The translations under genes and the position numbers were made by a program. Under the pieces are notes generated by a model. The model saw only the letters and a list, made by a program, of their open reading frames with translations. It was not told the origin of the DNA and ran no database searches. This document shows, piece by piece, positions 1 through 64,000 of a stretch of 64,000 nucleotides of DNA. The stretch spans positions 1 through 64,000 of the IMG/VR virus record IMGVR_UViG_2657245113_000004. One strand, 5' to 3'. Numbering within the stretch: the first letter of the stretch is position 1; every line of letters begins with the position of its first letter. This DNA comes from an uncultured virus (IMG/VR IMGVR_UViG_2657245113_000004). Lineage: Duplodnaviria; Heunggongvirae; Uroviricota; Caudoviricetes.

Positions 1-342
1 ATGAAAGGTTTGGTGCTGACGTTATCGTTACTGATGTTATCCGTGAATGCTTTTGCCGCTGGGAAAATAGTGACTGTCAGTAAGTTTGAATTTGGCAAAC
101 AATGGGCATTTACCCGAGAAGAGGTGATGTTGGAATGCCGCTCAGGGGGAGCTTTGTTTGTGATAAATCCCAGCACATTAGCGCAATATCCACTTAATGA
201 TGTTGCATCTGAACAAATGAAAGCAGGCCATGTCCTTGCGAAACCGCTAGATATTTTATTATTAGATGATAGCGAGAACCCTGGTCAAAAGATGAGTTTG
301 CTACCTTTCCAACAGCGTGCGATGACTTTATGCGAAAAGTAA
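1..342 (+). CDS. yebY: YebY family exported protein
   Basis: Signal peptide, then [21 protein letters not shown] and [13 protein letters not shown]; sits next to SdsR as in other enterobacteria. Confidence 0.9.
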
Positions 343-507
343 GCACGACAACTTGAGCATCGCTACGGCCTTTATTTTCTATTTAACAGATAATTACCTT
401 TCTTAACTGGTAGGCTAATTTGTATCATTTAAATTAGTTTGCAACCGTTATTAATTACTTCTGTTGCTAAGTTGGCGAAACACATGTCCTCGACTACTCT
501 TAAAGAG

Positions 508-610
508 TATGGCTGAACAAGCCTACGTTAATGCCAACTTTTAGCGCACGGCTCTCTCCCAAGAGCCATTTCCCTAGACCGAATATAGGAATCGTATTCG
601 GTCTTTTTTT
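508..610 (+). ncRNA. sdsR: SdsR (RyeB) small RNA
   Basis: Contains the conserved core TTAATGCCAACTTTTAGCGCACGGCTCTCTCCCAAGAGCCATTTCCC and terminator AGACCGAATA..TATTCGGTCT-T7; sigmaS-like -10 CTACTCT at 494-500; 5' end approximate. Confidence 0.9.
586..604 (+). repeat. attL core TAGGAATCGTATTCGGTCT
   Basis: Exact direct repeat with 59046-59064, with imperfect similarity continuing about 25 bp; lies in the SdsR terminator. Confidence 0.92.
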
Positions 611-640
611 AACGTGTTGATTTTATTGGTGTTTTTTCCT

Positions 641-674
641 ATCCCCCGAAATCCCCCGAAATTTCCCCGAAATC
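641..674 (+). repeat. Tandem integrase arm-type binding sites (CCCCGAAAT x3)
   Basis: atcccccgaa atcccccgaa atttccccgaaat between attL and the end of int, like the lambda P' arm sites; related cccgaa/cccgag at about 58900-58920 near attR. Confidence 0.65.
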
Positions 675-685
675 CTATACTCGGC

Positions 686-1795
686 CTAAATTTCTACCCA
701 CTCATTTTTACGCGAATCCAGGTATACATTCGTCATTTTCATCGATTTGTGACCGAGCAATTTCTGTGCAAATTCCTTACCGTACTCAGCTTCATAAAGT
801 CTCGATGCCAGGCTGCGGATCTCGTGAAAGCTGGGAGGGGATATGTCATAAACCAGATCCGTTGCTTTCAATGCTTTAACAAATGCTTTGGTGAGAGAGT
901 CCGCATTTAATGCACCGGGCTCCCGGCCTGATTTTCTACTGGACGAGCAAATGAGATATTCGCTCTTATTGTTATTCAGGCACTTTTCTACAACGTCACC
1001 GACGGAGGTATTCATTATTTCCAACCGAAGTGATAGTGATATAGCTATCTGCATTTTAGTTTTACTTTGGACTATCCAAAGCTTGCCATCATGCACATCG
1101 CTTCTTTTTAATTGCCGCACATCGTCACGGCGTTGGCCGGTAATTAGCGCCAATGCTAGGCTGAGTTGAACCCAGTTCTGCTGTTGGCCGGCTGCCTCAT
1201 AAATCTTGCAAAAGGCAGCATAGTCGAGCCGTTCCCGCTTAACTTTTGGTGACGGTGCGCGTGTTGCTTCCACAGGGTTGGTGCTAATTAAACCATCAGC
1301 TATTGCTTCTCGAAAGACATCAGACAAAACAGAACGTAGATTTACCGCCATCGAACTTTTACCATTATCGACATAGGCATTAATAAAATCAGCAATATGC
1401 CTAGTGGTAACGGTCTCGATCGGTCTCTCGCCAAATTCTTGGTTAATATATCCGATTTGCAGGACTCTCATTTTCATGGTGTTCTCAGCCAGCTCGCGAC
1501 GCTTTAATAGTTCTGAATAGCGCTTTAGCCAACTCGCTACGGTATTAACTTCGGCTTTAGCCGCAGGAGTTGGGGCAGGGGCTTGCAATCGTTCAAGTAG
1601 GGCTACAGGTTGAAAGGTTGATTCAATATAGTTGTTAGCCTGAATAGCCTGAGATATGGCATCCCTCCGGGCAATTTGCCCTAAGGATATTTCAGAACCA
1701 GTTATTGGGTTGCGCCAGCAAAATGATTTCTCTCTACGCCGATATGTCAGATTTCTTGGCAAATTGGCATCATACTTTTTTGGCCTCTTTGCCAT
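686..1795 (-). CDS. int: Tyrosine integrase, lambda Int family
   Basis: N-terminal arm-binding domain (LPRNLTYR), catalytic TGQRRDD, FHEIRSL, LLGHK and Y. Confidence 0.96.
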   Translation of the reverse strand: MAKRPKKYDANLPRNLTYRRREKSFCWRNPITGSEISLGQIARRDAISQAIQANNYIESTFQPVALLERLQAPAPTPAAKAEVNTVASWLKRYSELLKRRELAENTMKMRVLQIGYINQEFGERPIETVTTRHIADFINAYVDNGKSSMAVNLRSVLSDVFREAIADGLISTNPVEATRAPSPKVKRERLDYAAFCKIYEAAGQQQNWVQLSLALALITGQRRDDVRQLKRSDVHDGKLWIVQSKTKMQIAISLSLRLEIMNTSVGDVVEKCLNNNKSEYLICSSSRKSGREPGALNADSLTKAFVKALKATDLVYDISPPSFHEIRSLASRLYEAEYGKEFAQKLLGHKSMKMTNVYLDSRKNEWVEI

Positions 1796-2039
1796 GAATA
1801 ATTCTCTCTATTAACGATGAACTTGTACTGGAGGATGTTTTAAGTATTTCTTTTGCCAGCCGATAACTTTTAGGCTGAATATAAATCGCGCCTGGCTGTA
1901 CACGATACTCGCGCCCATGTTTTTCAGGTGCCGGGTAAATATTGCCGCCTCGCGCCCAGCGCTGGAGTGTCTGGGGGGTTGGTTGCTTGCTGCGGTAGGT
2001 TTCTTCCGCCCATTCTTCTAATGTCAGTAGTTTGGTCAT
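1770..2039 (-). CDS. xis: Excisionase
   Basis: LLTLEEWA..TLQRWARGGNIYPAPEKHGREYRV matches lambda-type Xis; overlaps the int start. Confidence 0.9.
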   Translation of the reverse strand: MTKLLTLEEWAEETYRSKQPTPQTLQRWARGGNIYPAPEKHGREYRVQPGAIYIQPKSYRLAKEILKTSSSTSSSLIERIIHGKEAKKV

Positions 2040-2159
2040 TGGTCTTTCCTCAGTAGGAAAGGGCGCAAAGATGTTACGCCCTATTATGGTCGTTTGGTCT
2101 AGAGTGGTAAGGGGCTATGTTTTAGTGATACTGCTATCGAATGCTACGGTCGGATATGG

Positions 2160-2588
2160 TTAAACCTCCCGAATTAACCGGTTGATAATGTCTCTTTTGG
2201 AGGGAATGCGAAGCTGGTAGGCCAATTGCCATGCTTTGCGCTGATTCTGAGTTTTATGTTCCAACATTTTGCGGATAGTGGTCACCGGGATACCGGTACT
2301 GCTGGCAATCAAATTTTCATTGTGGCCAGCGCGGTAAAACTGATAGATAGCCAGCAAAACTTCCAATGAGTAGCGCTTACGAATACCGATATCGACCGTA
2401 TTCACCTGAGATAAGCCACGCCATTGCTCATTACCGGGATAAATTGGTTTTGGCATCGGTCGATAGGGATTACCACTGCGGATCTCTGCGCGACAGCGCA
2501 TTAGCCAGATGATACGAGCGGTATAGTCCCCCCGGTCATCTTCTTTAAAGTAGTTGCCGGTACTCTGGTTCAGTTCCTCATCCATCAT
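2160..2588 (-). CDS. Hypothetical phage protein with C-terminal HTH-like segment
   Basis: Start probably at ATGA overlapping the upstream stop (2588); LIASSTGIPVTTIRKML looks like an HTH. Confidence 0.6.
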   Translation of the reverse strand: MMDEELNQSTGNYFKEDDRGDYTARIIWLMRCRAEIRSGNPYRPMPKPIYPGNEQWRGLSQVNTVDIGIRKRYSLEVLLAIYQFYRAGHNENLIASSTGIPVTTIRKMLEHKTQNQRKAWQLAYQLRIPSKRDIINRLIREV

Positions 2589-3724
2589 GCGGCTTCCTTC
2601 TGTTTCTGCTCTAATTCCCACTCTTTTACGATTCGGGTGCATTGAGCATGTACCTGGCGGGCGCTGGCGATCCCAAAGCCTTTGACGGCATTAGCCAACA
2701 TATCCGGGGTTCGACGGACAACATCAAATAACGAATGGATCCCAGAGCGGGCCAGCAGCTCTAAATGCTGCTCTTTCAACGGTAGGGTTTCGGTCAGCAC
2801 GGTTCCTGCCCACTCAGCCCGCTTAACTAAGTGTGGGTGAGTAGGCTCAAGCAGATCTCGAATACGCTGGGTAACCGCTGGGGTCAGGCCATCCGGCCAG
2901 TTCTGTTTGAAATCATCAACCATGGGATAGACGGGTAATGCCCACTCATTGACCGAGACGATCAGGCCAATGCCGCTGGTGGAGCGAATTTCAATATGCC
3001 AGTCAATATCGTTAATGAGCTGCATATCGTAATCACCTGAGCGTAGTTTCAGCCCCCACTGGAAGGTATAAAAGTAAAATTCAGTGCCATCATTGCCACG
3101 ATAGTAGGTTGGCTCGACGTCACCATCCATACGCTGGATCCGGTTGGTGAGGTCAGAAACGGCATTATTCAATTGGTCATTAACATTGACCATGACAGCC
3201 AGTTTGCTGGTTTTTTCTGCCACCTCTTTTTTGTATCGCCGGATCTCTGTTAGTTGCTGGTTTAACAACGTACGCTTGCTCTCCAAATCATCTTTGAGGC
3301 GAACGATCTGGATTTTCATTTTTTCAGGATTCAGTGACTTCAACCGATTCACCTCAGTAGCCAACACGCGTTGGTCTGAAAGTGAAAGATTGTATTTGGC
3401 TGAAATACTGTCTCGCTGCGCATTGGCTTCAGCGACTAACAGGTCTGCATTTTCTATGCGTTCCTGCACTTGTGTTAACGCCAAGGATTTCGTGGTTAGG
3501 TCGTTTTCAGTTTTTTCTAAACGGTCGAATAAAAGGTTGTACTCGTCAGTCTCGATGTTGAGTTGTTCAATACATAGGGACTGTGCTTGGTTGAGTAAAA
3601 CAGTCGCGCTCTCTATAGAGCGCTGTGCGGTGCCGGTAGTCTGCTCAATGGCAAGGTCTAACTGCGCCCGAACTGGACGCAGAGATGACTCCAGCACACT
3701 GGCAGTTGTGGCCTGTGTGGTCAT
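2585..3724 (-). CDS. Coiled-coil protein with C-terminal HhH / RNAP alpha-CTD-like domain
   Basis: Long heptad region; C-terminal LPLKEQHLELLARSGIHSLFDVVRRTPDMLANAVKGFG. Confidence 0.6.
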   Translation of the reverse strand: MTTQATTASVLESSLRPVRAQLDLAIEQTTGTAQRSIESATVLLNQAQSLCIEQLNIETDEYNLLFDRLEKTENDLTTKSLALTQVQERIENADLLVAEANAQRDSISAKYNLSLSDQRVLATEVNRLKSLNPEKMKIQIVRLKDDLESKRTLLNQQLTEIRRYKKEVAEKTSKLAVMVNVNDQLNNAVSDLTNRIQRMDGDVEPTYYRGNDGTEFYFYTFQWGLKLRSGDYDMQLINDIDWHIEIRSTSGIGLIVSVNEWALPVYPMVDDFKQNWPDGLTPAVTQRIRDLLEPTHPHLVKRAEWAGTVLTETLPLKEQHLELLARSGIHSLFDVVRRTPDMLANAVKGFGIASARQVHAQCTRIVKEWELEQKQKEAA

Positions 3725-3768
3725 GATGGGTTACCTGTGGAATGCCTGCCGTGGCAGGTTATGAAAGG

Positions 3769-5373
3769 TTACTGCGTGATAGAGAAATAGCGGATCCGGC
3801 CAGCTTTTACCGCGTTGTACAGGCGGTTAACTGTTTCAGTAGTAAGCTCAATTCCTGCCGCCACTAAATCAGTATCAATTTGGGCAATCCAATTAGCTGG
3901 CTTGTCTGTTAGTGGCGTATTTACCGATCCGCCCAGTTGTTTAGGGAAGTTAACCGATCCCGCAGGGTGTAACGACTGATGGACTGTTGCATCCGTACTT
4001 GCGGTGACTGTTTCTGTAGTGGACACTGGCACTGCCTGTTGTTGTTTTTTCAATTCATCAAGCCGCAATGCTTCCTGCTGTCTGTGCTGTTCCTCAATCT
4101 GTTTTTGCCTGGTAATGCGTTGATCAATCATCAGCGCCAGATGTTCGTGCTCAAGGGCAATTATCTGGTTGATGTCAGCGAACAGATTTTTATAAGCCGG
4201 TTCAATATCAGCAAATAGCACTAAGTTGGACTGATATTTCTCACCTAATTGGTTAGCAGCTATCTTGGCGCGTGCCAGTTCATCGTTGGCTGCACTCTGC
4301 AAAGAGGTGAGGGTTTTCTTGCCTTTGATAGCAGTGGCAAAATCAGCCGGGATAGTAGGTAGAGTGACAATAGCCAACTGTTTATTGATACTGGCAATGT
4401 GCTCAGCAAGAGCGGCTTTTACCTTATTCAGTATTTCAAGGCGAATAGCTTCTTTGCGCAACTTAACGAGTTTTGACAGGTCTAGCCGTTTGTTTCGCAT
4501 TTCATCGCGCAAGGTATCAATGGTGCGGAAAAGTAGATCAATCTGCTCAGTCTTAGACAGTGCCTGTTGTTTAATCAGATCCAGCTCTTTCTCTGCTTTT
4601 TCACAGAACTTAACGGTTTCTTCTGCGTCAGCGAAGTCCTGATCGGTCACCAGATTAGTGTTGATGGATTGAATAAAAGCCAACGCTTGATTCTGGTAAA
4701 CAGTCAGGTTTGATTCTTTTACCGCGCCCTCTATCTCCACCAATAGGGCAGGGAGGCGCATTAAGGCTTTACCTTGCGGTATGTCTTTTATCTCAGGGGC
4801 TGTGTAACCGTTCAAATCCTGTTCAAATTGCTGCCAACCCGCCATCAAAGCTTCACGGCGACCAGGTACCGGTAAATACTCCATCCACACAAAGTTATCC
4901 TCAGTGCCATCTGATACCACAAAAATGACCTTTTCGGACTCACTCACTAAAAGTTGCTGTTCTAACTGCCAGTAATACTCTGGCGGCAAGTCTTTATTTT
5001 TCACCGCCAGCGACAGTGTGGCATTCCACATTTTGTGTTCAAACAACACATCTTCCATCATGGTCATGCCATCAAAGGAAGCCAACAAATAGCCATCATC
5101 ATCGATGGCGGTTGCAGGGAATAATTCGGTACCGATCATAGATTCTACGATGACCCGCGCGGTGGCTTCTTGCGCGTGGCCTTTATCGAACAAGTTGGTT
5201 TGTACCCAATCGCTGATTTCCCGTTCCGAGCCGGTGGCCTTCATGTTCAGCAATTCATCGCGGCGCATTTTACTGGAGGCTGCCATCATTACCGGGGCTT
5301 CGCTGGCAGTGAAATGGCGACTGCGTAAGGCGTGCCATTCTGGCGTGCCTTGCTGGACATTAATGATTTGCAT
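3769..5373 (-). CDS. YqaJ / lambda-exonuclease family protein with coiled-coil extension
   Basis: QGTPEWHALR, TASEA, ASFDG, EHK and YYWQLEQQL motifs; adjacent to bet. Confidence 0.9.
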   Translation of the reverse strand: MQIINVQQGTPEWHALRSRHFTASEAPVMMAASSKMRRDELLNMKATGSEREISDWVQTNLFDKGHAQEATARVIVESMIGTELFPATAIDDDGYLLASFDGMTMMEDVLFEHKMWNATLSLAVKNKDLPPEYYWQLEQQLLVSESEKVIFVVSDGTEDNFVWMEYLPVPGRREALMAGWQQFEQDLNGYTAPEIKDIPQGKALMRLPALLVEIEGAVKESNLTVYQNQALAFIQSINTNLVTDQDFADAEETVKFCEKAEKELDLIKQQALSKTEQIDLLFRTIDTLRDEMRNKRLDLSKLVKLRKEAIRLEILNKVKAALAEHIASINKQLAIVTLPTIPADFATAIKGKKTLTSLQSAANDELARAKIAANQLGEKYQSNLVLFADIEPAYKNLFADINQIIALEHEHLALMIDQRITRQKQIEEQHRQQEALRLDELKKQQQAVPVSTTETVTASTDATVHQSLHPAGSVNFPKQLGGSVNTPLTDKPANWIAQIDTDLVAAGIELTTETVNRLYNAVKAGRIRYFSITQ

Positions 5374-7159
5374 CTTCTGCCTCCAGATATTCGATAGTTT
5401 TGATTTGTGCCGAGGTGAGGGTGTATTTACTTTCGATGGTGTTGATGATTTGCGCGGCAGTTTTCTTGCCCTTGTTGATCAGCGTTGTCCAGTCAGCAAG
5501 TGCGCGTTGAAATTGTTCCGCGCTATATTCTGGTAGTGCCTGCGGCTGGCTTGGTTGCTGGCTGCCTTGGCTGTGTTCCTTACCTTCATTCACATCAAGA
5601 CTTTTACCTTCCATTTCCTCTGCTGTTGGCTGCTGACCAATTTCCGGCCAACCTTTACGCAGTGCCTGGGCTTCGGCGCAATTACCGCAGAGCATAGATA
5701 ACCCGTGGCGACGCACAACAATGACACCTGATGGTACTGTTACGCACCATACTTTGCCGGAGGTGTTTTGAGTTATGACTAATGATGATGAGTTTTTACT
5801 GAGGCCTTTCACTACTGGTGAAGTGGTTGTTTCAGAAAGAGTGAATAATGAGCACGAGCCAATATCGCTTTTTTGTACGGAAGGGCTACTTATTGAATAA
5901 CCAGCTTGAATGGCTAATAACTCAAATGCAGATATGACATTGGTATTTCGTTGATGTAAGCGGCGTACAGAGCCATTGTGAGATCCATCAAATTCTAAAA
6001 GGGAATCAACAACAATTTTTGCCTGCCGAGATGATAATGATAAAATCCATTCAGGATGAACACGCTTATCGGCCGTCATATATTTTGACACTAAGCTAAA
6101 ATCATACGTAAAACTCTTCTTATCCCTGATGGTTTTAATGATTCTTTTGCCGGTCACAGCCTCTCTGCCTGAGTCTTTTTTTACTGATACTTTGCTATGC
6201 AATCCCAAAGAAAATAAAGCTTCTATTTTATAGAGCCTAGATACGGAAACCCTGATTTGATGGTATCCAGAGTGGTAGCCATCGGCTAATAGGTACCCAA
6301 CCAAGTATAAAAGTTGATCACTAATATTCGAATCAGGACGATTTGAAACAACAGATCTCGGAATTGCCCACTTAGAACTATCTGTCGTAGCTTTTTGGTA
6401 TAGTGTTGCTGCCTCTACTTTTCCGTTGTTCGTTAACATATCGTGATTTGGTGTTACGCTAAAATTCAAGCGACTACCATTCGCTGTTACCATTGAGCCG
6501 CTATAAGGCTGCACAAATGGAATTGCAGAGGATGATTCCAAACCATTAGTTGTTACTTGTAATATTTTCCCTGTTACTTTAGAAAATAGCTGAAACCCTT
6601 CATCAGTGAGTATTTCAGTTTCATCATCAAAGCATTTGGCGAGTTGCCCATAGGGCCGTTTTTTCCACATGGCATTGGGTGCCTGAGTATCGCGGCCCGC
6701 GGTGGCATAGTTCTCCAGCCAATATTCCTTCGCACTGAACTCCACGATAGTGCCGTTAGGCATGAGTTTGCTCAGGGTGTATTTGCACCACTGAGGGAAA
6801 GTAATTTCTACTCCGTTAAAAGTTTGTGTGAGGTCAGGGCCAAATTCGGGTTCCTGTGCACCGGCATAGTTACCAGAGCGGTCTGCCTGTATGCGATAGA
6901 GCCCAACACCGGGCATCACCACATCACGCATTTCATATTTACCACTTACCGCATCTTTCACGCTCATAGGAACTAAATGAACGGGTTTCATCAGCGGATC
7001 TAACTGGCGGGCGCGGCAATAACTCACCGCCATGATGACTGAATCATCTTTAGCGCCAGGGTAAATACTGTTTTTCAGCGCGTTCCACGTTGGTTCGTCA
7101 ATATTCAACCCAACCACGGCGGGCGGGAGATTACTGGTTGTTACTGCTTGGGTGGTCAT
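5360..7159 (-). CDS. bet: Phage recombinase Bet (single-strand annealing protein), intein-containing
   Basis: YCRARQLDPLMKPVHLVP, YRIQADRSG and the conserved MWKKRPYGQLAK/CAEAQALRK motif split by a 318-aa insert. Confidence 0.92.
   Translation of the reverse strand: MTTQAVTTSNLPPAVVGLNIDEPTWNALKNSIYPGAKDDSVIMAVSYCRARQLDPLMKPVHLVPMSVKDAVSGKYEMRDVVMPGVGLYRIQADRSGNYAGAQEPEFGPDLTQTFNGVEITFPQWCKYTLSKLMPNGTIVEFSAKEYWLENYATAGRDTQAPNAMWKKRPYGQLAKCFDDETEILTDEGFQLFSKVTGKILQVTTNGLESSSAIPFVQPYSGSMVTANGSRLNFSVTPNHDMLTNNGKVEAATLYQKATTDSSKWAIPRSVVSNRPDSNISDQLLYLVGYLLADGYHSGYHQIRVSVSRLYKIEALFSLGLHSKVSVKKDSGREAVTGKRIIKTIRDKKSFTYDFSLVSKYMTADKRVHPEWILSLSSRQAKIVVDSLLEFDGSHNGSVRRLHQRNTNVISAFELLAIQAGYSISSPSVQKSDIGSCSLFTLSETTTSPVVKGLSKNSSSLVITQNTSGKVWCVTVPSGVIVVRRHGLSMLCGNCAEAQALRKGWPEIGQQPTAEEMEGKSLDVNEGKEHSQGSQQPSQPQALPEYSAEQFQRALADWTTLINKGKKTAAQIINTIESKYTLTSAQIKTIEYLEAEDANH
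5681..6634 (-). mobile_element. Intein with LAGLIDADG homing endonuclease
   Basis: Block A CFDDETEILT, block B VTPNHDML, LAGLIDADG-like LVGYLLADG and VDSLLEFDG, block F/G VWCVTVPSG..CGN followed by extein Cys+1; visibly AT-richer than the exteins. Confidence 0.92.
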
Positions 7160-7169
7160 TGGTCAGCCC

Positions 7170-7319
7170 TCAGATTTTGACAGCGATAGCCAGAAACATG
7201 AACGCGCCTAAAACACAGGCGAAGAAGAATTTCAGGCCAGATTGTTTGGGATATAGGTTGAAGTCGTCGCCGGTAACGCGGTGGCGGTATTGGAGTTTCT
7301 TGATGAATTCAGTAGTCAT
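7170..7319 (-). CDS. Small 49-aa membrane protein (below ORF-track cutoff)
   Basis: MTTEFIKKLQYRHRVTGDDFNLYPKQSGLKFFFACVLGAFMFLAIAVKI; stop abuts the bet RBS. Confidence 0.6.
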   Translation of the reverse strand: MTTEFIKKLQYRHRVTGDDFNLYPKQSGLKFFFACVLGAFMFLAIAVKI

Positions 7320-7487
7320 GGTATGCTTTCCCATGGTTGGGTTTGGTCACTCAACCACGCTGATAATAATCCTCGTGGTTATTGTTCAGTCCTCAGTAGG
7401 TTTGCGGTTGGTCCCGCACTCCTGGGATAGCCCCGGCTTAATCGCTGGGGCTTTTCTCTTTTAGGATATGGATAAGTAAGAAAAGGT

Positions 7488-8138
7488 ATGAAAAGACAAC
7501 TTGTAGTTTTATTAGCATCAATTCTTAGTATTCCATCAGCATTTGCTGTAGATATTCCAGCCATGGAAAAGGTAATGCGTGAAAGCATGCAGAACCCGAA
7601 AACAGTGGAATATCGGTCAATCACTGAAGTAACCAACTCTACCGGCGAAACGTTTGTTTGTGGTGAGTTCCGTATTACAGGGGAAAATAGTCAAGAGGCT
7701 GATTTCATTCCCTTTGCTTATACTCAACACAAAACTATCTACGTGAGTTCAGATCTTTCTAAGAATGAGAAAAGTGAGTATCGTCTGACTGGATGTGAAG
7801 GCAAAGAATCAGAGGCATCTTGGTATAAGACTCTAACGATATTAGATACAAACTGCCTTGCCGGTTTTCAAACACTAAAAGCTTATTTCAGTGAAGGAAA
7901 ATCAGACGAGCTTGCTATCGCCGCAGGCGTTAGCGTTTGGGATGATTTCAATAAAAAAATAGGAAAATCTGCTGATGCTGAATTTAATAAATCGGCTTAT
8001 TACTATTTAAGATCGATATTGAATCAGGCTAAGGCTAACCCAGAAATGGGGGCTGAGATTAAAGCAGATCCAATAGCAACAAAGAATGAATTCCTTGCTA
8101 ATTGCAGAGCAATTTTTATTGAAAAGGCTATCAAATAA
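7488..8138 (+). CDS. Exported protein, AT-rich moron (possible superinfection exclusion)
   Basis: Sec signal peptide ending AFA; opposite strand to the early-left operon. Confidence 0.65.
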   Translation: MKRQLVVLLASILSIPSAFAVDIPAMEKVMRESMQNPKTVEYRSITEVTNSTGETFVCGEFRITGENSQEADFIPFAYTQHKTIYVSSDLSKNEKSEYRLTGCEGKESEASWYKTLTILDTNCLAGFQTLKAYFSEGKSDELAIAAGVSVWDDFNKKIGKSADAEFNKSAYYYLRSILNQAKANPEMGAEIKADPIATKNEFLANCRAIFIEKAIK

Positions 8139-8156
8139 TTATCGCGATTATTATTC

Positions 8157-8495
8157 CTAGTCTATGAAGGTGCTTTGTGTTGCATCTAACTCCATGGCTC
8201 TTTCTGCTTTGGCAACACGGAGAAATATTTCCTCCTGCACCTCATCCAGATAGAGTTCCATAGCGGTTGTTTCGGTAAGAGCTGCAAGGTAATGGGTACT
8301 TGCACCCGCAATAAAGCAGCCATTTTTGACAGCGGTTTTAAAAGCGCCGAGCATTTTTGAATGACGGCGTAAAAACTCAATCCGCTTGCCTAATTCCTCT
8401 TGCTCATCAGGATCCGAAATTAATAGGCGGTCATACTGTTCCAGCGATTGCTCAACCATTCGCTGATAGTTGTATTCATTCACGATGCACCTCAC
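8157..8495 (-). CDS. Hypothetical phage protein
   Basis: ORF in the early-left operon; the true start may be the GTG near 8483. Confidence 0.6.
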   Translation of the reverse strand: MRCIVNEYNYQRMVEQSLEQYDRLLISDPDEQEELGKRIEFLRRHSKMLGAFKTAVKNGCFIAGASTHYLAALTETTAMELYLDEVQEEIFLRVAKAERAMELDATQSTFID

Positions 8496-8546
8496 GGTAA
8501 GGAGTGTTGCCGAAGCCCCTGCGAACAGAGGCAGCGGTTAAGCCAC

Positions 8547-8816
8547 TTATTCGCCGTCTTTCTTTTCATTAATGCGTTGGAATGGATAACGATCAGTATC
8601 TGGCTTGATATTGCGGTAGAAGTGGGAGCCAATTGATTCAGCACCGGAGAATGCCGCGTAATCATCAGCGGACACATTCTGGTAGTGATACAGGGCTGCC
8701 GGTTCACCCTTCGACTTAAAACGAATCGCCAGAGTGTTGCTAACTGGGTCATGGCCGATGCTGTGGATCTGGGAAGATTCAATCTGCTTCATACTAATTG
8801 CTGGTAAATTGCTCAT
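8547..8816 (-). CDS. KTSC domain protein
   Basis: IESSQIHSIGHD..LAIRF..YHYQNVS..YAAF..AESIGSHFYRNIK. Confidence 0.88.
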   Translation of the reverse strand: MSNLPAISMKQIESSQIHSIGHDPVSNTLAIRFKSKGEPAALYHYQNVSADDYAAFSGAESIGSHFYRNIKPDTDRYPFQRINEKKDGE

Positions 8817-8899
8817 ATTGGTTCCTTTTAGGTAAAAAAAAGAGCCACAGCCTAAGCTGTAGCTCCGATGGTTTATTTTGCTTTCCTGCTAATTAATGC

Positions 8900-9145
8900 T
8901 TAACGCACCCCGCGAGGTAACTTACTGCAACCACGCATCTTCTGGCGGGCAACTGCTGCAATCCGTTTCTCTGGATCTGCTGAAGTTCTGGGCTTGCTGG
9001 GTACGGCTGGCATATCTGGCATCGGTTTGCACCGCACCAAAACTAATACTGCTTTTTCAACTCGGTTACTTTCACGCTTTGCCAGTGCCTGGATATGGGC
9101 ATTGCGTTTTTTTGCCATACGCTTTTGACGAGATGTTGTGGCCAT
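8900..9145 (-). CDS. N-like antitermination protein
   Basis: Basic Arg-rich N-terminus (SRQKRMAKKR) and NRVEKAV; lies downstream of pL and boxA. Confidence 0.6.
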   Translation of the reverse strand: MATTSRQKRMAKKRNAHIQALAKRESNRVEKAVLVLVRCKPMPDMPAVPSKPRTSADPEKRIAAVARQKMRGCSKLPRGVR

Positions 9146-9236
9146 TGGTCAGTCCTCAGTTGGTTTATGCCGGGATATTTATCCACGCCCGGCGCGTGCT
9201 ATCCTTGCTGTCACCACAACAAGTAAGGATTTTTGT

Positions 9237-9515
9237 ATGAAAGAAAGATTTGAATCTACTTGCCCGCTATGTGATAGCGCTGGAAGCTATGTGTTCACCG
9301 ATTCTTCTAACTACATAGCTTACAAATGTGTCGAGTGCGGGATATTTGAAATCAGTACACATGCCGAAAAGCTGGTAAGAAATATGCCACCAGAGAGAAG
9401 AGCATTTTATGCATCGCTGGCAAACACCACTCCAGAAGAACCATTACTGGAGATTGCTTTTGAGGTTCTTCCCACAGGGAACCGAGTTACTCATCGTTAT
9501 ATCAGTGCCCGCTAA
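9237..9515 (+). CDS. Small zinc-finger protein (CxxC..CxxC)
   Basis: AAGGA RBS, MKERFESTCPLC..KCVECG; counter-oriented in the left operon. Confidence 0.6.
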   Translation: MKERFESTCPLCDSAGSYVFTDSSNYIAYKCVECGIFEISTHAEKLVRNMPPERRAFYASLANTTPEEPLLEIAFEVLPTGNRVTHRYISAR

Positions 9516-9659
9516 CTGTTGATTTTCTTCAATAGTGCGAATTGACAGCATAAGACCGTCTTTATTCAGCCAGTTATTGAGTTGCTGGAAAGTAAAGCTC
9601 GGATATTTTTCCAGTAGTTCCTTTATTTGTAGTTGTATATCTAGGCTAGGTTTATTCAT
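9444..9659 (-). CDS. Hypothetical protein
   Basis: 71-aa ORF just downstream of pL; convergent overlap with 9237-9515. Confidence 0.4.
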   Translation of the reverse strand: MNKPSLDIQLQIKELLEKYPSFTFQQLNNWLNKDGLMLSIRTIEENQQLAGTDITMSNSVPCGKNLKSNLQ

Positions 9660-9811
9660 GTAAACACCGTTATCAGTGATCTTATACCTACCTCCTCACA
9701 CTGACAGAGGCAGGGTAAGTCCACTTCATGATTTTTTCCTCAATTGTGGGTGATTCGTGGTTTAGCTGAGCCGTGACCGGTACACGCGGACCGTTTGATG
9801 TCACTTAACCG

Positions 9812-9826
9812 ATTTGTTAAAGAGCG
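9812..9826 (-). promoter_or_regulatory. boxA (nutL)
   Basis: Minus strand reads CGCTCTTTAACAAAT, the consensus boxA. Confidence 0.85.
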
Positions 9827-9865
9827 TACCCATTGTTTCGGGTGGTGGTTCTGTTCTTGAATCTA

Positions 9866-9918
9866 AATGTAACTATAGTTTCGGATTGCGTCAAGTGAGA
9901 TTTGATACTTTAGTTTCG
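9866..9918 (-). promoter_or_regulatory. pL promoter and OL operators
   Basis: TTGACG-17-TACATT on the minus strand (9894-9866); 14-bp near-palindromes GTAACTATAGTTTC (9869) and GATACTTTAGTTTC (9905). Confidence 0.75.
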
Positions 9919-9969
9919 GGTACTGTTGTGAAAAACCATTTAGTGTGGTTTTTCTGAAAGATGGGGGAG

Positions 9970-10585
9970 TTAACGAGGTGGGCAGTCTGATTTATTAAAG
10001 GTGGCGGTCAATGTCTTTGTGGGGAATTGGTAAATATAGTTAACTGAGCCTTGATATTTATCGATGAGAATGTTGTCGCAAAGTGCATGGGTAAAACTTT
10101 CTTTCGCAACGGCTTTAGCGTGAATAACCGTTTCGTCATCGGGACTCATATCATTTATTTTATATATATAATTAATGCTTTTTTCTTTGACAAACATATC
10201 AGTTAAAAGGGTGTTGTCATCTAAACGCTTAGGGATGCCAATTTTGATTTTTTCTTCAGCAAATGCTGGTACGGCTTTTTCCCAAATTGAAGCATTATCT
10301 GATTTATCTGTTAGTGTGCGCCCTAAATCTTTAGCGAGGACAGCAAAGATAGTAGCAACAATGAGAATAATAGCTCTCGTGCCCCATTTTTTGATAAAAC
10401 CTATGAGGCTATTTTCTGTTGTTGCGGCAGGTTTTGGATCAATAATGGTTTGCTGCCTTTTAGGCGAATGACTCAGCCAGGTATTTGAGGGATTTATTTG
10501 GCTTGGTTGACTAACTTGAGTTCCGCATGATGAACAATACTTGCTATGGGGCATCAACTGATGCGCCGCATTTCATACAATACAT
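9970..10585 (-). pseudogene. Zinc-ribbon membrane protein in the rexAB-like position, frameshifted near the 5' end
   Basis: RBS then MYCMKCGASVDA; one extra C at 10548-10551 separates it from HSKYCSSCG; one TM helix and a periplasmic domain follow. Confidence 0.65.
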
Positions 10586-10595
10586 TGCTATCTCC

Positions 10596-11282
10596 CTATA
10601 AATTTTCCCATTTGGCTTCAACGACAACCCCAATAATACGACAGTTACCATTGATTTTTATCATTGGATACTGAGGGTTAAGCGGTTTGAGATATTTATT
10701 GCCAGCATCTTCAATATAACGTTTGAATGTAGCCTCATTATCATCAGTTAATTTAGCAATCACCAATTTACCCGAAGTGGGTTCGATATCAGGATTCACT
10801 AATACTGACATACCTTCTGGAATGGTTAGCCCCACCGGGGAGGTCATGGAGTCTCCTTTAACATCAAGCCAAAAAGCGTTTTGGCCCGCATATTTGGTGG
10901 TAGTGACCCAATCATCTATTTCGTTGAGGCTGTATGGCTCAATAGCTTCAGACCAATTCCCCGCGCTAACCCAACTAATTTTTGGGTACTCATAGGATTG
11001 TACAGGATGCGAGTCTTTATTCTCTTTCACATTCGCATCCCAATTAGCACTGGATGTGGATTGTAATTCAGGATTTCCCTTTCCCGTCTGAAGCCATTCT
11101 GGATTGCATAAAAGAGCACGGGCAATATTAAACAGCGTATCACCATTAAAATTTTTGGTCAGCCCCAGCTCAGCTTTGCTTATGGCAACCCTCGATACAC
11201 CGGCTTTCCTGGCTAATTCTTCCTGACTAAGATTCAAAGCCGCTCTACGTTCGCTAACCCTTTCAGCCAGAGTGCTTGTCAT
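10596..11282 (-). CDS. cI: CI repressor (HTH plus S24 autopeptidase)
   Basis: HTH LSQEELARKAGVSRVAISKAE, cleavage site VSAG, catalytic GDSM and ATFK; start placed at the GGAG-preceded ATG. Confidence 0.95.
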   Translation of the reverse strand: MTSTLAERVSERRAALNLSQEELARKAGVSRVAISKAELGLTKNFNGDTLFNIARALLCNPEWLQTGKGNPELQSTSSANWDANVKENKDSHPVQSYEYPKISWVSAGNWSEAIEPYSLNEIDDWVTTTKYAGQNAFWLDVKGDSMTSPVGLTIPEGMSVLVNPDIEPTSGKLVIAKLTDDNEATFKRYIEDAGNKYLKPLNPQYPMIKINGNCRIIGVVVEAKWENL

Positions 11283-11316
11283 TAAATTCTCCAAATATTG
11301 TGTATAGCTAAAATCT

Positions 11317-11392
11317 GACACCAAAGTAACACCATCTTTGGAAACTTTGTTTTCGTTATTCTCTTGCGTGAGTCCGACACTTTAGTTACGCT
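11317..11392 (+). promoter_or_regulatory. pR promoter and OR operators
   Basis: TTGCGT-17-TACGCT (11364-11392) overlapped by GACACTTTAGTTAC (11376-11389); also GAAACTTTGTTTTC at 11341; same consensus as OL. Confidence 0.72.
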
Positions 11393-11408
11393 TAGCGAGG
11401 AGGTTTCA

Positions 11409-11654
11409 ATGAAACTATATGAAATTTTGAAAACTGAAATTGGCAGCAATGCGGAAATTGGCCGCCGCTTTCCTGCAAAAGGTAAGCCACGAACCGGGCA
11501 AGCTGTTGGTAAGTGGCGTTCACAAGGTGTGCCTGAAGATATTGCCCTGTTGTGCCATTTATCTTCCTGCATCCCATACACCTATAACCCGGCCGACTAT
11601 GGCCGTAACCCGGAAAATCTCAGTCTGGTTCTGACCAAACCAGCTCATCAGTAA
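11409..11654 (+). CDS. cro: Cro-like regulator
   Basis: Divergent from cI; GAGGAGG RBS; HTH-like SNAEIGRRF..TGQAVGKW..GVP. Confidence 0.75.
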   Translation: MKLYEILKTEIGSNAEIGRRFPAKGKPRTGQAVGKWRSQGVPEDIALLCHLSSCIPYTYNPADYGRNPENLSLVLTKPAHQ

Positions 11655-11671
11655 AGATAGAGGACTGACCA

Positions 11672-11923
11672 ATGACTATTAGCCCAAAGCGTTGGCTCGC
11701 TAGCTGGAGAGCTAAACGTAAAACACAAAAAACTGCTACTCCTCTTTGCCCCCTCTCAATAAACGCAAATGAGGGGAAGAGTGTGACTTTTCAGGATCTG
11801 GATCTTCTTGGCTTATGCGTGCTGAAAGGAAAACCTCAGTGCTTGAACCATCCAGAAGGGCAGCAAAGTGAGCAAATAATTCCTGACCCTCAGGTGAAAT
11901 CTCCAATGTCGGATGATTCATGA
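11672..11923 (+). CDS. Hypothetical protein (overlaps an antisense ORF)
   Basis: Has the GAGGACTGACCAATG initiation motif; its 3' part overlaps 11736-12041. Confidence 0.35.
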   Translation: MTISPKRWLASWRAKRKTQKTATPLCPLSINANEGKSVTFQDLDLLGLCVLKGKPQCLNHPEGQQSEQIIPDPQVKSPMSDDS

Positions 11924-12041
11924 TTGCATCCAGACTTTGCTTGATGCGGAGCTTATGTTGTTCATCACTACCGGATAGCACGGTAATGGCGACAACATCG
12001 ACCAAGGCTCTAATGTAACTAAGGGAATTATCACTGGACAT
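11736..12041 (-). CDS. Hypothetical moron protein
   Basis: GGAGG RBS before MSSDNSLSYIRALVDVV; ends HLRLLRGGKEE. Confidence 0.6.
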   Translation of the reverse strand: MSSDNSLSYIRALVDVVAITVLSGSDEQHKLRIKQSLDAIMNHPTLEISPEGQELFAHFAALLDGSSTEVFLSARISQEDPDPEKSHSSPHLRLLRGGKEE

Positions 12042-12126
12042 TGCGCCTCCATGGCGGACTAAAAAAGAAGCGATTAACAGTTTATGTCCATGCGTGTAAT
12101 CACCCAAGATATTTAAGGACTGACCA

Positions 12127-12489
12127 ATGACCACAATTTATCAACCTGCCGCTATAACGGCAGGGGCTACGATAGCCTCTGACGTCCGGCGGGAGTTGCT
12201 ATCCCGGAAAAAGGTGGGAAAGAACGGTTTACCGTTCCATACCGTGCGTGAAGATCAGATTAAGACCAGGTGGACAGAAAGCGAGGCAGTGGCCATAAAA
12301 AGCACCGCCAATGCGCTGGATTCAAACCCCGCAGTAGAAACCAATGTGGCCGCAATTCGTGGTTTTTTGGCGATGTTTGCTGAAGCTCCAGAAATGCTGG
12401 CTCACGTCCATGCCGAATTAAAACTCGCCGGGCTGCCAGTACCTGAATGGCTGCCTGATCTTCCAATCAGCCAGGAGAAATCCCAATGA
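12127..12489 (+). CDS. Putative regulator in the cII position
   Basis: Position between cro and the replication genes; ribbon-helix-helix-like QIKTRWTESEAVAIK. Confidence 0.5.
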   Translation: MTTIYQPAAITAGATIASDVRRELLSRKKVGKNGLPFHTVREDQIKTRWTESEAVAIKSTANALDSNPAVETNVAAIRGFLAMFAEAPEMLAHVHAELKLAGLPVPEWLPDLPISQEKSQ

Positions 12490-12665
12490 CTAACATCACG
12501 CCAACGACCACACAATCGGTAGAATTGATTGCCAGTATTGTGGGTAAAAAACTGGCTATTGACGGGCAGGAGGCCCGCCGTATGGCTATCACAGGGGCTT
12601 TGTCTGGTATTACCCAGGCATTTTATTCCCGCCAACATAGTCCCTCTGATGCAAAGCAGCCGTAG
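12486..12665 (+). CDS. Small 59-aa hypothetical protein
   Basis: ATGA overlap with the upstream stop, GGAG RBS, ends at the O-gene RBS. Confidence 0.55.
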   Translation: MTNITPTTTQSVELIASIVGKKLAIDGQEARRMAITGALSGITQAFYSRQHSPSDAKQP

Positions 12666-12673
12666 GGGGAACT

Positions 12674-13519
12674 ATGACGCCATCTGAACTCATATACCAA
12701 TTTGGCCGGCCGATTGCTTACTACCCTGGCTTGGTTCCATATCTTGGGAGCGTAAACGCAGTCATTTTGTTCTGCCAGTTCTTCTATTGGACGGGCAAAG
12801 AAACTTCAGAGTTTGGCATTTTTAAAACTACGGAAGAGATTGAATCTGAAACAGGATTGACCTACGAGGAACAACTCACAGCTCGTAAAAAGCTCAAGCA
12901 AGCGGGGGTTTTGAAAGAAACAAATAAGCGGTTAGAACACCGTATTTACTATCAGATTGATACCGATCGGTTGGATGGAATGTTATCGCAACCTATTGAT
13001 AATTCCCCAAATGGGGAAAACCCATTTCGGGAAACGGGAAAACCCCAATTGGCGAACGAGGAAAAGCCCAAGCCGCCAGCAAGGGATTCCCTAACTGGCG
13101 GGCAAGGGATTCCCCATTTCGATCATACAGAGATTACTACAGAGATTACTACAGAGAAGCGCACACGTAAGGCGGCTAAAAATTCGGCAATAGACTTCTC
13201 CGCTTTTCCGATGGCTGTTAGCTCTGAGATTTGGGATGACTACCTAAAACACCGAAAAGCAAAACGAGCTCCAATGACTCAGACCGTGGTGAACATGCTG
13301 GGTAAGGAGTTGAGTAGAGCGGTTGCTGCTGGATGGTCTGTGGATGATGCGTTATCTGAAGCCATGGCCGCCGGTTGGCAGGGGTTGAAATTTGAATGGT
13401 TGCAGAATCGTAGTCGGCCACAAAATCAGTGCGCTGGTAACACCGGCATGAGTCGTCAGGAAGCGCTGGAGGCGCACAATGCGCGGGTTGCGGATGATTT
13501 TGTCAATGATGGGCGGTGA
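12674..13519 (+). CDS. Replication initiator (O-like)
   Basis: N-terminal wHTH, central low-complexity linker with DNA repeats, C-terminal WDDYLKHRKAKRAP..GWQG domain. Confidence 0.85.
   Translation: MTPSELIYQFGRPIAYYPGLVPYLGSVNAVILFCQFFYWTGKETSEFGIFKTTEEIESETGLTYEEQLTARKKLKQAGVLKETNKRLEHRIYYQIDTDRLDGMLSQPIDNSPNGENPFRETGKPQLANEEKPKPPARDSLTGGQGIPHFDHTEITTEITTEKRTRKAAKNSAIDFSAFPMAVSSEIWDDYLKHRKAKRAPMTQTVVNMLGKELSRAVAAGWSVDDALSEAMAAGWQGLKFEWLQNRSRPQNQCAGNTGMSRQEALEAHNARVADDFVNDGR
13002..13156 (+). repeat. Probable replication origin repeats inside the O-like gene
   Basis: TTCCCCAAATGGGGAA palindrome, AAGGGATTCCC x2, ACAGAGATTACT tandem repeat. Confidence 0.55.
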
Positions 13520-14295
13520 GTATGCAGGGTTTAGATGATAAACGTGAATTTGCAGAAATCATGAAAGCCACGCTGGCGATATACGGCAAAGATGCATCAA
13601 AAGCCGTGCTGGAACTCTATTGGAATGCGTTGCTGCCCAACGATATCGACACAGTGCGCAAGGCATTCAGTAACTGGCTGACCGATCCGGATCAGGGCCG
13701 TTTCTCGCCAAAGCCTGCCGATATTATCCGCAATATTCAACATATTGCCGGTAAGCCCGATTGGCTTTCAGCCAATGAGGCGTGGGCATTGGCATTACCG
13801 GCGCAAGATGAGGCTAACACCGTGGTCTGGACACATGAAATTGCCCAGGCATGGAATATTGCTCAGCCCATTATGCGGGAAGGTGACAAGGTCGGTGCGC
13901 GAATGGCTTTCATTGCTGCCTATGAGCGATTGACTAAGGCAGCACAGGGAACAGGCCGAGAGCCTGAGTGGTCAGTGTCGGAAGGATGGGACAAAGAAAC
14001 GGTAAAACGCACGGTGGAACAGGCGGTGACTACCGGACTTCTGCCCAAACCTAAAGCTGAGAAATATCAGTTGTTGCTACCAGGCAAAACCCAGTTAGAC
14101 GAAGGCGTACCCACAAAAATACGTCATTTTTTAGACGAGTTGAAAGACAAAATTAAACAGGATCAGGAGGAAAGGGCAAGAAGATGGCGCGATGAAAGCA
14201 TCAAGCTACAAGAGTCTCTGGACAGTAAATACCGAGAGTCATTGCAGCAGACCGCCGACCACGGTTTGCATAATAATCAAATTACTGAGGACTGA
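13516..14295 (+). CDS. Helicase loader / P-like replication protein
   Basis: Follows O; YWNAL, FSPKPADII, SANEAW and ARMAFIAAYER motifs. Confidence 0.7.
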   Translation: MSMQGLDDKREFAEIMKATLAIYGKDASKAVLELYWNALLPNDIDTVRKAFSNWLTDPDQGRFSPKPADIIRNIQHIAGKPDWLSANEAWALALPAQDEANTVVWTHEIAQAWNIAQPIMREGDKVGARMAFIAAYERLTKAAQGTGREPEWSVSEGWDKETVKRTVEQAVTTGLLPKPKAEKYQLLLPGKTQLDEGVPTKIRHFLDELKDKIKQDQEERARRWRDESIKLQESLDSKYRESLQQTADHGLHNNQITED

Positions 14296-14298
14296 CCA

Positions 14299-15435
14299 AT
14301 GAGCATTAATTTCAAGAACGTGTTGATTTACAAACTATCCCGCGATGTCTCTTTCGCTGATTTGGAACAGCAAATGGCGCAGTTCGCATTCACACCCTGT
14401 GGTAGCCAGGATATGGCGAAAACCGGTTGGATATCGCCCATGGGTAACGAAAGCGCCACGCTAGCGCATGTGGCTAACCAACAAATCCTGATCACATTGC
14501 AGTGTGAAAAAAAGGATTTACCTGCGCCGGTTATCGCCCGTGAGCTGGCGAGTAAAGTTGAGCGTTTGGAGCAAGAGCAACACCGTAAACTGAAAAAAAC
14601 AGAAAAAGACTCGCTGAAAGATGAAGTTATCCAGACTCTGCTGCCACGGGCCTTTAGCAAATACTCTACAACATCCATCTGGATTAACGCAGGGGCTGGG
14701 TTAATCATCATTGATGCCGCCAGTGCGCGGAAAGCTGAAAATGCATTGGCATTGCTGCGCAAAACTATGGGTTCTCTGCCTGTGGTTCCTCTGACACTCA
14801 ATACCCCGATTGAACTGACGCTGACCGAATGGTTGCGTTCAGGTGCTGCGCCTGCTGGTTTTGTGCTTCAGGAAGAAGCCGAGTTAAAAGCCGTTTTGGA
14901 GCAGGGCGGTATTCTGCGCAGTAAGCATCAGGATTTAGTCAGCGATGAGATCCGCGGTCATATCGCCGCCGGTAAGCTGGTTACCAAGTTGGCTTTGGAG
15001 TGGCGGGAACGTATTAGTTTCATGTTGTCCGACGATGGCAGCCTGAAGAGAGTGAAATACAGTGCCACGCTTCTGGAGCAAAACGACGATATTGATCGTG
15101 AGGATTATGCCCAGCGATTTGATGCCGATTTCATTCTGATGACGGGTGAATTAGCTGCCTTAATTGCAGATTTGGTTACCGCATTAGGCGGAGAGGCAAC
15201 CAGCAGTTCATGGGTCGATTTGGACGGCGTAGAGCGAGACGATGATGATCGCTATCCCGAGGCAGTGAAGTTCATCAAGACGAGAGGTAAAGCCTCAATC
15301 TCTGGGCTACAGCGTGAACTCCGCATTGGCTATAACCGAGCCGCCTGGCTGCTGGAAAGAATGCAGGCGGAAGGCATTGTGTCACAACCCACGCCAGACG
15401 GAACCCGCCAAGTGCTGCTCGGGGAGGGTGCGTAA
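14299..15435 (+). CDS. rdgC: RdgC fused to a C-terminal FtsK gamma domain
   Basis: [32 protein letters not shown]; tail [31 protein letters not shown]. Confidence 0.92.
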
Positions 15436-15782
15436 TGGTGATCAAGCCACAGGTACCCAACGCCGAAAGGGATGGCATTAACCACGATATCAGGTCGATG
15501 CGTCTGGCTGGCCGGTTAAACGAGGCCAACAGCCAGCTAAATCGGGTGATCGCCGCTGCCAGTGGGGCTGACTGGCGAACCCTGCGCGATCTCGAAAAAT
15601 TATTATCCCAGATGTTCCCCGGTGAAGGTGATACCCAGACCGCCATAAGCGCACGCCTGCGTGAGATCAATCCTGTCCGTCATGGGCTGGTGAAACAGGT
15701 CAGAACTGTCCGCAATGAGGATAGCGGTAAGCGTGTTTGGTTTTATCGCCTGGTTCCTACCACGCAAGGAGGCATGCAATGA
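15435..15782 (+). CDS. Hypothetical protein, winged-helix-like
   Basis: WRTLRDLE..TQTAISARLRE..WFYRL. Confidence 0.65.
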   Translation: MVIKPQVPNAERDGINHDIRSMRLAGRLNEANSQLNRVIAAASGADWRTLRDLEKLLSQMFPGEGDTQTAISARLREINPVRHGLVKQVRTVRNEDSGKRVWFYRLVPTTQGGMQ

Positions 15783-16705
15783 GTTACCAGATTTTTATCG
15801 GTGATTGCATAGACTCAATGCGCAAAATGGCAGATCAATCCGTTCATAGCTGCATTACCAGCCCGCCGTATTATGGGCTGCGTGATTATGGTGTTGAAGG
15901 GCAGATTGGTTTAGAGGAAAGCCCAGCGGCGTTTATTCAACGGCTTGTCGCGGTGTTTCGTGAGGTTCGCCGTGTTCTTCGTGATGATGGCACTTTATGG
16001 GTAAACATGGGGGATAGTTGGGGCAAAGGGAAGCAATTGAATGGTATGCCATGGCGTTTTGCCTTTGCGTTACAAAATGACGGCTGGATCCTTCGCCAAG
16101 ACATTATCTGGCACAAATCCAATCCTATGCCAGAAAGCGTGCGTGACCGCTGTACCAAGGCCCACGAATATATATTTCTGTTGAGTAAGTCGAAAAGCTA
16201 TTACTTCGATCATGAGGCAATTAGAGAACCATCTGTCTACAGCGGTAAAAATACCGGCGTCGGCTTTGGGCATGGCATGGATAAGAGTGACAGAAATCGC
16301 GGCAGGATATCTGCCCGCGATAACTTCAAGCGGGAAGACAGTAAGCGAGCGGTAGTTATACCGGGGCAAAATGTGGGTACTCATCGTGCTGATCGTAAAG
16401 ATACCGTCTCAGATGGTATGCGGGCAAAACGCAACGTTTGGACTGTGGCCACTCGGGGCTACAAAGAAGCCCATTTTGCTACTTTCCCGCCAGCACTAAT
16501 AGAGCCTTGTGTTTTAGCTGGTTGTCCGGCAGGTGGTGTGGTTCTTGATCCATTCGGTGGGAGTGGTACCACTGCTGGCGTCGCTATCGGCAGTGGTCGT
16601 AAAGCTATTCTTTGTGAATTGAACCCAGCGTACGCTGATTTGGTTCCTACTCGTATTGAAAGTATTTTATCTGCGTACCCAATCAAGCCGGGGAATACAG
16701 CATGA
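15779..16705 (+). CDS. Beta-class N4C/N6A DNA methyltransferase
   Basis: ITSPPY catalytic motif precedes HFATFP and VLDPFGGSGTT; start ATG overlaps the upstream stop. Confidence 0.92.
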   Translation: MSYQIFIGDCIDSMRKMADQSVHSCITSPPYYGLRDYGVEGQIGLEESPAAFIQRLVAVFREVRRVLRDDGTLWVNMGDSWGKGKQLNGMPWRFAFALQNDGWILRQDIIWHKSNPMPESVRDRCTKAHEYIFLLSKSKSYYFDHEAIREPSVYSGKNTGVGFGHGMDKSDRNRGRISARDNFKREDSKRAVVIPGQNVGTHRADRKDTVSDGMRAKRNVWTVATRGYKEAHFATFPPALIEPCVLAGCPAGGVVLDPFGGSGTTAGVAIGSGRKAILCELNPAYADLVPTRIESILSAYPIKPGNTA

Positions 16706-18249
16706 GATATGGATCAGTGTGCAGTGGTATTGAAGCCGCAAGCCTTGCGTGGGAGCCCTTGGGCTGGACGCCCATATGGTTTAGTGAAATCGAACCATTC
16801 CCATCAGCAGTTCTGGCACATCGCTGGCCAACAGTAACCAACCTTGGTGACATGACTAAGATTGCCGAGTTGGTCCGAGCCGGAAGTGTGGAAGCCCCAG
16901 ATATTCTGGTAGGCGGCACTCCTTGTCAGGCGTTCAGCGTTGCTGGCCTGCGTAATGGTCTGGCAGATGCCCGTGGCCAGTTAACTCTTTCATATGTGGA
17001 ATTAGCAGATGCAATCGACGACACGCGCCGCGAACGTGGCGAAAAAGAATCCATCATCGTCTGGGAAAACGTGCCGGGCGTCCTCAGCAGCAAAGACAAC
17101 GCATTCGGGTGTTTCCTTGCAGCACTTGCCGGAGAAGATGAGCCACTTGTCCCATCAGGGAAAAAATGGACGAACGCTGGTTATGTGTCTGGACCCAAAA
17201 GAGCAATCGCATGGATCATCAAAGACGCCCAATATTTCGGAGTGGCCCAACAACGCCGTCGGGTCCTGCTTATCGCAAGTGCTCGAAATGACCTTAATCC
17301 CGCAAAAGTACTATTTGAGCTTGAAAGCTACTCAGGGTCGGTATCGCCGGATCTTATTAGGAGCAAACGCTGCACCACAACTATTGATGGAAGCTCTCTG
17401 TATCGTTTCCGAAGAACAGACAGCTATATAGCCGACGGTTTAAGTAGCACCTTATCTGCAAGAGATTATAAAGATGCCCGAGATTTGGTTGTTACAGGAG
17501 ATGGCCGAGTAAGAAAGCTTCTTCCGGTTGAGTATGAAAGGCTTAATGGATTTTCTGATAACCATACTTTAATTAATTATAAGGGCAAGTTGGTTACAGA
17601 TGCTCCTCGATATAAAGCAATTGGTAATTCAATGGCTGTCAACGTCATGCACTGGCTAGGTCAGCGGATTGCAGATGTGTTACCGCCACTGCTTTACGAT
17701 GTTATTTATGCCGATCCGCCTTGGCAGTATGGAAGTAAGCCAAATAGAGGGGTTCTGCTGGATTACTCAACAATGTCAGTTGCAGAACTATGCGGCATGC
17801 AGGTTAAAAGCATCGCCAGCCAAAATGCTGCGCTGTTCATGTGGGTAACGGGCGCCATGGTGTCGGAGGCACTAACTGTCGGTGCTGCTTGGGGTTTTAA
17901 ATTCATCCGTATTGATAAGGTATGGGAAAAGAAGAAACACACTGGAAGTCGGCACGGTGTTGTGGGGCCATGGGGAATGAATGACGCTGAATTTTTACTG
18001 TTGTTCACGCGGGGTAAAGTCTGCGGCAACCAAACAGAGCGCAACCAGTACACCGTCTATGAAGAGAAATATACTGGTATCCATTCTGGTAAGCCTCATT
18101 TCTTTCGTGAACAGATCGAGCGCCGATTCAAAAATGCTCGTCGTATAGAACTATTTGCGCGCACTTCATCGCCCGGCTGGGACGTTTGGGGTGATCAGGC
18201 ACCAAATGCCGCCAGACTATCCCTCATAGAGCCGGAGGATACTTTATGA
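16702..18249 (+). CDS. C5 cytosine methyltransferase fused to an MT-A70-family adenine methyltransferase
   Basis: GSVCSGIEA, GGTPCQ, WENVPG, AIGNSM; then IYADPPWQY, LFMWV, HSGKP, IELFAR, GWDVWGDQ. Confidence 0.9.
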   Translation: MRYGSVCSGIEAASLAWEPLGWTPIWFSEIEPFPSAVLAHRWPTVTNLGDMTKIAELVRAGSVEAPDILVGGTPCQAFSVAGLRNGLADARGQLTLSYVELADAIDDTRRERGEKESIIVWENVPGVLSSKDNAFGCFLAALAGEDEPLVPSGKKWTNAGYVSGPKRAIAWIIKDAQYFGVAQQRRRVLLIASARNDLNPAKVLFELESYSGSVSPDLIRSKRCTTTIDGSSLYRFRRTDSYIADGLSSTLSARDYKDARDLVVTGDGRVRKLLPVEYERLNGFSDNHTLINYKGKLVTDAPRYKAIGNSMAVNVMHWLGQRIADVLPPLLYDVIYADPPWQYGSKPNRGVLLDYSTMSVAELCGMQVKSIASQNAALFMWVTGAMVSEALTVGAAWGFKFIRIDKVWEKKKHTGSRHGVVGPWGMNDAEFLLLFTRGKVCGNQTERNQYTVYEEKYTGIHSGKPHFFREQIERRFKNARRIELFARTSSPGWDVWGDQAPNAARLSLIEPEDTL

Positions 18250-18893
18250 CAACAGCACCGCGAACTAAGTCCCCGAGAAAGAAAAAGACTGAGGTGCTGG
18301 GCGTCCTGTTGCCTGGTGGTGGAATCAAGTATGCCACTGATCATGATCGCGAAACGATGAAAGGGGTGCCTGTGGGCACTCCAATTTCAATGAGTCCAAT
18401 TGGCGACCGGCGCAACCTGAAGCATCACCGTAAATTCTGGAAATTGCTGGAATTGGGTTTCTCTTATTGGGTGCCGGATTGGACCTTTGTCAGTGCGCCA
18501 GAGGAATGGATCGCCCATGAGGTGGCTAAAGCCGTGGGCAGTGCCGCAGGAGATCCAGAGCTTTATGAAAAGGTGACCAAATCCATCGCGCAAGCGGTAT
18601 TAGACCGAGTAATCAGGCAGCGCCAGAAAAGGTTTGATGGGGAGGCGGTAAAGACGGATATGGCTTATTTCAACCACGTTATGATCAAAGCCGGGTTCTA
18701 TGACCTGATGCCAAATCCTGAAGGTGGCACATTGAAGCAGCGTTGGAGTATCGCGTTTGTGAATATGGATCAGGGGGCTTTTGACCGGATTTATCAAGGC
18801 GTGGCCGGTGTTATCTGGAATGAGACATTAGGCCAGCACTTTGATAACGAGTATAAAATGGAACAGGCAGTTAACCGGCTGCTGGAGTATTGA
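18246..18893 (+). CDS. DUF1367-like nin-region protein
   Basis: RNLKHHRKFWKLLELGFSYW and SIAFVNMDQ. Confidence 0.75.
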   Translation: MTTAPRTKSPRKKKTEVLGVLLPGGGIKYATDHDRETMKGVPVGTPISMSPIGDRRNLKHHRKFWKLLELGFSYWVPDWTFVSAPEEWIAHEVAKAVGSAAGDPELYEKVTKSIAQAVLDRVIRQRQKRFDGEAVKTDMAYFNHVMIKAGFYDLMPNPEGGTLKQRWSIAFVNMDQGAFDRIYQGVAGVIWNETLGQHFDNEYKMEQAVNRLLEY

Positions 18894-18894
18894 T

Positions 18895-19224
18895 ATGAAA
18901 TCTCCGGCATTTAGAAGTAAAGCCCTGCGCGATTCTGCGCGGGGCCAATGCTGCACGCTCCAGATCCCCGGTATCTGTAACAGCAATCCAGAAACAACGG
19001 TACTGTGCCATTTGCCCAGTTCCACCCACGGCATGGGGTATAAGTCAGATGACTACTGGGCCGTTTTTGGGTGCAACTGCTGCCATGATGTTATTGATGG
19101 ACGGCTGCCATATGAATGGCAGCCCGGAGAGCGTGAGGAAACGATATTACAGGCATTGCATGCAACTCTTAGGATTTGGCTGGAGGAATCTCTGGTAACC
19201 GCTAAAGGGGGCCTGTTTGCTTAA
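18895..19224 (+). CDS. YbcO / DUF1364 putative nuclease
   Basis: LRDSARGQCCTLQIPGICNSNPETTVLCH, CNCCHDVIDGR. Confidence 0.85.
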   Translation: MKSPAFRSKALRDSARGQCCTLQIPGICNSNPETTVLCHLPSSTHGMGYKSDDYWAVFGCNCCHDVIDGRLPYEWQPGEREETILQALHATLRIWLEESLVTAKGGLFA

Positions 19225-19672
19225 TAGCATAGATGCCATTGGCATTATCGGAACAGCAGCAAAGCTGGAAGTGCGTAACGGGAAAGTTCGTAAAGTTAAC
19301 CACCAGGCGGAAACTGAGGAACAGGCCGCGCTTATTGCGTGGGCAGATAAAACTGTTATCAATGGTATTTGTATCGGGGACTATCTGATCCATATACCCA
19401 ACGAGGGAAAGCGTGGGCCAAAGGCGGCAAGGGATGCTAAGCGACTTGGGTTGAGGAAAGGCGTGCCAGATTTGTTTCTGGCGCTGCCGCGTGGCGGCTA
19501 TGCGGGGTTGTGGATAGAGATGAAGGTAAAGTCCCGATTAACATCTGCTGAGCAGTTTTGCTGGCTGAGAAAGCTGGATAATGTTGGTTACGTTGCAACT
19601 ACTTGTTTTTCTTTTGGTCAGGCTAAAGATACAGTAGTAAAATACCTTAACAAAAACAACATAACAGGATGA
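19217..19672 (+). CDS. VRR-NUC domain nuclease
   Basis: HIPNEG, GVPDLFL, LWIEMK, Q..W. Confidence 0.88.
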   Translation: MLNSIDAIGIIGTAAKLEVRNGKVRKVNHQAETEEQAALIAWADKTVINGICIGDYLIHIPNEGKRGPKAARDAKRLGLRKGVPDLFLALPRGGYAGLWIEMKVKSRLTSAEQFCWLRKLDNVGYVATTCFSFGQAKDTVVKYLNKNNITG

Positions 19673-19678
19673 TGCGCT

Positions 19679-20524
19679 ATGTTTTATCATGTTCACATAG
19701 AGTCAGCGGATAAAAATACCAAAGGAGGAGTTAAGCGTAACTTTGAGTATGATTTTAATTCAGAGGAAATGGTTATTGATAATATATTAATACCATATTT
19801 GACTGGAGATACCTTTCAGTTTGATGGGTATTTTTTAGATAAAGGAAGAGTTAATAGAATAAAAATAGTAGAAACGGAAAATACAGCTACTCAAGAAAAA
19901 GACTCAAGAGTTAATAGAATGAAATTAGCTGGTGGTATGATTGTATCATCGGCAAAATCTTCAGTAATTTTTGGTGATTCCACACGGAAAGATATCAGTA
20001 GGGAATTATTAGAGAAAGCAAGAAGCAAGTGTTCAGATATTAAACCTCAAGAAATCGACGTGAAACATAAGGTTTCTGATAAAAATAAAGTGTTTATAGT
20101 GCATGGACAAGATGATTTAGCAAGGCTTGAAGTATCTTCATTTCTAAGCAAATTAGGTCTTGAGCCGATAGTTTTGCATGAACAAGCAAGCTCTGGTAGT
20201 ACCATAATTGAGAAAATTGAGAAGTATACTGATGTTGGATTTGGTGTGGTGCTTTATACACCATGTGATACTGGAGCTAAACAAACAGTTGAACCAGAAT
20301 ATAGACCAAGAGCTAGACAGAATGTGGTATTTGAACATGGGTATTTAATTGGCAAGTTATCCAGAAAGAATGTTTGTGCGCTGGTTAAAGGAGATGTTGA
20401 AACTCCTAACGATATTAGTGGTGTTGTTTATGTACCTCAAGACGCCGCAGGTGCTTGGAAGTTAATGCTAGCTAAAGAATTAAAAAGCTCGGGCTACGAT
20501 ATAGATATGAACAAAGCGCTTTAG
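19679..20524 (+). CDS. TIR-like (predicted nucleotide-binding) domain protein
   Basis: VFIVHGQD, LHEQ, TIIEKIE, LYTPCD, RARQNVVFEHG, PNDISGVVY; AT-rich insert. Confidence 0.88.
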   Translation: MFYHVHIESADKNTKGGVKRNFEYDFNSEEMVIDNILIPYLTGDTFQFDGYFLDKGRVNRIKIVETENTATQEKDSRVNRMKLAGGMIVSSAKSSVIFGDSTRKDISRELLEKARSKCSDIKPQEIDVKHKVSDKNKVFIVHGQDDLARLEVSSFLSKLGLEPIVLHEQASSGSTIIEKIEKYTDVGFGVVLYTPCDTGAKQTVEPEYRPRARQNVVFEHGYLIGKLSRKNVCALVKGDVETPNDISGVVYVPQDAAGAWKLMLAKELKSSGYDIDMNKAL

Positions 20525-20611
20525 TATTTCATAAATTGCAATAATTAAACTTGAATTGCATTATATGGGATAGTGTTTATCATTGGTTTAGACTCAAAAG
20601 GGGACTGACCA

Positions 20612-21418
20612 ATGACCACTGCTATTGAACAACTTATCAAAATGCACGATCCGCGCTGTGTCAGCATAGAATCACTGAACATTGGCAGAGGTCGTGCCGT
20701 TCTGACCAAAGACCAGATACTAGGGGCTTTTGCTACCTGCCAGCATAGTCACCCCGTCGGATTCGATATATTAATGACCAAATACCGCAATGACTACCAA
20801 GCTGAACGACGCTTACGGGCCGCAATTAGTGTGTGGTTGCATAAGCGACCGCATCCCGGGCGTGCCATTGCTGCCTGTCAGTTGGCGCTGAATATGGTAT
20901 TGGATAGAAACCTTCCGGCGCAGGTAGAGCAAATTGCAACTTTGCTGCGGCGTTACGGATCCCGTACCGGTATCACCAGAAAAGTCGTTGATGGGCTACA
21001 GCAGCAAATCAAATTACTGGAAAGAGATAAAGTCCAGGCACTTGATGATGGCGCTATTGAATTACTGGCAAATGAAATAAATACCCTTCAGTCTAAAATC
21101 AAAACAGAACGCGGAGCACTCCGGGTATGGGCCAATCATCAGGCGGCGATAACGCAAGTCTGCCCCCGTTGTCACGGTGCCGGTAAAACCCTGCGTCCTC
21201 ATCCAGAAACATGCAACGAATGCGGTGGTGGTGGACGTATACCGCCAACAATGGAACATCTGCGCAAATCCATGGGCATCATAGGGGCTGAGATACCCGC
21301 CGGGGAGTGGGCTGCGCAATATGTGCCGCTGGTGAAGGAATGCATGCACTGGTTGTACGTTGAAGAAAGCGACGCGTCTCAGACCTTATCTGAATTAACT
21401 AAAAATGAAATGGTTTGA
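20612..21418 (+). CDS. Late antiterminator Q-like protein
   Basis: CPRCHGAG..CNECGGGG zinc finger; lies between the nin region and pR'/lysis genes. Confidence 0.8.
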   Translation: MTTAIEQLIKMHDPRCVSIESLNIGRGRAVLTKDQILGAFATCQHSHPVGFDILMTKYRNDYQAERRLRAAISVWLHKRPHPGRAIAACQLALNMVLDRNLPAQVEQIATLLRRYGSRTGITRKVVDGLQQQIKLLERDKVQALDDGAIELLANEINTLQSKIKTERGALRVWANHQAAITQVCPRCHGAGKTLRPHPETCNECGGGGRIPPTMEHLRKSMGIIGAEIPAGEWAAQYVPLVKECMHWLYVEESDASQTLSELTKNEMV

Positions 21419-21426
21419 GAGACAGA

Positions 21427-21830
21427 TGGCAAAAAATAATTATGCTGAAATATCTGTCAGCGTCGCAAAATATTTTGCTGGCGTGAATAACCACGAATTA
21501 GCTAAAAAATGGGATCAATCACTCGACGGTAATGGAAAGTCATGCCCAAGAATTACTTTTCTAGGCTTATGTGAGGACGGCTGGGTAAAGGGAATAAAAC
21601 GAGGTAATTATATTTTACGTCGAAGAAAATATCCTAATAACAAAGATTATGCCGTCGAGGGAGCAAAAATAGTCTTAGCTAATCCCAGTAAAGAATATTT
21701 AGCGTCTCAATTGTGGGCTGAGGTTAAAAGAGCATTGCCAGATGGGGCGGAGAATCACAATCAGCAGATGACGGTGGTTATTGCTTTGATGAATAATGAC
21801 CTTTTGCAATACCCTCCATTGACTGAATGA
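21427..21830 (+). CDS. DUF6979-like protein
   Basis: KSCPRITFLGLCEDG, NKDYA, LW, HNQQMTVVIAL; family recalled from motif; start may be 21405. Confidence 0.6.
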
Positions 21831-21860
21831 TTAATACGCGCTAAATTTCCGAAAGATGCC
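21819..21860 (+). promoter_or_regulatory. Late promoter pR' copy 1
   Basis: TTGACT-17-TAAATT (same hexamers as lambda pR') followed by a -10-like pause element AAAGAT. Confidence 0.85.
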
Positions 21861-21957
21861 GGAGTATGCTTAAAAGCTGCTCTGGTTTTTTATTGGTCAG
21901 TTCTGGTCAGTCCTGACTACCCCAAAAGCCTGCATGGTTCGCCCAGCAGGCTTTTTT
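21859..21957 (+). terminator. Two tandem intrinsic terminators after pR' copy 1
   Basis: CCGGAGTA..TGCTCTGG-T6 and AAAAGCCTGC..GCAGGCTTTTTT. Confidence 0.8.
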
Positions 21958-21983
21958 ATTTCCCCAAACCGGGGAGGTGGAGC

Positions 21984-22220
21984 ATGAAAATGCCTGAAAA
22001 AACATCATTTGCCTCATATCTCACAGGGGCAGTGCTGGTATTGGTTGGGAAGCTGGGTAACCTATTAAAAGATTTAACCCTGAATGATTGGGCGATTGTC
22101 ATCGGTATTATCATCGGGGTGGCTACCTTTTTTCTGAACGCCTACTGGCAGCGCCGGCAGACAAAAGCTATCGAAAAAGCAGCGCGAGAGGGGTACACAA
22201 TAATCAGGGGGGATAAATAA
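21984..22220 (+). CDS. Class II holin (pinholin-like) with dual start
   Basis: MKM start, two TM helices, LNDWAIVIGI, basic C-terminus. Confidence 0.85.
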   Translation: MKMPEKTSFASYLTGAVLVLVGKLGNLLKDLTLNDWAIVIGIIIGVATFFLNAYWQRRQTKAIEKAAREGYTIIRGDK

Positions 22221-22708
22221 TGGCAGTGTCCTCCCCTTTAATGAAGAAAATATACGGTGTAGTTGCTGGTGGTGCTATGGCGATCGCAATTGCCCTTGTG
22301 GGCGGCAGCGATGGATTGGAAGGGCGTGAGTATATGCCTTATCGTGATGTGGTTGGCGTGCTAACGGTCTGCGATGGTCACACTGGCAAAGATATCATCC
22401 CCAGCAAACGCTACAGCGATGCTGAATGTGATGCTTTGCTACACAAAGATCTGATCCCCGTATTTGCCGCCATCGACCGCATCGTTAACGTTCCAATGTC
22501 CGATTTCCGTAAAGCTGCCCTGGCATCATTTGGCTACAACGTTGGTATTACTGCCATGACCAATTCCACCATGGTGAAAAAACTCAACCGTGGCGATACT
22601 TCTGGCGCGTGCGATGAGCTGCGTAGATGGATTAAGGCTGGTGGCAAGGTCTGGAAGGGGTTAGTCAATCGCCGTGAAGTCGAGCGCGAATTATGTCTGA
22701 TGCCATAA
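22220..22708 (+). CDS. SAR endolysin (lysozyme)
   Basis: Gly/Ala-rich SAR helix, EG..YRDVVGVLTVCDGHTG, GLVNRREVE. Confidence 0.93.
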   Translation: MAVSSPLMKKIYGVVAGGAMAIAIALVGGSDGLEGREYMPYRDVVGVLTVCDGHTGKDIIPSKRYSDAECDALLHKDLIPVFAAIDRIVNVPMSDFRKAALASFGYNVGITAMTNSTMVKKLNRGDTSGACDELRRWIKAGGKVWKGLVNRREVERELCLMP

Positions 22709-22839
22709 AACCGTTATAAATTAGCTAATAACACCCATTTACATGTTGTTTTGGTAACGCTACGTGAAATCTGAATCACTGGTGTATGCCATTACCCCTG
22801 CTTTTTTCATAGTAAACGGCATTAAGCCCGGATCCTGAT

Positions 22840-23376
22840 ATGTCCACAAAACTACTTATCGCGATTGCCAGCGTTCTGCTGGTGGTGATCCTGTGCCTTG
22901 GCGGTACCGCTTTCTATTTCCACAAAGTTGCTGTTGAGAAGGTCGGGCAATTATCACAACTGCAAAGTGATCTGGATGAATCAAAAGCCACCCAGGCATT
23001 ACAGGCTTTTCAGTTCCAGCGTTCCAATGAGATAGCTGCGCAGGCCGGTAGCTATAACGTCACCATTTCTGCCAAAAGCGAGGAAAGGCAAATTGAAAAC
23101 CGCAAAGACCTCAAAATTGAGGAATGCGCTGATCGGTATCTCCCTGATGCTACTGCTCAGCGGATGTACGACTATACGGACGGTTTACGTGCCAGGGCAA
23201 TGCGCAATTCCGGCCAACCTGACGGAACCGCTACTGGTGCCACTTCCCCCCGCAGAATGACATACCGCCAAGCAGTGCTGTGGCTTGACCCGTTGCTGAC
23301 CCTGTTAGACCGGGCCAATAACGATAGAGAGTTGATCCGCAGTCTGCCATCACAGCAACCCACGGGAAATAAATGA
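22840..23376 (+). CDS. Rz / i-spanin (reads into an o-spanin-like C-terminus)
   Basis: N-terminal TM helix, coiled coil, EECA. Confidence 0.8.
   Translation: MSTKLLIAIASVLLVVILCLGGTAFYFHKVAVEKVGQLSQLQSDLDESKATQALQAFQFQRSNEIAAQAGSYNVTISAKSEERQIENRKDLKIEECADRYLPDATAQRMYDYTDGLRARAMRNSGQPDGTATGATSPRRMTYRQAVLWLDPLLTLLDRANNDRELIRSLPSQQPTGNK
23093..23260 (+). CDS. Rz1 / o-spanin lipoprotein in the +1 frame, apparently truncated
   Basis: TTG start, MKTAKTSKLRNALIGISLMLLLSGC lipobox, Pro-rich; stops right after the C6 run. Confidence 0.7.
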   Translation: MKTAKTSKLRNALIGISLMLLLSGCTTIRTVYVPGQCAIPANLTEPLLVPLPPAE

Positions 23377-23451
23377 GCTGAAGTCAGTCATTACAGAGCC
23401 ACTTCCCCAGAGGTGGCTCAATAATGGCCCACAACAGACCAATAGAACACT

Positions 23452-24309
23452 ATGGCAAAGCATGATTGGGAAGCGTTACAAGCTGCCTTTCTGGCTGATA
23501 ACGCGACTACAGGAATTACCGCTCAGCAATGGTGTGAACAGCATGGACTTAATTACCAATCTGCACGCCGCTATATCAAACCTCGTGCTGCGCAGTCTGC
23601 GCAAAAGAAACCCCGTAGAACTGCGCACAATGCGCAATCGGATGCTACTGCGCAACAGTGCGCAAACAGTGATGACGTGGAAGAGGAAGAACAGAAATTA
23701 TCATCGGACGCAGACGATGACCGCGATCTAGAGTCAGAGCCAGCCGAGAAACCGAACTCCGGCCGATCGGGCAACGGGCAATTCACCAAAGGCAACCGTC
23801 ATTCAGAAGGTAATGCAGGTAATCCCAATCCGGTTGGCGCTTTTACTCCCGGCAATCAGGCAGCCAGAAAACATGGCGCTTATGCGCGCTATCTGAATGC
23901 AGATGATTTGTTTGAGGCGGCGGCAGATTCAGATCTTCATGACGAACTGATATTCACCCGAGCGCGAGCATTATCAGTGACCAAAACCATGCGCAAAATC
24001 CACGAGGATTTAGCAGCAGCCGAATCCGTTGAAGCGCGTATAGAACTGTATGACAAGCTGCTGAAAGCGGAATCAGCGCTGGATAGAAATATTGGTCGCA
24101 TTGAATCCATTGAGAACAGTTTGAGCAAGCTCAGGTTGGATGCCATCAACGGGCCTCGTTTAACGGCGGATATGTATCGTATCAAAGCGGCCACTTCTAA
24201 GCTGAAGGCAGAAACACAGAAACTCACCTCAGAAGGTAAGGGCGTGACAACGCCACTCAGCGAAGCAGTGAAGGAAGTTAGAGACTCAGGACAGGACGGT
24301 TTGCTGTGA
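23452..24309 (+). CDS. terS: Terminase small subunit
   Basis: N-terminal HTH (GLNYQSARRYIK), GNQAARKHGAY; precedes terL. Confidence 0.88.
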   Translation: MAKHDWEALQAAFLADNATTGITAQQWCEQHGLNYQSARRYIKPRAAQSAQKKPRRTAHNAQSDATAQQCANSDDVEEEEQKLSSDADDDRDLESEPAEKPNSGRSGNGQFTKGNRHSEGNAGNPNPVGAFTPGNQAARKHGAYARYLNADDLFEAAADSDLHDELIFTRARALSVTKTMRKIHEDLAAAESVEARIELYDKLLKAESALDRNIGRIESIENSLSKLRLDAINGPRLTADMYRIKAATSKLKAETQKLTSEGKGVTTPLSEAVKEVRDSGQDGLL

Positions 24310-26012
24310 AACAAGACGATAGACTTAATGATGCCGATATTGCCGCCATGAGTGAAGCAGAACAGGTCGCCTATATCAAAGCTCATTTATCTGATGTTTG
24401 GTGGCGGTTGAACAACTTATACAAGATAGTCAATGAAGATGGCGAGCTAGTGACCTTTCGTATGCGCCCGGCACAGCGAGAGTTGTTCAAGAATATGCAC
24501 TATCGAAATATCATTCTCAAAGCTCGCCAATTGGGCTTCTCAACAGGGATAGATATCTACCTGCTCGATCAGGCGCTTTTTAACAAAAATCTCTCCTGTG
24601 GGATCATCGCTCAGGATTTACCGGCGGCAGGGGAAATATTCAGTACCAAAATATCTATTCCGTTCGATAACTTGCCTGTTTGGTTACGCGCAACGTTTCA
24701 AATCAATACCCGACGTGAAGGTGCCAATGGTGGGCATATCGAGTTTGCTCATGGCTCCAAGATCCGTGTATCAACCTCATTCCGTTCAGGGACGGTACAA
24801 CGGCTACATATTTCAGAGCATGGGAAAATTTGCGCCAAGTATCCGGCTAAGGCGAAAGAGGTCAGAACGGGAACGCTCAACGCCATCAAAGACGGCTGCA
24901 TTGTTTTTATTGAAAGCACCGCTGAAGGCGTAGGCGGCGATTTCCACACCATGAGCACGCGAGCCATGGATTTAGGCCAATTAAAGCTACCGCTCACCTC
25001 ACAAGATTATAAATTCCATTTCTTTGCCTGGTGGCAGGATCCTAAATATCAGACCTCAGTACCAACGGGGGGCCTGCGTTTAAGTAAATACCATCAGGCG
25101 TATTTTGCTGCTGTTGAGCAAACGATGGGTATCACTTTGCTTGATGAACAAAAGCAGTGGTATATCCGCAAAGAAATTGAGCAGCAGGAGGAAATGAAAC
25201 AGGAATTCCCTAGCACGCCATCTGAGGCATTTCTCACTTCTGGCCGCCGCGTATTCGCCGCCATCAATGTTATGCAGGCCGAAGGTCAGTGTCAGTCTCC
25301 GTTGCTGGTATATGACATTGAGCCAGTAACCGGTAAGCGAACCAAAGTTCAGGCATTACGTGCTGGCAATGCAGAAGAACTGCAACGCACGCTACTGAAT
25401 CACTTATTGGTGTGGGAACTGCCGGATCCAGATGAGGATTACGCTATTGGTGGTGATGTGGCTGAGGGCTTGGAAAACCGTGACCGATCATCATTTGATG
25501 TGGTGAAAAAGTCTACTGGGGAACAGGTCGCCCACTGGTTCGGCTATCTGGATGCTGAATTGTTCGCTCAACTTCTAGCCCATGTTGGCAAATGGTACAA
25601 CACGGCATTTATTGGGCCTGAGCGTAACAACCACGGCCATGCAGTTATACAGAAGTTACGTGAAGTTTACCCGCACCGCGCTATCTACTCAGAGCAATAT
25701 CTCGACCGTGACCATGATGATGAAACGCCAAAACTGGGCTGGCTAACTACCGCACAAAGTAAGCCGGTCATCATCGAGGGGCTTAAATCACTGCTTCGAG
25801 AGAGCGCCTCTGGTGTTCGCTGGATTGGCACCATCAATGAATTGAATACCTACGTATACGATGCAAGAGGTCGCATGAATGCCCAAACCGGTTGTTTTGA
25901 TGACCAGGTGATGAGCTATGCCATTGCACAAGAAATGAGAGCCCGTATGCCAGCACGCCCTAAACATACTCCTATTGACCGTTCGAAACCTAAACACTGG
26001 ATGGCTATCTGA
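24306..26012 (+). CDS. terL: Terminase large subunit
   Basis: LKARQLGFST Walker A, LHISEHG, IESTAEG, nuclease GGDVAEG and FDDQVMS. Confidence 0.95.
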   Translation: MKQDDRLNDADIAAMSEAEQVAYIKAHLSDVWWRLNNLYKIVNEDGELVTFRMRPAQRELFKNMHYRNIILKARQLGFSTGIDIYLLDQALFNKNLSCGIIAQDLPAAGEIFSTKISIPFDNLPVWLRATFQINTRREGANGGHIEFAHGSKIRVSTSFRSGTVQRLHISEHGKICAKYPAKAKEVRTGTLNAIKDGCIVFIESTAEGVGGDFHTMSTRAMDLGQLKLPLTSQDYKFHFFAWWQDPKYQTSVPTGGLRLSKYHQAYFAAVEQTMGITLLDEQKQWYIRKEIEQQEEMKQEFPSTPSEAFLTSGRRVFAAINVMQAEGQCQSPLLVYDIEPVTGKRTKVQALRAGNAEELQRTLLNHLLVWELPDPDEDYAIGGDVAEGLENRDRSSFDVVKKSTGEQVAHWFGYLDAELFAQLLAHVGKWYNTAFIGPERNNHGHAVIQKLREVYPHRAIYSEQYLDRDHDDETPKLGWLTTAQSKPVIIEGLKSLLRESASGVRWIGTINELNTYVYDARGRMNAQTGCFDDQVMSYAIAQEMRARMPARPKHTPIDRSKPKHWMAI

Positions 26013-28132
26013 TGAATACCGCGACCAATCAAACTGAGCCTGCTCAGCCAGTCAACCGCGACCGCTTTACCCTTGAGCGCTTGATGGATATCTCTTCAGA
26101 TATTGACCATCAGCCAGACTGGCGCACCAGTGCTAACACGGCTTGTGCTTATTACGATGGGGATCAACTTGCGCCGGAAGTGGTGGCAAAGCTGCGGGAA
26201 CGCGGGCAACCATTGACGCAGCATAACCTTATCGCGCCCACAATTGATGGCGTGCTGGGTATGGAAGCGAAGACCCGCACCGATCTAATGGTGATTGCTG
26301 ATGATCCCAATGAGGAAATGGAGATCATGGCCGAAGCCGTCAATGCTGAGTTTGCGGATGCGTGCCGCTTAAGTGGATTAAACAAAGCCCGCAGTGATGC
26401 CTATGCCGAGCAAATCAAAGCCGGTTTATCATGGGTTGAGGTACGCCGTAACGATGATCCCTTTGCCAATAAATTCAAAGTCTCTACCGTTCATCGTAAT
26501 GAAGTGTTCTGGGATTGGTTCAGCCGCGAGGCGGATCTGAGTGATTGCCGTTGGTTGATGCGTAAGCGCTGGCTGGATGTAGACGAGGTGAAGGGGACTT
26601 TCCCCGATAAAGCACAAATCATCGATTATTCCCTCAATGAATGGAAAGGCTTTGTTGATACCGTTCTGGCTGACGGGCAAGAATCGGATCTGATGAGTGC
26701 CTATGAAGAGTATCAATCGTGGAGCCGTGAAAGCACCGAGTGGGTCACCTCCAACCGTAAGCGCGTGCTGCTTCAGGTTATCTATTATCGCACCTTCCAA
26801 CGCCTGCCTATTCTGCAACTGAGTAATGGCCGAGTGGTGGAATATGACAAGAACAACGTGATGCATGCTGTGGCGGTGGCCACTGAGCGGGTTCAGGTCA
26901 CTATGGCGCGAGTCAGTCGGATCCGCGAATCGTGGTTTGTCGGCCCTCACTTTATCATTGACCGCCCCTGTACCGCGCCGCAAGGCATGTTTCCGCTGAT
27001 CCCGTTCTGGGGCTATCGCAAGGATAAGACCGGAGCGCCGTATGGCTTGGCCTGCCGTGCTATTCCGGCACAGGATGAAGTGAATTTCCGCCGCATCAAG
27101 TTGACCTGGCTGCTGCAAGCAAAACGGGTAATTAAAGATGCGGATGCCACGGAAATGACCGATAAACAGTTGGCCGAAGAAATTGAACGTCCCGACGGGG
27201 TGATTAACCTCAACCCCAACCGCGCCAATAAAACCACTGCCGCAGACGCATTGAATATCCAGCAGGACTTTCAAGTTGCACAGCAGCAGTTTCAGGTTAT
27301 GCAGGAATCCATGAAGTTGATTCAGGATGGTCTGGGTGTTTACTCCGCGTTCCTCGGGCAAGACTCCAATGCATCCAGTGGTGTGGCGATCAGTAACTTG
27401 GTAGAGCAGGGTGCGACTACCTTGGCGGAGATCAACGATAACTATCAGTTTGCTTGCCAACAAGTGGGCCAGTTATTGTTGTGCTATTTGCTGGAAGAGT
27501 TAACCAAGCGCCGAAATTATCCGGTAGTGATTAATCGTGATGATCCACGCAAGCGCAAAGAGGTGGTACTGAATGCCGCCGAAGAGGCTGGCCGGATGAA
27601 TAACGATGTATCACGGCTACGTGCGCATATCGCTCTGGCACCGATTCAACAGACGCCAGCCTATAAATCTCAACTGGCACAACGGTTATCTGAAGTTATT
27701 GTCGGGTTGCCACCGCAGATTCAGGTTAGCGTGTTGGATATGTGGGTAGAACTGTTAGACCTTCCAAATAAACAAGAATTTGTTGAGCGGATCCGTGGCG
27801 CATTGGGTACACCAAAATCGCCGGATGAGATGACACCAGAAGAACAGCAGGCGGCGCAGCAGGAACAACAGTTACAGCAGCAACAGCAAGAGCTGGCAAT
27901 GCGTGAGATTGCCGGTAAGGTTGCAAAATTGGAGGCTGAAGCCCAACGTATTAATGCCCAAGCGGAACGCGAGGCAACATTAGCGAATGGTCAGCGCTTC
28001 AATGATGCTTATACTCAGGCTAAAACGGGGCAGGTGCTGCAAGATATGCAGAATGTGACCGAAGAGATTGGTGCGTTACATGAAGAAATGATGCAGACCA
28101 TTCAAGGTCAAATTGACCAAATACCATTATAG
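26012..28132 (+). CDS. Portal protein (933W/P22-type podoviral)
   Basis: 706 aa after terL; YYDGDQ, NLIAPTID, Gln-rich barrel region. Confidence 0.9.
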   Translation: MNTATNQTEPAQPVNRDRFTLERLMDISSDIDHQPDWRTSANTACAYYDGDQLAPEVVAKLRERGQPLTQHNLIAPTIDGVLGMEAKTRTDLMVIADDPNEEMEIMAEAVNAEFADACRLSGLNKARSDAYAEQIKAGLSWVEVRRNDDPFANKFKVSTVHRNEVFWDWFSREADLSDCRWLMRKRWLDVDEVKGTFPDKAQIIDYSLNEWKGFVDTVLADGQESDLMSAYEEYQSWSRESTEWVTSNRKRVLLQVIYYRTFQRLPILQLSNGRVVEYDKNNVMHAVAVATERVQVTMARVSRIRESWFVGPHFIIDRPCTAPQGMFPLIPFWGYRKDKTGAPYGLACRAIPAQDEVNFRRIKLTWLLQAKRVIKDADATEMTDKQLAEEIERPDGVINLNPNRANKTTAADALNIQQDFQVAQQQFQVMQESMKLIQDGLGVYSAFLGQDSNASSGVAISNLVEQGATTLAEINDNYQFACQQVGQLLLCYLLEELTKRRNYPVVINRDDPRKRKEVVLNAAEEAGRMNNDVSRLRAHIALAPIQQTPAYKSQLAQRLSEVIVGLPPQIQVSVLDMWVELLDLPNKQEFVERIRGALGTPKSPDEMTPEEQQAAQQEQQLQQQQQELAMREIAGKVAKLEAEAQRINAQAEREATLANGQRFNDAYTQAKTGQVLQDMQNVTEEIGALHEEMMQTIQGQIDQIPL

Positions 28133-28135
28133 CTA

Positions 28136-28223
28136 TTGCATGCCTGCAAAATACGCGCTAAATTTCCGAAAGATGCACTACATTGCACTGAATTAAGCCT
28201 CGCCTAACCGCGGGGCTTTTTGC
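28136..28223 (+). promoter_or_regulatory. Late promoter pR'-like copy 2 plus terminator
   Basis: TTGCAT-17-TAAATT-TCCG-AAAGAT, then AAGCCTCGC..GCGGGGCTTTTT. Confidence 0.75.
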
Positions 28224-28401
28224 TTTCTGGTATCTCTGATTTTCATCTGAATTACTTGCCCACAATTCGTGGGCTTTTCTTTTTCTACCATCAAGGTTCA
28301 TGCCGCTAAGCGCTCTTATCCAAGAGTGCTTATTCGCATGGGCAGCGATACGCCTTTCTCATTCGGATCTATCCGGTAAATAGTCATGCAGGAGTCATAA
28401 C

Positions 28402-29481
28402 GTGGACATTGAATTAACAGGTAATGAAACGCCAGAAGAGTTGGAAGCGCTGATCGATGGATTTGGTGATGTGGATATTTCTGATGTAACACATACAGCA
28501 GCGGTAACGACTACCCCAGTTGCTGTCGTTACGGACAATAGTACTGAAGACACCAATGCAGTAGTCAATACGGGCGATAAGAAAGACGAGCTGACGCCGG
28601 GCGCGACTACAGCACAAACCACGGAAGTGCCAATCACTAAAACGGCTGCAACCACGCCAGCGGCAACAACTGAAGGCACTGATAAGCCAAAAGGTATTCT
28701 CAGCAAAGACGGTCAGCACGTCATTCCTTACGATGTGCTGGTGGCCGAGCGGACTGAAAAACAGCGCTTAGCAGGCACCAATCAGCAAACGGCAACGGAG
28801 TTAGCTGAAGCGAAACGCCAACTGGCAGCGTTAACGCGACAAATCAACTCTGCTGGTATGCAGCCCGTTCCCTTACCTGAAAAAGCACAGGTTACCCCTG
28901 AGCAAATCAATTTCATCCGTGAAAACTTTCCTGAGATGGCGGCAGTGCTGGACACCGTGGTGCAGAAAATCGATTACCTGCAACAAGGCCAGCCAGCACA
29001 AGCTACCCATCAGCCGAGCGGTAATCCAGTTGCAGATGCCATGAATGCCGTACCTGATTTGAAGTCATGGCAGGATCAAGACCCTGACCGCTTCACACTG
29101 GCGGTACACATTGATACTAATCTGCAAAATGACCCTGCATGGAAAGACAAGTCTTTAACTGAGCGCTTTGCGGAAGTAGCGAAACGCACCAAGGCTGCCT
29201 ACGGTGAATCGGTCGAACCGGTTCAACAAGAGCAGGCTACGACCACCACCACTGCGGCCACGCAGACCACCGCAGATGTGCAACGGATTGCAGCCGAGAA
29301 ACTGGCCGCTGCAACTGCGGCGACTCAAGTCCCTGGCTCACCATCAGATCTTGGCGTAACAACAACTCATACAGCTTCGCCCTTGGAGCAGGCCGCTAAT
29401 GCTTCTCCGGATCAGTTACAGGCAATGTTTGCCGGGATGACGGATGCCCAAATTGAGGCGTTGTTAGACCAGGCAATCTAA
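28402..29481 (+). CDS. Putative scaffolding protein
   Basis: Acidic Thr/Ala-rich protein between portal and capsid; ILSKDGQHVIPY. Confidence 0.75.
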   Translation: MDIELTGNETPEELEALIDGFGDVDISDVTHTAAVTTTPVAVVTDNSTEDTNAVVNTGDKKDELTPGATTAQTTEVPITKTAATTPAATTEGTDKPKGILSKDGQHVIPYDVLVAERTEKQRLAGTNQQTATELAEAKRQLAALTRQINSAGMQPVPLPEKAQVTPEQINFIRENFPEMAAVLDTVVQKIDYLQQGQPAQATHQPSGNPVADAMNAVPDLKSWQDQDPDRFTLAVHIDTNLQNDPAWKDKSLTERFAEVAKRTKAAYGESVEPVQQEQATTTTTAATQTTADVQRIAAEKLAAATAATQVPGSPSDLGVTTTHTASPLEQAANASPDQLQAMFAGMTDAQIEALLDQAI

Positions 29482-29540
29482 ACACCTCATTGACTTAAAC
29501 CTCAACCCGCTTCGGCGGGTTTTTTATTTATGGAGTATCT

Positions 29541-30764
29541 ATGACCACTATCACCTCTGCCCAAGCGAATAAGCTGATGCAGGTAGCGCTGTTCACGGCT
29601 GCAAACCGTAACCGCTCATTTGTTAACGTGTTAACCGAACAACAGGAAGCGCCGAAGTCGGTCAATCCTGATAAGAAAGGTACCACTCAAACCAGCCACA
29701 ATGCGCCGGTTGTTCGTATCACTGACCTGCAAAAGCAGAAGGGTGATGAAGTAGATATGCAGATCGTGCACAAACTGTCTAAGCGTCCAACTATGGGCGA
29801 TGAGAAATTGGCTGGTCGCGGTGAAAATCTGGCCTTTGCGGATTTCTCACTGAAGATTAACCAAGGTCGCCATCTGGTTGATGCGGGTGGGAAGATGTCT
29901 GAGCAGCGTTTCAAACACAACCTTAATAAGACAGCCCGCACTCTGCTGGGAACTTACTTCAATGATGTGCAGGACCAGTCAGCAACCTTCCATCTGGCTG
30001 GTGCGCGTGGTGATTACATGGCCGATGACACCATTGTGCCGCTAGCTGATCACGGTGAATTTGGCAAAATCATGATCAACGATGTGTTGCCGCCGACTTA
30101 TGACCGTCATTTCTATTCTGGTGATGCAACCTCAATGGAAACATTGGATGCAGCGGACCTGTTCACGCTGGCTACGGTCGATAACATTGCATTGTTCCTT
30201 GATGAAATGGCTCACCCGTTACAGCCCATTCGTATGTCTAAGGATGAGCTGGCTAATGAGGATCCGTACTTTGTGCTGTACGTGACACCGCGCCAGTGGA
30301 ATGACTGGTATACCTCGACGTCCGGTAAAGACTGGCAAGCTATGATGACCCGAGCAGTGCAGCGTTCTAAGGGCTTCGATCACCCGCTATTCAAAGGCGA
30401 ATGTGCCATGTGGCGTAACGTGCTGGTGCGGAAATATGGCGGTACACCCGTTCGCTTCAACGCGGGTTCTAAAGTACTGGTATCCAATAATGACTTAGCG
30501 GCTTCCACCAAGATTATCACCACCGGTACCACCATTGACCGCGCTATGTTGCTGGGCGGCCAGGCACTGGCTAACGCTTACGGTACTGGTGATGGCGGCG
30601 GTTTCTTTGGTTACAACGAAGAGAAAGTGGACCATGGCAACGGTACTGAAGTCTCTATCCGCTGGATTAACGGTTTGAAGAAGATCCGTTTCAAACAGAA
30701 AGATGGTCGAGTCAATGACCACGGCGTCATGGTAGTGGATTCAGCGGTCACTTTGGGCAAGTAA
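29541..30764 (+). CDS. Major capsid protein (N4-gp56 / DUF4043 type, 933W-like)
   Basis: MTTITSAQANKL.QVALFTAANRNRS and KLSKRPTMGD closely resemble the Stx2-phage capsid as recalled. Confidence 0.92.
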   Translation: MTTITSAQANKLMQVALFTAANRNRSFVNVLTEQQEAPKSVNPDKKGTTQTSHNAPVVRITDLQKQKGDEVDMQIVHKLSKRPTMGDEKLAGRGENLAFADFSLKINQGRHLVDAGGKMSEQRFKHNLNKTARTLLGTYFNDVQDQSATFHLAGARGDYMADDTIVPLADHGEFGKIMINDVLPPTYDRHFYSGDATSMETLDAADLFTLATVDNIALFLDEMAHPLQPIRMSKDELANEDPYFVLYVTPRQWNDWYTSTSGKDWQAMMTRAVQRSKGFDHPLFKGECAMWRNVLVRKYGGTPVRFNAGSKVLVSNNDLAASTKIITTGTTIDRAMLLGGQALANAYGTGDGGGFFGYNEEKVDHGNGTEVSIRWINGLKKIRFKQKDGRVNDHGVMVVDSAVTLGK

Positions 30765-30841
30765 TCCCTCAGTAATTCAATACGCTAATACCCTAAGGGA
30801 CAGACTTCGGTCTGCTCTCTTTTTGTCTGGAGAAAAATGTT

Positions 30842-31225
30842 ATGACAATTATTAAAGCGCCTTCTATTGGCGATGCGGTATATCAAGGCCCGCAAGGAAA
30901 CCTGTCGCTGGCTGAAGGGCAGATTATTTTGAAAGATGCTGCTGCCGGTGATGTGATTGTGTTTTTGGAGTTGCCTATTGGTATGCGGATTTATGGTGTG
31001 AGTGTCGTCAGTGAAGCGCTTGGTGCAGGTGTAACCGTAGAGGTTAAGAGCGGAACCACCTCATTAGTGGCCGCTGCTAGCCATGCCGCTGCTGTCGCAA
31101 AGAATGTGCCAATTGTCCCTTACAGCACGCAAGCAGCAGGTGAGAAAGTGACTGCGGTGATTGCCGGTGGCGCGGCAAATGGCCGTCTGGTCGTTAACAT
31201 TTTGTACGTAGCTGTCGGTTACTAA
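30842..31225 (+). CDS. Putative capsid decoration protein
   Basis: Small beta-rich protein directly after the capsid gene. Confidence 0.6.
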   Translation: MTIIKAPSIGDAVYQGPQGNLSLAEGQIILKDAAAGDVIVFLELPIGMRIYGVSVVSEALGAGVTVEVKSGTTSLVAAASHAAAVAKNVPIVPYSTQAAGEKVTAVIAGGAANGRLVVNILYVAVGY

Positions 31226-31305
31226 TTCCATATTATTCCCCTCTCAGCCCGCTTCGGTGGGCTTTTTACTGTCTGTTATTTACTGCCCGCAATCTGGAGT
31301 CTCTC

Positions 31306-31758
31306 ATGTCTAACAAAATCGCAGTGGTCTATATCGGCCCAAAAGAAAAAAAACGTGACACCATTACCGGTAGTCGCCTGGTCTTCCCGCGCCATAAACC
31401 GGTTGAAGTTGAAAGTGCTATTGCTCATCAACTGCTGGATTTCCCAACAGTATTTATTCGACACGATGAATTGGAAAGTACGCTCAATCTGCAACAAGCC
31501 TCAGAGCAAGAACATGCAGATCTGGCTGCGCAACTTATAGCACAAGCCAAACTTGAGGCTGCAAAAAATAGTTTTGTCCTGAAGATCGGTAGCGATGAGG
31601 TTGATATTGCCAAACTGACTTCTGTTCAACTGGCAACGTTAGTCGAATCTGAAGATCTGGATATCAAGCAGGGTGCTCAGGAAAAGGTGGATGATTTCCG
31701 CGTGCGTGTTCGCGAAGCCATTCAGACTAAAAACGCTGCCAGCACTAAGGCTGAATAA
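31306..31758 (+). CDS. Hypothetical virion morphogenesis protein
   Basis: VVYIGPK..KRDTITGSR; position in the head cluster. Confidence 0.65.
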   Translation: MSNKIAVVYIGPKEKKRDTITGSRLVFPRHKPVEVESAIAHQLLDFPTVFIRHDELESTLNLQQASEQEHADLAAQLIAQAKLEAAKNSFVLKIGSDEVDIAKLTSVQLATLVESEDLDIKQGAQEKVDDFRVRVREAIQTKNAASTKAE

Positions 31759-31760
31759 CT

Positions 31761-32357
31761 ATGGCGACACTTGACGCATTTCTGCCGAGCATACGAAAGC
31801 ATATCAGCGGCCCGCTGGATATCATGATGAAACAGGCCGCATTAGAAGCAGCGATCACCTTTTGTCGTGAGTCATTACTCTGCCGTGACGCGGTCACTTT
31901 TAATGATATTACTCCGGGCACGACTTATATCCTGACGGACAGTGAGCTGGTGAAATGCGTCAAGCGGCTACGGGTAGTTGACCTCACTAATCAGCTTAGT
32001 AATGCCAGTGCGCCGGGTATTATGTTGACGGCAGGCATTGAATTTACCGTCAAGTCTGCCAATCAAATCATCTTCAATCAGCCGTTGACCAAAGTGACGG
32101 TGGATTTTGCTATTGAACCCAAACGTGATGTGACTGAAGTACCGGATGTACTGGCAGATGATTACGCTGATGTGATCGCCATTGGTGCGCTGGAAGATTT
32201 ATTTATCATGCCGGGCAAACCGTGGACTGATCCGCAGCGCTCACAATATTTTGGCGTGCGCTTTGTCGATGGCTATCGTCGCGCATTCCGTGAGGCGCTG
32301 GATAACTCCCCGATCACCGCCTTCAATAACCCCATTCGTAAACACGAGTTCTTCTAA
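31761..32357 (+). CDS. Putative head-tail adaptor
   Basis: EAAITFCRES and MPGKPWTDP; position. Confidence 0.65.
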   Translation: MATLDAFLPSIRKHISGPLDIMMKQAALEAAITFCRESLLCRDAVTFNDITPGTTYILTDSELVKCVKRLRVVDLTNQLSNASAPGIMLTAGIEFTVKSANQIIFNQPLTKVTVDFAIEPKRDVTEVPDVLADDYADVIAIGALEDLFIMPGKPWTDPQRSQYFGVRFVDGYRRAFREALDNSPITAFNNPIRKHEFF

Positions 32358-33010
32358 TGATCACTATTGCCGAGATTATTGGGCGGGTTAATACCCAGCT
32401 CAAAGATACAGCATGGCTGCGCTGGCCGTTGGCGGAGCTATGTGATTATTACAATGATGCTATCCGGGCCATCATTCTGGCAAGGCCAGATGCAGGTGCT
32501 ACGACTGAAGTGATGACCACGGAAGTGGGAACCAAACAGAGGTTGCCGGAGGGCGCGATCCGCTTAATTGAGATGATTCGTTTAGTAGACGGCCGGGCAT
32601 TAAGGCCGGTACCGCGTGATGTTCTGGATAGCCAATATCCTGACTGGCATCAGATGACGGGTTCAATTGAGCGTTATACCTATAACGAATTAACTCCCAA
32701 AGTGTATTACCTGTTTCCCGGTGCTATGCAGCCCATTGAAATTGAGGCGGTGGTGGCCAGAGTTCCGGTGGCCGTCGCTATCAATGATCTGGAAGATAAA
32801 ACACCGGTGCCGATTGATGAGCTTTATGTGAATCCGTTGGTGGATTGGATGCTGTTTCGTTCATTTAGCAAAGATGGTGACGCCGGAGCCAATCTTAATT
32901 TAGCCATGCAGCATTACCAGGCATTCAGCGATCAACTGGGGGTTAAGCAAAATTCTGAGAGTTTCGCCCAACAATTGAAAGAAGCGCAGTATCAGGGAGG
33001 TGGACAGTGA
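32357..33010 (+). CDS. Putative adaptor protein (DUF6682-like)
   Basis: LRWPLAELCDYYND, RPDA, FRSFSKD. Confidence 0.65.
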   Translation: MITIAEIIGRVNTQLKDTAWLRWPLAELCDYYNDAIRAIILARPDAGATTEVMTTEVGTKQRLPEGAIRLIEMIRLVDGRALRPVPRDVLDSQYPDWHQMTGSIERYTYNELTPKVYYLFPGAMQPIEIEAVVARVPVAVAINDLEDKTPVPIDELYVNPLVDWMLFRSFSKDGDAGANLNLAMQHYQAFSDQLGVKQNSESFAQQLKEAQYQGGGQ

Positions 33011-35223
33011 GCGTAACTGTTTCCGGCATTATGATTAATCCGGTGGGTGAGCCGGTGGTCAATGCACAAATCACCCTTACTGCGGTAGCAAATAGTTTGA
33101 CTGTCCTAAATACCTTTTCAGTGACGGTAAGAACAGACAACACAGGTGCATACCGCATCCAGTTGGAAGAGGGTAGCTACTCTATTACGGTGGCGGTCAA
33201 TGGCCGTAGTTTTGTCTATGGCGCAGTCACGCTGGATAACACCACCGGCCCCAGCACCCTTAATCAATTGCTGAAGCAGCAGATCATGGAGTCAGAGCTT
33301 ACACCTGATGTGATCCTGTACTTCCGACAAATCCAACAGCAGGTAGCCAATGATCTGGCGACCATTAAGGTTTTAGAAAGCAGTGCGACAGATGCGACAG
33401 AGAGCGCTGCCCATTATCGTGACGAAGCCAAACAGTATGCAGCGGATTTAGACACTGCGTTGGCAGTCGCACAAGGTTACCGGGATGAGTCTGGTGTCAG
33501 TGCCGCCGCCGCCGCTGCATCGGCGATTCATGCGTTTGAAAGTGAGAGTGTTGTTATTGCTAACGCCAAGGCTGCGGCTTTGTCTGAAGCCAATACTTTG
33601 CAGTATAGCAATGAGGCCCAGTCAGCAGCAGACGAAGCATCAACACTCGCTGCTGAACAGACCGCCACTAAAATTAAGCTGGCAGTGAAAACGGATGCAG
33701 ATCGGGCTGAAGCTGCTCGCGAAGGTGCCGAAACCGCACAATTAGCGGTTGATACCCAGGTCGGTGAAGTTAACCGACTGCATACTGAAGTGAGGCAATT
33801 GGCCACAGCTGCTGCCGGTAATGCGAACAGTGCCGCCCAATCCGCCAGTGAAAGCGAAAGCAGCAAGAACGCCGCCGCTCAGAGTGAGCAATCTGCTTTG
33901 GCTGGTGCCGAGGCAGCGGGAAACTCAGCAACAGCGGCCGCGGGAGATAAAACTGCCGCCAAGGGATTTCGGGATGAAGCGGAACAGTTCGCCGCCAGGG
34001 CGAAAGCATCAGCAGAAAGCATCGATGTATCAGCGCTTGAACAACAGATTAATCAGAAAGTCAGCCAGACGGAGTTTGATAAGGCCATCGCAGATAAGGC
34101 CAGCAATCAGGATCTGACCGATGGGTTGGCCGGGAAGCTGGATACGACTGGAGGCACGTTAACAGGCTCCCTTATTTTAGCCGGTGATGCGACAGACCCG
34201 AAAGGTGCGGTCACTAAGCAACAGTTAGATGCAAAGCCAGTTGGTGGTTTACCGCTGCTGTTCAGTTGGTGGGAAGAAAACCGCACACACATCCCAGAGG
34301 GAACGGCCCCGCGCGATGGACAAGAACTTAGCAGGGCTTTATTCCCAGATGCATGGGCGGCGGCTCAAGCTAAAGGCCTTGTAATTACAGAGGCTGAATG
34401 GCAAGCCGATCCCCTCAAAAGAATGAAGTGGTCAAGCGGCAACGGCACTACAACATTTAGGCTGCCCGATGAGAACGGCAAATCCCCCGGTAGTGTGGGT
34501 GCGCCTGTTCGGCGTGGCGATGGCGCTAAATCAAATGGGGTTACCGGCACTATTCAGATGGATGCTTTTCAAGGGCATGCAATTGGACTATCCGGCACAC
34601 GTAATAGTGGTGTTTTCGCGTATGTTGGTACCGGTGGTACTGTTGGGGTGAACACTATCGCTAATACCTCCGCAGTCACCGAAAACTTAGTTTTAAAAGA
34701 CGATGGAACAAATGGAACACCTCGTGTTGCGGCAGAAACTCGGATGCTCAACGCAACGGGTTGCTATGTCATTCTACTTGCTGGTACGGCATTCAATGAA
34801 GGTCAGATAAATGCGCTGGAGCTGGCGACTCAAATAACATTGCTGACAACTCGAGTCACGACATTAGAGGCTAGAAAGCAACCACAATTCGCATATGTTT
34901 ACCCAGGAGGAACTCAGGCATCACCGGGAAATATAACCCTGTCACAGCGCGTTGAAGTTACTAACCCATTTCCCGGCAGAAAAACCGATTGCCGTGTTGA
35001 AGTTCTAGTTGGTGCATGGGGTGAAATGCGAGACGGTAGTAATATTGGTTCTGGTTCATCATCCTATGGGATAGCCGCTTCATATGTAGATGACAAGATT
35101 GTTGTGGTTTCTGCAAACCAACAGCTCGGTTCGTATAGCCCATTGACTTTAAATGGATTTTCAAATAATGCCAATGTTGCTACAACACTCCCATACAGAG
35201 TTGCTGTATGGACAATAGATTGA
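33007..35223 (+). CDS. Tail fibre protein
   Basis: Stf-like N-terminus, Ala/Ser-rich coiled region, collar motif GNGTTTFRLPD and QMDAFQGH. Confidence 0.9.
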   Translation: MSVTVSGIMINPVGEPVVNAQITLTAVANSLTVLNTFSVTVRTDNTGAYRIQLEEGSYSITVAVNGRSFVYGAVTLDNTTGPSTLNQLLKQQIMESELTPDVILYFRQIQQQVANDLATIKVLESSATDATESAAHYRDEAKQYAADLDTALAVAQGYRDESGVSAAAAAASAIHAFESESVVIANAKAAALSEANTLQYSNEAQSAADEASTLAAEQTATKIKLAVKTDADRAEAAREGAETAQLAVDTQVGEVNRLHTEVRQLATAAAGNANSAAQSASESESSKNAAAQSEQSALAGAEAAGNSATAAAGDKTAAKGFRDEAEQFAARAKASAESIDVSALEQQINQKVSQTEFDKAIADKASNQDLTDGLAGKLDTTGGTLTGSLILAGDATDPKGAVTKQQLDAKPVGGLPLLFSWWEENRTHIPEGTAPRDGQELSRALFPDAWAAAQAKGLVITEAEWQADPLKRMKWSSGNGTTTFRLPDENGKSPGSVGAPVRRGDGAKSNGVTGTIQMDAFQGHAIGLSGTRNSGVFAYVGTGGTVGVNTIANTSAVTENLVLKDDGTNGTPRVAAETRMLNATGCYVILLAGTAFNEGQINALELATQITLLTTRVTTLEARKQPQFAYVYPGGTQASPGNITLSQRVEVTNPFPGRKTDCRVEVLVGAWGEMRDGSNIGSGSSSYGIAASYVDDKIVVVSANQQLGSYSPLTLNGFSNNANVATTLPYRVAVWTID

Positions 35224-35230
35224 GGTAACT

Positions 35231-35641
35231 ATGGTTATTTACGCGATACCCGGTGAATCTACCGAGAGTATTTCTTACATCGAACCTTTTGCTTTGCCAG
35301 ATAGCTACGTCATCATGTCTGGCCCACGACCCGATCCTACTTACTACGCAAATGAAAATGGTGAATGGTTACCTGGCCCCGCGCCGCGCGTTCTGCAACA
35401 GATGATTATTGAAGCTACGCAAAAGCAAACAGCTATTTTATCTCACGCATCGGACATCATTGGTGCTATTACTGATGAGATTGAGGGGCTGGTGGATAGT
35501 GAAGAAGATGTGCCAGATAAACTGCGTGCTGATTTGAAAGCGTGGAAGCAATACCGTGTTGTAGTGAAAAACGTTGATGTTTCTCTTGCGCCGAATATTG
35601 AGTGGCCAGTGTCACCTGATGCTGTTCTAACAGAAGCATAA
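35231..35641 (+). CDS. Tail fibre assembly chaperone
   Basis: LKAWKQYRV..VDVSLAPNIEWP. Confidence 0.85.
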   Translation: MVIYAIPGESTESISYIEPFALPDSYVIMSGPRPDPTYYANENGEWLPGPAPRVLQQMIIEATQKQTAILSHASDIIGAITDEIEGLVDSEEDVPDKLRADLKAWKQYRVVVKNVDVSLAPNIEWPVSPDAVLTEA

Positions 35642-35647
35642 AATATA

Positions 35648-35672
35648 AAACCGGGCTTAATGGCCCGGTTAT
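35648..35672. terminator. Bidirectional terminator
   Basis: AAACCGGGC-TTAATG-GCCCGGTT between convergent genes. Confidence 0.65.
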
Positions 35673-35722
35673 TTAAAGCTGGCTAAAAATGTCAGATATC
35701 ACCATTCGCAATTACCAATCTT

Positions 35723-35947
35723 TTATTTCTGTTTCGTTACTGTGAATTTATCACTGCATTTTTGTACATACCAAAAGAGTATGGCGCCACCGATGATGGA
35801 TCCGATAGCGACTAGCCAGGCAGTTATCCCTTCATAGAAGGCATAAGCAACAACCAGTCCTACTACTACTGCAAATGAGACTATAGTCCCAATCATATCA
35901 AAGGTAAAACGTAGTAACCCATTAATAACTTTTGATTTCATCAGCAA
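35723..35947 (-). CDS. Small two-TM membrane protein (moron)
   Basis: Two hydrophobic helices; overlaps the upstream gene. Confidence 0.7.
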   Translation of the reverse strand: MLMKSKVINGLLRFTFDMIGTIVSFAVVVGLVVAYAFYEGITAWLVAIGSIIGGAILFWYVQKCSDKFTVTKQK

Positions 35948-36563
35948 AGCGCCTCAAAGCTAAAGGGTTATTTTTTGCCATTTTACTGAGTTGAGTAAAA
36001 CGCTCAAATGGCTTCTCAAACAGGAAGAACAGCATATCGTAGTCATCCGGTTTTAGCTTATTGAAAAGAGATGGATTCTCTCGTGCCAATGTTCGAGATG
36101 CTTCACATGCTCGAGCCATAACCCCTTGAAACATTACACCGGAAATCATAATGGTGGTACCAAATCTTAAACTAAGTTTTACTGTAATCCCAGCAGCTAA
36201 GCCACTGACAACCTTACCACTTATGTGGCCTGCTATCAGCGTTTGAGCCGTCATGCGGGTGGCCTTACCCGTTGCACCATAAATAAGCTCTTGGTGTAAT
36301 TGCTGTATGGTTTCATCGGGTAGACGGCTAAGAGTATCATTAATGATGATATTAGCCACCTTAGCGATAATAAATCGATCGCGAATGAGATTACTAAAAG
36401 CACTGACAAAACGTTTATCATCAAACATATTGCGCTGCTGATAATATCGTCCGCCATCTGAAAGGTTCAAATCTTGAAAAGTTCGTTCAACCCCCAAATA
36501 TAAATCCATGGGGATGGATTTGATTCCCTCGGCCATAGCTTTAATAAATCTTGATGTCTCCAT
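35922..36563 (-). CDS. Hypothetical moron protein with hydrophobic hairpin
   Basis: AAGGA RBS, AT-rich, counter-oriented in the tail region. Confidence 0.75.
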   Translation of the reverse strand: METSRFIKAMAEGIKSIPMDLYLGVERTFQDLNLSDGGRYYQQRNMFDDKRFVSAFSNLIRDRFIIAKVANIIINDTLSRLPDETIQQLHQELIYGATGKATRMTAQTLIAGHISGKVVSGLAAGITVKLSLRFGTTIMISGVMFQGVMARACEASRTLARENPSLFNKLKPDDYDMLFFLFEKPFERFTQLSKMAKNNPLALRRFADEIKSY

Positions 36564-36750
36564 AACTTTTCCTTGTTATTACCACATTAATCCCCGTCCA
36601 AGAATATTGGATTTGGATGATTACTCCAAACAATTATGGCGAGCAAAATTCTGAAAATATAACAACATCAGATATTTCCCACATATATTGAAAAATATCC
36701 GCTACCTCGAAGCCTGGTCGTTATGCGCCTTAAATTAAATAAATACCCCA

Positions 36751-36821
36751 TTGCTCTCTTATCAACAACGCGCTAAATTACCCAAAGATGCCAAGCCTCA
36801 CTTTTTAGTGGGGCTTTTTTT
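36751..36821 (+). promoter_or_regulatory. Late promoter pR'-like copy 3 plus terminator
   Basis: TTGCTC-17-TAAATT-ACCC-AAAGAT, then AAGCCTCAC..GTGGGGCTTTTTT. Confidence 0.75.
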
Positions 36822-36844
36822 ATGCCTGTCGGAAATCACTCCCT

Positions 36845-38473
36845 ATGTCAGCTATCGATATCACTACCATGCGTGGCGAAATGCCACGGGCGGTGCCACA
36901 TCTATTGCCAGAGCAAGCGGCGACCATTGCTAAAAACTGCCATTTCCGCCACGGCGTTATTACTCCGGTTATGGCGGATGTTGATAGTGGGAAAACATTT
37001 AAGTTGAAGCCAACCACTATTTTCCGTTACCGCGATGATTATTGGTTTGCCTGGACTGACATTGTTGACGCGATCCGCAGCCCGGTGGCGCAGGATAAAT
37101 ATGAGCGAGTGTATTTCACTGATGGCAAATATCCCAAGGTCACCAGCAATGAAATAGCGACTCAAGGAGAGGGTAACTTCCCAGCGGTGAGTTTTCGGCT
37201 GGGCATTCCAGCTCCAGTTAATCCTATTGAAGTGACTGCGATTACGCCGCCGGCTGATCATGGTGATGATGATCCAACCGATGACGATACCCGTTTTTAT
37301 GTTGAAACCTATGTCACGGGCTACGGGGAAGAGGGGCCGCCGGGGCCAGTTTCGCAGGAAGTGACCATTGTGTACCCCGGCAGTAGCGTAGACCTCGCCC
37401 TGCAACCACCTGGCAGCCAGAATTCAAATATCACCCGCCGCCGCATTTATCGCTCTGCATCTGGCGGTGGGGTTGCTGATTATCTGCTGTTGGTCGAGTT
37501 GGACGTTGGTGTGCTTGTGTATCAGGACACTTTGCTTGATAAAGAACTTGGGCCGGTATTGGAAACCGAAAACTTCCTGATGCCGCCAGATGAAATGATT
37601 GGTTTGTGCCTGATGGCAAATGGTATAGCAGCTGGTTTTGCTGGTAACCAAGTCATGTTCTCTGAGGCGTTTCTCCCCTATGCCTGGCCGGAAAATTACA
37701 AGCAAAGTACCGAGCACGATATTGTGGCTATTGCACCTATTGGTGCCGGGCTGGTGGTGGGAACCAAAGGGCGGCCTTATCTGTTCAGTGGTATCACTCC
37801 GTCCAATATAACCAACGCCAAGTTACCGGTGATGCAAGCCTGTGTCAGCCGCCGCAGCATGGTGAGTATGGATAGCTTTGCGCTCTACGCGTCACCCAAT
37901 GGGTTGGTATCGGTTGATAGTGCTGGCAATGCATTAGTTGCCACTGAGCAGATTATCGAGCCACGGCAATGGCGGAAAAACTTCAATCCTGAAAGTATCA
38001 AAGCATGGCAGGTGGAAGGCGAATATCTGGCGATTTACCAGACGGAAAAAGGAACCAGCGCCGGATTTATTTTCGATCCGCAAGCGATGGATATCCGCCA
38101 CCTGACCACCGTTTTTGATACTGCTTTTAATGATCTGGAGTCGGATACGCTCTACACCATTAAAGGCGATAAATTAACCATCTCTCAAGTCAGCACCACC
38201 CCGTTGCCGATCACATGGCGCAGCAAACCATTTCTGGCCCCTCCCGGCACCTCATTTTCTTGCTTGCGCATCATGAGTGAGAGTGTAATTCGCGTGGGAG
38301 TTAATTTGATTGTCGATGGTGCGCCGGTGCTGTCGCTGCCGCCAGGCTCCTTAATGGATGGGCTTCTGAAGTTGCCGCCGATCACCGGCCGCAAATGGAC
38401 GGTTGAGGTCTGGGGTTACGCGCAAGTTGACCGTATTACCCTGAGTACCTCAATGGCGGAGATGCCAGCATGA
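36845..38473 (+). CDS. Putative tail nozzle / tubular protein
   Basis: 542 aa beta-rich; YVETYVT..EEGPP, FSEAFLPYAWP; position. Confidence 0.7.
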   Translation: MSAIDITTMRGEMPRAVPHLLPEQAATIAKNCHFRHGVITPVMADVDSGKTFKLKPTTIFRYRDDYWFAWTDIVDAIRSPVAQDKYERVYFTDGKYPKVTSNEIATQGEGNFPAVSFRLGIPAPVNPIEVTAITPPADHGDDDPTDDDTRFYVETYVTGYGEEGPPGPVSQEVTIVYPGSSVDLALQPPGSQNSNITRRRIYRSASGGGVADYLLLVELDVGVLVYQDTLLDKELGPVLETENFLMPPDEMIGLCLMANGIAAGFAGNQVMFSEAFLPYAWPENYKQSTEHDIVAIAPIGAGLVVGTKGRPYLFSGITPSNITNAKLPVMQACVSRRSMVSMDSFALYASPNGLVSVDSAGNALVATEQIIEPRQWRKNFNPESIKAWQVEGEYLAIYQTEKGTSAGFIFDPQAMDIRHLTTVFDTAFNDLESDTLYTIKGDKLTISQVSTTPLPITWRSKPFLAPPGTSFSCLRIMSESVIRVGVNLIVDGAPVLSLPPGSLMDGLLKLPPITGRKWTVEVWGYAQVDRITLSTSMAEMPA

Positions 38474-39576
38474 CCAAAGGATTCCGTGCGGGTCGTGATG
38501 CTGCGGCACTCTCTGAAAATATTGAGGTGTTGACCGGGCAGCGCGGTGACGGTCGTCATCGTGCCGTCACTTATGCCGAGTTGGCTGATTTGGATTTAGC
38601 TAAGTTACGTGCAGGGGCGGGCGGTAAATTACAGCTCAAACCTCATCCCAATGATAATACTGGCCCGGCCCCCTCTTTTCCCACTCAACCACGAAACTTT
38701 AAAGCCAACGGCGGTTTTGGCGCGGTACTGCTGGAATGGGAGATGCCGAATTACCGTGGGCATTCGCTGACGGAAATCTACCGCAGCACTGAAGATAACC
38801 TGGCTAATGCGGTGATGGTAGCCAGCTCGGCGGCAGCGGTTTATGGCGACCCAGTTGACCCGGGATGGCAAGGTTATTACTGGATTCGCTTTATTAACTC
38901 CGCAGGTATGGCGGGGCCATTTAATGCCAGTGAGGGAACTCCAGCCAAAACCGCTGCCGATATTGATGAAATTATTGACCTGATTAATAAGGAGATTAAT
39001 GAATCGCCATTAATCGGTGAGCTCGCCAATAGCGTCAATGATCTTGACCAGAACGGCGGCCAGGCATTTCAGAAAATGTGGAGCACCAAAGTTGATGCCA
39101 GCGGGATCACCGCAGGTATCGGGATTGTCGCAGGCATTGATGCTAACGGAAAACCCATTGCTCAGGTCGCCATATCGGCCAGTCAGTTTTTTGTCTTTGA
39201 CCCAAACAATCCTACTGATACCGGTTCTTATGCTATTCCGTTTTCTATTTCTGACGGGCGAGTAGTTATTGATGAAGCTGCTATCCGTGAAGCCACCATC
39301 AAAATTTTAAATGCTCAAACCATTATCGCTGATGAAGTTAAAGCGGGAATCAGCATTTCAACGCCCACGCTCAATAGCGCCACGATAAATAACGGTAAGT
39401 TCACAGTTGATGCCGCCGGTAATCTGAAGATTGGCGACCTATTCAGTGTTTCAAATACGGGAAGAATTACCATCAGGCAAGGTGCAGGCAGTATTGGCCT
39501 GGTTATCACTAACGAGAGAATAGAGGTTTATGATGAGAAAGGTGCGCTTATGGTTCGTCTTGGCAAGCTTGATTAG
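38470..39576 (+). CDS. Tail tip / fibre protein (Fn3 plus DUF1983-like)
   Basis: YYWIRFIN, AGIGI..SASQFFV, VVIDEAAI, VRLGKL C-terminus. Confidence 0.75.
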   Translation: MTKGFRAGRDAAALSENIEVLTGQRGDGRHRAVTYAELADLDLAKLRAGAGGKLQLKPHPNDNTGPAPSFPTQPRNFKANGGFGAVLLEWEMPNYRGHSLTEIYRSTEDNLANAVMVASSAAAVYGDPVDPGWQGYYWIRFINSAGMAGPFNASEGTPAKTAADIDEIIDLINKEINESPLIGELANSVNDLDQNGGQAFQKMWSTKVDASGITAGIGIVAGIDANGKPIAQVAISASQFFVFDPNNPTDTGSYAIPFSISDGRVVIDEAAIREATIKILNAQTIIADEVKAGISISTPTLNSATINNGKFTVDAAGNLKIGDLFSVSNTGRITIRQGAGSIGLVITNERIEVYDEKGALMVRLGKLD

Positions 39577-39642
39577 TTTAACCGCGTGTATGTCCGTGGG
39601 TAAGAATCCCCCTCCTGATTTTAACTTTAACGGTATCTGGCA

Positions 39643-40641
39643 GTGTCGCGCTACGGTTTAGAAGTATTCCGCCCGGATGGCACATCAGTGGTGATGGATA
39701 ACAAAACTACGGTCACTAAAATAGTTGGCATGGGCAGTAAAGGTAATTCATTCGGAGAATGGAATACGGGGATTACTATTCCTTCTGGCTATGACTATTT
39801 TCTTTGGATGTCTTCTTATGCCTGGCTTGATTACACCGTTAGTGGTAGTCAGTGGGTACCTGGTGGATTCGCTTATAATCAACCTTATTTGGATGCTAAT
39901 CGTACACTGAAAGTAAACTCAGTTAATTACTATGGTGCCATTCCATCCTCATATTATGGTGTTTATATCTGGCCTGCTTCTGGATCGGTGGGCGGTTATG
40001 GTATCCAATTTATGGGGGTTAATAACTTCACCGGCATTAGCAATATCAGCCAATTTTCTTGCCTGTTATTTAAAGGTGAAGTTGATATAAATGATGGCTG
40101 GCTACCCAGCTATATTAATCCGGCATTCGCAGCCGATCAGGTGATGTGTTATTTCTACACAACAGATGCCAGTAAAACCATTTGTATGTCGCCTGACCCC
40201 ACTGACCGCCGATATCGGGTTTTTTATGTCAATGGCGGTGGCGGCGCGACCATTAGAGCCAAGGTCTGTATTTTTGGTAATGGTGCGTTAAATCGCAGCA
40301 AATATGGCTTGGAAATCTATTCGAAACAAAATGGCTCAGTGGTTTATAACTCGGGCTACGATATTTTGGCCCGCCCTAAATTGGTTCCTTTAACCGGTGC
40401 AGCATTAGGCTCAATGCGCAGTGTTGAGGGTATTGCCCGACCAATGTACGCGCCGTGCAATATTGGTGCGATGTACAGTTACCCGTGGCAGGTTTATGTC
40501 TGGGTGAACAGCAATGGCACGCAGATTGGCCCTGCTTGGGGATGGGCCAGAAATCAACCGGCATCCCATGGCCCATTAACCTATTACGTTTCAAGTATCC
40601 CTATCATGGTGTTGGATGCAGCAAACTATTTTAAATTCTAA
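39643..40641 (+). CDS. Tail-tip accessory / receptor-binding candidate
   Basis: Repeated YGLEV/YGIQ/YGLEI motifs, aromatic-rich. Confidence 0.65.
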   Translation: MSRYGLEVFRPDGTSVVMDNKTTVTKIVGMGSKGNSFGEWNTGITIPSGYDYFLWMSSYAWLDYTVSGSQWVPGGFAYNQPYLDANRTLKVNSVNYYGAIPSSYYGVYIWPASGSVGGYGIQFMGVNNFTGISNISQFSCLLFKGEVDINDGWLPSYINPAFAADQVMCYFYTTDASKTICMSPDPTDRRYRVFYVNGGGGATIRAKVCIFGNGALNRSKYGLEIYSKQNGSVVYNSGYDILARPKLVPLTGAALGSMRSVEGIARPMYAPCNIGAMYSYPWQVYVWVNSNGTQIGPAWGWARNQPASHGPLTYYVSSIPIMVLDAANYFKF

Positions 40642-40990
40642 ACTGGCGCAAATCGCTAGCGATTCTGGTGATCCGGAACTCCTCATTCATGTCCAAGACG
40701 CCTGCCGTAACAAGCAGGCGTTTTGCTTTTCAGCGGACGATGCAGTGATAGTCCTGCGCCCGCGAATGAAAGAAGGCATTCCTTATGTGGTGGTTTGGCT
40801 GGGTATTAGTAGCGGGCAGCAAGGTTTGGTTAAGTACACCCCAGAGGTTCAGCAACTGACTCGGATGATAGGCGGGCGCTGGGCGGAGTTTTATACAGCA
40901 CGAAAAGGGTTTATCCGAATTGCGCGGCGTCTCGGTTTTGAGCGTCTGGTGGACGAAGATGGACTGATGAAATTCAAAATACCGGTTTAA
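40616..40990 (+). CDS. Hypothetical GNAT-like virion-region protein
   Basis: FYTARKGFIRIARRLGFE; precedes the ejection genes. Confidence 0.55.
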   Translation: MQQTILNSKLAQIASDSGDPELLIHVQDACRNKQAFCFSADDAVIVLRPRMKEGIPYVVVWLGISSGQQGLVKYTPEVQQLTRMIGGRWAEFYTARKGFIRIARRLGFERLVDEDGLMKFKIPV

Positions 40991-41009
40991 TGTAAACGAG
41001 TAGATAAGC

Positions 41010-41080
41010 GAAAGCCCCGAACTGTTAGCCGCAGTCGGGGCTTTCTACTTTCTGCACCTTGAAAAAGGCAAGGGAGAAGA
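41010..41080 (-). ncRNA. Putative antisense antitoxin RNA (ptaRNA1-like)
   Basis: Hairpin GAAAGCCCCGA..TCGGGGCTTTC at 41010-41045; minus-strand TTCACA-16-TAATAT inside the small ORF; transcript would cover its RBS. Confidence 0.5.
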
Positions 41081-41083
41081 TGG

Positions 41084-41230
41084 GTGAATATTAACCTAGG
41101 AGAATGGGTTGTGAAAGCTCTAGAACTGTTTGAACGAAGTAAAACACTCCGGCGCATGTATTACTTCACTGTACTGGTCGGCATTTTATATGGTGTGGCC
41201 AGCGTGCTATCCGTAGTTCGTTGGTGGTGA
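41084..41230 (+). CDS. Small 48-aa membrane peptide ending RWW, type I toxin candidate
   Basis: GGGAG RBS, GTG start, MNINLGEWVVKALELFERSKTLRRMYYFTVLVGILYGVASVLSVVRWW. Confidence 0.65.
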   Translation: MNINLGEWVVKALELFERSKTLRRMYYFTVLVGILYGVASVLSVVRWW

Positions 41231-41245
41231 AAATGGGAGGTCATT

Positions 41246-41881
41246 ATGGGCAAAGGTGGCGGTAGCACCGAGGTTAAAGAAACCTCTCAGGAACTGGCAG
41301 CGGCTGAAATTGCGGGTAAACAATGGACGCTGTACCAGAACGAACTTAAGCCAATGGAAAATCTGTTTATTAGCAAAGTAGACAGTATGAATAACGAGTC
41401 GAAATATGACGATGCCGCTGGGACCGTCAACTTAGGTTATCAACAGGAGTTTGGTAAGGCACGCCAACAGGCGGCTACTGAATTGTCTGCGGGGGGCGTT
41501 GATCCGAGTAGCGGTAAATTCCAGGGAACACTACAAACGTTGCAAAGTGATCAGGTGGCAGGGCAAATCGACACAACTAACCGAGCGCAAACCTCACAAC
41601 AGGATAAATATGTCGCCGGCTTACAGGATGTTGTCGCTATGGGTTCAGGGCAAAAAGCTGATGCACTGTCTGGTTATAGCAACATTGCCAGCCAGAGTTT
41701 AAGTAAAGCGACCAGCGATGCACAGAAGTCACTTAGCGACCGACAGGCAGTAGGGCAATTAGTTGGTGCTGCTGGTGGTATGGCCGCTCGTAATTATGGG
41801 GTAAAGGATGTCAGCAGCAAATCGACTTATGGTCTCAAAGACGTGAGTAGTAAATCCACTGGCATCTTTGGCGGCAGCTAA
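41246..41881 (+). CDS. Putative ejection / internal virion protein
   Basis: MGKGGGS start, Gln/Ala/Gly-rich. Confidence 0.7.
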   Translation: MGKGGGSTEVKETSQELAAAEIAGKQWTLYQNELKPMENLFISKVDSMNNESKYDDAAGTVNLGYQQEFGKARQQAATELSAGGVDPSSGKFQGTLQTLQSDQVAGQIDTTNRAQTSQQDKYVAGLQDVVAMGSGQKADALSGYSNIASQSLSKATSDAQKSLSDRQAVGQLVGAAGGMAARNYGVKDVSSKSTYGLKDVSSKSTGIFGGS

Positions 41882-41896
41882 TGATAGGAGGTAGTT

Positions 41897-42280
41897 ATGG
41901 GACAAGCATCTGATACCTATGCCAATCTTATTCGTGATCAGTATAACGATTGGCTCACTCGTTTTTATCCAAAGCAAAAAGAGCTGATGGGTTTGGCTAC
42001 CAGCGGCGAACTGATGAATCAGCAATTAACCCGCGTCAGTGATAGTTCTGCCAACAGTCTGCGTTCTGCTCAGTTGGGGACGCAAAATCAGTTGGCGCGT
42101 TATGGCACCACTCAGACGGCAAACCCGAACGATAACAGTTTAGGTCTGCGCTCGGCACTGGCCACTGCCGGGGCGAAGAATGGTATCCGGGAGGCTGAGC
42201 AAGATCGACAGATGAATATTTTAACCGGTGGCAGTGCAAGCCTACGTGAGCAAATGAGTATTGGCGGGGGGAGTCACTAA
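41897..42280 (+). CDS. Putative internal virion protein
   Basis: GGAGG RBS; lies in the ejection cluster. Confidence 0.65.
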   Translation: MGQASDTYANLIRDQYNDWLTRFYPKQKELMGLATSGELMNQQLTRVSDSSANSLRSAQLGTQNQLARYGTTQTANPNDNSLGLRSALATAGAKNGIREAEQDRQMNILTGGSASLREQMSIGGGSH

Positions 42281-42540
42281 TGGGATACGGACTGATTGAT
42301 GTTGCACGGGATACTCGGCAGCAGGCCATGCAAGGGCTGGGTGATGCTTCTAACCGTGAGATACAGCGCGAATCTGCCAATGAGCAGCTCAAATCCCAAC
42401 AGAAACAGAGCCAAATGAGCATGATTGGCGTCGGGGCTGGTACTGGCATGGCGGTGGGTGCCACCTATGGTGCTGCGGGTGGGCCGATTGGTGCGGGTAT
42501 TGGTGCCGCAGTAGGTTTGCTGGCCAGTAGTTTTTTCTAA
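42280..42540 (+). CDS. Glycine-zipper internal virion protein
   Basis: C-terminal GxxxG repeats. Confidence 0.7.
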   Translation: MGYGLIDVARDTRQQAMQGLGDASNREIQRESANEQLKSQQKQSQMSMIGVGAGTGMAVGATYGAAGGPIGAGIGAAVGLLASSFF

Positions 42541-42552
42541 AGGATCATTATT

Positions 42553-43944
42553 ATGGGCGTACAAGGTTTAGCAGACGGCTTCTTGGCAGGATTCAATACG
42601 GCAGATCAGGCGATTAGTCGTAATCGCGAGCTAGGTTTGCGGGATGCGGCACAACAGCAACAGGTTAAGGACTCTGACCGTAACTATGGCCTGGCGAAAG
42701 AGCAGGTGGATTGGCGCAAAGAGACCGACAGTCGTGATCATCAATATAAATCACAGCGTGATAGCGTGGGTGATGAGCAGTGGAATAAAAACTACGGGTT
42801 AGCGCAGGCGAGTCAGCGCACGGCCAATGCCAGCTTGGGCATGCGGGCGCAGGAACTCAATATGCGTAAGAGCGAGTTTAATTTCCAACGTTCACAGGCC
42901 GAGCGCCAGCAGCGCATGCAAGAAGAAATGCCAGTTGTTCAGGCGCTGTATAAGCAGATTGAAACCTCCGGTCAGGTTGACCCTCAATTATATGGGCAAA
43001 TTTCAAAGGATAATCCGCTTCACCCTTCTCGTTTCTTTGGTCAGGGAGCAATTGATAATGTGATGGAGATTAACCAGATTATGCCGAAGGTGCTTTCCGG
43101 GGAAATGAACTATAACGACCCGAAAGTATTAAAAACGATGAATACTGTGCTGGCCCCCTATATTGAACGCAATATTGATGAAGTCGATCCAGAGTCAGGG
43201 AAGAAGATTAAGAGCAAAGAGTTGGCTCATATTGGTATCAGTGAAGATGGCAAGTTTGTTATTCCCGGTCTGAAAGTCACTTATAGCGATGGTTCAACCG
43301 CCAACAAACCTATGACTCAATTCGGTTCCGCTGATGTGAATGATAACCAGGTAGCTAAAATCCCTATCGATGAGTTTATGAATAAAGTCAGAGGTTACAG
43401 CCAGATGGTTGGTCAGCTCAACCAACCAGATAGGGCCAAGTTCATTGGCAGCATGGTTAACCCGCCAGATAAAGCAGCTATGCGTCAGGAAAGTGAGGGC
43501 TACCGCAAAGAACTGCTGGATATTAGCAAAGATGAAGGTAAGCAACTGGCTGCACTGAATAAAGATGGTGCGATGATGGATGAAAAACAACTGACTGCTG
43601 CAAAACAGGAGATTAAGAGCAACTCGGAGCAACGCCGTCAGCAGGCCTCGGAACTCTACGGTGTTGGCGGGGGACGTAGTTCGCAAAATCAATCAGGTAT
43701 TGACCCGGCAGAGTTGGAAGCATTTGCTGGTGAGTACCAAAAAGAGTTTGGTGAAGTTCCCGACCTGAATAGCCCACAGGATCAGCAATTCTTTATGGCA
43801 TGGAAGCAAAAGCGGCAGCAACCACAGCAAATGACAGAACCATCTCAGAGTGCGCAACCTGGCGCTACTCAGGGTGGCCCCGTTCCTGATAGTAATACAG
43901 CCCAACAGTTAAGGGAGATTCAAAGAGTGTACCAGAAGAGATAA
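42553..43944 (+). CDS. Putative DNA ejection protein
   Basis: GLADGFLAGF N-terminus, Gln-rich coiled regions. Confidence 0.7.
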   Translation: MGVQGLADGFLAGFNTADQAISRNRELGLRDAAQQQQVKDSDRNYGLAKEQVDWRKETDSRDHQYKSQRDSVGDEQWNKNYGLAQASQRTANASLGMRAQELNMRKSEFNFQRSQAERQQRMQEEMPVVQALYKQIETSGQVDPQLYGQISKDNPLHPSRFFGQGAIDNVMEINQIMPKVLSGEMNYNDPKVLKTMNTVLAPYIERNIDEVDPESGKKIKSKELAHIGISEDGKFVIPGLKVTYSDGSTANKPMTQFGSADVNDNQVAKIPIDEFMNKVRGYSQMVGQLNQPDRAKFIGSMVNPPDKAAMRQESEGYRKELLDISKDEGKQLAALNKDGAMMDEKQLTAAKQEIKSNSEQRRQQASELYGVGGGRSSQNQSGIDPAELEAFAGEYQKEFGEVPDLNSPQDQQFFMAWKQKRQQPQQMTEPSQSAQPGATQGGPVPDSNTAQQLREIQRVYQKR

Positions 43945-43990
43945 ATAATTTTAGAGTAAAACTAATTGAATAAACGACGGCCGCATAGTA

Positions 43991-44006
43991 CTGTGTATGC
44001 ATACAG
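43991..44006. promoter_or_regulatory. LexA (SOS) box
   Basis: CTGTGTATGCATACAG fits CTGT-N8-ACAG and is preceded by TA. Confidence 0.75.
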
Positions 44007-44136
44007 CTATTGATGTGTACTGATGAAATAACCAGTAAGCAAATGTAAATAAGAAGAGCTACTATATGAAAAGTATGAGTTTTATTTATGGTTCATTTAA
44101 TTACTGATATTTATTAATCTAACTACACAGAGATAA

Positions 44137-45336
44137 ATGATGAAAGAAGATTCCGATAATCAAGATGTTACGTGTCCGGAGTGTGGAGCTAAGAAATCTA
44201 CAAAAGATGAAAAATGTATTTCATGCAATTATGACCCAACACTTGTGGCTAGTAGTGCAAGTTATCAAGCTAAATTTGCTGTAACAGCTCAGTTATTTAG
44301 GTCTGCTGGAAGTGTGATTCTTGAGCATAAATTAGGTTCTGATTGGAATCTTGGAAACAATGCAGCACTAGATTTCTTGATAAGAGTTGAACGAAAGTTT
44401 ACAAGAAAAAGTAAACACCATGGTTTTTTAGAAAAAGACACACTACCTAATGCAATTCCTCAAATATTGAAGAATTATATCTCAGGGAAGATTGCATTTA
44501 GAGCTCTTGTTGAAAATACGATGGTTAAAATGCGCATGGAAGCGAATAGTGACCGACAAGGTAAACCTTCTGGTGGCGAGGTTGTTTTCATTCATTATGT
44601 AACTGCTGAAGATTTACATGGCTTTGGCCGCTTGCTTGTAATTATGGTTGATAATAAAGGAGTTTTTGATTTTGATGAAAACTTAGTACCTAAGAAATTA
44701 AACTCAGTAGATATTGAAGCATTAAGACAAGCTGCGATGATTGATCTTAGTTTATTTAACGTAGCCTACCCTACAAATGATAGTGAACCATATGTGAAGT
44801 TTATAGTAGGTAAGTCGCGAAGTGAGTTTTTTAAACGTTCTTTAGGTTGCAATCCTAAAATAGATAATAAAAGAAGTATTGAAGAAGTATTTAAAGCATT
44901 AACTAGTTTCTCTAGAGATATGAAATTAAGTATCCCTGAAGAAGATGGGATTCGAGATCATTTAAAAAACTATGTAGATAAAAAAGCAAAAGACAAAGTA
45001 AGTAAAGCAATTACATTACAAGATATAGAAAGAGAAATTGATAGATTCTTTTGTGATAAAGAGAATATTAAAAATAAGTTTGTTGATTATGTAAATCTAA
45101 AAGAGTTTAAGGTAGACCCTGTTTTTGAGCCAACTTTTGCTTCAGGGCTTGCAGCTACATCTATTGCAGTTAATGATGACACTAAAAATTATGACTGTAG
45201 GATTTCCATTAATGCAATTGGTAATAAAGGTGAGGGGAAACCTATTGTCTTTGACCAGAAAAACAAGACAATAACTATAAAAATTAGTGATGATAATGTT
45301 CAGCTTATTGCTGAAACAATCAGAAACAAGATATAA
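44137..45336 (+). CDS. NdpA/YejK-like nucleoid-associated family protein with N-terminal zinc ribbon
   Basis: SGGEVVFIHY, LLVIMV, LRQAAMIDL, YVKF..SEFFKRSLGC; CPECG..CISC at the N-terminus; very AT-rich. Confidence 0.75.
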   Translation: MMKEDSDNQDVTCPECGAKKSTKDEKCISCNYDPTLVASSASYQAKFAVTAQLFRSAGSVILEHKLGSDWNLGNNAALDFLIRVERKFTRKSKHHGFLEKDTLPNAIPQILKNYISGKIAFRALVENTMVKMRMEANSDRQGKPSGGEVVFIHYVTAEDLHGFGRLLVIMVDNKGVFDFDENLVPKKLNSVDIEALRQAAMIDLSLFNVAYPTNDSEPYVKFIVGKSRSEFFKRSLGCNPKIDNKRSIEEVFKALTSFSRDMKLSIPEEDGIRDHLKNYVDKKAKDKVSKAITLQDIEREIDRFFCDKENIKNKFVDYVNLKEFKVDPVFEPTFASGLAATSIAVNDDTKNYDCRISINAIGNKGEGKPIVFDQKNKTITIKISDDNVQLIAETIRNKI

Positions 45337-45347
45337 ATGAGGGTATT

Positions 45348-46571
45348 ATGAATAGTACTGATAAGTATCAATATATTTTCGATATGTTGAAAAACAATAT
45401 ATTTACCTATCAGCTTGGCTATTTGTCTGGGGAACTATCTGGGAAGTACCTTTCAGATGTCGGTACTATTCAAGATTCCCTAGAGTTTTGTGGACTTATG
45501 AATTACTCCCCCCCAAGGGATAATATACTCTTCATTAGCTTAAAACTTCAAGACTGGAAAGGGGGAGTGGCACTTATTTATCATAGCTTAGATCAATTCT
45601 GGGAACAGATTAAAGATACATTATGTATCCCTGAACAGTTTTATTTGCTCCCAAGTAAAGCTTCGTCACTTGACGCCACTGATTCTGAAGAAATTATTAA
45701 ATATAAACTATATATTTCTATAATTAAAATTATAGCATTGACAGCAGATCATGAAATAAATAATGAGTTTGTATTTTTCATAACTGATGAGAATGGTGGA
45801 AAGAAAATAGATGTTAAGAATAATGCGACCAATGAAGAAATATTAAAAATTGAAGATGCAGAAAAAACCATTAAATGTCTTGATGTATTAGTGGATAAGT
45901 TGAATTTCAGTGACGTTCATAAGTCTGAGCGTAGATCAGTAACGCGATCAGCTTTAATGGAACTTTTAGAATATAGAAATGAATCTATTAATATGGCTGC
46001 CGTGTTGGAAAAATGTAAACATCTTGGCAGAAAGTATGACGAACTTTATGAGTTATATACAAATAGATTTTCAATTAATAAAATGCTTAATGAGTTGGAT
46101 GAAAAAAGCATAGAGTTTACAAGTAAAATTAATGAGTATATATCTTCTAGTCAAAACAAAGCGTTCACAATTCCTGGGGCATTGATTGCAGTCGGTGCTT
46201 TAGTTAAGGTTGGTGGCGTTTTAGAAGCATCTCTCATTATGATCGGTCTATGGATGATATCATCAGTTACAAAATCAGCAAATGAAGTTTATAGGGATTC
46301 CTATAATTCTCTTGAAATAATAATCACTAGTGCTTTTAAAAAGTATTTGCGATTTGATGAGGGAGATGAAGTTACTACAAGTGCAAAAAGTATAGAAATA
46401 GATCTTGTGAAAAAAATATCAAAAGCAAAGGCAAGAATAAAAAGTATAGATCGCCTAGCCGATGGGCTAGTAATTCTTGGTGCTATTTATTTATGTTTGA
46501 ATTTATTTTTCCCGTCTTTATCTTCAGGCGGATTAGTTAACCTGGTTAAAGAGTTGTTTTTTATTAAGTAG
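45348..46571 (+). CDS. Hypothetical membrane protein (coiled coil plus about 3 TM helices)
   Basis: 11 bp after the NdpA-like gene; hydrophobic segments in the C-terminal third. Confidence 0.8.
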   Translation: MNSTDKYQYIFDMLKNNIFTYQLGYLSGELSGKYLSDVGTIQDSLEFCGLMNYSPPRDNILFISLKLQDWKGGVALIYHSLDQFWEQIKDTLCIPEQFYLLPSKASSLDATDSEEIIKYKLYISIIKIIALTADHEINNEFVFFITDENGGKKIDVKNNATNEEILKIEDAEKTIKCLDVLVDKLNFSDVHKSERRSVTRSALMELLEYRNESINMAAVLEKCKHLGRKYDELYELYTNRFSINKMLNELDEKSIEFTSKINEYISSSQNKAFTIPGALIAVGALVKVGGVLEASLIMIGLWMISSVTKSANEVYRDSYNSLEIIITSAFKKYLRFDEGDEVTTSAKSIEIDLVKKISKAKARIKSIDRLADGLVILGAIYLCLNLFFPSLSSGGLVNLVKELFFIK

Positions 46572-46599
46572 GCTTCAACTATAGCTATGATCTAATCAC

Positions 46600-46720
46600 T
46601 TCTCAATTTCATTAAAGTGCGCTAAATTACCCAAAGATGCCGAAGTGAGCTTTAAAAAGCCCTTCGGTTTTTTTATGCACGAAATCTAGCCTCGACAGGT
46701 TCGCCTGTTGGGGCTTTTTT
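46600..46720 (+). promoter_or_regulatory. Late promoter pR'-like copy 4 plus two terminators
   Basis: TTCTCA-17-TAAATT-ACCC-AAAGAT, CCGAAG..CTTCGG-T7, AGCCTCGACAGG..CCTGTTGGGGCT-T run. Confidence 0.72.
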
Positions 46721-46865
46721 ATTCCGGTTTCCCCAGCACAACGCATGTGCTTCAAACCATCGAACCTGATTAGAAATGAGCCTTTGAGGAGCCAGTACGG
46801 TTGGTACGCCTCGATGGGCTGGTTTCCTATGCGCCAAAGGTTCATTTCTAATAAAGGAGTACCCA

Positions 46866-49800
46866 ATGACTTACGATCCGCAACAACAACGTCCAGAAGC
46901 GCAAACCAGTAACAGTAATCGTGAAACACTCAATATCCAGCAACCAGGTGAGAATGCTAATACTGGTTTCGACTGGGGTGCCGTCAGGGCAGCGCGTGAG
47001 GCTGCTGGACGGCAGTCAAAAGCTCCGCAAGCCAATGATCCTAGTATAGGTTTAAAAGATGTACTCCTTTCTGCGGCAGCAGCGCCCGCTGATATTATTA
47101 GTGGTAACGTTCAAATGTTTAAGGCTGGCAATCAGCTTTTGGATGATAAAGCATCAGAATATCGAAGTGGTGAGAAGAAACCGCTGATTGATATTCCGGT
47201 TAGCCCTGAAATGCTGAAGGTGATGCGGGATAGTGGCGGTAACTCAATAGCAAATGCCGGTAATACATTAGTTGAACGCGCAGGTTCTTTGGCCGAAAAC
47301 ATATCGAAAGACATTAAAAATAATTACAGTGATGATGCTAAGCAAGCTGCTGCTATGACATTTATCGAACGAGATAAGGACGGAAACCTTCAGGCTGGTG
47401 CTGGGATGTTCGACAAAGATGCTTGGTTGATTAACGCTATTCCCACTATTTCTCAAATGATTGGTTCAGGTGCATTTGCTAAGTTTGGCGCAAAAGCTGT
47501 TTCGCGGGGAGTTGAACAAGCGACCTATGAAAGACTTAAAAAGTCTGTGCCAGATGCTGTTGCGAGGGAGACTGCTCAACTGGCCGGTGAGAAGGCCAGA
47601 GAGATTGCCCAAAAAACGGGATTTGTTGGCATTATGGCTGGTACCGCACAAGGTTCTTCTGGTAATGAAATGCGCGATGAGATCAATGCATTGCCCTTTG
47701 ATCAGTTAGTGCAAAGCCCAACCTTTCAAAAAGCCTTTTCTACCATAGATTCGGATCCAAATAACTCAGCACTGTCAGATACACAAAAATTAACGCTGGC
47801 TCGCAATCAGGTTGCAGAACAGGCCGCGAGCAGTGTGACGGTAGACCCGCGCATGCTAGCGATAAACATTGCAGCCTCTACATTGGGCGATCACACCTTA
47901 TTGAGTTTGCTGACCAAAAAAGGGGCGGCTTCTGGCGTTATTTCCGGGGCTTCATTAGGTGCAGCAGCGGAAGGTGGAACTGAGTTCACTCAGGGTGCAG
48001 CCCAGCGCTACGTTCAAAATCAGCAGTTAATTGACACCGCAGGTCAGAAAATAGATCCGATGAAAGGGGTGGTAGAGACCGGAGCCAATAATGCGGTATT
48101 AGGGGCTGGCATTGGTGGCGCAGCTGGTACCATCGGTGGGATTCGCGGCCACAGGTCAGCAGCAGAAGCAACATCAGAAACCCCCGTTAATGCTGACGGT
48201 TCACCGGTATCTGAAAGTATCGATCCCTCCCAACAGCCAGAAAGTCCGGCTTCCCCTGAAGTGGCAGTACAACAAAACTCAGTCAGTGAAAATGGTGTAC
48301 CCAACTCTCAAATTGATGATTTCCGCGATACCCCAGCTTACTTACGTCAGGATCCTCGGGTACAAGGCTTTGCTGATGATAGCGATGTTCAACGTTCACT
48401 TGCAGAGCCAGAAGCACAACCGACCGCACAAGATCTGATTCAGCAACAAATGGAGTCGGGCGAGCAGGGTTATACACCTGATGAGATATCGATACTTCAG
48501 CAAGCTGATCAGATCCGGGCGCAGCGAACTCCACGCCTGCCAGCTCCCGGTAATATTCATCCGGGTGAAGGTTTCCCAATGCCAGGACCAATTCAAGGTG
48601 ATGAACCTCAAGCGGGTTCCGCGCCACAATTCACAGCCGGGGAACAGACTCGTGGGCAAGTGTATTTGCCGAGGGAGCAGGCAGAGCAGCAAGGTGCGGT
48701 CAGAGAAACCCATACCTACGATGGGCAAACGGATCCGCAGGCCATTACGGATAAAAACATCATCTTTGCTGATGGACCTGTAGTTAATCCTGATGATGTT
48801 CAGTCAGGGAAAGCGCCGCAGTTTGAGGGCGGGCAGCGTAAAGATGTGCGCCGCTTTACTGAGGCGATGGGAGCGCAGTCTGAAACAGCGATTACCGATC
48901 AGCGTCAGCGTGCTGGTGGTGTCCCTATAGATGCACGTACCGAAGCTTATGCAAAAGGTGAAACTCTTGGCGAGTTGAGATTGCACCACGGCAAGCCATT
49001 CCCTAATGAGAAAGTGGCCAGATTCACTAAGTGGGCAAAAATGCCAGGTGCTGTTATTGAGCCAGTAGGCGACGGTTTTGGCGTGCGATTACCTGCAAAA
49101 TCAACTGATAGCGGTATTGCATCAACCAAAGAGGGGCATATTGAATCAGGAACTCCACAAGGCGAGTTGAGATTGCACCACGGCAAGCCATTCCCCAATG
49201 AAAAAGTAGCCAGATTCACGAAATGGGCCAAGATGCCGGGGGCGGTGATTGAACCGGTTGGTGATGGTTTTGGTGTGCGATTGCCACCTGAGCCAACAAC
49301 GGCAAATACGAAAACAGCGCCCTCTAATGAGGGCGTTGTGGCGTCTGGTGAGCAGCAAGTCGGTGAATTAAGACTGCATCTCGGCAAACCCTTCAACAGT
49401 GAGAAAGTCGCTAAGTATTCCAAATGGGGCAGGATGCCGGGTGCCACGATTGAACCGGTAGGAAAGGGGTATGGTGTCCGCTTACCCGTACCTGAGCCAG
49501 TGGGTCAAGCCAAAAACAGGGACGCCAAAATTGATGATTTTGGTGAGGAACTTAAGGGGGCGGCGAAGCATAAATGGGGCCAATTGGCAGAGTCACTGAA
49601 AGCCGATCATGATATTGAAGAAATTAAGAAACAGCCTCTTTCGAAACTATTCCCGCACCCTGATTACACCAAAATGCATGAGAATGGCATTGAACCAGAG
49701 AAACTGGCATTGCTTGCGGCATTACGTTCGTTTATCCCCACCAAGCCGGGATCCCCTTATAAGCTTAATCAGTGGGCTGAACAGGTTAAGGGGGTTCGTG

Positions 49801-52800
49801 ATTTAGCGAGTTCCATTATCAATAGCCATGCGAGTGTTGACGATATAAAAACCATTTTCCGCAGTAAGTCCTCCTTACGTTCTGCCGCAGATGCTATTGA
49901 CTTAATCTCGCAGTTTAAGCCTGAGCATATGGCCGAAGCGTCAAAATACTCAATTCGTTCCGGCCATTACACTTACTTTGATGGCAAGAGCTATCCCGGT
50001 GGGAAAACCCTATATGAGCTGGTTACCCCTGGAGGGATGAAAACTGATATTTCAGCGGGTTCAATGCCGGAGCTATTACCCAAAGCCAAGGAATTTATTG
50101 AGACCAAGATTAATAGTGATAAAGGAGATGACGCGCTTAAACAGGCTCAGTTAACGCCTAGACAGGCTAAGTTAGAGATCTATACCCGACGGGCAGACAA
50201 GAGTGTGTTTATTGGCTACAAAGGGGCCATGGGCGTGTTACCGCTTAAAGCTGGCTTCAAAACACCTATCGAAGCACGCGCTTATCTGGCAGAGAATCGC
50301 GCTGAAATTGAAGCCAAACTGGATAAATTACGCAAAGTCTCTCGCGAGGAACAACGCAAAGCGACTAATGAGCCACGTACTGGTATTGAGCGTCGTAAGG
50401 GTAATGTGACGCCTGAACAATTTAGTGATGCCTTCGGCTTCCGCGGGGTGCAGTTTGGTAACTATGTTGAGGGGCCACGCCGTCAATCTGAATTAAACGA
50501 CGCCTATGACTCCCTGATCGATATGGCCGAATTACTGAGTGTGCCGACCAAAGCCCTCTCTCTCAATGGTGAATTGGGGCTGGCATTTGGCGCACGGGGT
50601 AAGGGCGGGACCAAAGCCCATTATGAGCCTGGGCAAGTGGTTATCAATCTAACCAAAGGTAATGGCGCAGGCTCACTTGCACATGAGTGGTTCCATGCAC
50701 TGGATAACTATTTTGGTACCTATGATGTCCATGGCGAGTCGTCCGGTAAGCGTTCATCTGAATTTATTACCGATCGTATACGACCTCGTTATGAGTTTAG
50801 CAGTGGTAAAAGGCAAGAGATTACTCATCCGGTCAGGCAAGAGGTATATGACGCCTTTAAGAGCGCAGTCATGAAAGTCACTAATAGTGGAATGAGGGAA
50901 CGGGCGGCAATACTGGACAGTGGGCGAAGCAAAGCATATTGGACAACTAAACTGGAAATGTCAGCGCGAGCATTTGAACGCTATCTGCTGGATAAAGCCG
51001 AGAGTAAAGGTATCACTAACGATTATCTGGTTAACCTGCGCAAAGCTGACGAACACGCAAATCCTAAAACCTATGCTTATCCAACCGAAGCTGAATTAAA
51101 TGGCGGCGTGCGCCAGGCATTTGATCACCTATTCCAAACCCTCAAAACCAAGCCAACCGATAAAGGTATCACTTTCTACTCGCGTAAGGGTACTGACATT
51201 GGCAAAGGCAATGTGATTTCAGATACCGGTCACACTGCTGCTGGCGACAAACCCACTCAGGGAATAAGGCAAGGGCGGGCTCAAGTTATCTCTGATGTCT
51301 GGGTGCGCAATTTGAATGGTGCAGCCAAAATTAAAGTTAAGGTAGTGCAAACCCAAGCTGAAGCGGCTGCCATGATGCCGAGCGGGATCCCGAAAGAATT
51401 CGGCATTGTCCATGCCATTTATCAACCGGAACTCAGCCGGGTGATTGTGGTAGCGGATAACATTACTTCTGATCGCGAGCTTCGGGCTAAATTGCGTCAT
51501 GAGGTCTTGGCGCACCATGGGCTAGCTTCCGTCATTGGCGATGTGGAATATGATCGTATCATGCGAGTGTTACATCAAACGCGCGACAGCAAAAATAAAG
51601 AAATTCAGGATGTCTGGCGGGAGGTCGATAAATCATATCGTAATGAGTCTCTCGAAATGCAGGCTAATGAGTTTTTGGCTCACATGGCTGAGCGTTCAGA
51701 ACTCACCGGCCTTGGAGCGATGTGGGACCGTTTTGTTTCTGTGCTGATCAATGGATTGAAGAAAACGGGCATCATGAATGCGAATGACATTTCCCCAACG
51801 GAAATACGTAATATTCTGCGCACGGTCGCCGGGCGCTTCAAAAAGACGGCTATGTATGATGGTGAACAGCCGGGAACGCGGGAGTTCGATAATACTTTCT
51901 CTCGGTCAGACGCACTGTATTCGAAACATGATGATGTGGGCCCACTCAAGCCATTACCAGTGGAATCCGAACAATATAGATCTGAGCTTGATAAAGCGAT
52001 GCGTTCGTTACGGTCCGATGACATAACGGTTTCAATAGGCAGAACACCGCCGGTACTCCGTGCGCTTGGCGCTCCCAATGTGGAGATGGTAATTTCTCGT
52101 GATACGGTACGTAAAGCGACCAATGGAATAAAACACAACGTACCGACTGAGGTCATTGAGCAGCTTCCTGAGCTGATGCATGACCCGTTAGCAGTATATC
52201 GCTCAGCAACACAGGATAACGCAATAGTTGCTCTTCTGGAGGCTCATGATGCAAACGGAAACCCGGTGGTTACTGCTATTCATATGAATGCAAAACGTGG
52301 GCGCTTGGAAGTTAATCGAGTTGCTTCAGTGTACGGCACAGTGGGGGGCATGGCGAAAGTTCAAGGTATGGAGGATGCTGGTTTAGCGTTATACCGCCGA
52401 GAAAAACAAAACCCCGATAAGCTTCGTTCTGTTGGGCTCCAATTGCCCAAGGAGAACACTTATCAGGGTTCAGAATCCCAATCTGGTACGGCCCAAGAGC
52501 TTCAATTGCTCAAACGCGGTTCACCAAATCAAGATTCAGTTGAAAATATACTCTCATCGACCGATATTCGCAAGAATAAGGCACTTTACTCCCGCACTGC
52601 TAACCCATCAATGGATGCTGAAACCAACCGCAAAATGGGCTTTAACGTTGAGCAGGGGTGGTTTGATAAGGCCAAGACTTTCTACGGCACCGTGACCAGC
52701 AAAGATAAAACGGAACTGAAAGCCTGGCTAAAAGAAACCGGCCGTAAACTCAATACTAAAACCTTTGATGGCATGGCTCCGCTGAAGTATGCCGAAGATG

Positions 52801-55181
52801 CCGCTGGTATCAATGATGCACGAAGTTCTGCCTACATTGGAGCGCGTATGGCTGCCGGAGCAGGCTCTGTTACTGCTGCCACTTTAGAGCATGGCTTGCC
52901 GCGCTATAACAAAGCCGAAGGGATAATCGAGCGTCAATCCGGTACCGGTAAAGAGGATGCTCTTATGGGTATTCTCGACGGACTGGGAAACCATCGGGAA
53001 AACTTCTTTAAATGGATCGCCGGCCATCGCTCTGAACGACTGATGAAAGAGGGCAAAGAGAACAACTTTAATGCTGACGAAATTGCTTATATGAAAACCC
53101 TCAACCGGGGTAATGAGGCTTTATTCGAAGGTCAAAAGAAAAAGTATGATGCCTTTATTAAGTCGATTCTGGATCTGCAACAGGATATGGGATTGATTGA
53201 TCCAGAAAGCCGCGCACAGTGGGAGGATGCCTGGTACTTGCCCTATTACCGTGAAGCAGAAAATGGTGAGGTGAAGGGGCCGTGGACCAGTAAAGGCATT
53301 GCTAACCAGAGCAGTACCGTGCGCAAGTTAAAAGGCAGCGATTTGACCATTAAGGATCCTATCGAAAACCTGTTTAACTACGTGGCGAAATCGGTCGATG
53401 CTTCGATGAAAAATGAAGCAATGCGCAGGTCAGTGGTGAACCTTGCTGATACTGGTGTGCTGGAGGTGATTGAATCACCGAACAAGATGGACTTTGAGCG
53501 CATCGGCAAAGATGTGGTGAAGGTGTTTGTTGATGGGCAGGAAAAACTGGTACAGGTTAATGATCCTGAACTGTATCGCGCCTTTACCATGATTGACCTT
53601 GAGCGCAGTAATTCCACCTTTATGAAAGCGGCCCGCCAGGCTAAAAAGGTACTGACCGTCAGCACCACATCAATGCCTGATTTTATCATCCGTAACTTTA
53701 TGCGTGACTCTATTCATTCATGGGCCATTAACAAAGATGGTTTTAAGCCGGTTATCGCTTCATGGGCCGGATTTAAAAAAGCATTACGCACTGATGATAG
53801 CCTGGTGGATATGATGTTTGCCGGTGCCACTTTTGGTGGTGGTTATTCGAATGTTTATGATCCGGCATCGACTGCTAAAACCATTCGTAGTGTTCTACGG
53901 CGTAAAGGTTACAACGATAGTCAGATACTAGAATTTGAGTCCTCAATCGCCCGCAACAGCAAAGAGGTGATGGGCAAGATTGAACAGGGTTTGCATAAAT
54001 ATAAAAATCTCAGTGAAGCAGCAGAAAACGCCAACCGACTGGCCACATATGAATCCGCCATTAAATCAGGGAAAAGTAAGGCGCAGGCAGCATTTGAGTC
54101 GCGTGACTTGATGGATTTCAGCATGATGGGGGCCAGTAATATCATGATAAACCTGAGTGATATGCTGCCGTTCTTCAACGCCCGGATGCAGGGGCTGAGT
54201 AAATTAGGCCGAGCTATCAAAGAGAATCCGCGCGAAGTGCTGAAACGCGGCGGCATGATCACCGCCGCCTCGCTGGCACTGATGGCGCTGAATTGGGACG
54301 ACAAACGTTATGAAGAGCTACAAGACTGGGATAAAGACACCTATTGGCATGCGTGGATTGGTGATCAGCATATCCGCTTTCCAAAACCGTTCGAGTTTGG
54401 CGCGATATTTGGCACTTTACCTGAGCGGTTTGTCCGCGCGCTGGGCGGTAAAGATACCGGGGCTAAATTTGGCAAGCTGGTGGCACATAACTTTATGGAA
54501 ACGATGGCATTCAACCCTATCCCACAAGTCGCGATGCCGATTGCCGAGGCTTATGTTAACTATGATTTCTTCAAAGGTGGGCCGATTGAGAACATGGCCG
54601 ACAGCAATTTGATGGCCGGGGCCCGTTATAATGACCAGACCAGCCTATTAATGCGTGAAATAGGTGAGGCGACCAATATGTCACCGAAGATGCTGGATCA
54701 TATTGTGATGGGTTACACCGGCAGCTTGGGCGGCTATGTGATGGGGGCGACCAATCTTCTGATGCGTAACCTGAAAGACTACGGCGAAACCCCGGCCATG
54801 CGGTTGGATGAGTTACCGGTGATTAAATCATTCTTCAGAGGTTCAGATCCGGCCAAGTCTACCCAGTTCACTGAAGATTTTTACCGCATGATGACCGAAG
54901 CCAACCAGATCAACAGCACTATTAACAGCTTCCGTAAGCAGGGGCGTGGCGATGATGCTAATGAATTGATAGAGGAAAATAGAGGGAAATTATCGCAGCG
55001 TCAGGGGCTAACAGCGACGCAAAAGCAAGTGAAAGCACTGAATGCCCAGATTGAAATGATGAGGCGGGACCGGATACTAACAGCGGATCAGAAAAGAGAA
55101 AAAATTGACCGGTTGATGGCAACCAGAAATAAACTGGTACAGCAGGCGGTGGAAAGGGTGAATCCGTATTTTAATAAGTGA
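46866..55181 (+). CDS. Giant polyvalent virion/ejection protein (LPD1-like, zincin-like, MuF-C-like and LPD38-like regions)
   Basis: 2771 aa; FGFRGVQFGN, SLAHEWFHALD, LRHEVLAHHG, GRTPPVL..LPELMHDP, FFNARMQG; last morphogenesis gene as in 933W-like phages. Confidence 0.85.
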   Translation: MTYDPQQQRPEAQTSNSNRETLNIQQPGENANTGFDWGAVRAAREAAGRQSKAPQANDPSIGLKDVLLSAAAAPADIISGNVQMFKAGNQLLDDKASEYRSGEKKPLIDIPVSPEMLKVMRDSGGNSIANAGNTLVERAGSLAENISKDIKNNYSDDAKQAAAMTFIERDKDGNLQAGAGMFDKDAWLINAIPTISQMIGSGAFAKFGAKAVSRGVEQATYERLKKSVPDAVARETAQLAGEKAREIAQKTGFVGIMAGTAQGSSGNEMRDEINALPFDQLVQSPTFQKAFSTIDSDPNNSALSDTQKLTLARNQVAEQAASSVTVDPRMLAINIAASTLGDHTLLSLLTKKGAASGVISGASLGAAAEGGTEFTQGAAQRYVQNQQLIDTAGQKIDPMKGVVETGANNAVLGAGIGGAAGTIGGIRGHRSAAEATSETPVNADGSPVSESIDPSQQPESPASPEVAVQQNSVSENGVPNSQIDDFRDTPAYLRQDPRVQGFADDSDVQRSLAEPEAQPTAQDLIQQQMESGEQGYTPDEISILQQADQIRAQRTPRLPAPGNIHPGEGFPMPGPIQGDEPQAGSAPQFTAGEQTRGQVYLPREQAEQQGAVRETHTYDGQTDPQAITDKNIIFADGPVVNPDDVQSGKAPQFEGGQRKDVRRFTEAMGAQSETAITDQRQRAGGVPIDARTEAYAKGETLGELRLHHGKPFPNEKVARFTKWAKMPGAVIEPVGDGFGVRLPAKSTDSGIASTKEGHIESGTPQGELRLHHGKPFPNEKVARFTKWAKMPGAVIEPVGDGFGVRLPPEPTTANTKTAPSNEGVVASGEQQVGELRLHLGKPFNSEKVAKYSKWGRMPGATIEPVGKGYGVRLPVPEPVGQAKNRDAKIDDFGEELKGAAKHKWGQLAESLKADHDIEEIKKQPLSKLFPHPDYTKMHENGIEPEKLALLAALRSFIPTKPGSPYKLNQWAEQVKGVRDLASSIINSHASVDDIKTIFRSKSSLRSAADAIDLISQFKPEHMAEASKYSIRSGHYTYFDGKSYPGGKTLYELVTPGGMKTDISAGSMPELLPKAKEFIETKINSDKGDDALKQAQLTPRQAKLEIYTRRADKSVFIGYKGAMGVLPLKAGFKTPIEARAYLAENRAEIEAKLDKLRKVSREEQRKATNEPRTGIERRKGNVTPEQFSDAFGFRGVQFGNYVEGPRRQSELNDAYDSLIDMAELLSVPTKALSLNGELGLAFGARGKGGTKAHYEPGQVVINLTKGNGAGSLAHEWFHALDNYFGTYDVHGESSGKRSSEFITDRIRPRYEFSSGKRQEITHPVRQEVYDAFKSAVMKVTNSGMRERAAILDSGRSKAYWTTKLEMSARAFERYLLDKAESKGITNDYLVNLRKADEHANPKTYAYPTEAELNGGVRQAFDHLFQTLKTKPTDKGITFYSRKGTDIGKGNVISDTGHTAAGDKPTQGIRQGRAQVISDVWVRNLNGAAKIKVKVVQTQAEAAAMMPSGIPKEFGIVHAIYQPELSRVIVVADNITSDRELRAKLRHEVLAHHGLASVIGDVEYDRIMRVLHQTRDSKNKEIQDVWREVDKSYRNESLEMQANEFLAHMAERSELTGLGAMWDRFVSVLINGLKKTGIMNANDISPTEIRNILRTVAGRFKKTAMYDGEQPGTREFDNTFSRSDALYSKHDDVGPLKPLPVESEQYRSELDKAMRSLRSDDITVSIGRTPPVLRALGAPNVEMVISRDTVRKATNGIKHNVPTEVIEQLPELMHDPLAVYRSATQDNAIVALLEAHDANGNPVVTAIHMNAKRGRLEVNRVASVYGTVGGMAKVQGMEDAGLALYRREKQNPDKLRSVGLQLPKENTYQGSESQSGTAQELQLLKRGSPNQDSVENILSSTDIRKNKALYSRTANPSMDAETNRKMGFNVEQGWFDKAKTFYGTVTSKDKTELKAWLKETGRKLNTKTFDGMAPLKYAEDAAGINDARSSAYIGARMAAGAGSVTAATLEHGLPRYNKAEGIIERQSGTGKEDALMGILDGLGNHRENFFKWIAGHRSERLMKEGKENNFNADEIAYMKTLNRGNEALFEGQKKKYDAFIKSILDLQQDMGLIDPESRAQWEDAWYLPYYREAENGEVKGPWTSKGIANQSSTVRKLKGSDLTIKDPIENLFNYVAKSVDASMKNEAMRRSVVNLADTGVLEVIESPNKMDFERIGKDVVKVFVDGQEKLVQVNDPELYRAFTMIDLERSNSTFMKAARQAKKVLTVSTTSMPDFIIRNFMRDSIHSWAINKDGFKPVIASWAGFKKALRTDDSLVDMMFAGATFGGGYSNVYDPASTAKTIRSVLRRKGYNDSQILEFESSIARNSKEVMGKIEQGLHKYKNLSEAAENANRLATYESAIKSGKSKAQAAFESRDLMDFSMMGASNIMINLSDMLPFFNARMQGLSKLGRAIKENPREVLKRGGMITAASLALMALNWDDKRYEELQDWDKDTYWHAWIGDQHIRFPKPFEFGAIFGTLPERFVRALGGKDTGAKFGKLVAHNFMETMAFNPIPQVAMPIAEAYVNYDFFKGGPIENMADSNLMAGARYNDQTSLLMREIGEATNMSPKMLDHIVMGYTGSLGGYVMGATNLLMRNLKDYGETPAMRLDELPVIKSFFRGSDPAKSTQFTEDFYRMMTEANQINSTINSFRKQGRGDDANELIEENRGKLSQRQGLTATQKQVKALNAQIEMMRRDRILTADQKREKIDRLMATRNKLVQQAVERVNPYFNK
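48969..49487 (+). repeat. Three 42-codon repeats in the giant protein
   Basis: 48969-49094, 49161-49286 and 49362-49487 encode GELRLH.GKPF..EKVA...KW..MPGA.IEPVG.G.GVRLP. Confidence 0.92.
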
Positions 55182-55542
55182 ATTGAAAGGGAGTTTGGAA
55201 GGACTCCCTGATTTATTAACTTTTGGGTAAAGTGATTTTGTTATGGTTATAGATGGTTTGGCTTGCCAATTCGATTGCAGCCTCGCCTGAGTGTAATTAG
55301 ATCTGACAGAAGGCTCTGTGCCAAAAGAGTACTTAAGAAAATGGTAAATCTACATTAAGTGCGGCGCTATAATTCTTCTGATTCAGATAGACATGCACGT
55401 AAATTCATTTTTGTGAAAGTGATCTTTAAAAGAATATAAATCAATGTGTTATTATGAAATTGTGATACTACAGCATTATATTAAACTACACATGTGTACT
55501 CACAAAATTTTGGGACTGGTCTTGTTGACTGTATAAAAAGGA

Positions 55543-56622
55543 GTGATTATGTGTGAAAATCCTATGGACAATAATGAATCCGAACAAAAAAATGCTATAC
55601 AAGAACAAATTGCAGAAATTCTTGTGGGCTATGAACTTGCCCCTCGGCAGGGGATGAACTCAGTACATGTAGGTCGCTGGATTGAGCAATTTGAGGAAAG
55701 AGACAAACTTTTCATTCTTGAGCAAACGCTGGCGTTACTTCGAAATGCATATATCAACAAAAATGATTATGTAGAAAAAATTAATGATATTCTCAGGAGT
55801 GAGAATAATAGACCTATTATCCACGAATCAGCATTCCTTAATATACAAGAAACAAATCGTGGGACTAGTCAGATTAATTTACTGGAACTTTTAGAAACCC
55901 AAGCAGAGGGATTCGAAGGATTAGGTATAGTTACCTTATCAAGAAATTCCAAAAACAAAAGAGTTGCACAATTCAATAAATTCATTTACTTCGACGATGT
56001 TTGTTTTTCAGGGAACAAGGCTTTTAGCGATATTACTTGGTTTGTAGAACACTTTAACCTAAGTAATGTGACTATCCGCGTGTGGTTCCTAGGGACTCAT
56101 AGATATGCAACTTATATGCTAGAGACAACTCTTGCGGAAAGGTTTCAAGGGCGAAATATCAGACTTATTATCAAAAAAAACGGATTCATCAAAACGCGCG
56201 AAAATCGCCTTAGTTATTCCTCATCTTCTGAAGTTTTCTGGTTACGTAGTAATGGTATTGACCTACCAGACTGGATCCAACATCCGGCGATCTATACATC
56301 GCGCAAAGGCACTGAAAGGACCCATTTTAGGCCAAACGACATATTCCTCAAGATGGCTGATCGCTATCGTTTTGAATATGCACTGACAAAGGCTGGTTTT
56401 TATATACTTCAGCAAAGTCAAAATCCCGCTCCGATTCTCAAACCTCTCGGCTTTTCAACATTCCCTGGACTAGGGTTCGGTGGAACCATTTTCACTTATC
56501 GAAATTGTCCAAATAATACTCCATTAGCTTTCTGGTGGGGAAGATATGAGCGCGATGGGATCCCAAACTGGGCACTGGATTGCTGGTATCCATTGATGCG
56601 CAGAACCGGGTATAATCAGTAA
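55543..56622 (+). CDS. Phosphoribosyltransferase-like protein (conflict-system type)
   Basis: PRPP-loop-like FIYFDDVCFSGNK and C-terminal LGFG..FTYRNCPNNT..FWW..WYPLMRR. Confidence 0.7.
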   Translation: MIMCENPMDNNESEQKNAIQEQIAEILVGYELAPRQGMNSVHVGRWIEQFEERDKLFILEQTLALLRNAYINKNDYVEKINDILRSENNRPIIHESAFLNIQETNRGTSQINLLELLETQAEGFEGLGIVTLSRNSKNKRVAQFNKFIYFDDVCFSGNKAFSDITWFVEHFNLSNVTIRVWFLGTHRYATYMLETTLAERFQGRNIRLIIKKNGFIKTRENRLSYSSSSEVFWLRSNGIDLPDWIQHPAIYTSRKGTERTHFRPNDIFLKMADRYRFEYALTKAGFYILQQSQNPAPILKPLGFSTFPGLGFGGTIFTYRNCPNNTPLAFWWGRYERDGIPNWALDCWYPLMRRTGYNQ

Positions 56623-56624
56623 CT

Positions 56625-57236
56625 ATGAGCTACCGAATTTATCCAAACAATGAGACAGTCAGTTTCAGAAAAACGACGGAAAAATGGGGCGGGCTATCTA
56701 ACATGGCGCGAGGATTTCCGCTGTATGTTAACGATATTCCTATCCAGTCTAGTGAAATCCTCTATCAGGCCTGCCGTTACCCAGACTATCCGGAAATACA
56801 AAAGGAGATAATCACCCTAAGCAACCCCTTTGAGGCGAAGCAAGTAGCCAGATACTATGAGCCGAAAACACGTGATGGTTGGGAGAAAAATCGAGTCTCC
56901 ATAATGAAATGGTGCGTCCGCATAAAACTTTGCCAAAATTGGGAGGTTTTTTTTCAACTCCTTAATTCTACTGGTGTTATTAATATTGTTGAACATTCTG
57001 AAAAAGACCTTTTTTGGGGAGCTCGTCGTGAATCAGATGGCAGCTTTTACGGGATGAATGTACTTGGTAGAATACTCATGGAAACTAGAGAAATAGCTAG
57101 AGCTCGTGGGCAAGAAGGTTTTAAATTTATCCCCGCTCTGCAATTGGATAAATTTCTGCTGCTGGATGAACCGATCAAAGGTACTTTTGCACTAAAACCG
57201 GGGCCAGCCTCTGGGCAAACCATGGAATTGTTTTAG
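56625..57236 (+). CDS. NADAR (YbiA-like) family N-glycosidase
   Basis: GGLSNM, SSEILYQA, AKQ, W..MKW, IVEHSEKDLFWG, GMNVLGRILME. Confidence 0.9.
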   Translation: MSYRIYPNNETVSFRKTTEKWGGLSNMARGFPLYVNDIPIQSSEILYQACRYPDYPEIQKEIITLSNPFEAKQVARYYEPKTRDGWEKNRVSIMKWCVRIKLCQNWEVFFQLLNSTGVINIVEHSEKDLFWGARRESDGSFYGMNVLGRILMETREIARARGQEGFKFIPALQLDKFLLLDEPIKGTFALKPGPASGQTMELF

Positions 57237-57440
57237 CCAGTCACTAGTTCTGCTGCAGCAAGATACATTTGTTCTCGCTTCCTTACAAAAGCGATATTAC
57301 GGTTAATAGCCCCTTCGGATTATAAATATACACCGTACAGCTTTAGCGCACTTTGCCATGCGGCTTGATAGGTCAACATGAATTGCCAAGGATGGTCTAA
57401 AATTTCCGAACCAGAGTAGATTTAATAGCAGGTAGTAAAA

Positions 57441-57456
57441 AGCCCCTTTCGGGGCT
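57441..57456 (-). terminator. Terminator of the 58556-57455 operon
   Basis: AGCCCC-TTTC-GGGGCT preceded by an A run. Confidence 0.65.
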
Positions 57457-58024
57457 ATTTGGCTTTGAGAACTACGTTCCCCATGGCTTGCTGCTGGGAT
57501 CTTGAGCGGTGCGAACGCCTGACCATGCCGCCAATCTTCCCGTGAGCTACAACCAGAAGCATCTGCCCAGATTTAGCATCATAAGAAAAGAGCTGGCCGT
57601 CTTTTGGCACCTCCTGAGAACTATCTTGTCTAATGGGTACAGCTACCATAACGTGCATCGGATGACGGATTGAAGTCTCTACCGAAGTGGCTGTTACGCT
57701 TTTCCGACTACCAATCCACGCAATCCATGCACCAGAATCCAGGCGTTTAGCTCCTAGGTGGCCAGCGCGTAGTGGCTGAAATAGTACGTGTCTCATTGGC
57801 CGATCTGCAGCAATATGAGTGAGACTCTGCCTTTCCTCTACTGCTTCCGCTTTAGCCTCTTCTACGACATTAGCCGGTACTATTCTGCCTTGATACATCA
57901 CGTACTCGCCAGTATTAAGTTTACGCTTTGTTATGTTGGCTGAAGTCTTTTTCAGCTTACGATTCAACGATGCATAAAGCTGATCGCCAGGCGGGAATTC
58001 AGTAGTATTTCGTGATGATTGCAT
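57455..58024 (-). CDS. Hypothetical basic protein (moron)
   Basis: GGAGG RBS before MQSSR; coupled to the upstream gene. Confidence 0.55.
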   Translation of the reverse strand: MQSSRNTTEFPPGDQLYASLNRKLKKTSANITKRKLNTGEYVMYQGRIVPANVVEEAKAEAVEERQSLTHIAADRPMRHVLFQPLRAGHLGAKRLDSGAWIAWIGSRKSVTATSVETSIRHPMHVMVAVPIRQDSSQEVPKDGQLFSYDAKSGQMLLVVAHGKIGGMVRRSHRSRSQQQAMGNVVLKAK

Positions 58025-58556
58025 AACCCCTCCCTTGATCACCTAATTTATTAAAGTTGGACGTAGAAGGTATTACCTTGAGCTTAATGTTTCGGTCAGA
58101 GTCAAATCCGAGAGCCGTATCATAAATGCTTAGAAGTTCTTTCCTTGCAGCATACCAACAGTAAAGCCCAGCCTTAGTTACATTATAATGGTCATAAACT
58201 GCACAAGCAACCTCAGACACTAAATCCTTTATAGCCTTATAATCAAGTTTAACATGAGCGAAATCATTTTCTTCATCGGCAAGGTCGAATGTTACCACCC
58301 AAGCGCCACTTTTAGGAATGGCAAGGGGATGATTACTGTAGATCATCTCACCTAAAAGGCTGTTGAGTACAGATTGCTTTTCGATCTTTACAAAACCAAT
58401 AGTATAGAAGTGACCGGATTCAGCTTTTCCAACCCAAAATTGTCTGGCAACCAGCTCTCTTGGCTCATATTCAGAGCTGAAGTTGTATTGGTCAAACTCG
58501 TCATGTTCGGTAACTTCCGTCTCGTCTTCAAAATCATGCCAATTCCAGCAGTGCAA
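57999..58556 (-). CDS. Hypothetical acidic protein (moron)
   Basis: 185-aa ORF with globular composition; TTG start uncertain. Confidence 0.65.
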   Translation of the reverse strand: MHCWNWHDFEDETEVTEHDEFDQYNFSSEYEPRELVARQFWVGKAESGHFYTIGFVKIEKQSVLNSLLGEMIYSNHPLAIPKSGAWVVTFDLADEENDFAHVKLDYKAIKDLVSEVACAVYDHYNVTKAGLYCWYAARKELLSIYDTALGFDSDRNIKLKVIPSTSNFNKLGDQGRGYAIITKYY

Positions 58557-58669
58557 AATTCACCCCAAGTCCTTTTATCAAATGGCATTATTTAACCAAA
58601 TAATCAATTTTTAAGCAATTCGACCAATGTGTTGCATCCGGCGATTAATCTACATTACACCATCAATAA

Positions 58670-58882
58670 TTATTTGAAGGCGTCATTCACAATGACGAAC
58701 AGAACCAATAACAGAATAAATCCGATGATCCCTAAAATGATGCTGGTATTACTATCCATGTGCATATTGCCTTTACCTGCTAACAGGTAAGCAGCGATAA
58801 CAAACGGGACACAGAGAGCAGGGTGAATGGTGATCATTACTGCGGCTAGTATTAGGCTGACTATAAATAGTGTCGATATCAT
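58670..58882 (-). CDS. Small membrane protein
   Basis: GAGGG RBS, mostly hydrophobic 70 aa, next to attR. Confidence 0.65.
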   Translation of the reverse strand: MISTLFIVSLILAAVMITIHPALCVPFVIAAYLLAGKGNMHMDSNTSIILGIIGFILLLVLFVIVNDAFK

Positions 58883-59045
58883 GTTTCCCTCATTTTAGCG
58901 CCCGAACTTTTCCCGAGTATTTTCGAAATAGATAATAAGTATATGATCATGTTGATCTTTTAAAGACGGTGTCAAACGCAGACTAAAGGTCATAACTCTG
59001 ATTATCTTATTGTTTTATATAGATAAATTTAAGAATTCTCACCTT

Positions 59046-59064
59046 TAGGAATCGTATTCGGTCT
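59046..59064 (+). repeat. attR core TAGGAATCGTATTCGGTCT
   Basis: Exact repeat of 586-604. Confidence 0.92.
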
Positions 59065-59101
59065 ATTTTTAACCCATTGATTTTAAAGGTGAATTTTGTG
59101 G

Positions 59102-59143
59102 TTTATCGAAATTTATCGAAATTTATCGAAATTTTATCGAAAT
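59102..59143 (+). repeat. Tandem TTTATCGAAA x4, probable arm sites of a relic integrase
   Basis: Same position relative to att core and int end as the repeats at 641-674. Confidence 0.6.
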
Positions 59144-59158
59144 CTGATATTCGGTCTT

Positions 59159-59305
59159 TTATAGCATCACGTATTCTTTCCCTATCGTATCAAGATACTT
59201 GTTCGTCACCTTCTCCGATTTATGCCCCAGTAGTTTCATCGCAAATTTCTTACCTTTTTCCTTTTCATACAATCGTCCGGCTAAACTTCTGATCTCATGA
59301 AATTT
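59159..59305 (-). pseudogene. C-terminal remnant of a second lambda-type integrase
   Basis: Translates FHEIRSLAGRLYEKEKGKKFAMKLLGHKSEKVTNKYLDTIGKEYVML*. Confidence 0.9.
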
Positions 59306-59920
59306 TGAAAGAAGTACTTAGCGGCTTCATCGTTTGCAAAATGACGCCTAACTAATCTAATGCAACGTTCTTTATCTATGTATTACCACCAGAAATGTGA
59401 ACATATCGACAGGTTGATGGCCATGAAAAGCTAACTGCTGCGCCGGACAGTGAAAAGAGTCAATCTATATTTTGAACGTAAATGGCTATGGACGCAGGGG
59501 CACTCCGTGACTCAATGGTAAAGCGGGGAATGGTCAATGATAATACCGTACTCTGCCATCATCTCCTCCAAATTGTGTAGGTTCAAGCCAAATACATTGC
59601 GCGACCATATCAATGAACAGTGCTGTATTTTCAGTGGTATACGCAGAAAACATCGTAAAAAATAACATATTGCCTGACGACGGATTACTGCAACAGAGCC
59701 GTATTTATTGTTGTAAAAATAACAATAAATTATCTCGCATAAGAAATATCTTACAATAAGTCAGCTTCCATTCTGATATACGCCCCTTTTTGTTTATTGT
59801 TTAATCACCTCAATAAGGAAAAATGTTGATCAATATCAAATTTTGATAAAATTATCACTTTGATAACCTCAATTGTGTTGACATTTTCTAATATAATTAG
59901 AATAACCTCAGACTATAAAC

Positions 59921-60547
59921 ATGAAAAAGCAACTGATAGCACTAACAGCACTGTCTTATTAGATTTTTGGCTTCAATGCAGCAAACGCAAAAGCACCAAC
60001 AGCAGAATTAACAGTCAAAGGTCAGGTGAGCCCCCCTGGTTGTATTATCATGGCTCCAGACGGCGGAGTCTATAACGTCGGTGAAATTGCAGGGCATACT
60101 GTTAAACCTTCGGCACTCACCGTATTGCCTTCAATAACCAAAAACTGGTCAGTAATTTGTGATGCTGAAACCTACGTTAGCGTGACCGGTAGCGATAACC
60201 GTGCTGGCAGTAGCACGTCCGGAGGTCGCTATGGATTAGGTTTTGTTAATGGCGCCGGAAAAATAGGTGATTACGGCGTTTATTTTTCAAATGCAAAGGT
60301 TGATGGTACTGCAAAATATTTCCGTAAACAGGAAGAAGCCGCTGCGGCTATTTTATCATTAAGCATTGGGCCACTGAATGGGCTGAGCTGGGTCCATGCT
60401 AATGCAACAAAAGCACCAGGAAAAGTATTCAGTGCTGATATTGAAGTCATGCCGAGACTTGGCAGTGTTGCTGATATGAAAGGCCCCATTACAGAGAATG
60501 TTAAAATAGATGGTTCAATGACGTTGAGTATTATCATTGGTATATAG
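59921..60547 (+). pseudogene. DUF1120-like fimbrial-type exported protein with in-frame amber stop
   Basis: MKKQLIALTALSY*IFGFNAANAKAPTAELTVKGQVSPPGC; TAG at 59960-59962; YGLGFVN and IDGSMTL motifs. Confidence 0.75.
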
Positions 60548-60650
60548 ATAATAATACTTATAAAGGGAATTCATTATTAAGTCCGTCATTTAAAATAAGC
60601 ATTGATAATTTTATATCTAAATTAATAAGATTTGCGCGGCAGTAATTATA

Positions 60651-61131
60651 TTTGCAACATTAATCCCCCAGAGAGGGTTTATTTGATGCATTGGTCTTGT
60701 AAAATATCAAAAAACCTTGCCAAGCCTGAATATGTACGGGTTGAAACGGGTGTTTGCATCCAATGGGCGCATTAAAAGATCGATGGCAGTATGGACACTG
60801 CGAAAAGCATTAAAGCTACACAGAATATGGTAAAAGTGTACGGTATGAGAGGGCTTAACGTAGCGCCATCATTAAGAATCAGACATGCCGAAGGGAATGC
60901 TATTGATATGAATATTTTATGAGCGAGAGATTTCAAAATAAAAGTGGCGAGGATATCTTAATTGAGAATTTTCCCGAAGAGGGAATGAATACAGAACTCC
61001 ACGCCGTAGGGGAAAGTTTCGGTGTTATAAAAACCATGGTAGCTCTAAAGACAGAGCTGATTGGTCAACGGATATTTCATGAGGGTGTCAATGTTTTTTA
61101 TCTCTTGTCTAATAATGCGGTTTTCTTATGA
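60651..61131 (+). pseudogene. Decayed M15-type peptidoglycan peptidase gene
   Basis: Fragments ATLIPPERVYLMHWSCKI, RHAEGNAIDMNI and GMNTELHAVGESFGVIK separated by stops or shifts. Confidence 0.55.
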
Positions 61132-61423
61132 ATGTTGTTATATCCCCATAATTTGAATAAATAATACTTTGTTAAATATAAGGTTATATGGCTTGTCAAT
61201 TAATTATCTAAGTTATCTCAAAAAATATAATCATCTGCAGCATGATGTTTTCATCAAATTTATTGGCGTTAATAAATCTCAAAACTACCAATTCGGATAT
61301 CCTTGACGCGTTAATAAAGCATGAGTTTTGACGCGTTATTGGAGTAATTACGATGTCGGGATCAAGCACAAAAACCTAGCAATGGTGCTGGGTTGGATCG
61401 CCATTTTGATGACTTAAGCAATA

Positions 61424-61834
61424 TTAATAAAGGAGGTCTGTCGATACATTACCAGTAGCTAGATACTCTCGAAAAGCAGTGATCACCGGATCAAAATCAT
61501 CAACTATAGTTGATGCTCCATAAGGTTCACCGTGCATAAGCTGCAAGCCACCTGGTGAGTTTAGGTTGTGCAACGTCCTGACGTTATATTCACCATCACA
61601 ATCATTTTCACCTAGCAACAACATATAGCGTCCAGATTCAGTGTATAAAGATAACTCTTCAGGAACGATATCGTCACAAGCGTTATTTTTCATACCCAAC
61701 ACACCAACGTTATCACGGAAAAGTTCAAGGACTTGGAGTAAGTCATCCTCAGAAGGATTCTTTAAAGGTTTTAACTGTTCCCTATCACCAGAAGGGCTAA
61801 AGAAATAACCGCCTAACACCATATCTTTATTCAT
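61424..61834 (-). CDS. Putative immunity protein (DUF6911-like)
   Basis: Acidic; LKNPS, YMLLLGE, VRT, F.EY..TGNVS; ATGA-coupled to the toxin fragment. Confidence 0.7.
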   Translation of the reverse strand: MNKDMVLGGYFFSPSGDREQLKPLKNPSEDDLLQVLELFRDNVGVLGMKNNACDDIVPEELSLYTESGRYMLLLGENDCDGEYNVRTLHNLNSPGGLQLMHGEPYGASTIVDDFDPVITAFREYLATGNVSTDLLY

Positions 61835-62140
61835 TTAGCCACCTTGATAAATTTCATTCCTGTTTCCCATGTGTATTTTACTGGGTCACCATATTTATCG
61901 ACAGCATGTATAGTGAGCGAGTTTACTTCAGCGGCATTTGCGGCTGAAGTAAACTCGCCTCTACAGTAACCACAGACATCTTTACCGCTCACAACCATGT
62001 TTATATCGGCTCCCTTCGAGACCCCAGCTTCATGTGCTTGTTGAAGAGCACCTATTTCGGCATGAGCATCCGCCATATTTCCATTAGGGAACGTTTCTCT
62101 AGTACCGTCAGCTAACACTTTTGCTTTAGCTTGCTTAACC
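61831..62140 (-). pseudogene. Deaminase-fold polymorphic toxin C-terminal fragment
   Basis: AHAEIGALQQA and DVCGYC zinc motif; no proper start. Confidence 0.75.
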
Positions 62141-62171
62141 GCCTAAATCTTGGGCTGTTTTCGTATAACCT

Positions 62172-62738
62172 TCAACATTTCCGTTGTAAACGCCTCCGGC
62201 AGCCAGCAGTCGCTCCGGCAGCCTTGGTGTTAATAGTACGGAAGGCTTGCTGTGCTGGCAAATCAGGTACAGAAGCACGTACCAAACGCTGAACCTGTGT
62301 TGATCGTGGTTTTCCTTCAGAGTGACTATAATCCTTTCTACTCACCGAGCTATTAAATTCAGCGATAATCTTTTTCGCACCATCAAAATGAAAACTAAGT
62401 GGATCGGTGCAAATAAGCTTACCGTTTTCACCAATATAAAATAGCTTGGCAGGGCCATGAATGTCGCTAAGCATGACAATATCGCCGGAAAATACCATTT
62501 TTTCCAGTTTGTCTTTTTCCCTAGCCCCACGAGATGCTCTCGAATGCGAGGCTGCCCTATTTTCACGCATATTAATAATGTAACGACCATTATTATTGTG
62601 GTCATCAAATTCATACTCACGGCAGATACGTGACCATGCGGCGTACGCGCTTATTATGCGCTCATACTCTTCGGGGGGAAGATTATCACGTGGCAGGGAA
62701 TACAAATCATTGCCAGGCAAGCTAAGACTCATATCCAT
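62172..62738 (-). pseudogene. N-terminal part of the disrupted toxin gene
   Basis: AAGGA RBS; the ORF runs out of frame after INTKAAG, just upstream of the toxin tip. Confidence 0.55.
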
Positions 62739-63116
62739 TTCCTTATGGTGTTAACTAAAGCAGTGCCACTGCATATCTATTGCTCAATAGATTTTCTACA
62801 AGAAAGCTCTGTATTTAGCCTTTTCGTGGAGTAAATATTTTTCTTATCTCTGATAAAAAAATAAATAATCGATATCCGGCCATGGTTTCTACATTGATTA
62901 TTTTAGCCAGGTTCAACCGACGAAATTTTTACCCACTCATTTCTATGGGAATCCAGATAGATAATGGTGAATGTTGTCACAGGTAATACCCTAGGATTAT
63001 AGCGAGCGAGGCTCTGAAAATAGTTTGAAATTATGGCGAGAGTTATACTGTCTAGTTGGCGATTTATGTTTACTGGTACTGATTTTTGTGGGAGCCAGCA
63101 ACCTGAAAGCATGGAA

Positions 63117-63146
63117 TAAGCCCCATCAGAAACTGATGGGGCTTAT
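63117..63146 (-). terminator. Terminator after the ABC-F gene
   Basis: TAAGCCCCATCAG-AAA-CTGATGGGGCTTA. Confidence 0.8.
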
Positions 63147-63199
63147 TGGTCATACACCCAGCGGATCTTTGAGTTAAAAACTTTTGAATCCGTTAGTCC

Positions 63200-64000
63200 T
63201 CACTCTCTTAAACCTAGCAGACTATTAAGCTCGTCGATTTGTTGCTGCCACTCACGTTGTAATGTGATTTTTTGGTGTTTAGGTTTCCGCGCCAAATCCT
63301 CGGCCAGTTTGGCCTCCAGATCCAGCAAGGCTGTCAGCAAATAATCTTCCTCACTTTTCATGAGGGTGGTAATAACAGCTGTAGCAATGGCTGAACTTGA
63401 ACTCGGCGCTATTACTGGTTTATCGGCCAGAATGTTGTAAACCGGAGCCAGGTCGTGCCACTCTTCGAGCCGTTGTTGGTGGATCAACCAGAAGCGATTA
63501 CAACTTTGCTCAATTAGCATGCGGTCATGTGATACCAATAATACTGCACCTTTGAACGTTTTTAGTGTTTCCGCCAGTTCCTCTTTACCTTCTATATCGA
63601 GGTGGTTGGTCGGCTCATCCAGTAGCAGTAACGAATAGTTTGCCAGTGTTAAGCCGATAAACAGCAGCCGTGAACGTTCACCACCGCTTAGGGTACTTAC
63701 CTTTTGTTGATGCCGCAGGTAAGGAAAGCCCGCACCAATCAGCGCCATTTTTCGCTGGTCTTCCGTCAATGGTGCAAAAGACGTCAGCGCGTCGCTGATT
63801 GAATCGTCATCGTGTAATTGATGTAGGCTTTGATCGTAATATCCCATACGGACTTTTGGATGAAAAACTATACCCGCATCGGAGGTTTCTGGCTGGTTAA
63901 ATTCTTGCCATAAGCTATGTAATAACGATGACTTACCGCAGCCATTGCGGCCAACTAGCGCGATGCGATCGCCACTTTTTACTCTAACTTCATCCAGTTC
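63200..64000 (-). CDS. ABC-F family ATPase (3' part; continues beyond the window)
   Basis: GRNGCGKS Walker A near 63930-63953, LSGGERSR, LLLLDEPTNHLD, VSHDR. Confidence 0.92.
   Translation of the reverse strand, partial: ELDEVRVKSGDRIALVGRNGCGKSSLLHSLWQEFNQPETSDAGIVFHPKVRMGYYDQSLHQLHDDDSISDALTSFAPLTEDQRKMALIGAGFPYLRHQQKVSTLSGGERSRLLFIGLTLANYSLLLLDEPTNHLDIEGKEELAETLKTFKGAVLLVSHDRMLIEQSCNRFWLIHQQRLEEWHDLAPVYNILADKPVIAPSSSSAIATAVITTLMKSEEDYLLTALLDLEAKLAEDLARKPKHQKITLQREWQQQIDELNSLLGLRE

Follow-up and report, generated by a model that had tools for sequence, protein, structure and literature searches.

The window analysed here, a 64-kb stretch of DNA, is a lambdoid provirus of a Yersinia-type host, in which the 13-mer GGACTGACCAATG recurs exactly five times, in every case with its final ATG as the start codon of an open reading frame. 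These copies, their variants and the associated features are as follows.

2037..2049 (-): two-mismatch copy GGAAAGACCAATG, excisionase start, at the head of xis-int
7157..7169 (-): one-mismatch copy GGGCTGACCAATG, RecT start
7380..7392 (-): copy without ATG, GGACTGAACAATA, preceded by the hairpin GCGG-GACCAA-CCGC (7404-7417)
9143..9155 (-): exact copy, its ATG starting an 81-aa N-like gene (9145<-8900)
11625..11643 (+): hairpin where a cro-like gene ends (3' side), stem CTGGTT/AACCAG, loop CTGACCA
11662..11674 (+): exact copy, 7 nt past the cro-like stop codon, at the left end of a 455-bp cassette
11672..12126 (no strand): 455-bp cassette, flanked by the 15-bp direct repeat GGACTGACCAATGAC
12117..12129 (+): exact copy, start of a conserved 120-aa gene
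14289..14301 (+): exact copy, start of an RdgC + FtsK-gamma gene
20602..20614 (+): exact copy, start of a Q-like antiterminator gene

A search of the window bore out the five exact copies claimed by the sequence-only reading, with the same coordinates and strands, whereas none occurred in any of 100 dinucleotide-preserving shuffles; its chance estimate of about 0.002 copies per 128 kb is also arithmetically correct. With up to two mismatches allowed, the window contains nine matches (shuffle mean 1.29, largest 5), which include the three variants named in that reading (7157-7169, 2037-2049 and 7380-7392, all on the minus strand) and a further match at 21891-21903 (-) that was absent from its list. 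Past 21903 there is no copy with two or fewer mismatches in the 64 kb, in agreement with its remark that late structural genes start without the motif.

The 13-mer is an element of translation initiation tied to gene starts, built of a purine-rich Shine-Dalgarno sequence (R-R-GGA), a fixed 7-nt spacer (CTGACCA) and the ATG. It stands at the head of each translationally coupled early block (N-like; RecT-RecE; xis-int; 120-aa/replication; RdgC-to-TIR; Q), the motif genes lying 3 to 203 nt after the preceding stop and the genes next to them following at gaps of -53 to +8. The 120-aa gene thus leads the block 120aa-59aa-O-like-259aa, and the RdgC + FtsK-gamma gene a block of eight overlapping genes. 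The 81-aa gene has an arginine-rich N-terminus and is probably N-like, judging from its position and N-terminal sequence, while family searches with it gave no hit; the reality of the 83-aa open reading frame started by the copy at 11662..11674 is doubtful. In non-Yersinia relatives, the place equivalent to 7380..7392 harbors an exact motif and a mini-ORF of 6-8 codons. At Q, an upstream segment (20581..20591, +) is complementary to the 3' part of the copy, including the AUG, and is predicted to sequester the motif in a hairpin, with an unpaired probability of 0.00 at 7 of the 13 motif positions and a mean of 0.16.

Such an arrangement might reflect a self-sufficient initiation cassette that spreads with modules and needs no trans-acting partner, in which a Shine-Dalgarno sequence, an optimal unstructured spacer, the ATG and a second codon starting with A are kept as an efficient re-initiation site. 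The Shine-Dalgarno part often overlaps the stop codon of the upstream gene. The internal TGA of the copy at 14289..14301 (14293-14295) doubles as the stop of the preceding gene, and the TGA of the gene before RecT (7170-7172) abuts the copy there. The 3 nt before the motif are mostly TGA, TAA or purine-rich. Of 36 downstream-flank clusters, 32 have a second codon with an initial A, 22 of them ACC, and this A completes a third TGA. The resulting TGA-GGAC-TGA-CCAA-TGA, with stops in all three frames at a 7-nt period, would close the upstream reading frame and restart the next gene, and the coupled blocks headed by motif genes also fit this explanation. The motif-to-ATG distance at Q, however, shifts by 1-2 nt among relatives while the core is unchanged, so that the core sequence seems to be what is read, rather than the register of the start codon. 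We regard the cassette as a rather unlikely explanation, for reasons that extend to the conservation of the motif and to the late leader.

Alternatively, a phage RNA-binding protein could read the motif on mRNA and repress or activate translation of the whole set, much as T4 RegA does. The motif is strictly co-oriented with transcription, TGACCAA is in excess in the window (28 occurrences against 8.3 expected; largest value 22 among 200 shuffles) and GACCA is common to the motif and to the loops of the hairpins at 11625-11643 and 7404-7417. Since the former loop is the motif spacer itself and that hairpin sits where nutR boxB is expected, making it a putative nut site, the arginine-rich N-like protein is one operator candidate. 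The other is the 120-aa protein, the gene for which was found in every lineage seen and for which family searches yielded no assignment. Against such an operator, the motif copies lack a flanking stem to present a loop, N-like proteins diverge strongly between lineages and have N-termini of several unlike types while the motif is constant, and searches of the candidates found no RNA-binding domain. A protein operator is hence improbable, and the two proteins proposed earlier, KTSC and N-like, gained no support, the KTSC gene being itself of the target type and associated with a variant motif.

Conservation, phage specificity and module exchange

All ten related IMG/VR proviruses carry four to six exact copies each (49 in total). 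The motif is also found, at both orthologous and non-orthologous early genes, in genomes of Yersinia similis, Pectobacterium (2), Brenneria, Serratia quinivorans and a Symbiopectobacterium MAG. In four gene families, each with 7-15 non-redundant representatives that were anchored at the protein N-terminus, the major-base fraction is 0.96-0.99 in the 10 nt before the ATG; it is 0.50-0.62 at -45..-14 and 0.70-0.90 over the 30 nt that open the coding sequence. On this sequence comparison, the motif is not a recent copy, and purifying selection is shown to keep it in a lambdoid prophage lineage across at least five enterobacterial genera. General initiation efficiency, as invoked for the cassette, would not need an exact 10-nt spacer in five genera with neighbours at 50-62%.

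The motif is also specific to these phages. All 22 exact hits in five host genomes fall into one cluster per genome (at most 22 kb) overlapping the prophage locus, with no copies elsewhere on the host chromosomes, contrary to the possibility, raised in the sequence-only reading, that it might be equally common in host genes. At 22 loci with an ordinary start at the RdgC homologue, there is no motif copy on either strand. That host genes never use the motif, and that related phages dispense with it entirely in favor of ordinary Shine-Dalgarno sequences at the same gene, again argues against the cassette. The lack of the motif in host genes likewise bears on extended pairing with 16S rRNA, in which the spacer would add contacts to the 3' tail or elsewhere. 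TAAGGA/TGAGGA does pair with the anti-Shine-Dalgarno, and two bulges would let TGA and CCAA face the tail (-12.7 kcal/mol), but when the 16S rRNA is that of the Yersinia similis genome, 22% of the shuffled spacers perform equally or better on the 30-nt tail, as do 52% of shuffled 13-mers on the whole 16S. The additional pairs would moreover require opening of helix 45 in the established structure, and we consider this disfavoured explanation scarcely tenable.

The copies at 11662-11674 and 12117-12129 lie within the two repeats of GGACTGACCAATGAC (11662-11676 and 12117-12131). The 455-bp segment between them is present in G000 and G003 but missing from G001 and G008, and the break falls within the 15-bp repeat. 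The cassette has therefore been gained or lost exactly between two motif copies, and this one clean event shows, by comparison of relatives, that the motif acts as a recombination joint. Boundary sequences have been put forward as mosaic joints (PMC3029335), and RecET is reported to recombine homologies of 5-13 bp (PMC2327257). One may accordingly ask whether the motif is primarily a linker for in-register module exchange among co-infecting relatives, through RecE/RecT-type annealing of short homologies, its place at start codons being incidental. The window encodes RecE-like and RecT genes, both flanks of the 455-bp indel match, one upstream flank (U0) is joined to different downstream genes (D0 and D6), another (U5) to both the N-like gene and the mini-ORF, and the upstream flanks of the Q and N-like copies turn unrelated at the motif edge. 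Nevertheless, plain divergence rather than exchange may underlie most of these upstream differences, selection for future exchange would be too weak to hold 13 nt invariant across genera, and a linker needs neither a Shine-Dalgarno sequence and ATG in fixed register nor the avoidance of late genes. A primary linker function thus appears very improbable; identical 13-15-bp sites at module heads would instead become recombination joints as a by-product, in a phage that encodes RecE/RecT-type recombinases.

A complement of the motif in the late leader

Downstream of the Q operon, the interval from a PR'-like promoter to a strong intrinsic terminator contains the reverse complement of the motif, the presence of which in the late leader is a new finding here.

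21819..21847 (+): PR'-like promoter (TTGACT, 17 nt, TAAATT)
21858..21894 (+): leader hairpin 1 with a U6AUU tract, showing compensatory changes; possibly a first terminator
21891..21913 (+): anti-motif TATTGGTCAGTTC + TGGTCAGTCC, reverse complement of the motif
21927..21961 (+): tR'-like intrinsic terminator, 11-nt arms and TTCG loop, followed by TTTTTTATTT

The promoter is kept in relatives, between which the sequence 5' of its -35 is unrelated. Of 46 Q-relative loci, 43 contain the anti-core (up to one mismatch) at 0.7-2.6 kb beyond the start of Q, as two tandem units in Yersinia-type leaders and as one elsewhere. Among 24 distinct leaders, the anti-motif columns change between C and T only, which preserves G-U pairing, while the loops and the linker after the anti-motif vary and both hairpins show compensatory changes. 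In short leaders the anti-motif, which lies between the two hairpins, is predicted to be essentially free of pairing (z -4.7 to -5.1); in Yersinia-type leaders a second hairpin is predicted to take up part of the first unit. The computed motif/anti-motif duplex spans 13 bp (-21.9 kcal/mol), and when 84 gene starts are ranked by their pairing with the leader, all six motif genes come among the first 8. At some Q starts the sequence is GGACTGACCAATATG, which matches the anti-motif with Watson-Crick pairs at all 13 positions, and the A3>G change at RecT would still allow a G-U pair. For a linker, this single reversed copy is unexplained and would only favor inversions; for a cassette, it would be a relic or serve another purpose, and an invariant, unpaired and exact complement in 43 of 46 leaders is left unaccounted for.

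Because an exact complement lies in a late-promoter leader, an RNA partner becomes a concrete candidate, and we suggest, tentatively but as a plausible reading, that the late-leader RNA base-pairs with the motif-bearing initiation regions. Of the operator or microhomology joint offered by the sequence-only reading, the joint is shown for one clean event, and for the RNA partner we infer both pairing and regulation. The RNA from the constitutive promoter PR' would expose the complement in an unpaired linker beside a U-rich tract and the terminator hairpin; the active species could be the short PR'-tR' RNA that arises when Q is absent, the late-mRNA leader that arises when Q is present, or both. 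Pairing from Shine-Dalgarno to AUG at every head gene, up to eight early genes, would hinder 30S binding and lower the expression of whole coupled blocks. Since N-like and Q genes both carry the site, the leader RNA might impose a threshold that lytic development has to pass, both in lysogens and in early infection, or, alternatively, end early translation when late transcription prevails. A single phage RNA would then be able to turn off the whole early-gene set together.

Several observations temper this antisense reading. Hairpin 1 and its U tract could end PR' transcripts ahead of the anti-motif, which would then be borne by read-through or Q-modified transcripts alone. Conserved variants at the KTSC gene (GGACTCACC or GGACTAACC), the latter also found at some 120-aa and RdgC genes, would mispair centrally with the leader; second-codon conservation extends past the pairing region, which a single 13-nt seed leaves unexplained; and constraints of Q utilisation could account in part for a leader that is highly conserved throughout. 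The anti-motif is absent at three loci, two of which, belonging to a single lineage, show 2-3 mismatches in the Q site, as against 1 of 43 anti-motif-bearing loci, and the sole 120-aa-gene site with two mismatches belongs to this same lineage. This association of loss with decay rests on one lineage, however; at L195 the Q site is intact though there is no anti-motif within range, and the persistence of a partly degraded motif in the lineage without anti-motif is what the cassette would also lead one to expect. The motif is too invariant for regulon-level covariation, so that its co-occurrence with the anti-motif may reflect shared ancestry. The only RNA run with raw reads yielded 0 reads, and in RNA-library contigs the leader appears only within contigs of 1.6 and 4.2 kb, which could be of DNA origin and cannot reveal a small RNA.

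Comparison with known systems

P22 sar, P1/P7 c4 and lambda OOP are small phage antisense RNAs that pair with Shine-Dalgarno/AUG regions in the control of lysis and lysogeny, at one or two sites and mostly as cis-antisense or within one operon. The seed proposed here would differ from them by acting in trans on a dispersed, multi-operon set with a shared 13-mer. Like the short conserved boundary (linker) sequences proposed for module exchange in lambdoid phages (PMC3029335), the motif is a short identical sequence where genes or modules meet, and at least one exchange or indel ends inside it. In contrast to these, the motif evidently serves translation initiation first and has an RNA complementary to it as partner; this would account for its staying identical, as the linker idea alone does not.

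The closest analogues are the StxS leader sRNA and, in Cluster K mycobacteriophages, the start-associated sequences (SAS; Pope et al. 2011). As described, SAS resembles the motif in being a 13-bp asymmetric repeat with many copies per genome, restricted to non-structural genes in a ribosome-binding position next to the ATG, on genes of different families and kept across subclusters (PMC3203893). That report also finds the host genome without copies and 16S pairing to be no explanation, and gives one orientation for all copies save a single reversed one, which is not at a gene start (PMC3203893); in phage Anaya, this copy falls within the 385-bp noncoding stretch that separates gp96 from gp97. 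On the other hand, SAS is placed 3-7 bp ahead of the start codon and about half of its copies have an ESAS inverted-repeat element (PMC3203893), whereas the present motif includes the ATG and no such element was seen for it. The recognising factor is left open in that account (PMC3203893), while here the candidate is a specific complementary RNA from a promoter-terminator unit. The SAS sequence, GGGATAGGAGCCC, is unrelated to GGACTGACCAATG, and host phylum and phage type differ as well.

Lambda 6S RNA is the PR'-tR' leader RNA of a lambdoid phage. PR'-tR' transcripts of Stx phages are reported to be Hfq-binding regulatory sRNAs (PMC7547250). StxS, like the leader RNA proposed here, is described as a short transcript of a constitutive late promoter with a terminator just downstream in the absence of Q, encoded with the Q gene region on one side and the lysis genes on the other; StxS binds Hfq and represses a phage mRNA via base pairing (PMC7547250). 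The present leader has no sequence similarity to StxS or lambda 6S RNA, gave no Rfam hit, and neither the 5,426 E. coli genomes nor the 50,697 phage records searched contained a match to it. Finally, the targets given for StxS are one late phage transcript and the host rpoS (PMC7547250), whereas the proposed seed of the present leader fits a repeated site at up to eight early genes, including both antiterminators.

Motif copies and the gene blocks that they head

The window comes from an IMG/VR provirus record of 69,321 bases and has a lambdoid layout according to Pfam and PHROG scans. The nearest named genome is that of Yersinia similis, the RdgC of which is 95% identical. The genes recognized in these scans are the following.

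Leftward: integrase, excisionase, RecE-like protein, RecT, KTSC gene, 81-aa arginine-rich N-like protein, S24/HTH repressor
Rightward: cro-like gene, O-like replication gene, RdgC fused to an FtsK-gamma domain, two DNA methyltransferases
Rightward, further on: NinB, YbcO, VRR-NUC, TIR-domain protein, Q-like antiterminator
Downstream of the early genes: holin, lysozyme, Rz, terminase, P22-type portal

The SraC/RyeA and SdsR/RyeB sRNA genes (469-614, both strands; Rfam E-values of 6e-39 and 7e-21) directly adjoin the prophage integrase gene (686-1795), and the prophage is therefore located at the ryeA/ryeB locus; a DUF2511 host gene occupies positions 1-342. Just before Q, the nin region carries a gene for a CAP12/Pycsar-effector-type TIR-domain protein (19679-20524, plus strand; Pfam E-value of 1.6e-37), which may be defence or counter-defence cargo. 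In the late region, a 2,771-aa ORF (46866-55181, plus strand) lies just downstream of a 32% G+C stretch with two ORFs of about 400 aa (44001-46000).

All five exact copies of the 13-mer GGACTGACCAATG that the sequence-only reading had reported at start codons (9143-9155 on the minus strand, 11662-11674, 12117-12129, 14289-14301 and 20602-20614) were recovered, each of them terminating in the ATG of an ORF, and none of 100 dinucleotide-preserving shuffles contained any. A search allowing up to two mismatches located nine sites, against 1.29 expected, which include the three variants reported previously (7157-7169, 2037-2049 and 7380-7392) and an additional motif-like site on the minus strand (21891-21903). 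No site within two mismatches lies past position 21903 in the window, in agreement with the earlier observation that late structural gene starts are devoid of the motif, and in the gene map derived from the Pfam and PHROG scans the motif is confined to non-structural (early) genes. In the manner of the start-associated sequences (SAS) of Cluster K mycobacteriophages, it is an asymmetric repeat of about 13 bp present in multiple copies (five exact and three variants), far above chance, and it sits at the ribosome-binding position of ATG starts in front of unlike gene families (36 downstream-flank clusters). It also keeps a single orientation with respect to transcription, the lone reversed copy (21891-21913) lying away from gene starts.

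The aligned copies read (T/c)(G/A)A GGACTGACCA ATG ACC, where the Shine-Dalgarno sequence is made up of the GGA of the motif and the purines before it, and is followed by a 7-nt spacer, CTGACCA. Often the stop codon of the upstream gene either abuts the motif, as at RecT, or coincides with the TGA inside it, as at RdgC. In both early operons a gap of 3-203 nt precedes the motif genes, and each of these is followed by a run of overlapping or abutting genes (gaps of -53 to +8), as listed here.

120aa-59aa-O-259aa
RdgC ... TIR
Q-DUF6979
RecT-RecE
xis-int

This gap-then-run layout indicates that each translationally coupled block carries the motif at its first cistron. Degenerate forms related to it precede the KTSC gene (AAGGAACCAATATG, start at 8816 on the minus strand), where the sequence corresponds to the motif without CTG, and the small terminase gene, TerS (CAGACCAATAGAAC, start at 23452 on the plus strand). 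The GGACU within the motif might relate to the MT-A70 methyltransferase gene of the phage (16702-18249). Extended pairing with 16S rRNA was considered and discarded, as the spacer and the 13-mer paired with the Yersinia similis 16S no better than shuffles did.

Conservation, phage specificity and a recombination joint

A scan of IMG/VR with a 14-mer returned many single matches, about as many as we estimate would arise by chance in a database this large, together with provirus records bearing several. Ten related IMG/VR proviruses carry four to six exact copies each (49 in total), with partly different spacings and genes, and the motif is also found in Yersinia similis, two Pectobacterium, Brenneria, Serratia quinivorans and a Symbiopectobacterium MAG. 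With the exception of Y. similis, the RdgC of these motif-bearing named genomes is 65-70% identical to that of the window. Conservation was assessed on alignments anchored on protein N-termini, and not on the motif, with 7-15 non-redundant representatives per family. In the 120-aa, RdgC, N-like and KTSC families, the major-base fraction of the 10 nt preceding the ATG is 0.96-0.99, compared with 0.50-0.62 between positions -45 and -14, and with 0.70-0.90 over the initial 30 bases of coding sequence. Q genes keep the core GGACTGACCAA, and their core-to-ATG distance differs by 1-2 nt.

The sequence-only reading had asked whether the motif might be equally common in host genes. It is not: in five whole host genomes (4.4-5.3 Mb each) all 22 exact copies fall within a single cluster per genome, of at most 22 kb and overlapping a prophage, and no exact copy was found outside it. 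Nor was a copy found at 22 other phage or host loci with an ordinary start at the RdgC homologue. The motif is a conserved signal specific to the phage and not the product of a recent duplication, and we consider it very probable that it constitutes a selected, phage-specific start-associated element. A possible alternative is a portable cassette acting purely in cis, with no partner in trans. With its usual flanks the motif presents a TGA every 7 nt, and hence stops in all three frames; this alternative leaves unexplained both why host genes lack the motif and why its invariant complement exists in the late leader.

The motif had also been suggested to be a microhomology joint for module exchange. 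In an alignment of the window with the related proviruses G001, G003 and G008, a 455-bp segment (11672-12126) is present in two (the window and G003) and absent in the other two, the break falling inside a 15-bp direct repeat, GGACTGACCAATGAC, with flanks that match on both sides. When flanks were clustered, some upstream flanks, U5 among them, were seen in front of more than one kind of downstream gene, but much of this variety may be due to divergence. Exchange at the motif is thus seen in one clean event and in the U5 case, the combinations of flank clusters being partly explained by divergence. The phage encodes RecE-like and RecT proteins, and RecET is described as recombining homologies of 5-13 bp (PMC2327257). 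The motif is a documented recombination joint, for one event, and in our reading this role merely follows from the presence of identical sites at the heads of modules and is not the cause of their conservation. The 455-bp cassette also seems to contain a reverse-oriented ORF (11736-12134, minus strand), in which an internal ATG near 12043 is preceded by a good GGAGG site; this ORF matches no family and seems more protein-like than the 83-aa forward ORF starting at the motif.

The late leader as a candidate antisense partner

The stretch that separates the Q operon, which ends at 21830, from the holin gene (21984) holds a promoter-like sequence, two hairpins and the reverse complement of the motif, here termed the anti-motif.

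21819-21847, plus strand: promoter-like TTGACT-17-TAAATT, a sigma-70 consensus match kept in relatives while upstream sequence diverges
21858-21894: hairpin 1, followed by a U6AUU tract
21891-21913: anti-motif TATTGGTCAGTTC TGGTCAGTCC, consisting of two tandem units
21927-21961: predicted strong terminator (hairpin looped by TTCG, T-run)

The fold of the 109-nt leader RNA has a z-score of -5.25, and the predicted intrinsic terminator, backed by compensatory changes in relatives, lies closely downstream of the promoter-like sequence and would yield a short RNA when Q is absent. The unit from the -35 to the terminator is kept in relatives, among which the sequence 5' of the -35 is unrelated. Across 24 distinct leaders both hairpins present compensatory changes, the anti-motif columns vary exclusively from C to T, which retains pairing as G-U, and the variable parts are the loops and the linker after the anti-motif. 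The two-unit anti-motif forms G-U pairs with the motif at two positions, one of them facing the G of the ATG; in other genera a single unit, TATTGGTCAGTCC, is a 13-nt complement with one G-U. The anti-core (up to one mismatch) occurs 0.7-2.6 kb downstream of the Q start in 43 of 46 Q-relative loci (Q identity of 53-92%). In one-unit leaders the predicted fold places the anti-motif in an unpaired linker of about 14 nt between two hairpins, after a U-rich tract, an arrangement typical of base-pairing sRNAs. The computed energy of the duplex between motif and anti-motif (13 bp) is -21.9 kcal/mol. The six motif genes rank in the top 8 of 84 gene starts by predicted pairing with the leader, a ranking that discriminates weakly because two non-motif starts (TerS and a 54-aa gene) stand among them.

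Two RNA-library contig runs contain the leader, with four differences, inside long contigs, and a further run gave no match to it; in one RNA-library contig, adapter sequence takes over after the first 6 nt of the terminator's 5' arm. The 151-nt leader has no match in 50,697 phage records or in a set of E. coli genomes, and the early region matches the phage records over two short stretches only. Within positions 1-24000, Rfam yielded no match at E<=1 other than SraC/SdsR at 469-614. The 13-mer, its complement and their RNA forms were not found in the main text of the open-licence articles searched, and of 96 papers matching an 11-mer the 15 listed contained unrelated primers.

The PR'-tR' transcripts of lambdoid phages are known to be constitutive. 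In Stx phages such a transcript works as an Hfq-binding regulatory sRNA, StxS (PMC7547250). On these grounds we tentatively propose, at a little short of an even chance, an antisense mechanism in which the late-promoter RNA pairs with the motif initiation regions. This RNA would cover the Shine-Dalgarno-to-AUG segment of all head genes, lowering their translation, and translational coupling would extend the reduction to whole gene blocks. Since both antiterminator genes carry the site, the leader RNA could act as a threshold that guards against entering lytic development by accident. Read-through of the terminators by Q could then either relieve this RNA brake or shut off early translation.

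Some Q sites (GGACTGACCAATATG) are a perfect 13-bp Watson-Crick match to the anti-motif. Motif and seed are identical wherever present, across 46 Q-relative and 36 RdgC-relative loci, and because of this invariance there is no covariation between lineages and their co-occurrence is possibly a matter of ancestry. Both seed variants seen are C>U changes that keep G-U pairing, although they amount to two events only, and the target variants include some compatible and some incompatible with pairing. The loci L185 and L186, which belong to one lineage, have a different late leader without the complement, with two to three mismatches in their Q sites and two in the 120-aa site, whereas among the 43 loci with the complement one Q site only has two mismatches. 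L195, which also lacks the anti-motif within range, is an exception to this link, and the apparent decay of sites concerns a single lineage. Several observations argue against the antisense reading: the first unit is predicted to be partly paired in Yersinia-type leaders, the KTSC gene keeps the variant GGACT[C/A]ACC, which would mispair in mid-duplex, and ACC is the second codon in 22 of 36 downstream clusters, a preference not accounted for by a 13-nt seed. Moreover, hairpin 1 and its U tract may terminate transcription before the anti-motif, and constraints on Q utilisation may explain part of the conservation of the leader.

Two hairpins outside the leader bear on a further possible alternative, namely that the motif is an operator read by a protein.

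11625-11643, plus strand: hairpin with loop CTGACCA inside the cro-like gene, at its 3' end; conserved across genera although coding, at the expected nutR position
7380-7417, minus strand: hairpin with loop GACCAA, then the motif; also at L151-L155 and in G005 (relatives)

In favor of a protein reader, the spacer recurs as the loop of the cro-like gene hairpin, where a nutR boxB would be expected; on the other hand, the motif copies have no flanking stem and N-like proteins vary. The more specific idea that an N-like protein recognizes the motif in the way of a boxB loop was rejected as such and is retained only within the protein-operator alternative, because no stem flanks the copies. At the 7380-7417 site Yersinia-type phages have ATA in place of ATG, while in non-Yersinia relatives the motif is followed by a mini-ORF of 6-8 codons (MTIKIISS, MTIVISS, MTIKATG, MAKATS) and then by another hairpin; in the relative G002 this same hairpin flank directly precedes the N-like gene. 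A nutL-type site and a leader-peptide device are both possible interpretations of it.

At the Q start, the motif at 20602-20614 is predicted to be locked in a hairpin with an upstream complement at 20581-20591 (unpaired probability of 0.00 at 7 of 13 positions). Relatives with unrelated upstream modules before Q present a different complement, TCAGTCCTG, and a complement of at least 6 nt within 54 nt is found in 10 of 28 Q representatives, compared with 2 of 44 for four other gene families.

Extending the antisense reading to a phage-wide regulon, with one always-on late-promoter seed, a 13-nt address on every early-module head and an RNA threshold modulated by Q, is more doubtful than the pairing itself, and we regard it as rather less than likely. 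In such a regulon the address would also lie on both antiterminators, Q read-through of tR' would alter or remove the short form of the RNA, and the lytic switch would hold an RNA threshold together with a positive feedback loop. If this were true, the lambdoid switch would gain an extra layer, in which translation of both antiterminators (N-type and Q-type) and of the blocks for recombination, replication and excision is gated by a late-leader RNA. The identity of the boundary sequences, sufficient for recombination joints, would also be explained, since direct regulatory selection would keep the sequence identical in many genomes and genes and so make it available as a joint. One short address and one RNA controlling arbitrary gene sets would constitute a natural design for co-regulation and a model for engineered circuits.

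Comparison with start-associated sequences and leader RNAs

The feature is real, conserved and phage-specific, with a concrete candidate reader, and its nearest described counterpart is the SAS of Cluster K mycobacteriophages. These are described (PMC3203893) as a 13-bp asymmetric repeat at the ribosome-binding site of non-structural genes with ATG starts, absent from the host, not explained by 16S pairing and with a single reversed copy away from gene starts, the factor that reads them being left in 2011 as "RNA or protein". In phage Anaya (L265) we located the reversed SAS at 34871-34883, within the 385 noncoding bp that separate gp96 from gp97, with a terminator-like hairpin upstream of it. 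Given that position after the hairpin, a forward transcript of Anaya would carry an anti-SAS, and the layout is the same as in the window, with the reversed copy in a noncoding stretch. The SAS are close to the motif in anatomy, but their consensus, GGGATAGGAGCCC, is unrelated to it in sequence, and the motif is hence an analogue of the SAS and not a homologue or a member. The same design, a SAS with one reversed copy in a noncoding transcript, would, if true, explain the mycobacteriophage SAS, and the question that these pose is made testable here, where eight target sites and a candidate RNA partner with its predicted promoter and terminator are defined.

The leader resembles StxS and the lambda 6S RNA in position only, and it has no sequence homology to StxS or to any curated RNA family in searches of Rfam and of the E. 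coli genomes. We view the system as the combination of a SAS-like element with a putative PR' leader sRNA, each of a known kind.

Follow-up and report, generated by a model that had tools for sequence, protein, structure and literature searches.

A late-promoter leader in a family of lambdoid prophages carries a candidate multi-target anti-ribosome-site RNA complementary to a start-site tag of early genes

The phage antisense RNAs C4 of P1 and P7 and CI of P4 use short seeds against a ribosome-binding region and thereby control the lytic programme. They are cut from the operon that they control and act on one transcript. The RegA protein of phage T4 represses translation of many early messages by occupying their initiation regions.

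Leader RNAs of late promoters are made by many lambdoid prophages, and the passages cited here report a function for StxS only and none for lambda 6S RNA (PMC7547250; bioRxiv 10.1101/2024.10.31.621285). StxS is bound by Hfq, gives rise to a stable 3' fragment by processing and acts by pairing to repress stx1, a message borne by the phage (PMC7547250). Lambda 6S RNA is likewise associated with Hfq and is present in both lysogenic and lytic cells (bioRxiv 10.1101/2024.10.31.621285). In both cases, Q overrides the intrinsic terminator of the leader.

A further relevant element is the start-associated sequence (SAS) of Cluster K phages, a 13-bp asymmetric, phage-private repeat with a Shine-Dalgarno core, which lies a few bases from start codons in non-structural genes of many different families and has no copy in the host genome; in the sections cited, its function is given as unknown, RNA or protein is left open as the ligand and no antisense partner is proposed (PMC3203893). 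In the genome of phage Anaya, we counted 16 forward copies of the SAS and 1 reversed, the latter in the 385-bp gene-free gap gp96-gp97.

The stretch analysed here (the window; 64,000 nt of an uncultured virus, IMG/VR IMGVR_UViG_2657245113_000004) contains a prophage whose flanking direct repeats, 586-637 and 59046-59097, overlap the SdsR/RyeB-SraC/RyeA locus at its 3' end. Its gene order is lambdoid:

686-2039, minus strand: integrase and excisionase
1770-2039, minus strand: excisionase-like gene with a tag variant at its start
5360-7159, minus strand: single-strand annealing protein gene with a tagged start
8900-9145, minus strand: N-position gene (81 aa) with a tagged start
10596-11324, minus strand: LexA-type repressor, facing the cro-like gene
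start at 11410: cro-like gene
20612-21418, plus strand: Q-like antiterminator gene (phrog_127, E 1.4e-13)
ATG at 21984: holin gene, 3' of terminator t2

Besides the single-strand annealing protein, the prophage encodes a RecE-like exonuclease. An O-like replication gene and an rdgC-like gene are found among the early and middle genes, methyltransferases precede the Q-like gene, and Q is followed by holin, endolysin and spanin genes and then by terminase, portal, head and tail genes. The 81-aa N-position gene gave no match in a family search and is assigned to N by position only. For Q, the nearest named genome was a Yersinia similis assembly (90% identity), and more distant Q relatives occurred in Serratia, Brenneria, Pectobacterium and Symbiopectobacterium. 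No close relative was found by DNA among 50,697 records of cultured phages with 21400-22300 as query, and the sole match of the Q protein in the 50,697 phage records was a remote one in a Pasteurella phage (27% identity).

The late promoter, which is consensus-like and whose activity is a sequence prediction, adjoins the Q homologue on its downstream side. The promoter and the leader behind it consist of the following elements:

21819..21847, plus strand: late promoter copy 1 (-35 hexamer TTGACT at 21819-21824, 17-bp spacer, -10 hexamer TAAATT at 21842-21847)
21848..21859, plus strand: initial transcribed region TCCGAAAGATGC, common to four late promoters
21858..21893, plus strand: terminator t1 (hairpin 21858-21885, -13.4 kcal/mol, then TTTTTTAT)
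21892..21901, plus strand: half-seed 1, ATTGGTCAGT
21894..21919, plus strand: predicted 7-bp hairpin, UGGUCAG (21894-21900) with CUGACUA (21913-21919)
21904..21914, plus strand: half-seed 2, TGGTCAGTCCT
21927..21957, plus strand: terminator t2 (hairpin, -13.5 kcal/mol, and a T run, 7 of 8 T)

TTGACT and TAAATT are presumably the same two hexamers as in lambda pR'. The 3' end of the spacer (ACGCGC) and the -10 hexamer are kept in all four late promoters of the prophage: the -10 hexamer and the first transcribed bases (CGCGCTAAATTnCCnAAAGATGC) recur at 28135, 36750 and 46599, and each of these copies is then followed by one or two terminators, so that the phage appears to have four Q-type late units. 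At copy 1, transcription would start near 21854, and AAAGAT in the initial transcribed region is a putative -10-like pause element. The t1 hairpin is followed by 7 T among the next 8 bases, the last bases of this U tract overlap the first bases of the seed, and as an intrinsic terminator t1 is comparable to t2 (-13.4 vs -13.5 kcal/mol). Both terminators were missed by a rule-based scan, as their loops or bulges are outside its rules, and both are seen upon folding. A 5-codon ORF starting from the ATG of AAAGATGC was dismissed, because many relatives have ATA there.

As in StxS and lambda 6S RNA, the promoter is placed just 3' of Q and a short leader is ended by an intrinsic terminator before the lysis genes; unlike in these two RNAs, the seed lies behind the first terminator. 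No homology to StxS or lambda 6S RNA was found when 21780-22000 was compared with 5,426 complete E. coli genomes, where it had no match; the comparison of 21400-22300 with the 50,697 phage records and the Rfam search of the leader likewise revealed no relation to them.

The two half-seeds are the reverse complements of the overlapping halves of one 13-base tag, AGGACTGACCAAT, just as a first-pass annotation of this DNA had claimed. Half-seed 1 is complementary to ACTGACCAAT, which comprises the spacer and the AU of the start codon, and, when the register is shifted, to UGACCA within the start codon and the second codon. Half-seed 2 is complementary to AGGACTGACCA, comprising the Shine-Dalgarno sequence and the spacer. 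Seen as tag matches on the minus strand, the half-seeds read AGAACTGACCAAT (one mismatch) and AGGACTGACCAGA (two mismatches), and the copies are 10 bp, i.e. one helical turn, apart. Half-seed 2 arose by a 10-base duplication that is seen only in Yersinia-type leaders.

The leader had been described as a 5' hairpin, an unpaired middle and a 3' terminator. The 3' terminator was recovered and so was the 5' hairpin, but the latter is itself terminator t1. The middle did not turn out to be unpaired in the window: the predicted 7-bp hairpin sequesters half-seed 1, while its loop displays most of half-seed 2, and folding of the leader gave mean unpaired probabilities of 0.33 and 0.57, respectively. 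The annotation was right in stating that the other three pR'-like leaders (28135, 36750 and 46599) lack the seed insert. Since these three leaders terminate without it, the seed seems unnecessary for Q action or termination.

The 13-mer AGGACTGACCAAT was found in the window four times exactly and, outside the leader, three times with one mismatch and once with two:

2038..2050, minus strand: tag variant AGGAAAGACCAAT (two mismatches), excisionase-like gene; duplex -20.3 kcal/mol, rank 12 of 191
7158..7170, minus strand: tag AGGGCTGACCAAT (one mismatch), single-strand annealing protein gene
7381..7393, minus strand: relic tag AGGACTGAACAAT (one mismatch), AATAAC, no start codon and no ORF
9144..9156, minus strand: exact tag, 81-aa N-position gene
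11661..11673, plus strand: exact tag, 83-aa ORF directly 3' of the cro-like gene
12116..12128, plus strand: exact tag, cII-position gene (120 aa)
14288..14300, plus strand: exact tag, rdgC-like recombination-associated gene (378 aa)
20601..20613, plus strand: tag GGGACTGACCAAT (one mismatch), Q-like antiterminator gene

Thus, the earlier observation that the motif spans the Shine-Dalgarno sequence to the ATG of early and middle genes holds for seven ORFs, to which one relic is added; AGGACTGACCAAT(G) covers this stretch at the xis-like, annealing protein, N-like, orf83, cII-position, rdgC-like and Q-like genes. In seven of the eight sense copies, the final AT together with the next G forms the ATG of the ORF, and the orientation of the tag follows the sense of the gene on both operon arms without exception. 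In most copies, a TAA or TGA stop adjoins the tag or overlaps it, and in many the sequence runs on as ATGACCA. At the site that corresponds to the relic at 7381, relatives have a tagged mini-ORF of 6-8 codons. The cro-like gene and the holin gene have ordinary start regions without the tag. All copies with at most two mismatches are located at 2038-21914, and none was found in the late region of the window. When up to three mismatches were allowed, 24 copies were observed vs 15.4 expected, a total that was reached in 4 of 100 shuffles and, taken alone, is not significant; the core CTGACCA was enriched (21 observed vs 6.5 expected, reached in 0 of 100 shuffles). As judged from the sequence, the complementarity of seed and tag is real and far beyond chance.

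Duplex energies were calculated for the 23-base seed and 191 ORF starts. The six best-matching tagged starts took ranks 1-6 with -27.1 to -23.7 kcal/mol, followed by -22.1 kcal/mol for the next best and a median of -10.8 kcal/mol; the gap to the best untagged ORF start is small (-23.7 vs -22.1 kcal/mol). At four of these six starts, both half-seeds take part in the predicted duplex: half-seed 2 pairs with AGGACUGACCA, while the partner of half-seed 1 is UGACCA in the start codon and the codon after it, so that the duplication of the seed would mirror an internal repeat of the target. The 23-base seed replaced the whole 40-base inter-terminator stretch as query in this ranking; the longer query was non-discriminating, with background ORF starts reaching -26.9 kcal/mol, because A-rich leaders pair with its U run. 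For a typed consensus tag, the duplex with the single-copy seed of relatives came to -25.3 kcal/mol, compared with -6.9 kcal/mol for the last 13 bases of 16S rRNA (from L167).

A scan of IMG/VR for the promoter core yielded 71 loci, namely 18 lysis-type leaders with the duplicated seed as in the window, 7 lysis-type leaders with the single copy TTTTTTATTGGTCAGTCCT (the exact 13-mer complement), 45 late leaders of other types from the same phages and 1 unrelated locus. The seed was present in all 25 lysis-type leaders. Among viral Q loci found via the Q protein, 43 of 46 had a seed-bearing leader; two of the other three had unrelated DNA after Q and one was rearranged. Such a leader was also present at 9 of 11 bacterial genome loci from Yersinia, Serratia, Brenneria, Pectobacterium and Symbiopectobacterium. 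One of the two remaining loci (L149, with no leader found in the 2.5 kb downstream) is on a contig that starts 604 bases upstream of Q, and at the other (L158) only the first 101 Q residues were matched. The leader of relatives carries the exact 13-mer complement ATTGGTCAGTCCT, which in the window is represented by two overlapping halves of 10 and 11 bases. The single-copy form was found in Serratia, Brenneria, Pectobacterium and Symbiopectobacterium and the duplicated form accompanies the Yersinia-type Q, with Q amino-acid identity among relatives dropping to 53%.

Conservation, expressed as the mean share of the commonest base, was determined in an alignment of 53 leaders, 40 of them unique. 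It was 0.47-0.49 around the -35 hexamer, 0.97 at 21837-21847, 0.945 in the t1 hairpin, 0.981 in the t2 hairpin, 0.996 in the U tract and 0.997 in half-seed 1, where 9 of 10 columns were invariant in the 40 unique leaders. The seed is the best-conserved leader segment across five genera, and its flanks randomise. The complete list of seed changes consists of T to A at the last base in two leaders and, in one leader, C to T, with which a G-U pair would be retained. Compensatory changes were found in the stems of both t1 and t2. The loops of the two hairpins are highly conserved too, so part of the leader conservation may serve another purpose. The single-copy seed, which is preceded by a 5' hairpin and its U-rich tail and followed by a terminator, had an unpaired probability of 0.79-0.80 in two of three folded leaders and of 0.58 in L137. 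The features of Hfq-type sRNAs, i.e. a single-stranded seed, a U-rich stretch and a U-tailed terminator, are predicted in the single-copy relatives and partly in the window.

Seed and tag co-occurred in 10 of 10 relatives examined whole or as whole genomes. Their co-conservation, set as a test by the first-pass annotation, was observed in these relatives, and within the leader the seed varied least. All five single-copy viral records (whole) contained 6-7 copies of the tag at no more than one mismatch, one of which was the reversed leader copy, and none of the five contained the backwards-read control pattern. The reversed copy was found exactly once per prophage and at a constant place in 10 of 10. 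In five whole host genomes (24.6 Mb, both strands) there were 28 exact 13-mers, comprising 24 tags and four reversed leader copies, and all 28 fall inside prophages; the 17 one-mismatch matches outside prophages in these genomes correspond to the level of the control pattern.

The window and four early regions together contained 36 tagged ORFs of at least 40 aa, which group into 12 protein families. The cII-position, rdgC-like and N-position genes were tagged in five of five phages, Q and excisionase in four of five. N-position proteins are 38-71% identical among the phages, with the tag kept, and at the recombination-gene position unrelated genes stand behind an identical tag in different phages. 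The sequence upstream of the tag varies freely among phages, and some Q genes retain the tag though the ATG has shifted by one or two bases. As the tag is kept despite these shifts and the upstream divergence, selection acts on it as a whole and goes further than a Shine-Dalgarno sequence and start codon would demand. We regard the tag as phage-private, specific to the early class and surviving gene replacement.

In several respects the tag resembles the SAS: it is a 13-bp asymmetric element with a Shine-Dalgarno core in one orientation (7 of 8 copies end in ATG; also in four relatives), it is limited to non-structural genes (12 families in five phages), and the five whole host genomes have no exact copies outside the prophages. 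It differs from the SAS in its 13-mer consensus, in the host phylum and in the phage type, and its reversed copy is placed in a late-promoter leader. We take the tag to be an analogue of the SAS, not a member. In full-text searches, no description of the tag, the seed or the phage family was found; the matching papers listed lack the 13-mers as DNA or RNA strings and hold an 11-mer only, with animal or human subjects by title.

Covariation of seed and motif in related prophages had been proposed as a further check. No compensatory covariation was detected in the relatives compared, because both partners are nearly invariant. Pair-breaking changes in the centre of the tag were G7 to A in the cII-position gene of a Pectobacterium phage and also in an 84-86-aa gene, and T6 to C in a Brenneria N-position gene; the leaders of these phages had no matching change. 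Single-base tag variants comprised about 7 wobble-compatible transitions, 2 pair-breaking transitions and 3 transversions. A wobble bias as a sign of RNA pairing was rejected, since it equals the neutral expectation: 8 of 10 unconstrained tag positions are A or C, and the variant spectrum is as neutrality predicts.

RNA sequencing data were also inspected. In one RNA library, the leader was spanned by just one contig, 4,229 bases long and from a relative; it could derive from DNA and gives no sign of a discrete RNA. A size-fractionated RNA run contained nothing, two raw-read RNA runs with the same species label had 0 reads, and no run contained half of the sampled words.

Altogether, we consider seed and tag a family-wide feature and, with good support, a candidate multi-target anti-ribosome-site RNA system, in which base pairing by the leader RNA probably turns early genes off. 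Our main reading, with a probability of roughly 0.55, is that the seed serves mainly as a Q-gated, trans-acting anti-ribosome-site RNA. The seed between the tandem terminators would pair as RNA with the private tag AGGACUGACCAAU(G) on early and middle genes, with the N-position gene, the cII-position gene, the recombination genes, excisionase and Q as putative targets. A duplex over both Shine-Dalgarno sequence and AUG should keep 30S subunits from binding and, as is usual for such duplexes, would expose the message to decay. Because t1 is a competent terminator upstream of the seed, bulk seed RNA would be produced only when Q-modified polymerase reads through. Translation of early genes would be shut off in a Q-gated manner when the phage switches to late transcription, with negative feedback on Q included. 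Transcripts that pass t1 independently of Q and end at t2, with a length of about 105 nt here and of about 85 nt in relatives, would be a minority and would weakly dampen leaky expression of early genes in the lysogen. We infer the transcription start, the RNA species, in vivo pairing, repression and timing.

The first-pass annotation had offered two options for the timing, reinforcement of lysogeny or shut-off upon Q read-through. The position of t1 upstream of the seed would make the ~105-nt RNA a minority product without Q and therefore favours shut-off upon Q read-through over a constitutive lysogenic sRNA; a counterpoint is that in the presence of Q the seed lies within a long mRNA rather than a discrete sRNA, and the partial sequestration of the duplicated seed in the window also speaks against the antisense reading. 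The multi-target antisense reading of the annotation was partly supported, by complementarity, leader context and conservation, and found no backing from covariation or variant bias.

The locus would represent a candidate variation on two known kinds of regulation, pR'-leader sRNAs and antisense control of ribosome-binding sites. Unlike C4 and CI, the RNA would come from the late promoter and act on many messages; searches against Rfam gave no C4, neither for the leader with E up to 10 (five chance-level matches, none near threshold) nor for the whole window at gathering score (only SraC/RyeA and SdsR/RyeB). The proposed logic is like that of RegA, with the differences that the factor would be an RNA and that the targets bear an exact shared tag. 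Unlike StxS, which targets stx1 and host rpoS, the seed has its matching tag on 5-9 early genes of the phage itself.

Conservation of the tag beyond Shine-Dalgarno and AUG needs is expected for any specific ligand, and the tag could instead be a protein-binding site, with the reversed leader copy as a by-product or a DNA-level site. We consider this unlikely. The protein might be an RNA-acting translational regulator of phage or host, similar to T4 RegA, or a DNA-binding one similar to the stoperator-type systems of Cluster A mycobacteriophages. The spacing of the two leader half-copies by one helical turn (10 bp) would suit such a ligand, and for start-associated sequences the Cluster K authors, in the part cited, leave RNA or protein open (PMC3203893). 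However, single-copy relatives have one reversed site, not two, and the complement would be no target for a protein that binds RNA. A DNA-binding protein would leave unexplained the fixed register of the tag, with a stop codon upstream, the ATG downstream and the sense of the gene, in 7 of 8 copies. Contrary to a stoperator-type arrangement, the repeats at the pL and pR promoters (9872, 9907, 11376), with ACTTTAGTTTCG, ACTATAGTTTCGG and ACTTTAGTTACG as putative repressor operators near the cI/cro and pL promoters, are unlike the tag.

Slightly less likely still is that the tag is a standardised intercistronic cassette of stop, Shine-Dalgarno sequence, spacer and ATG that persists through good translational coupling and as a short homology for module exchange, the leader copy being a functionless scar of such an exchange. 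The stop codon that abuts or overlaps most tags fits a cassette, as do the non-homologous genes that share a map position behind the same tag and the RecE-like and annealing proteins encoded by the phage. In a 14-mer scan of IMG/VR, the matches listed were mostly single chance matches; among them, many unrelated viral contigs have the 14-mer a single time, at an apparent gene start, which makes it a plausible generic start region. A scar would decay, however, whereas no part of the leader is better conserved in five genera than the reversed copy, whose non-coding neighbours are randomised and which is present exactly once per prophage at a fixed place in 10 of 10; moreover, inverted homology within a genome would favour harmful inversions.

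That the leader is a StxS-like sRNA whose true targets are host messages or whose role is in termination, with the tag match being anti-Shine-Dalgarno-like, is very unlikely: StxS and lambda 6S RNA do bind Hfq, StxS acts on host rpoS according to the passages cited (PMC7547250; bioRxiv 10.1101/2024.10.31.621285), and the seed ends in UCCU and loosely resembles the 16S rRNA 3' end (11 of 14 aligned positions), but this mimicry is unsupported (shuffle fraction 0.056 with UCCU fixed, not significant), no exact 13-mer target lies outside prophages in 24.6 Mb of five host genomes, a generic anti-Shine-Dalgarno does not explain a perfect 13-base match to a tag repeated 5-9 times per phage, and the other three late leaders terminate without the seed.

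In a further-reaching reading, a phage would tag one temporal class of its genes at the ribosome-binding site and shut off the whole class by one short RNA of the next class, and in this prophage family the anti-tag would be gated by Q antitermination. Tag and anti-tag are identical from Yersinia to Pectobacterium, so the leader RNA of a resident prophage could silence early genes of superinfecting relatives, which would amount to repressor-independent exclusion. The single reversed SAS of Cluster K could be the same device, which would explain a puzzle open since 2011. That private start-site tags with one transcribed anti-tag constitute a general, undescribed phage strategy is possible but, taken as a whole and with exclusion and the SAS included, rather doubtful. 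Start-associated repeats, so far without a mechanism, would gain a concrete testable function, and the system, compact with a tag and an anti-tag of 13 bases each, could find further use as an orthogonal translational off-switch. For the prophage family itself, an RNA layer would be added to the antitermination cascade, by which the late switch would feed back on the early programme, including Q.

In the window, the -10 element and initial transcribed region of the late promoter were found in four copies, which head the lysis/packaging, the head, the tail and the giant-protein gene blocks, respectively:

21818-21859, first late promoter copy
28135-28176, second late promoter copy
36750-36791, third late promoter copy
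46599-46640, fourth late promoter copy

Behind each of these copies one to two intrinsic terminators are located. Lambda has a single Q-dependent late unit, whereas the phage studied here apparently has four separate ones; the four-unit arrangement was present in relatives as well. Two further reading frames adjoin these promoters:

21405-21830, 141-aa ORF of unknown function, between the Q-like antiterminator gene and the late promoter
46866-55181, 2,771-aa ORF downstream of the fourth late promoter

Among relatives, the spacing between Q and the promoter ranged from 835 to 1,614 bases, thus the slot holding the 141-aa ORF is variable. The 2,771-aa ORF contains three 125-base tandem-like repeats (48969-49486) and its C-terminal part is methyltransferase-like.

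When the early region was analyzed, two elements stood out:

9866-9894, minus strand, leftward promoter with -35 and -10 elements
11625-11643, hairpin CTGGTT-CTGACCA-AACCAG at the 3' end of the cro-like gene

Downstream of the leftward promoter, the leader carries CGCTCTTTAACAA (9813-9825, minus strand), which resembles a boxA element. Such a putative boxA agrees with a role of the 81-aa tagged gene at the N position in N-type antitermination; for this gene a family search gave no match. The 7-base loop of the hairpin equals CTGACCA, the core heptamer of the tag (the 13-base Shine-Dalgarno-to-start-codon sequence of early genes), and is the exact complement of UGGUCAG in the leader hairpin loop of the same phage. 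In type-B relatives the hairpin sequence is kept, about 20 bases 5' of the cII-position tag. This element may represent a hairpin of the nutR type or an additional target. Relatives (L159-L166) also possess tagged mini-ORFs, 6-8 codons long, roughly 200 bases 5' of the recombination gene; at 7381-7393 the window retains a tag matching that of these mini-ORFs, with the start codon lost.

The prophage boundaries are marked by direct repeats of 52 bases, 85% identical:

586-637, left repeat
59046-59097, right repeat

The left repeat overlaps the 3' end of SdsR/RyeB, so the phage inserts into the end of this sRNA gene and restores it.

Mycobacterium phage Anaya carries a single reversed copy of its start-associated sequence, the 13-bp repeat at gene starts of Cluster K phages:

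39871-39883 of L301 (59870-59882 of the record), reversed start-associated sequence in a 385-bp gene-free gap

Upstream of it, a terminator-like hairpin follows gp96. This copy is transcribed in the orientation that would yield an anti-tag RNA, and it may be a counterpart of the leader seed in the window phage.
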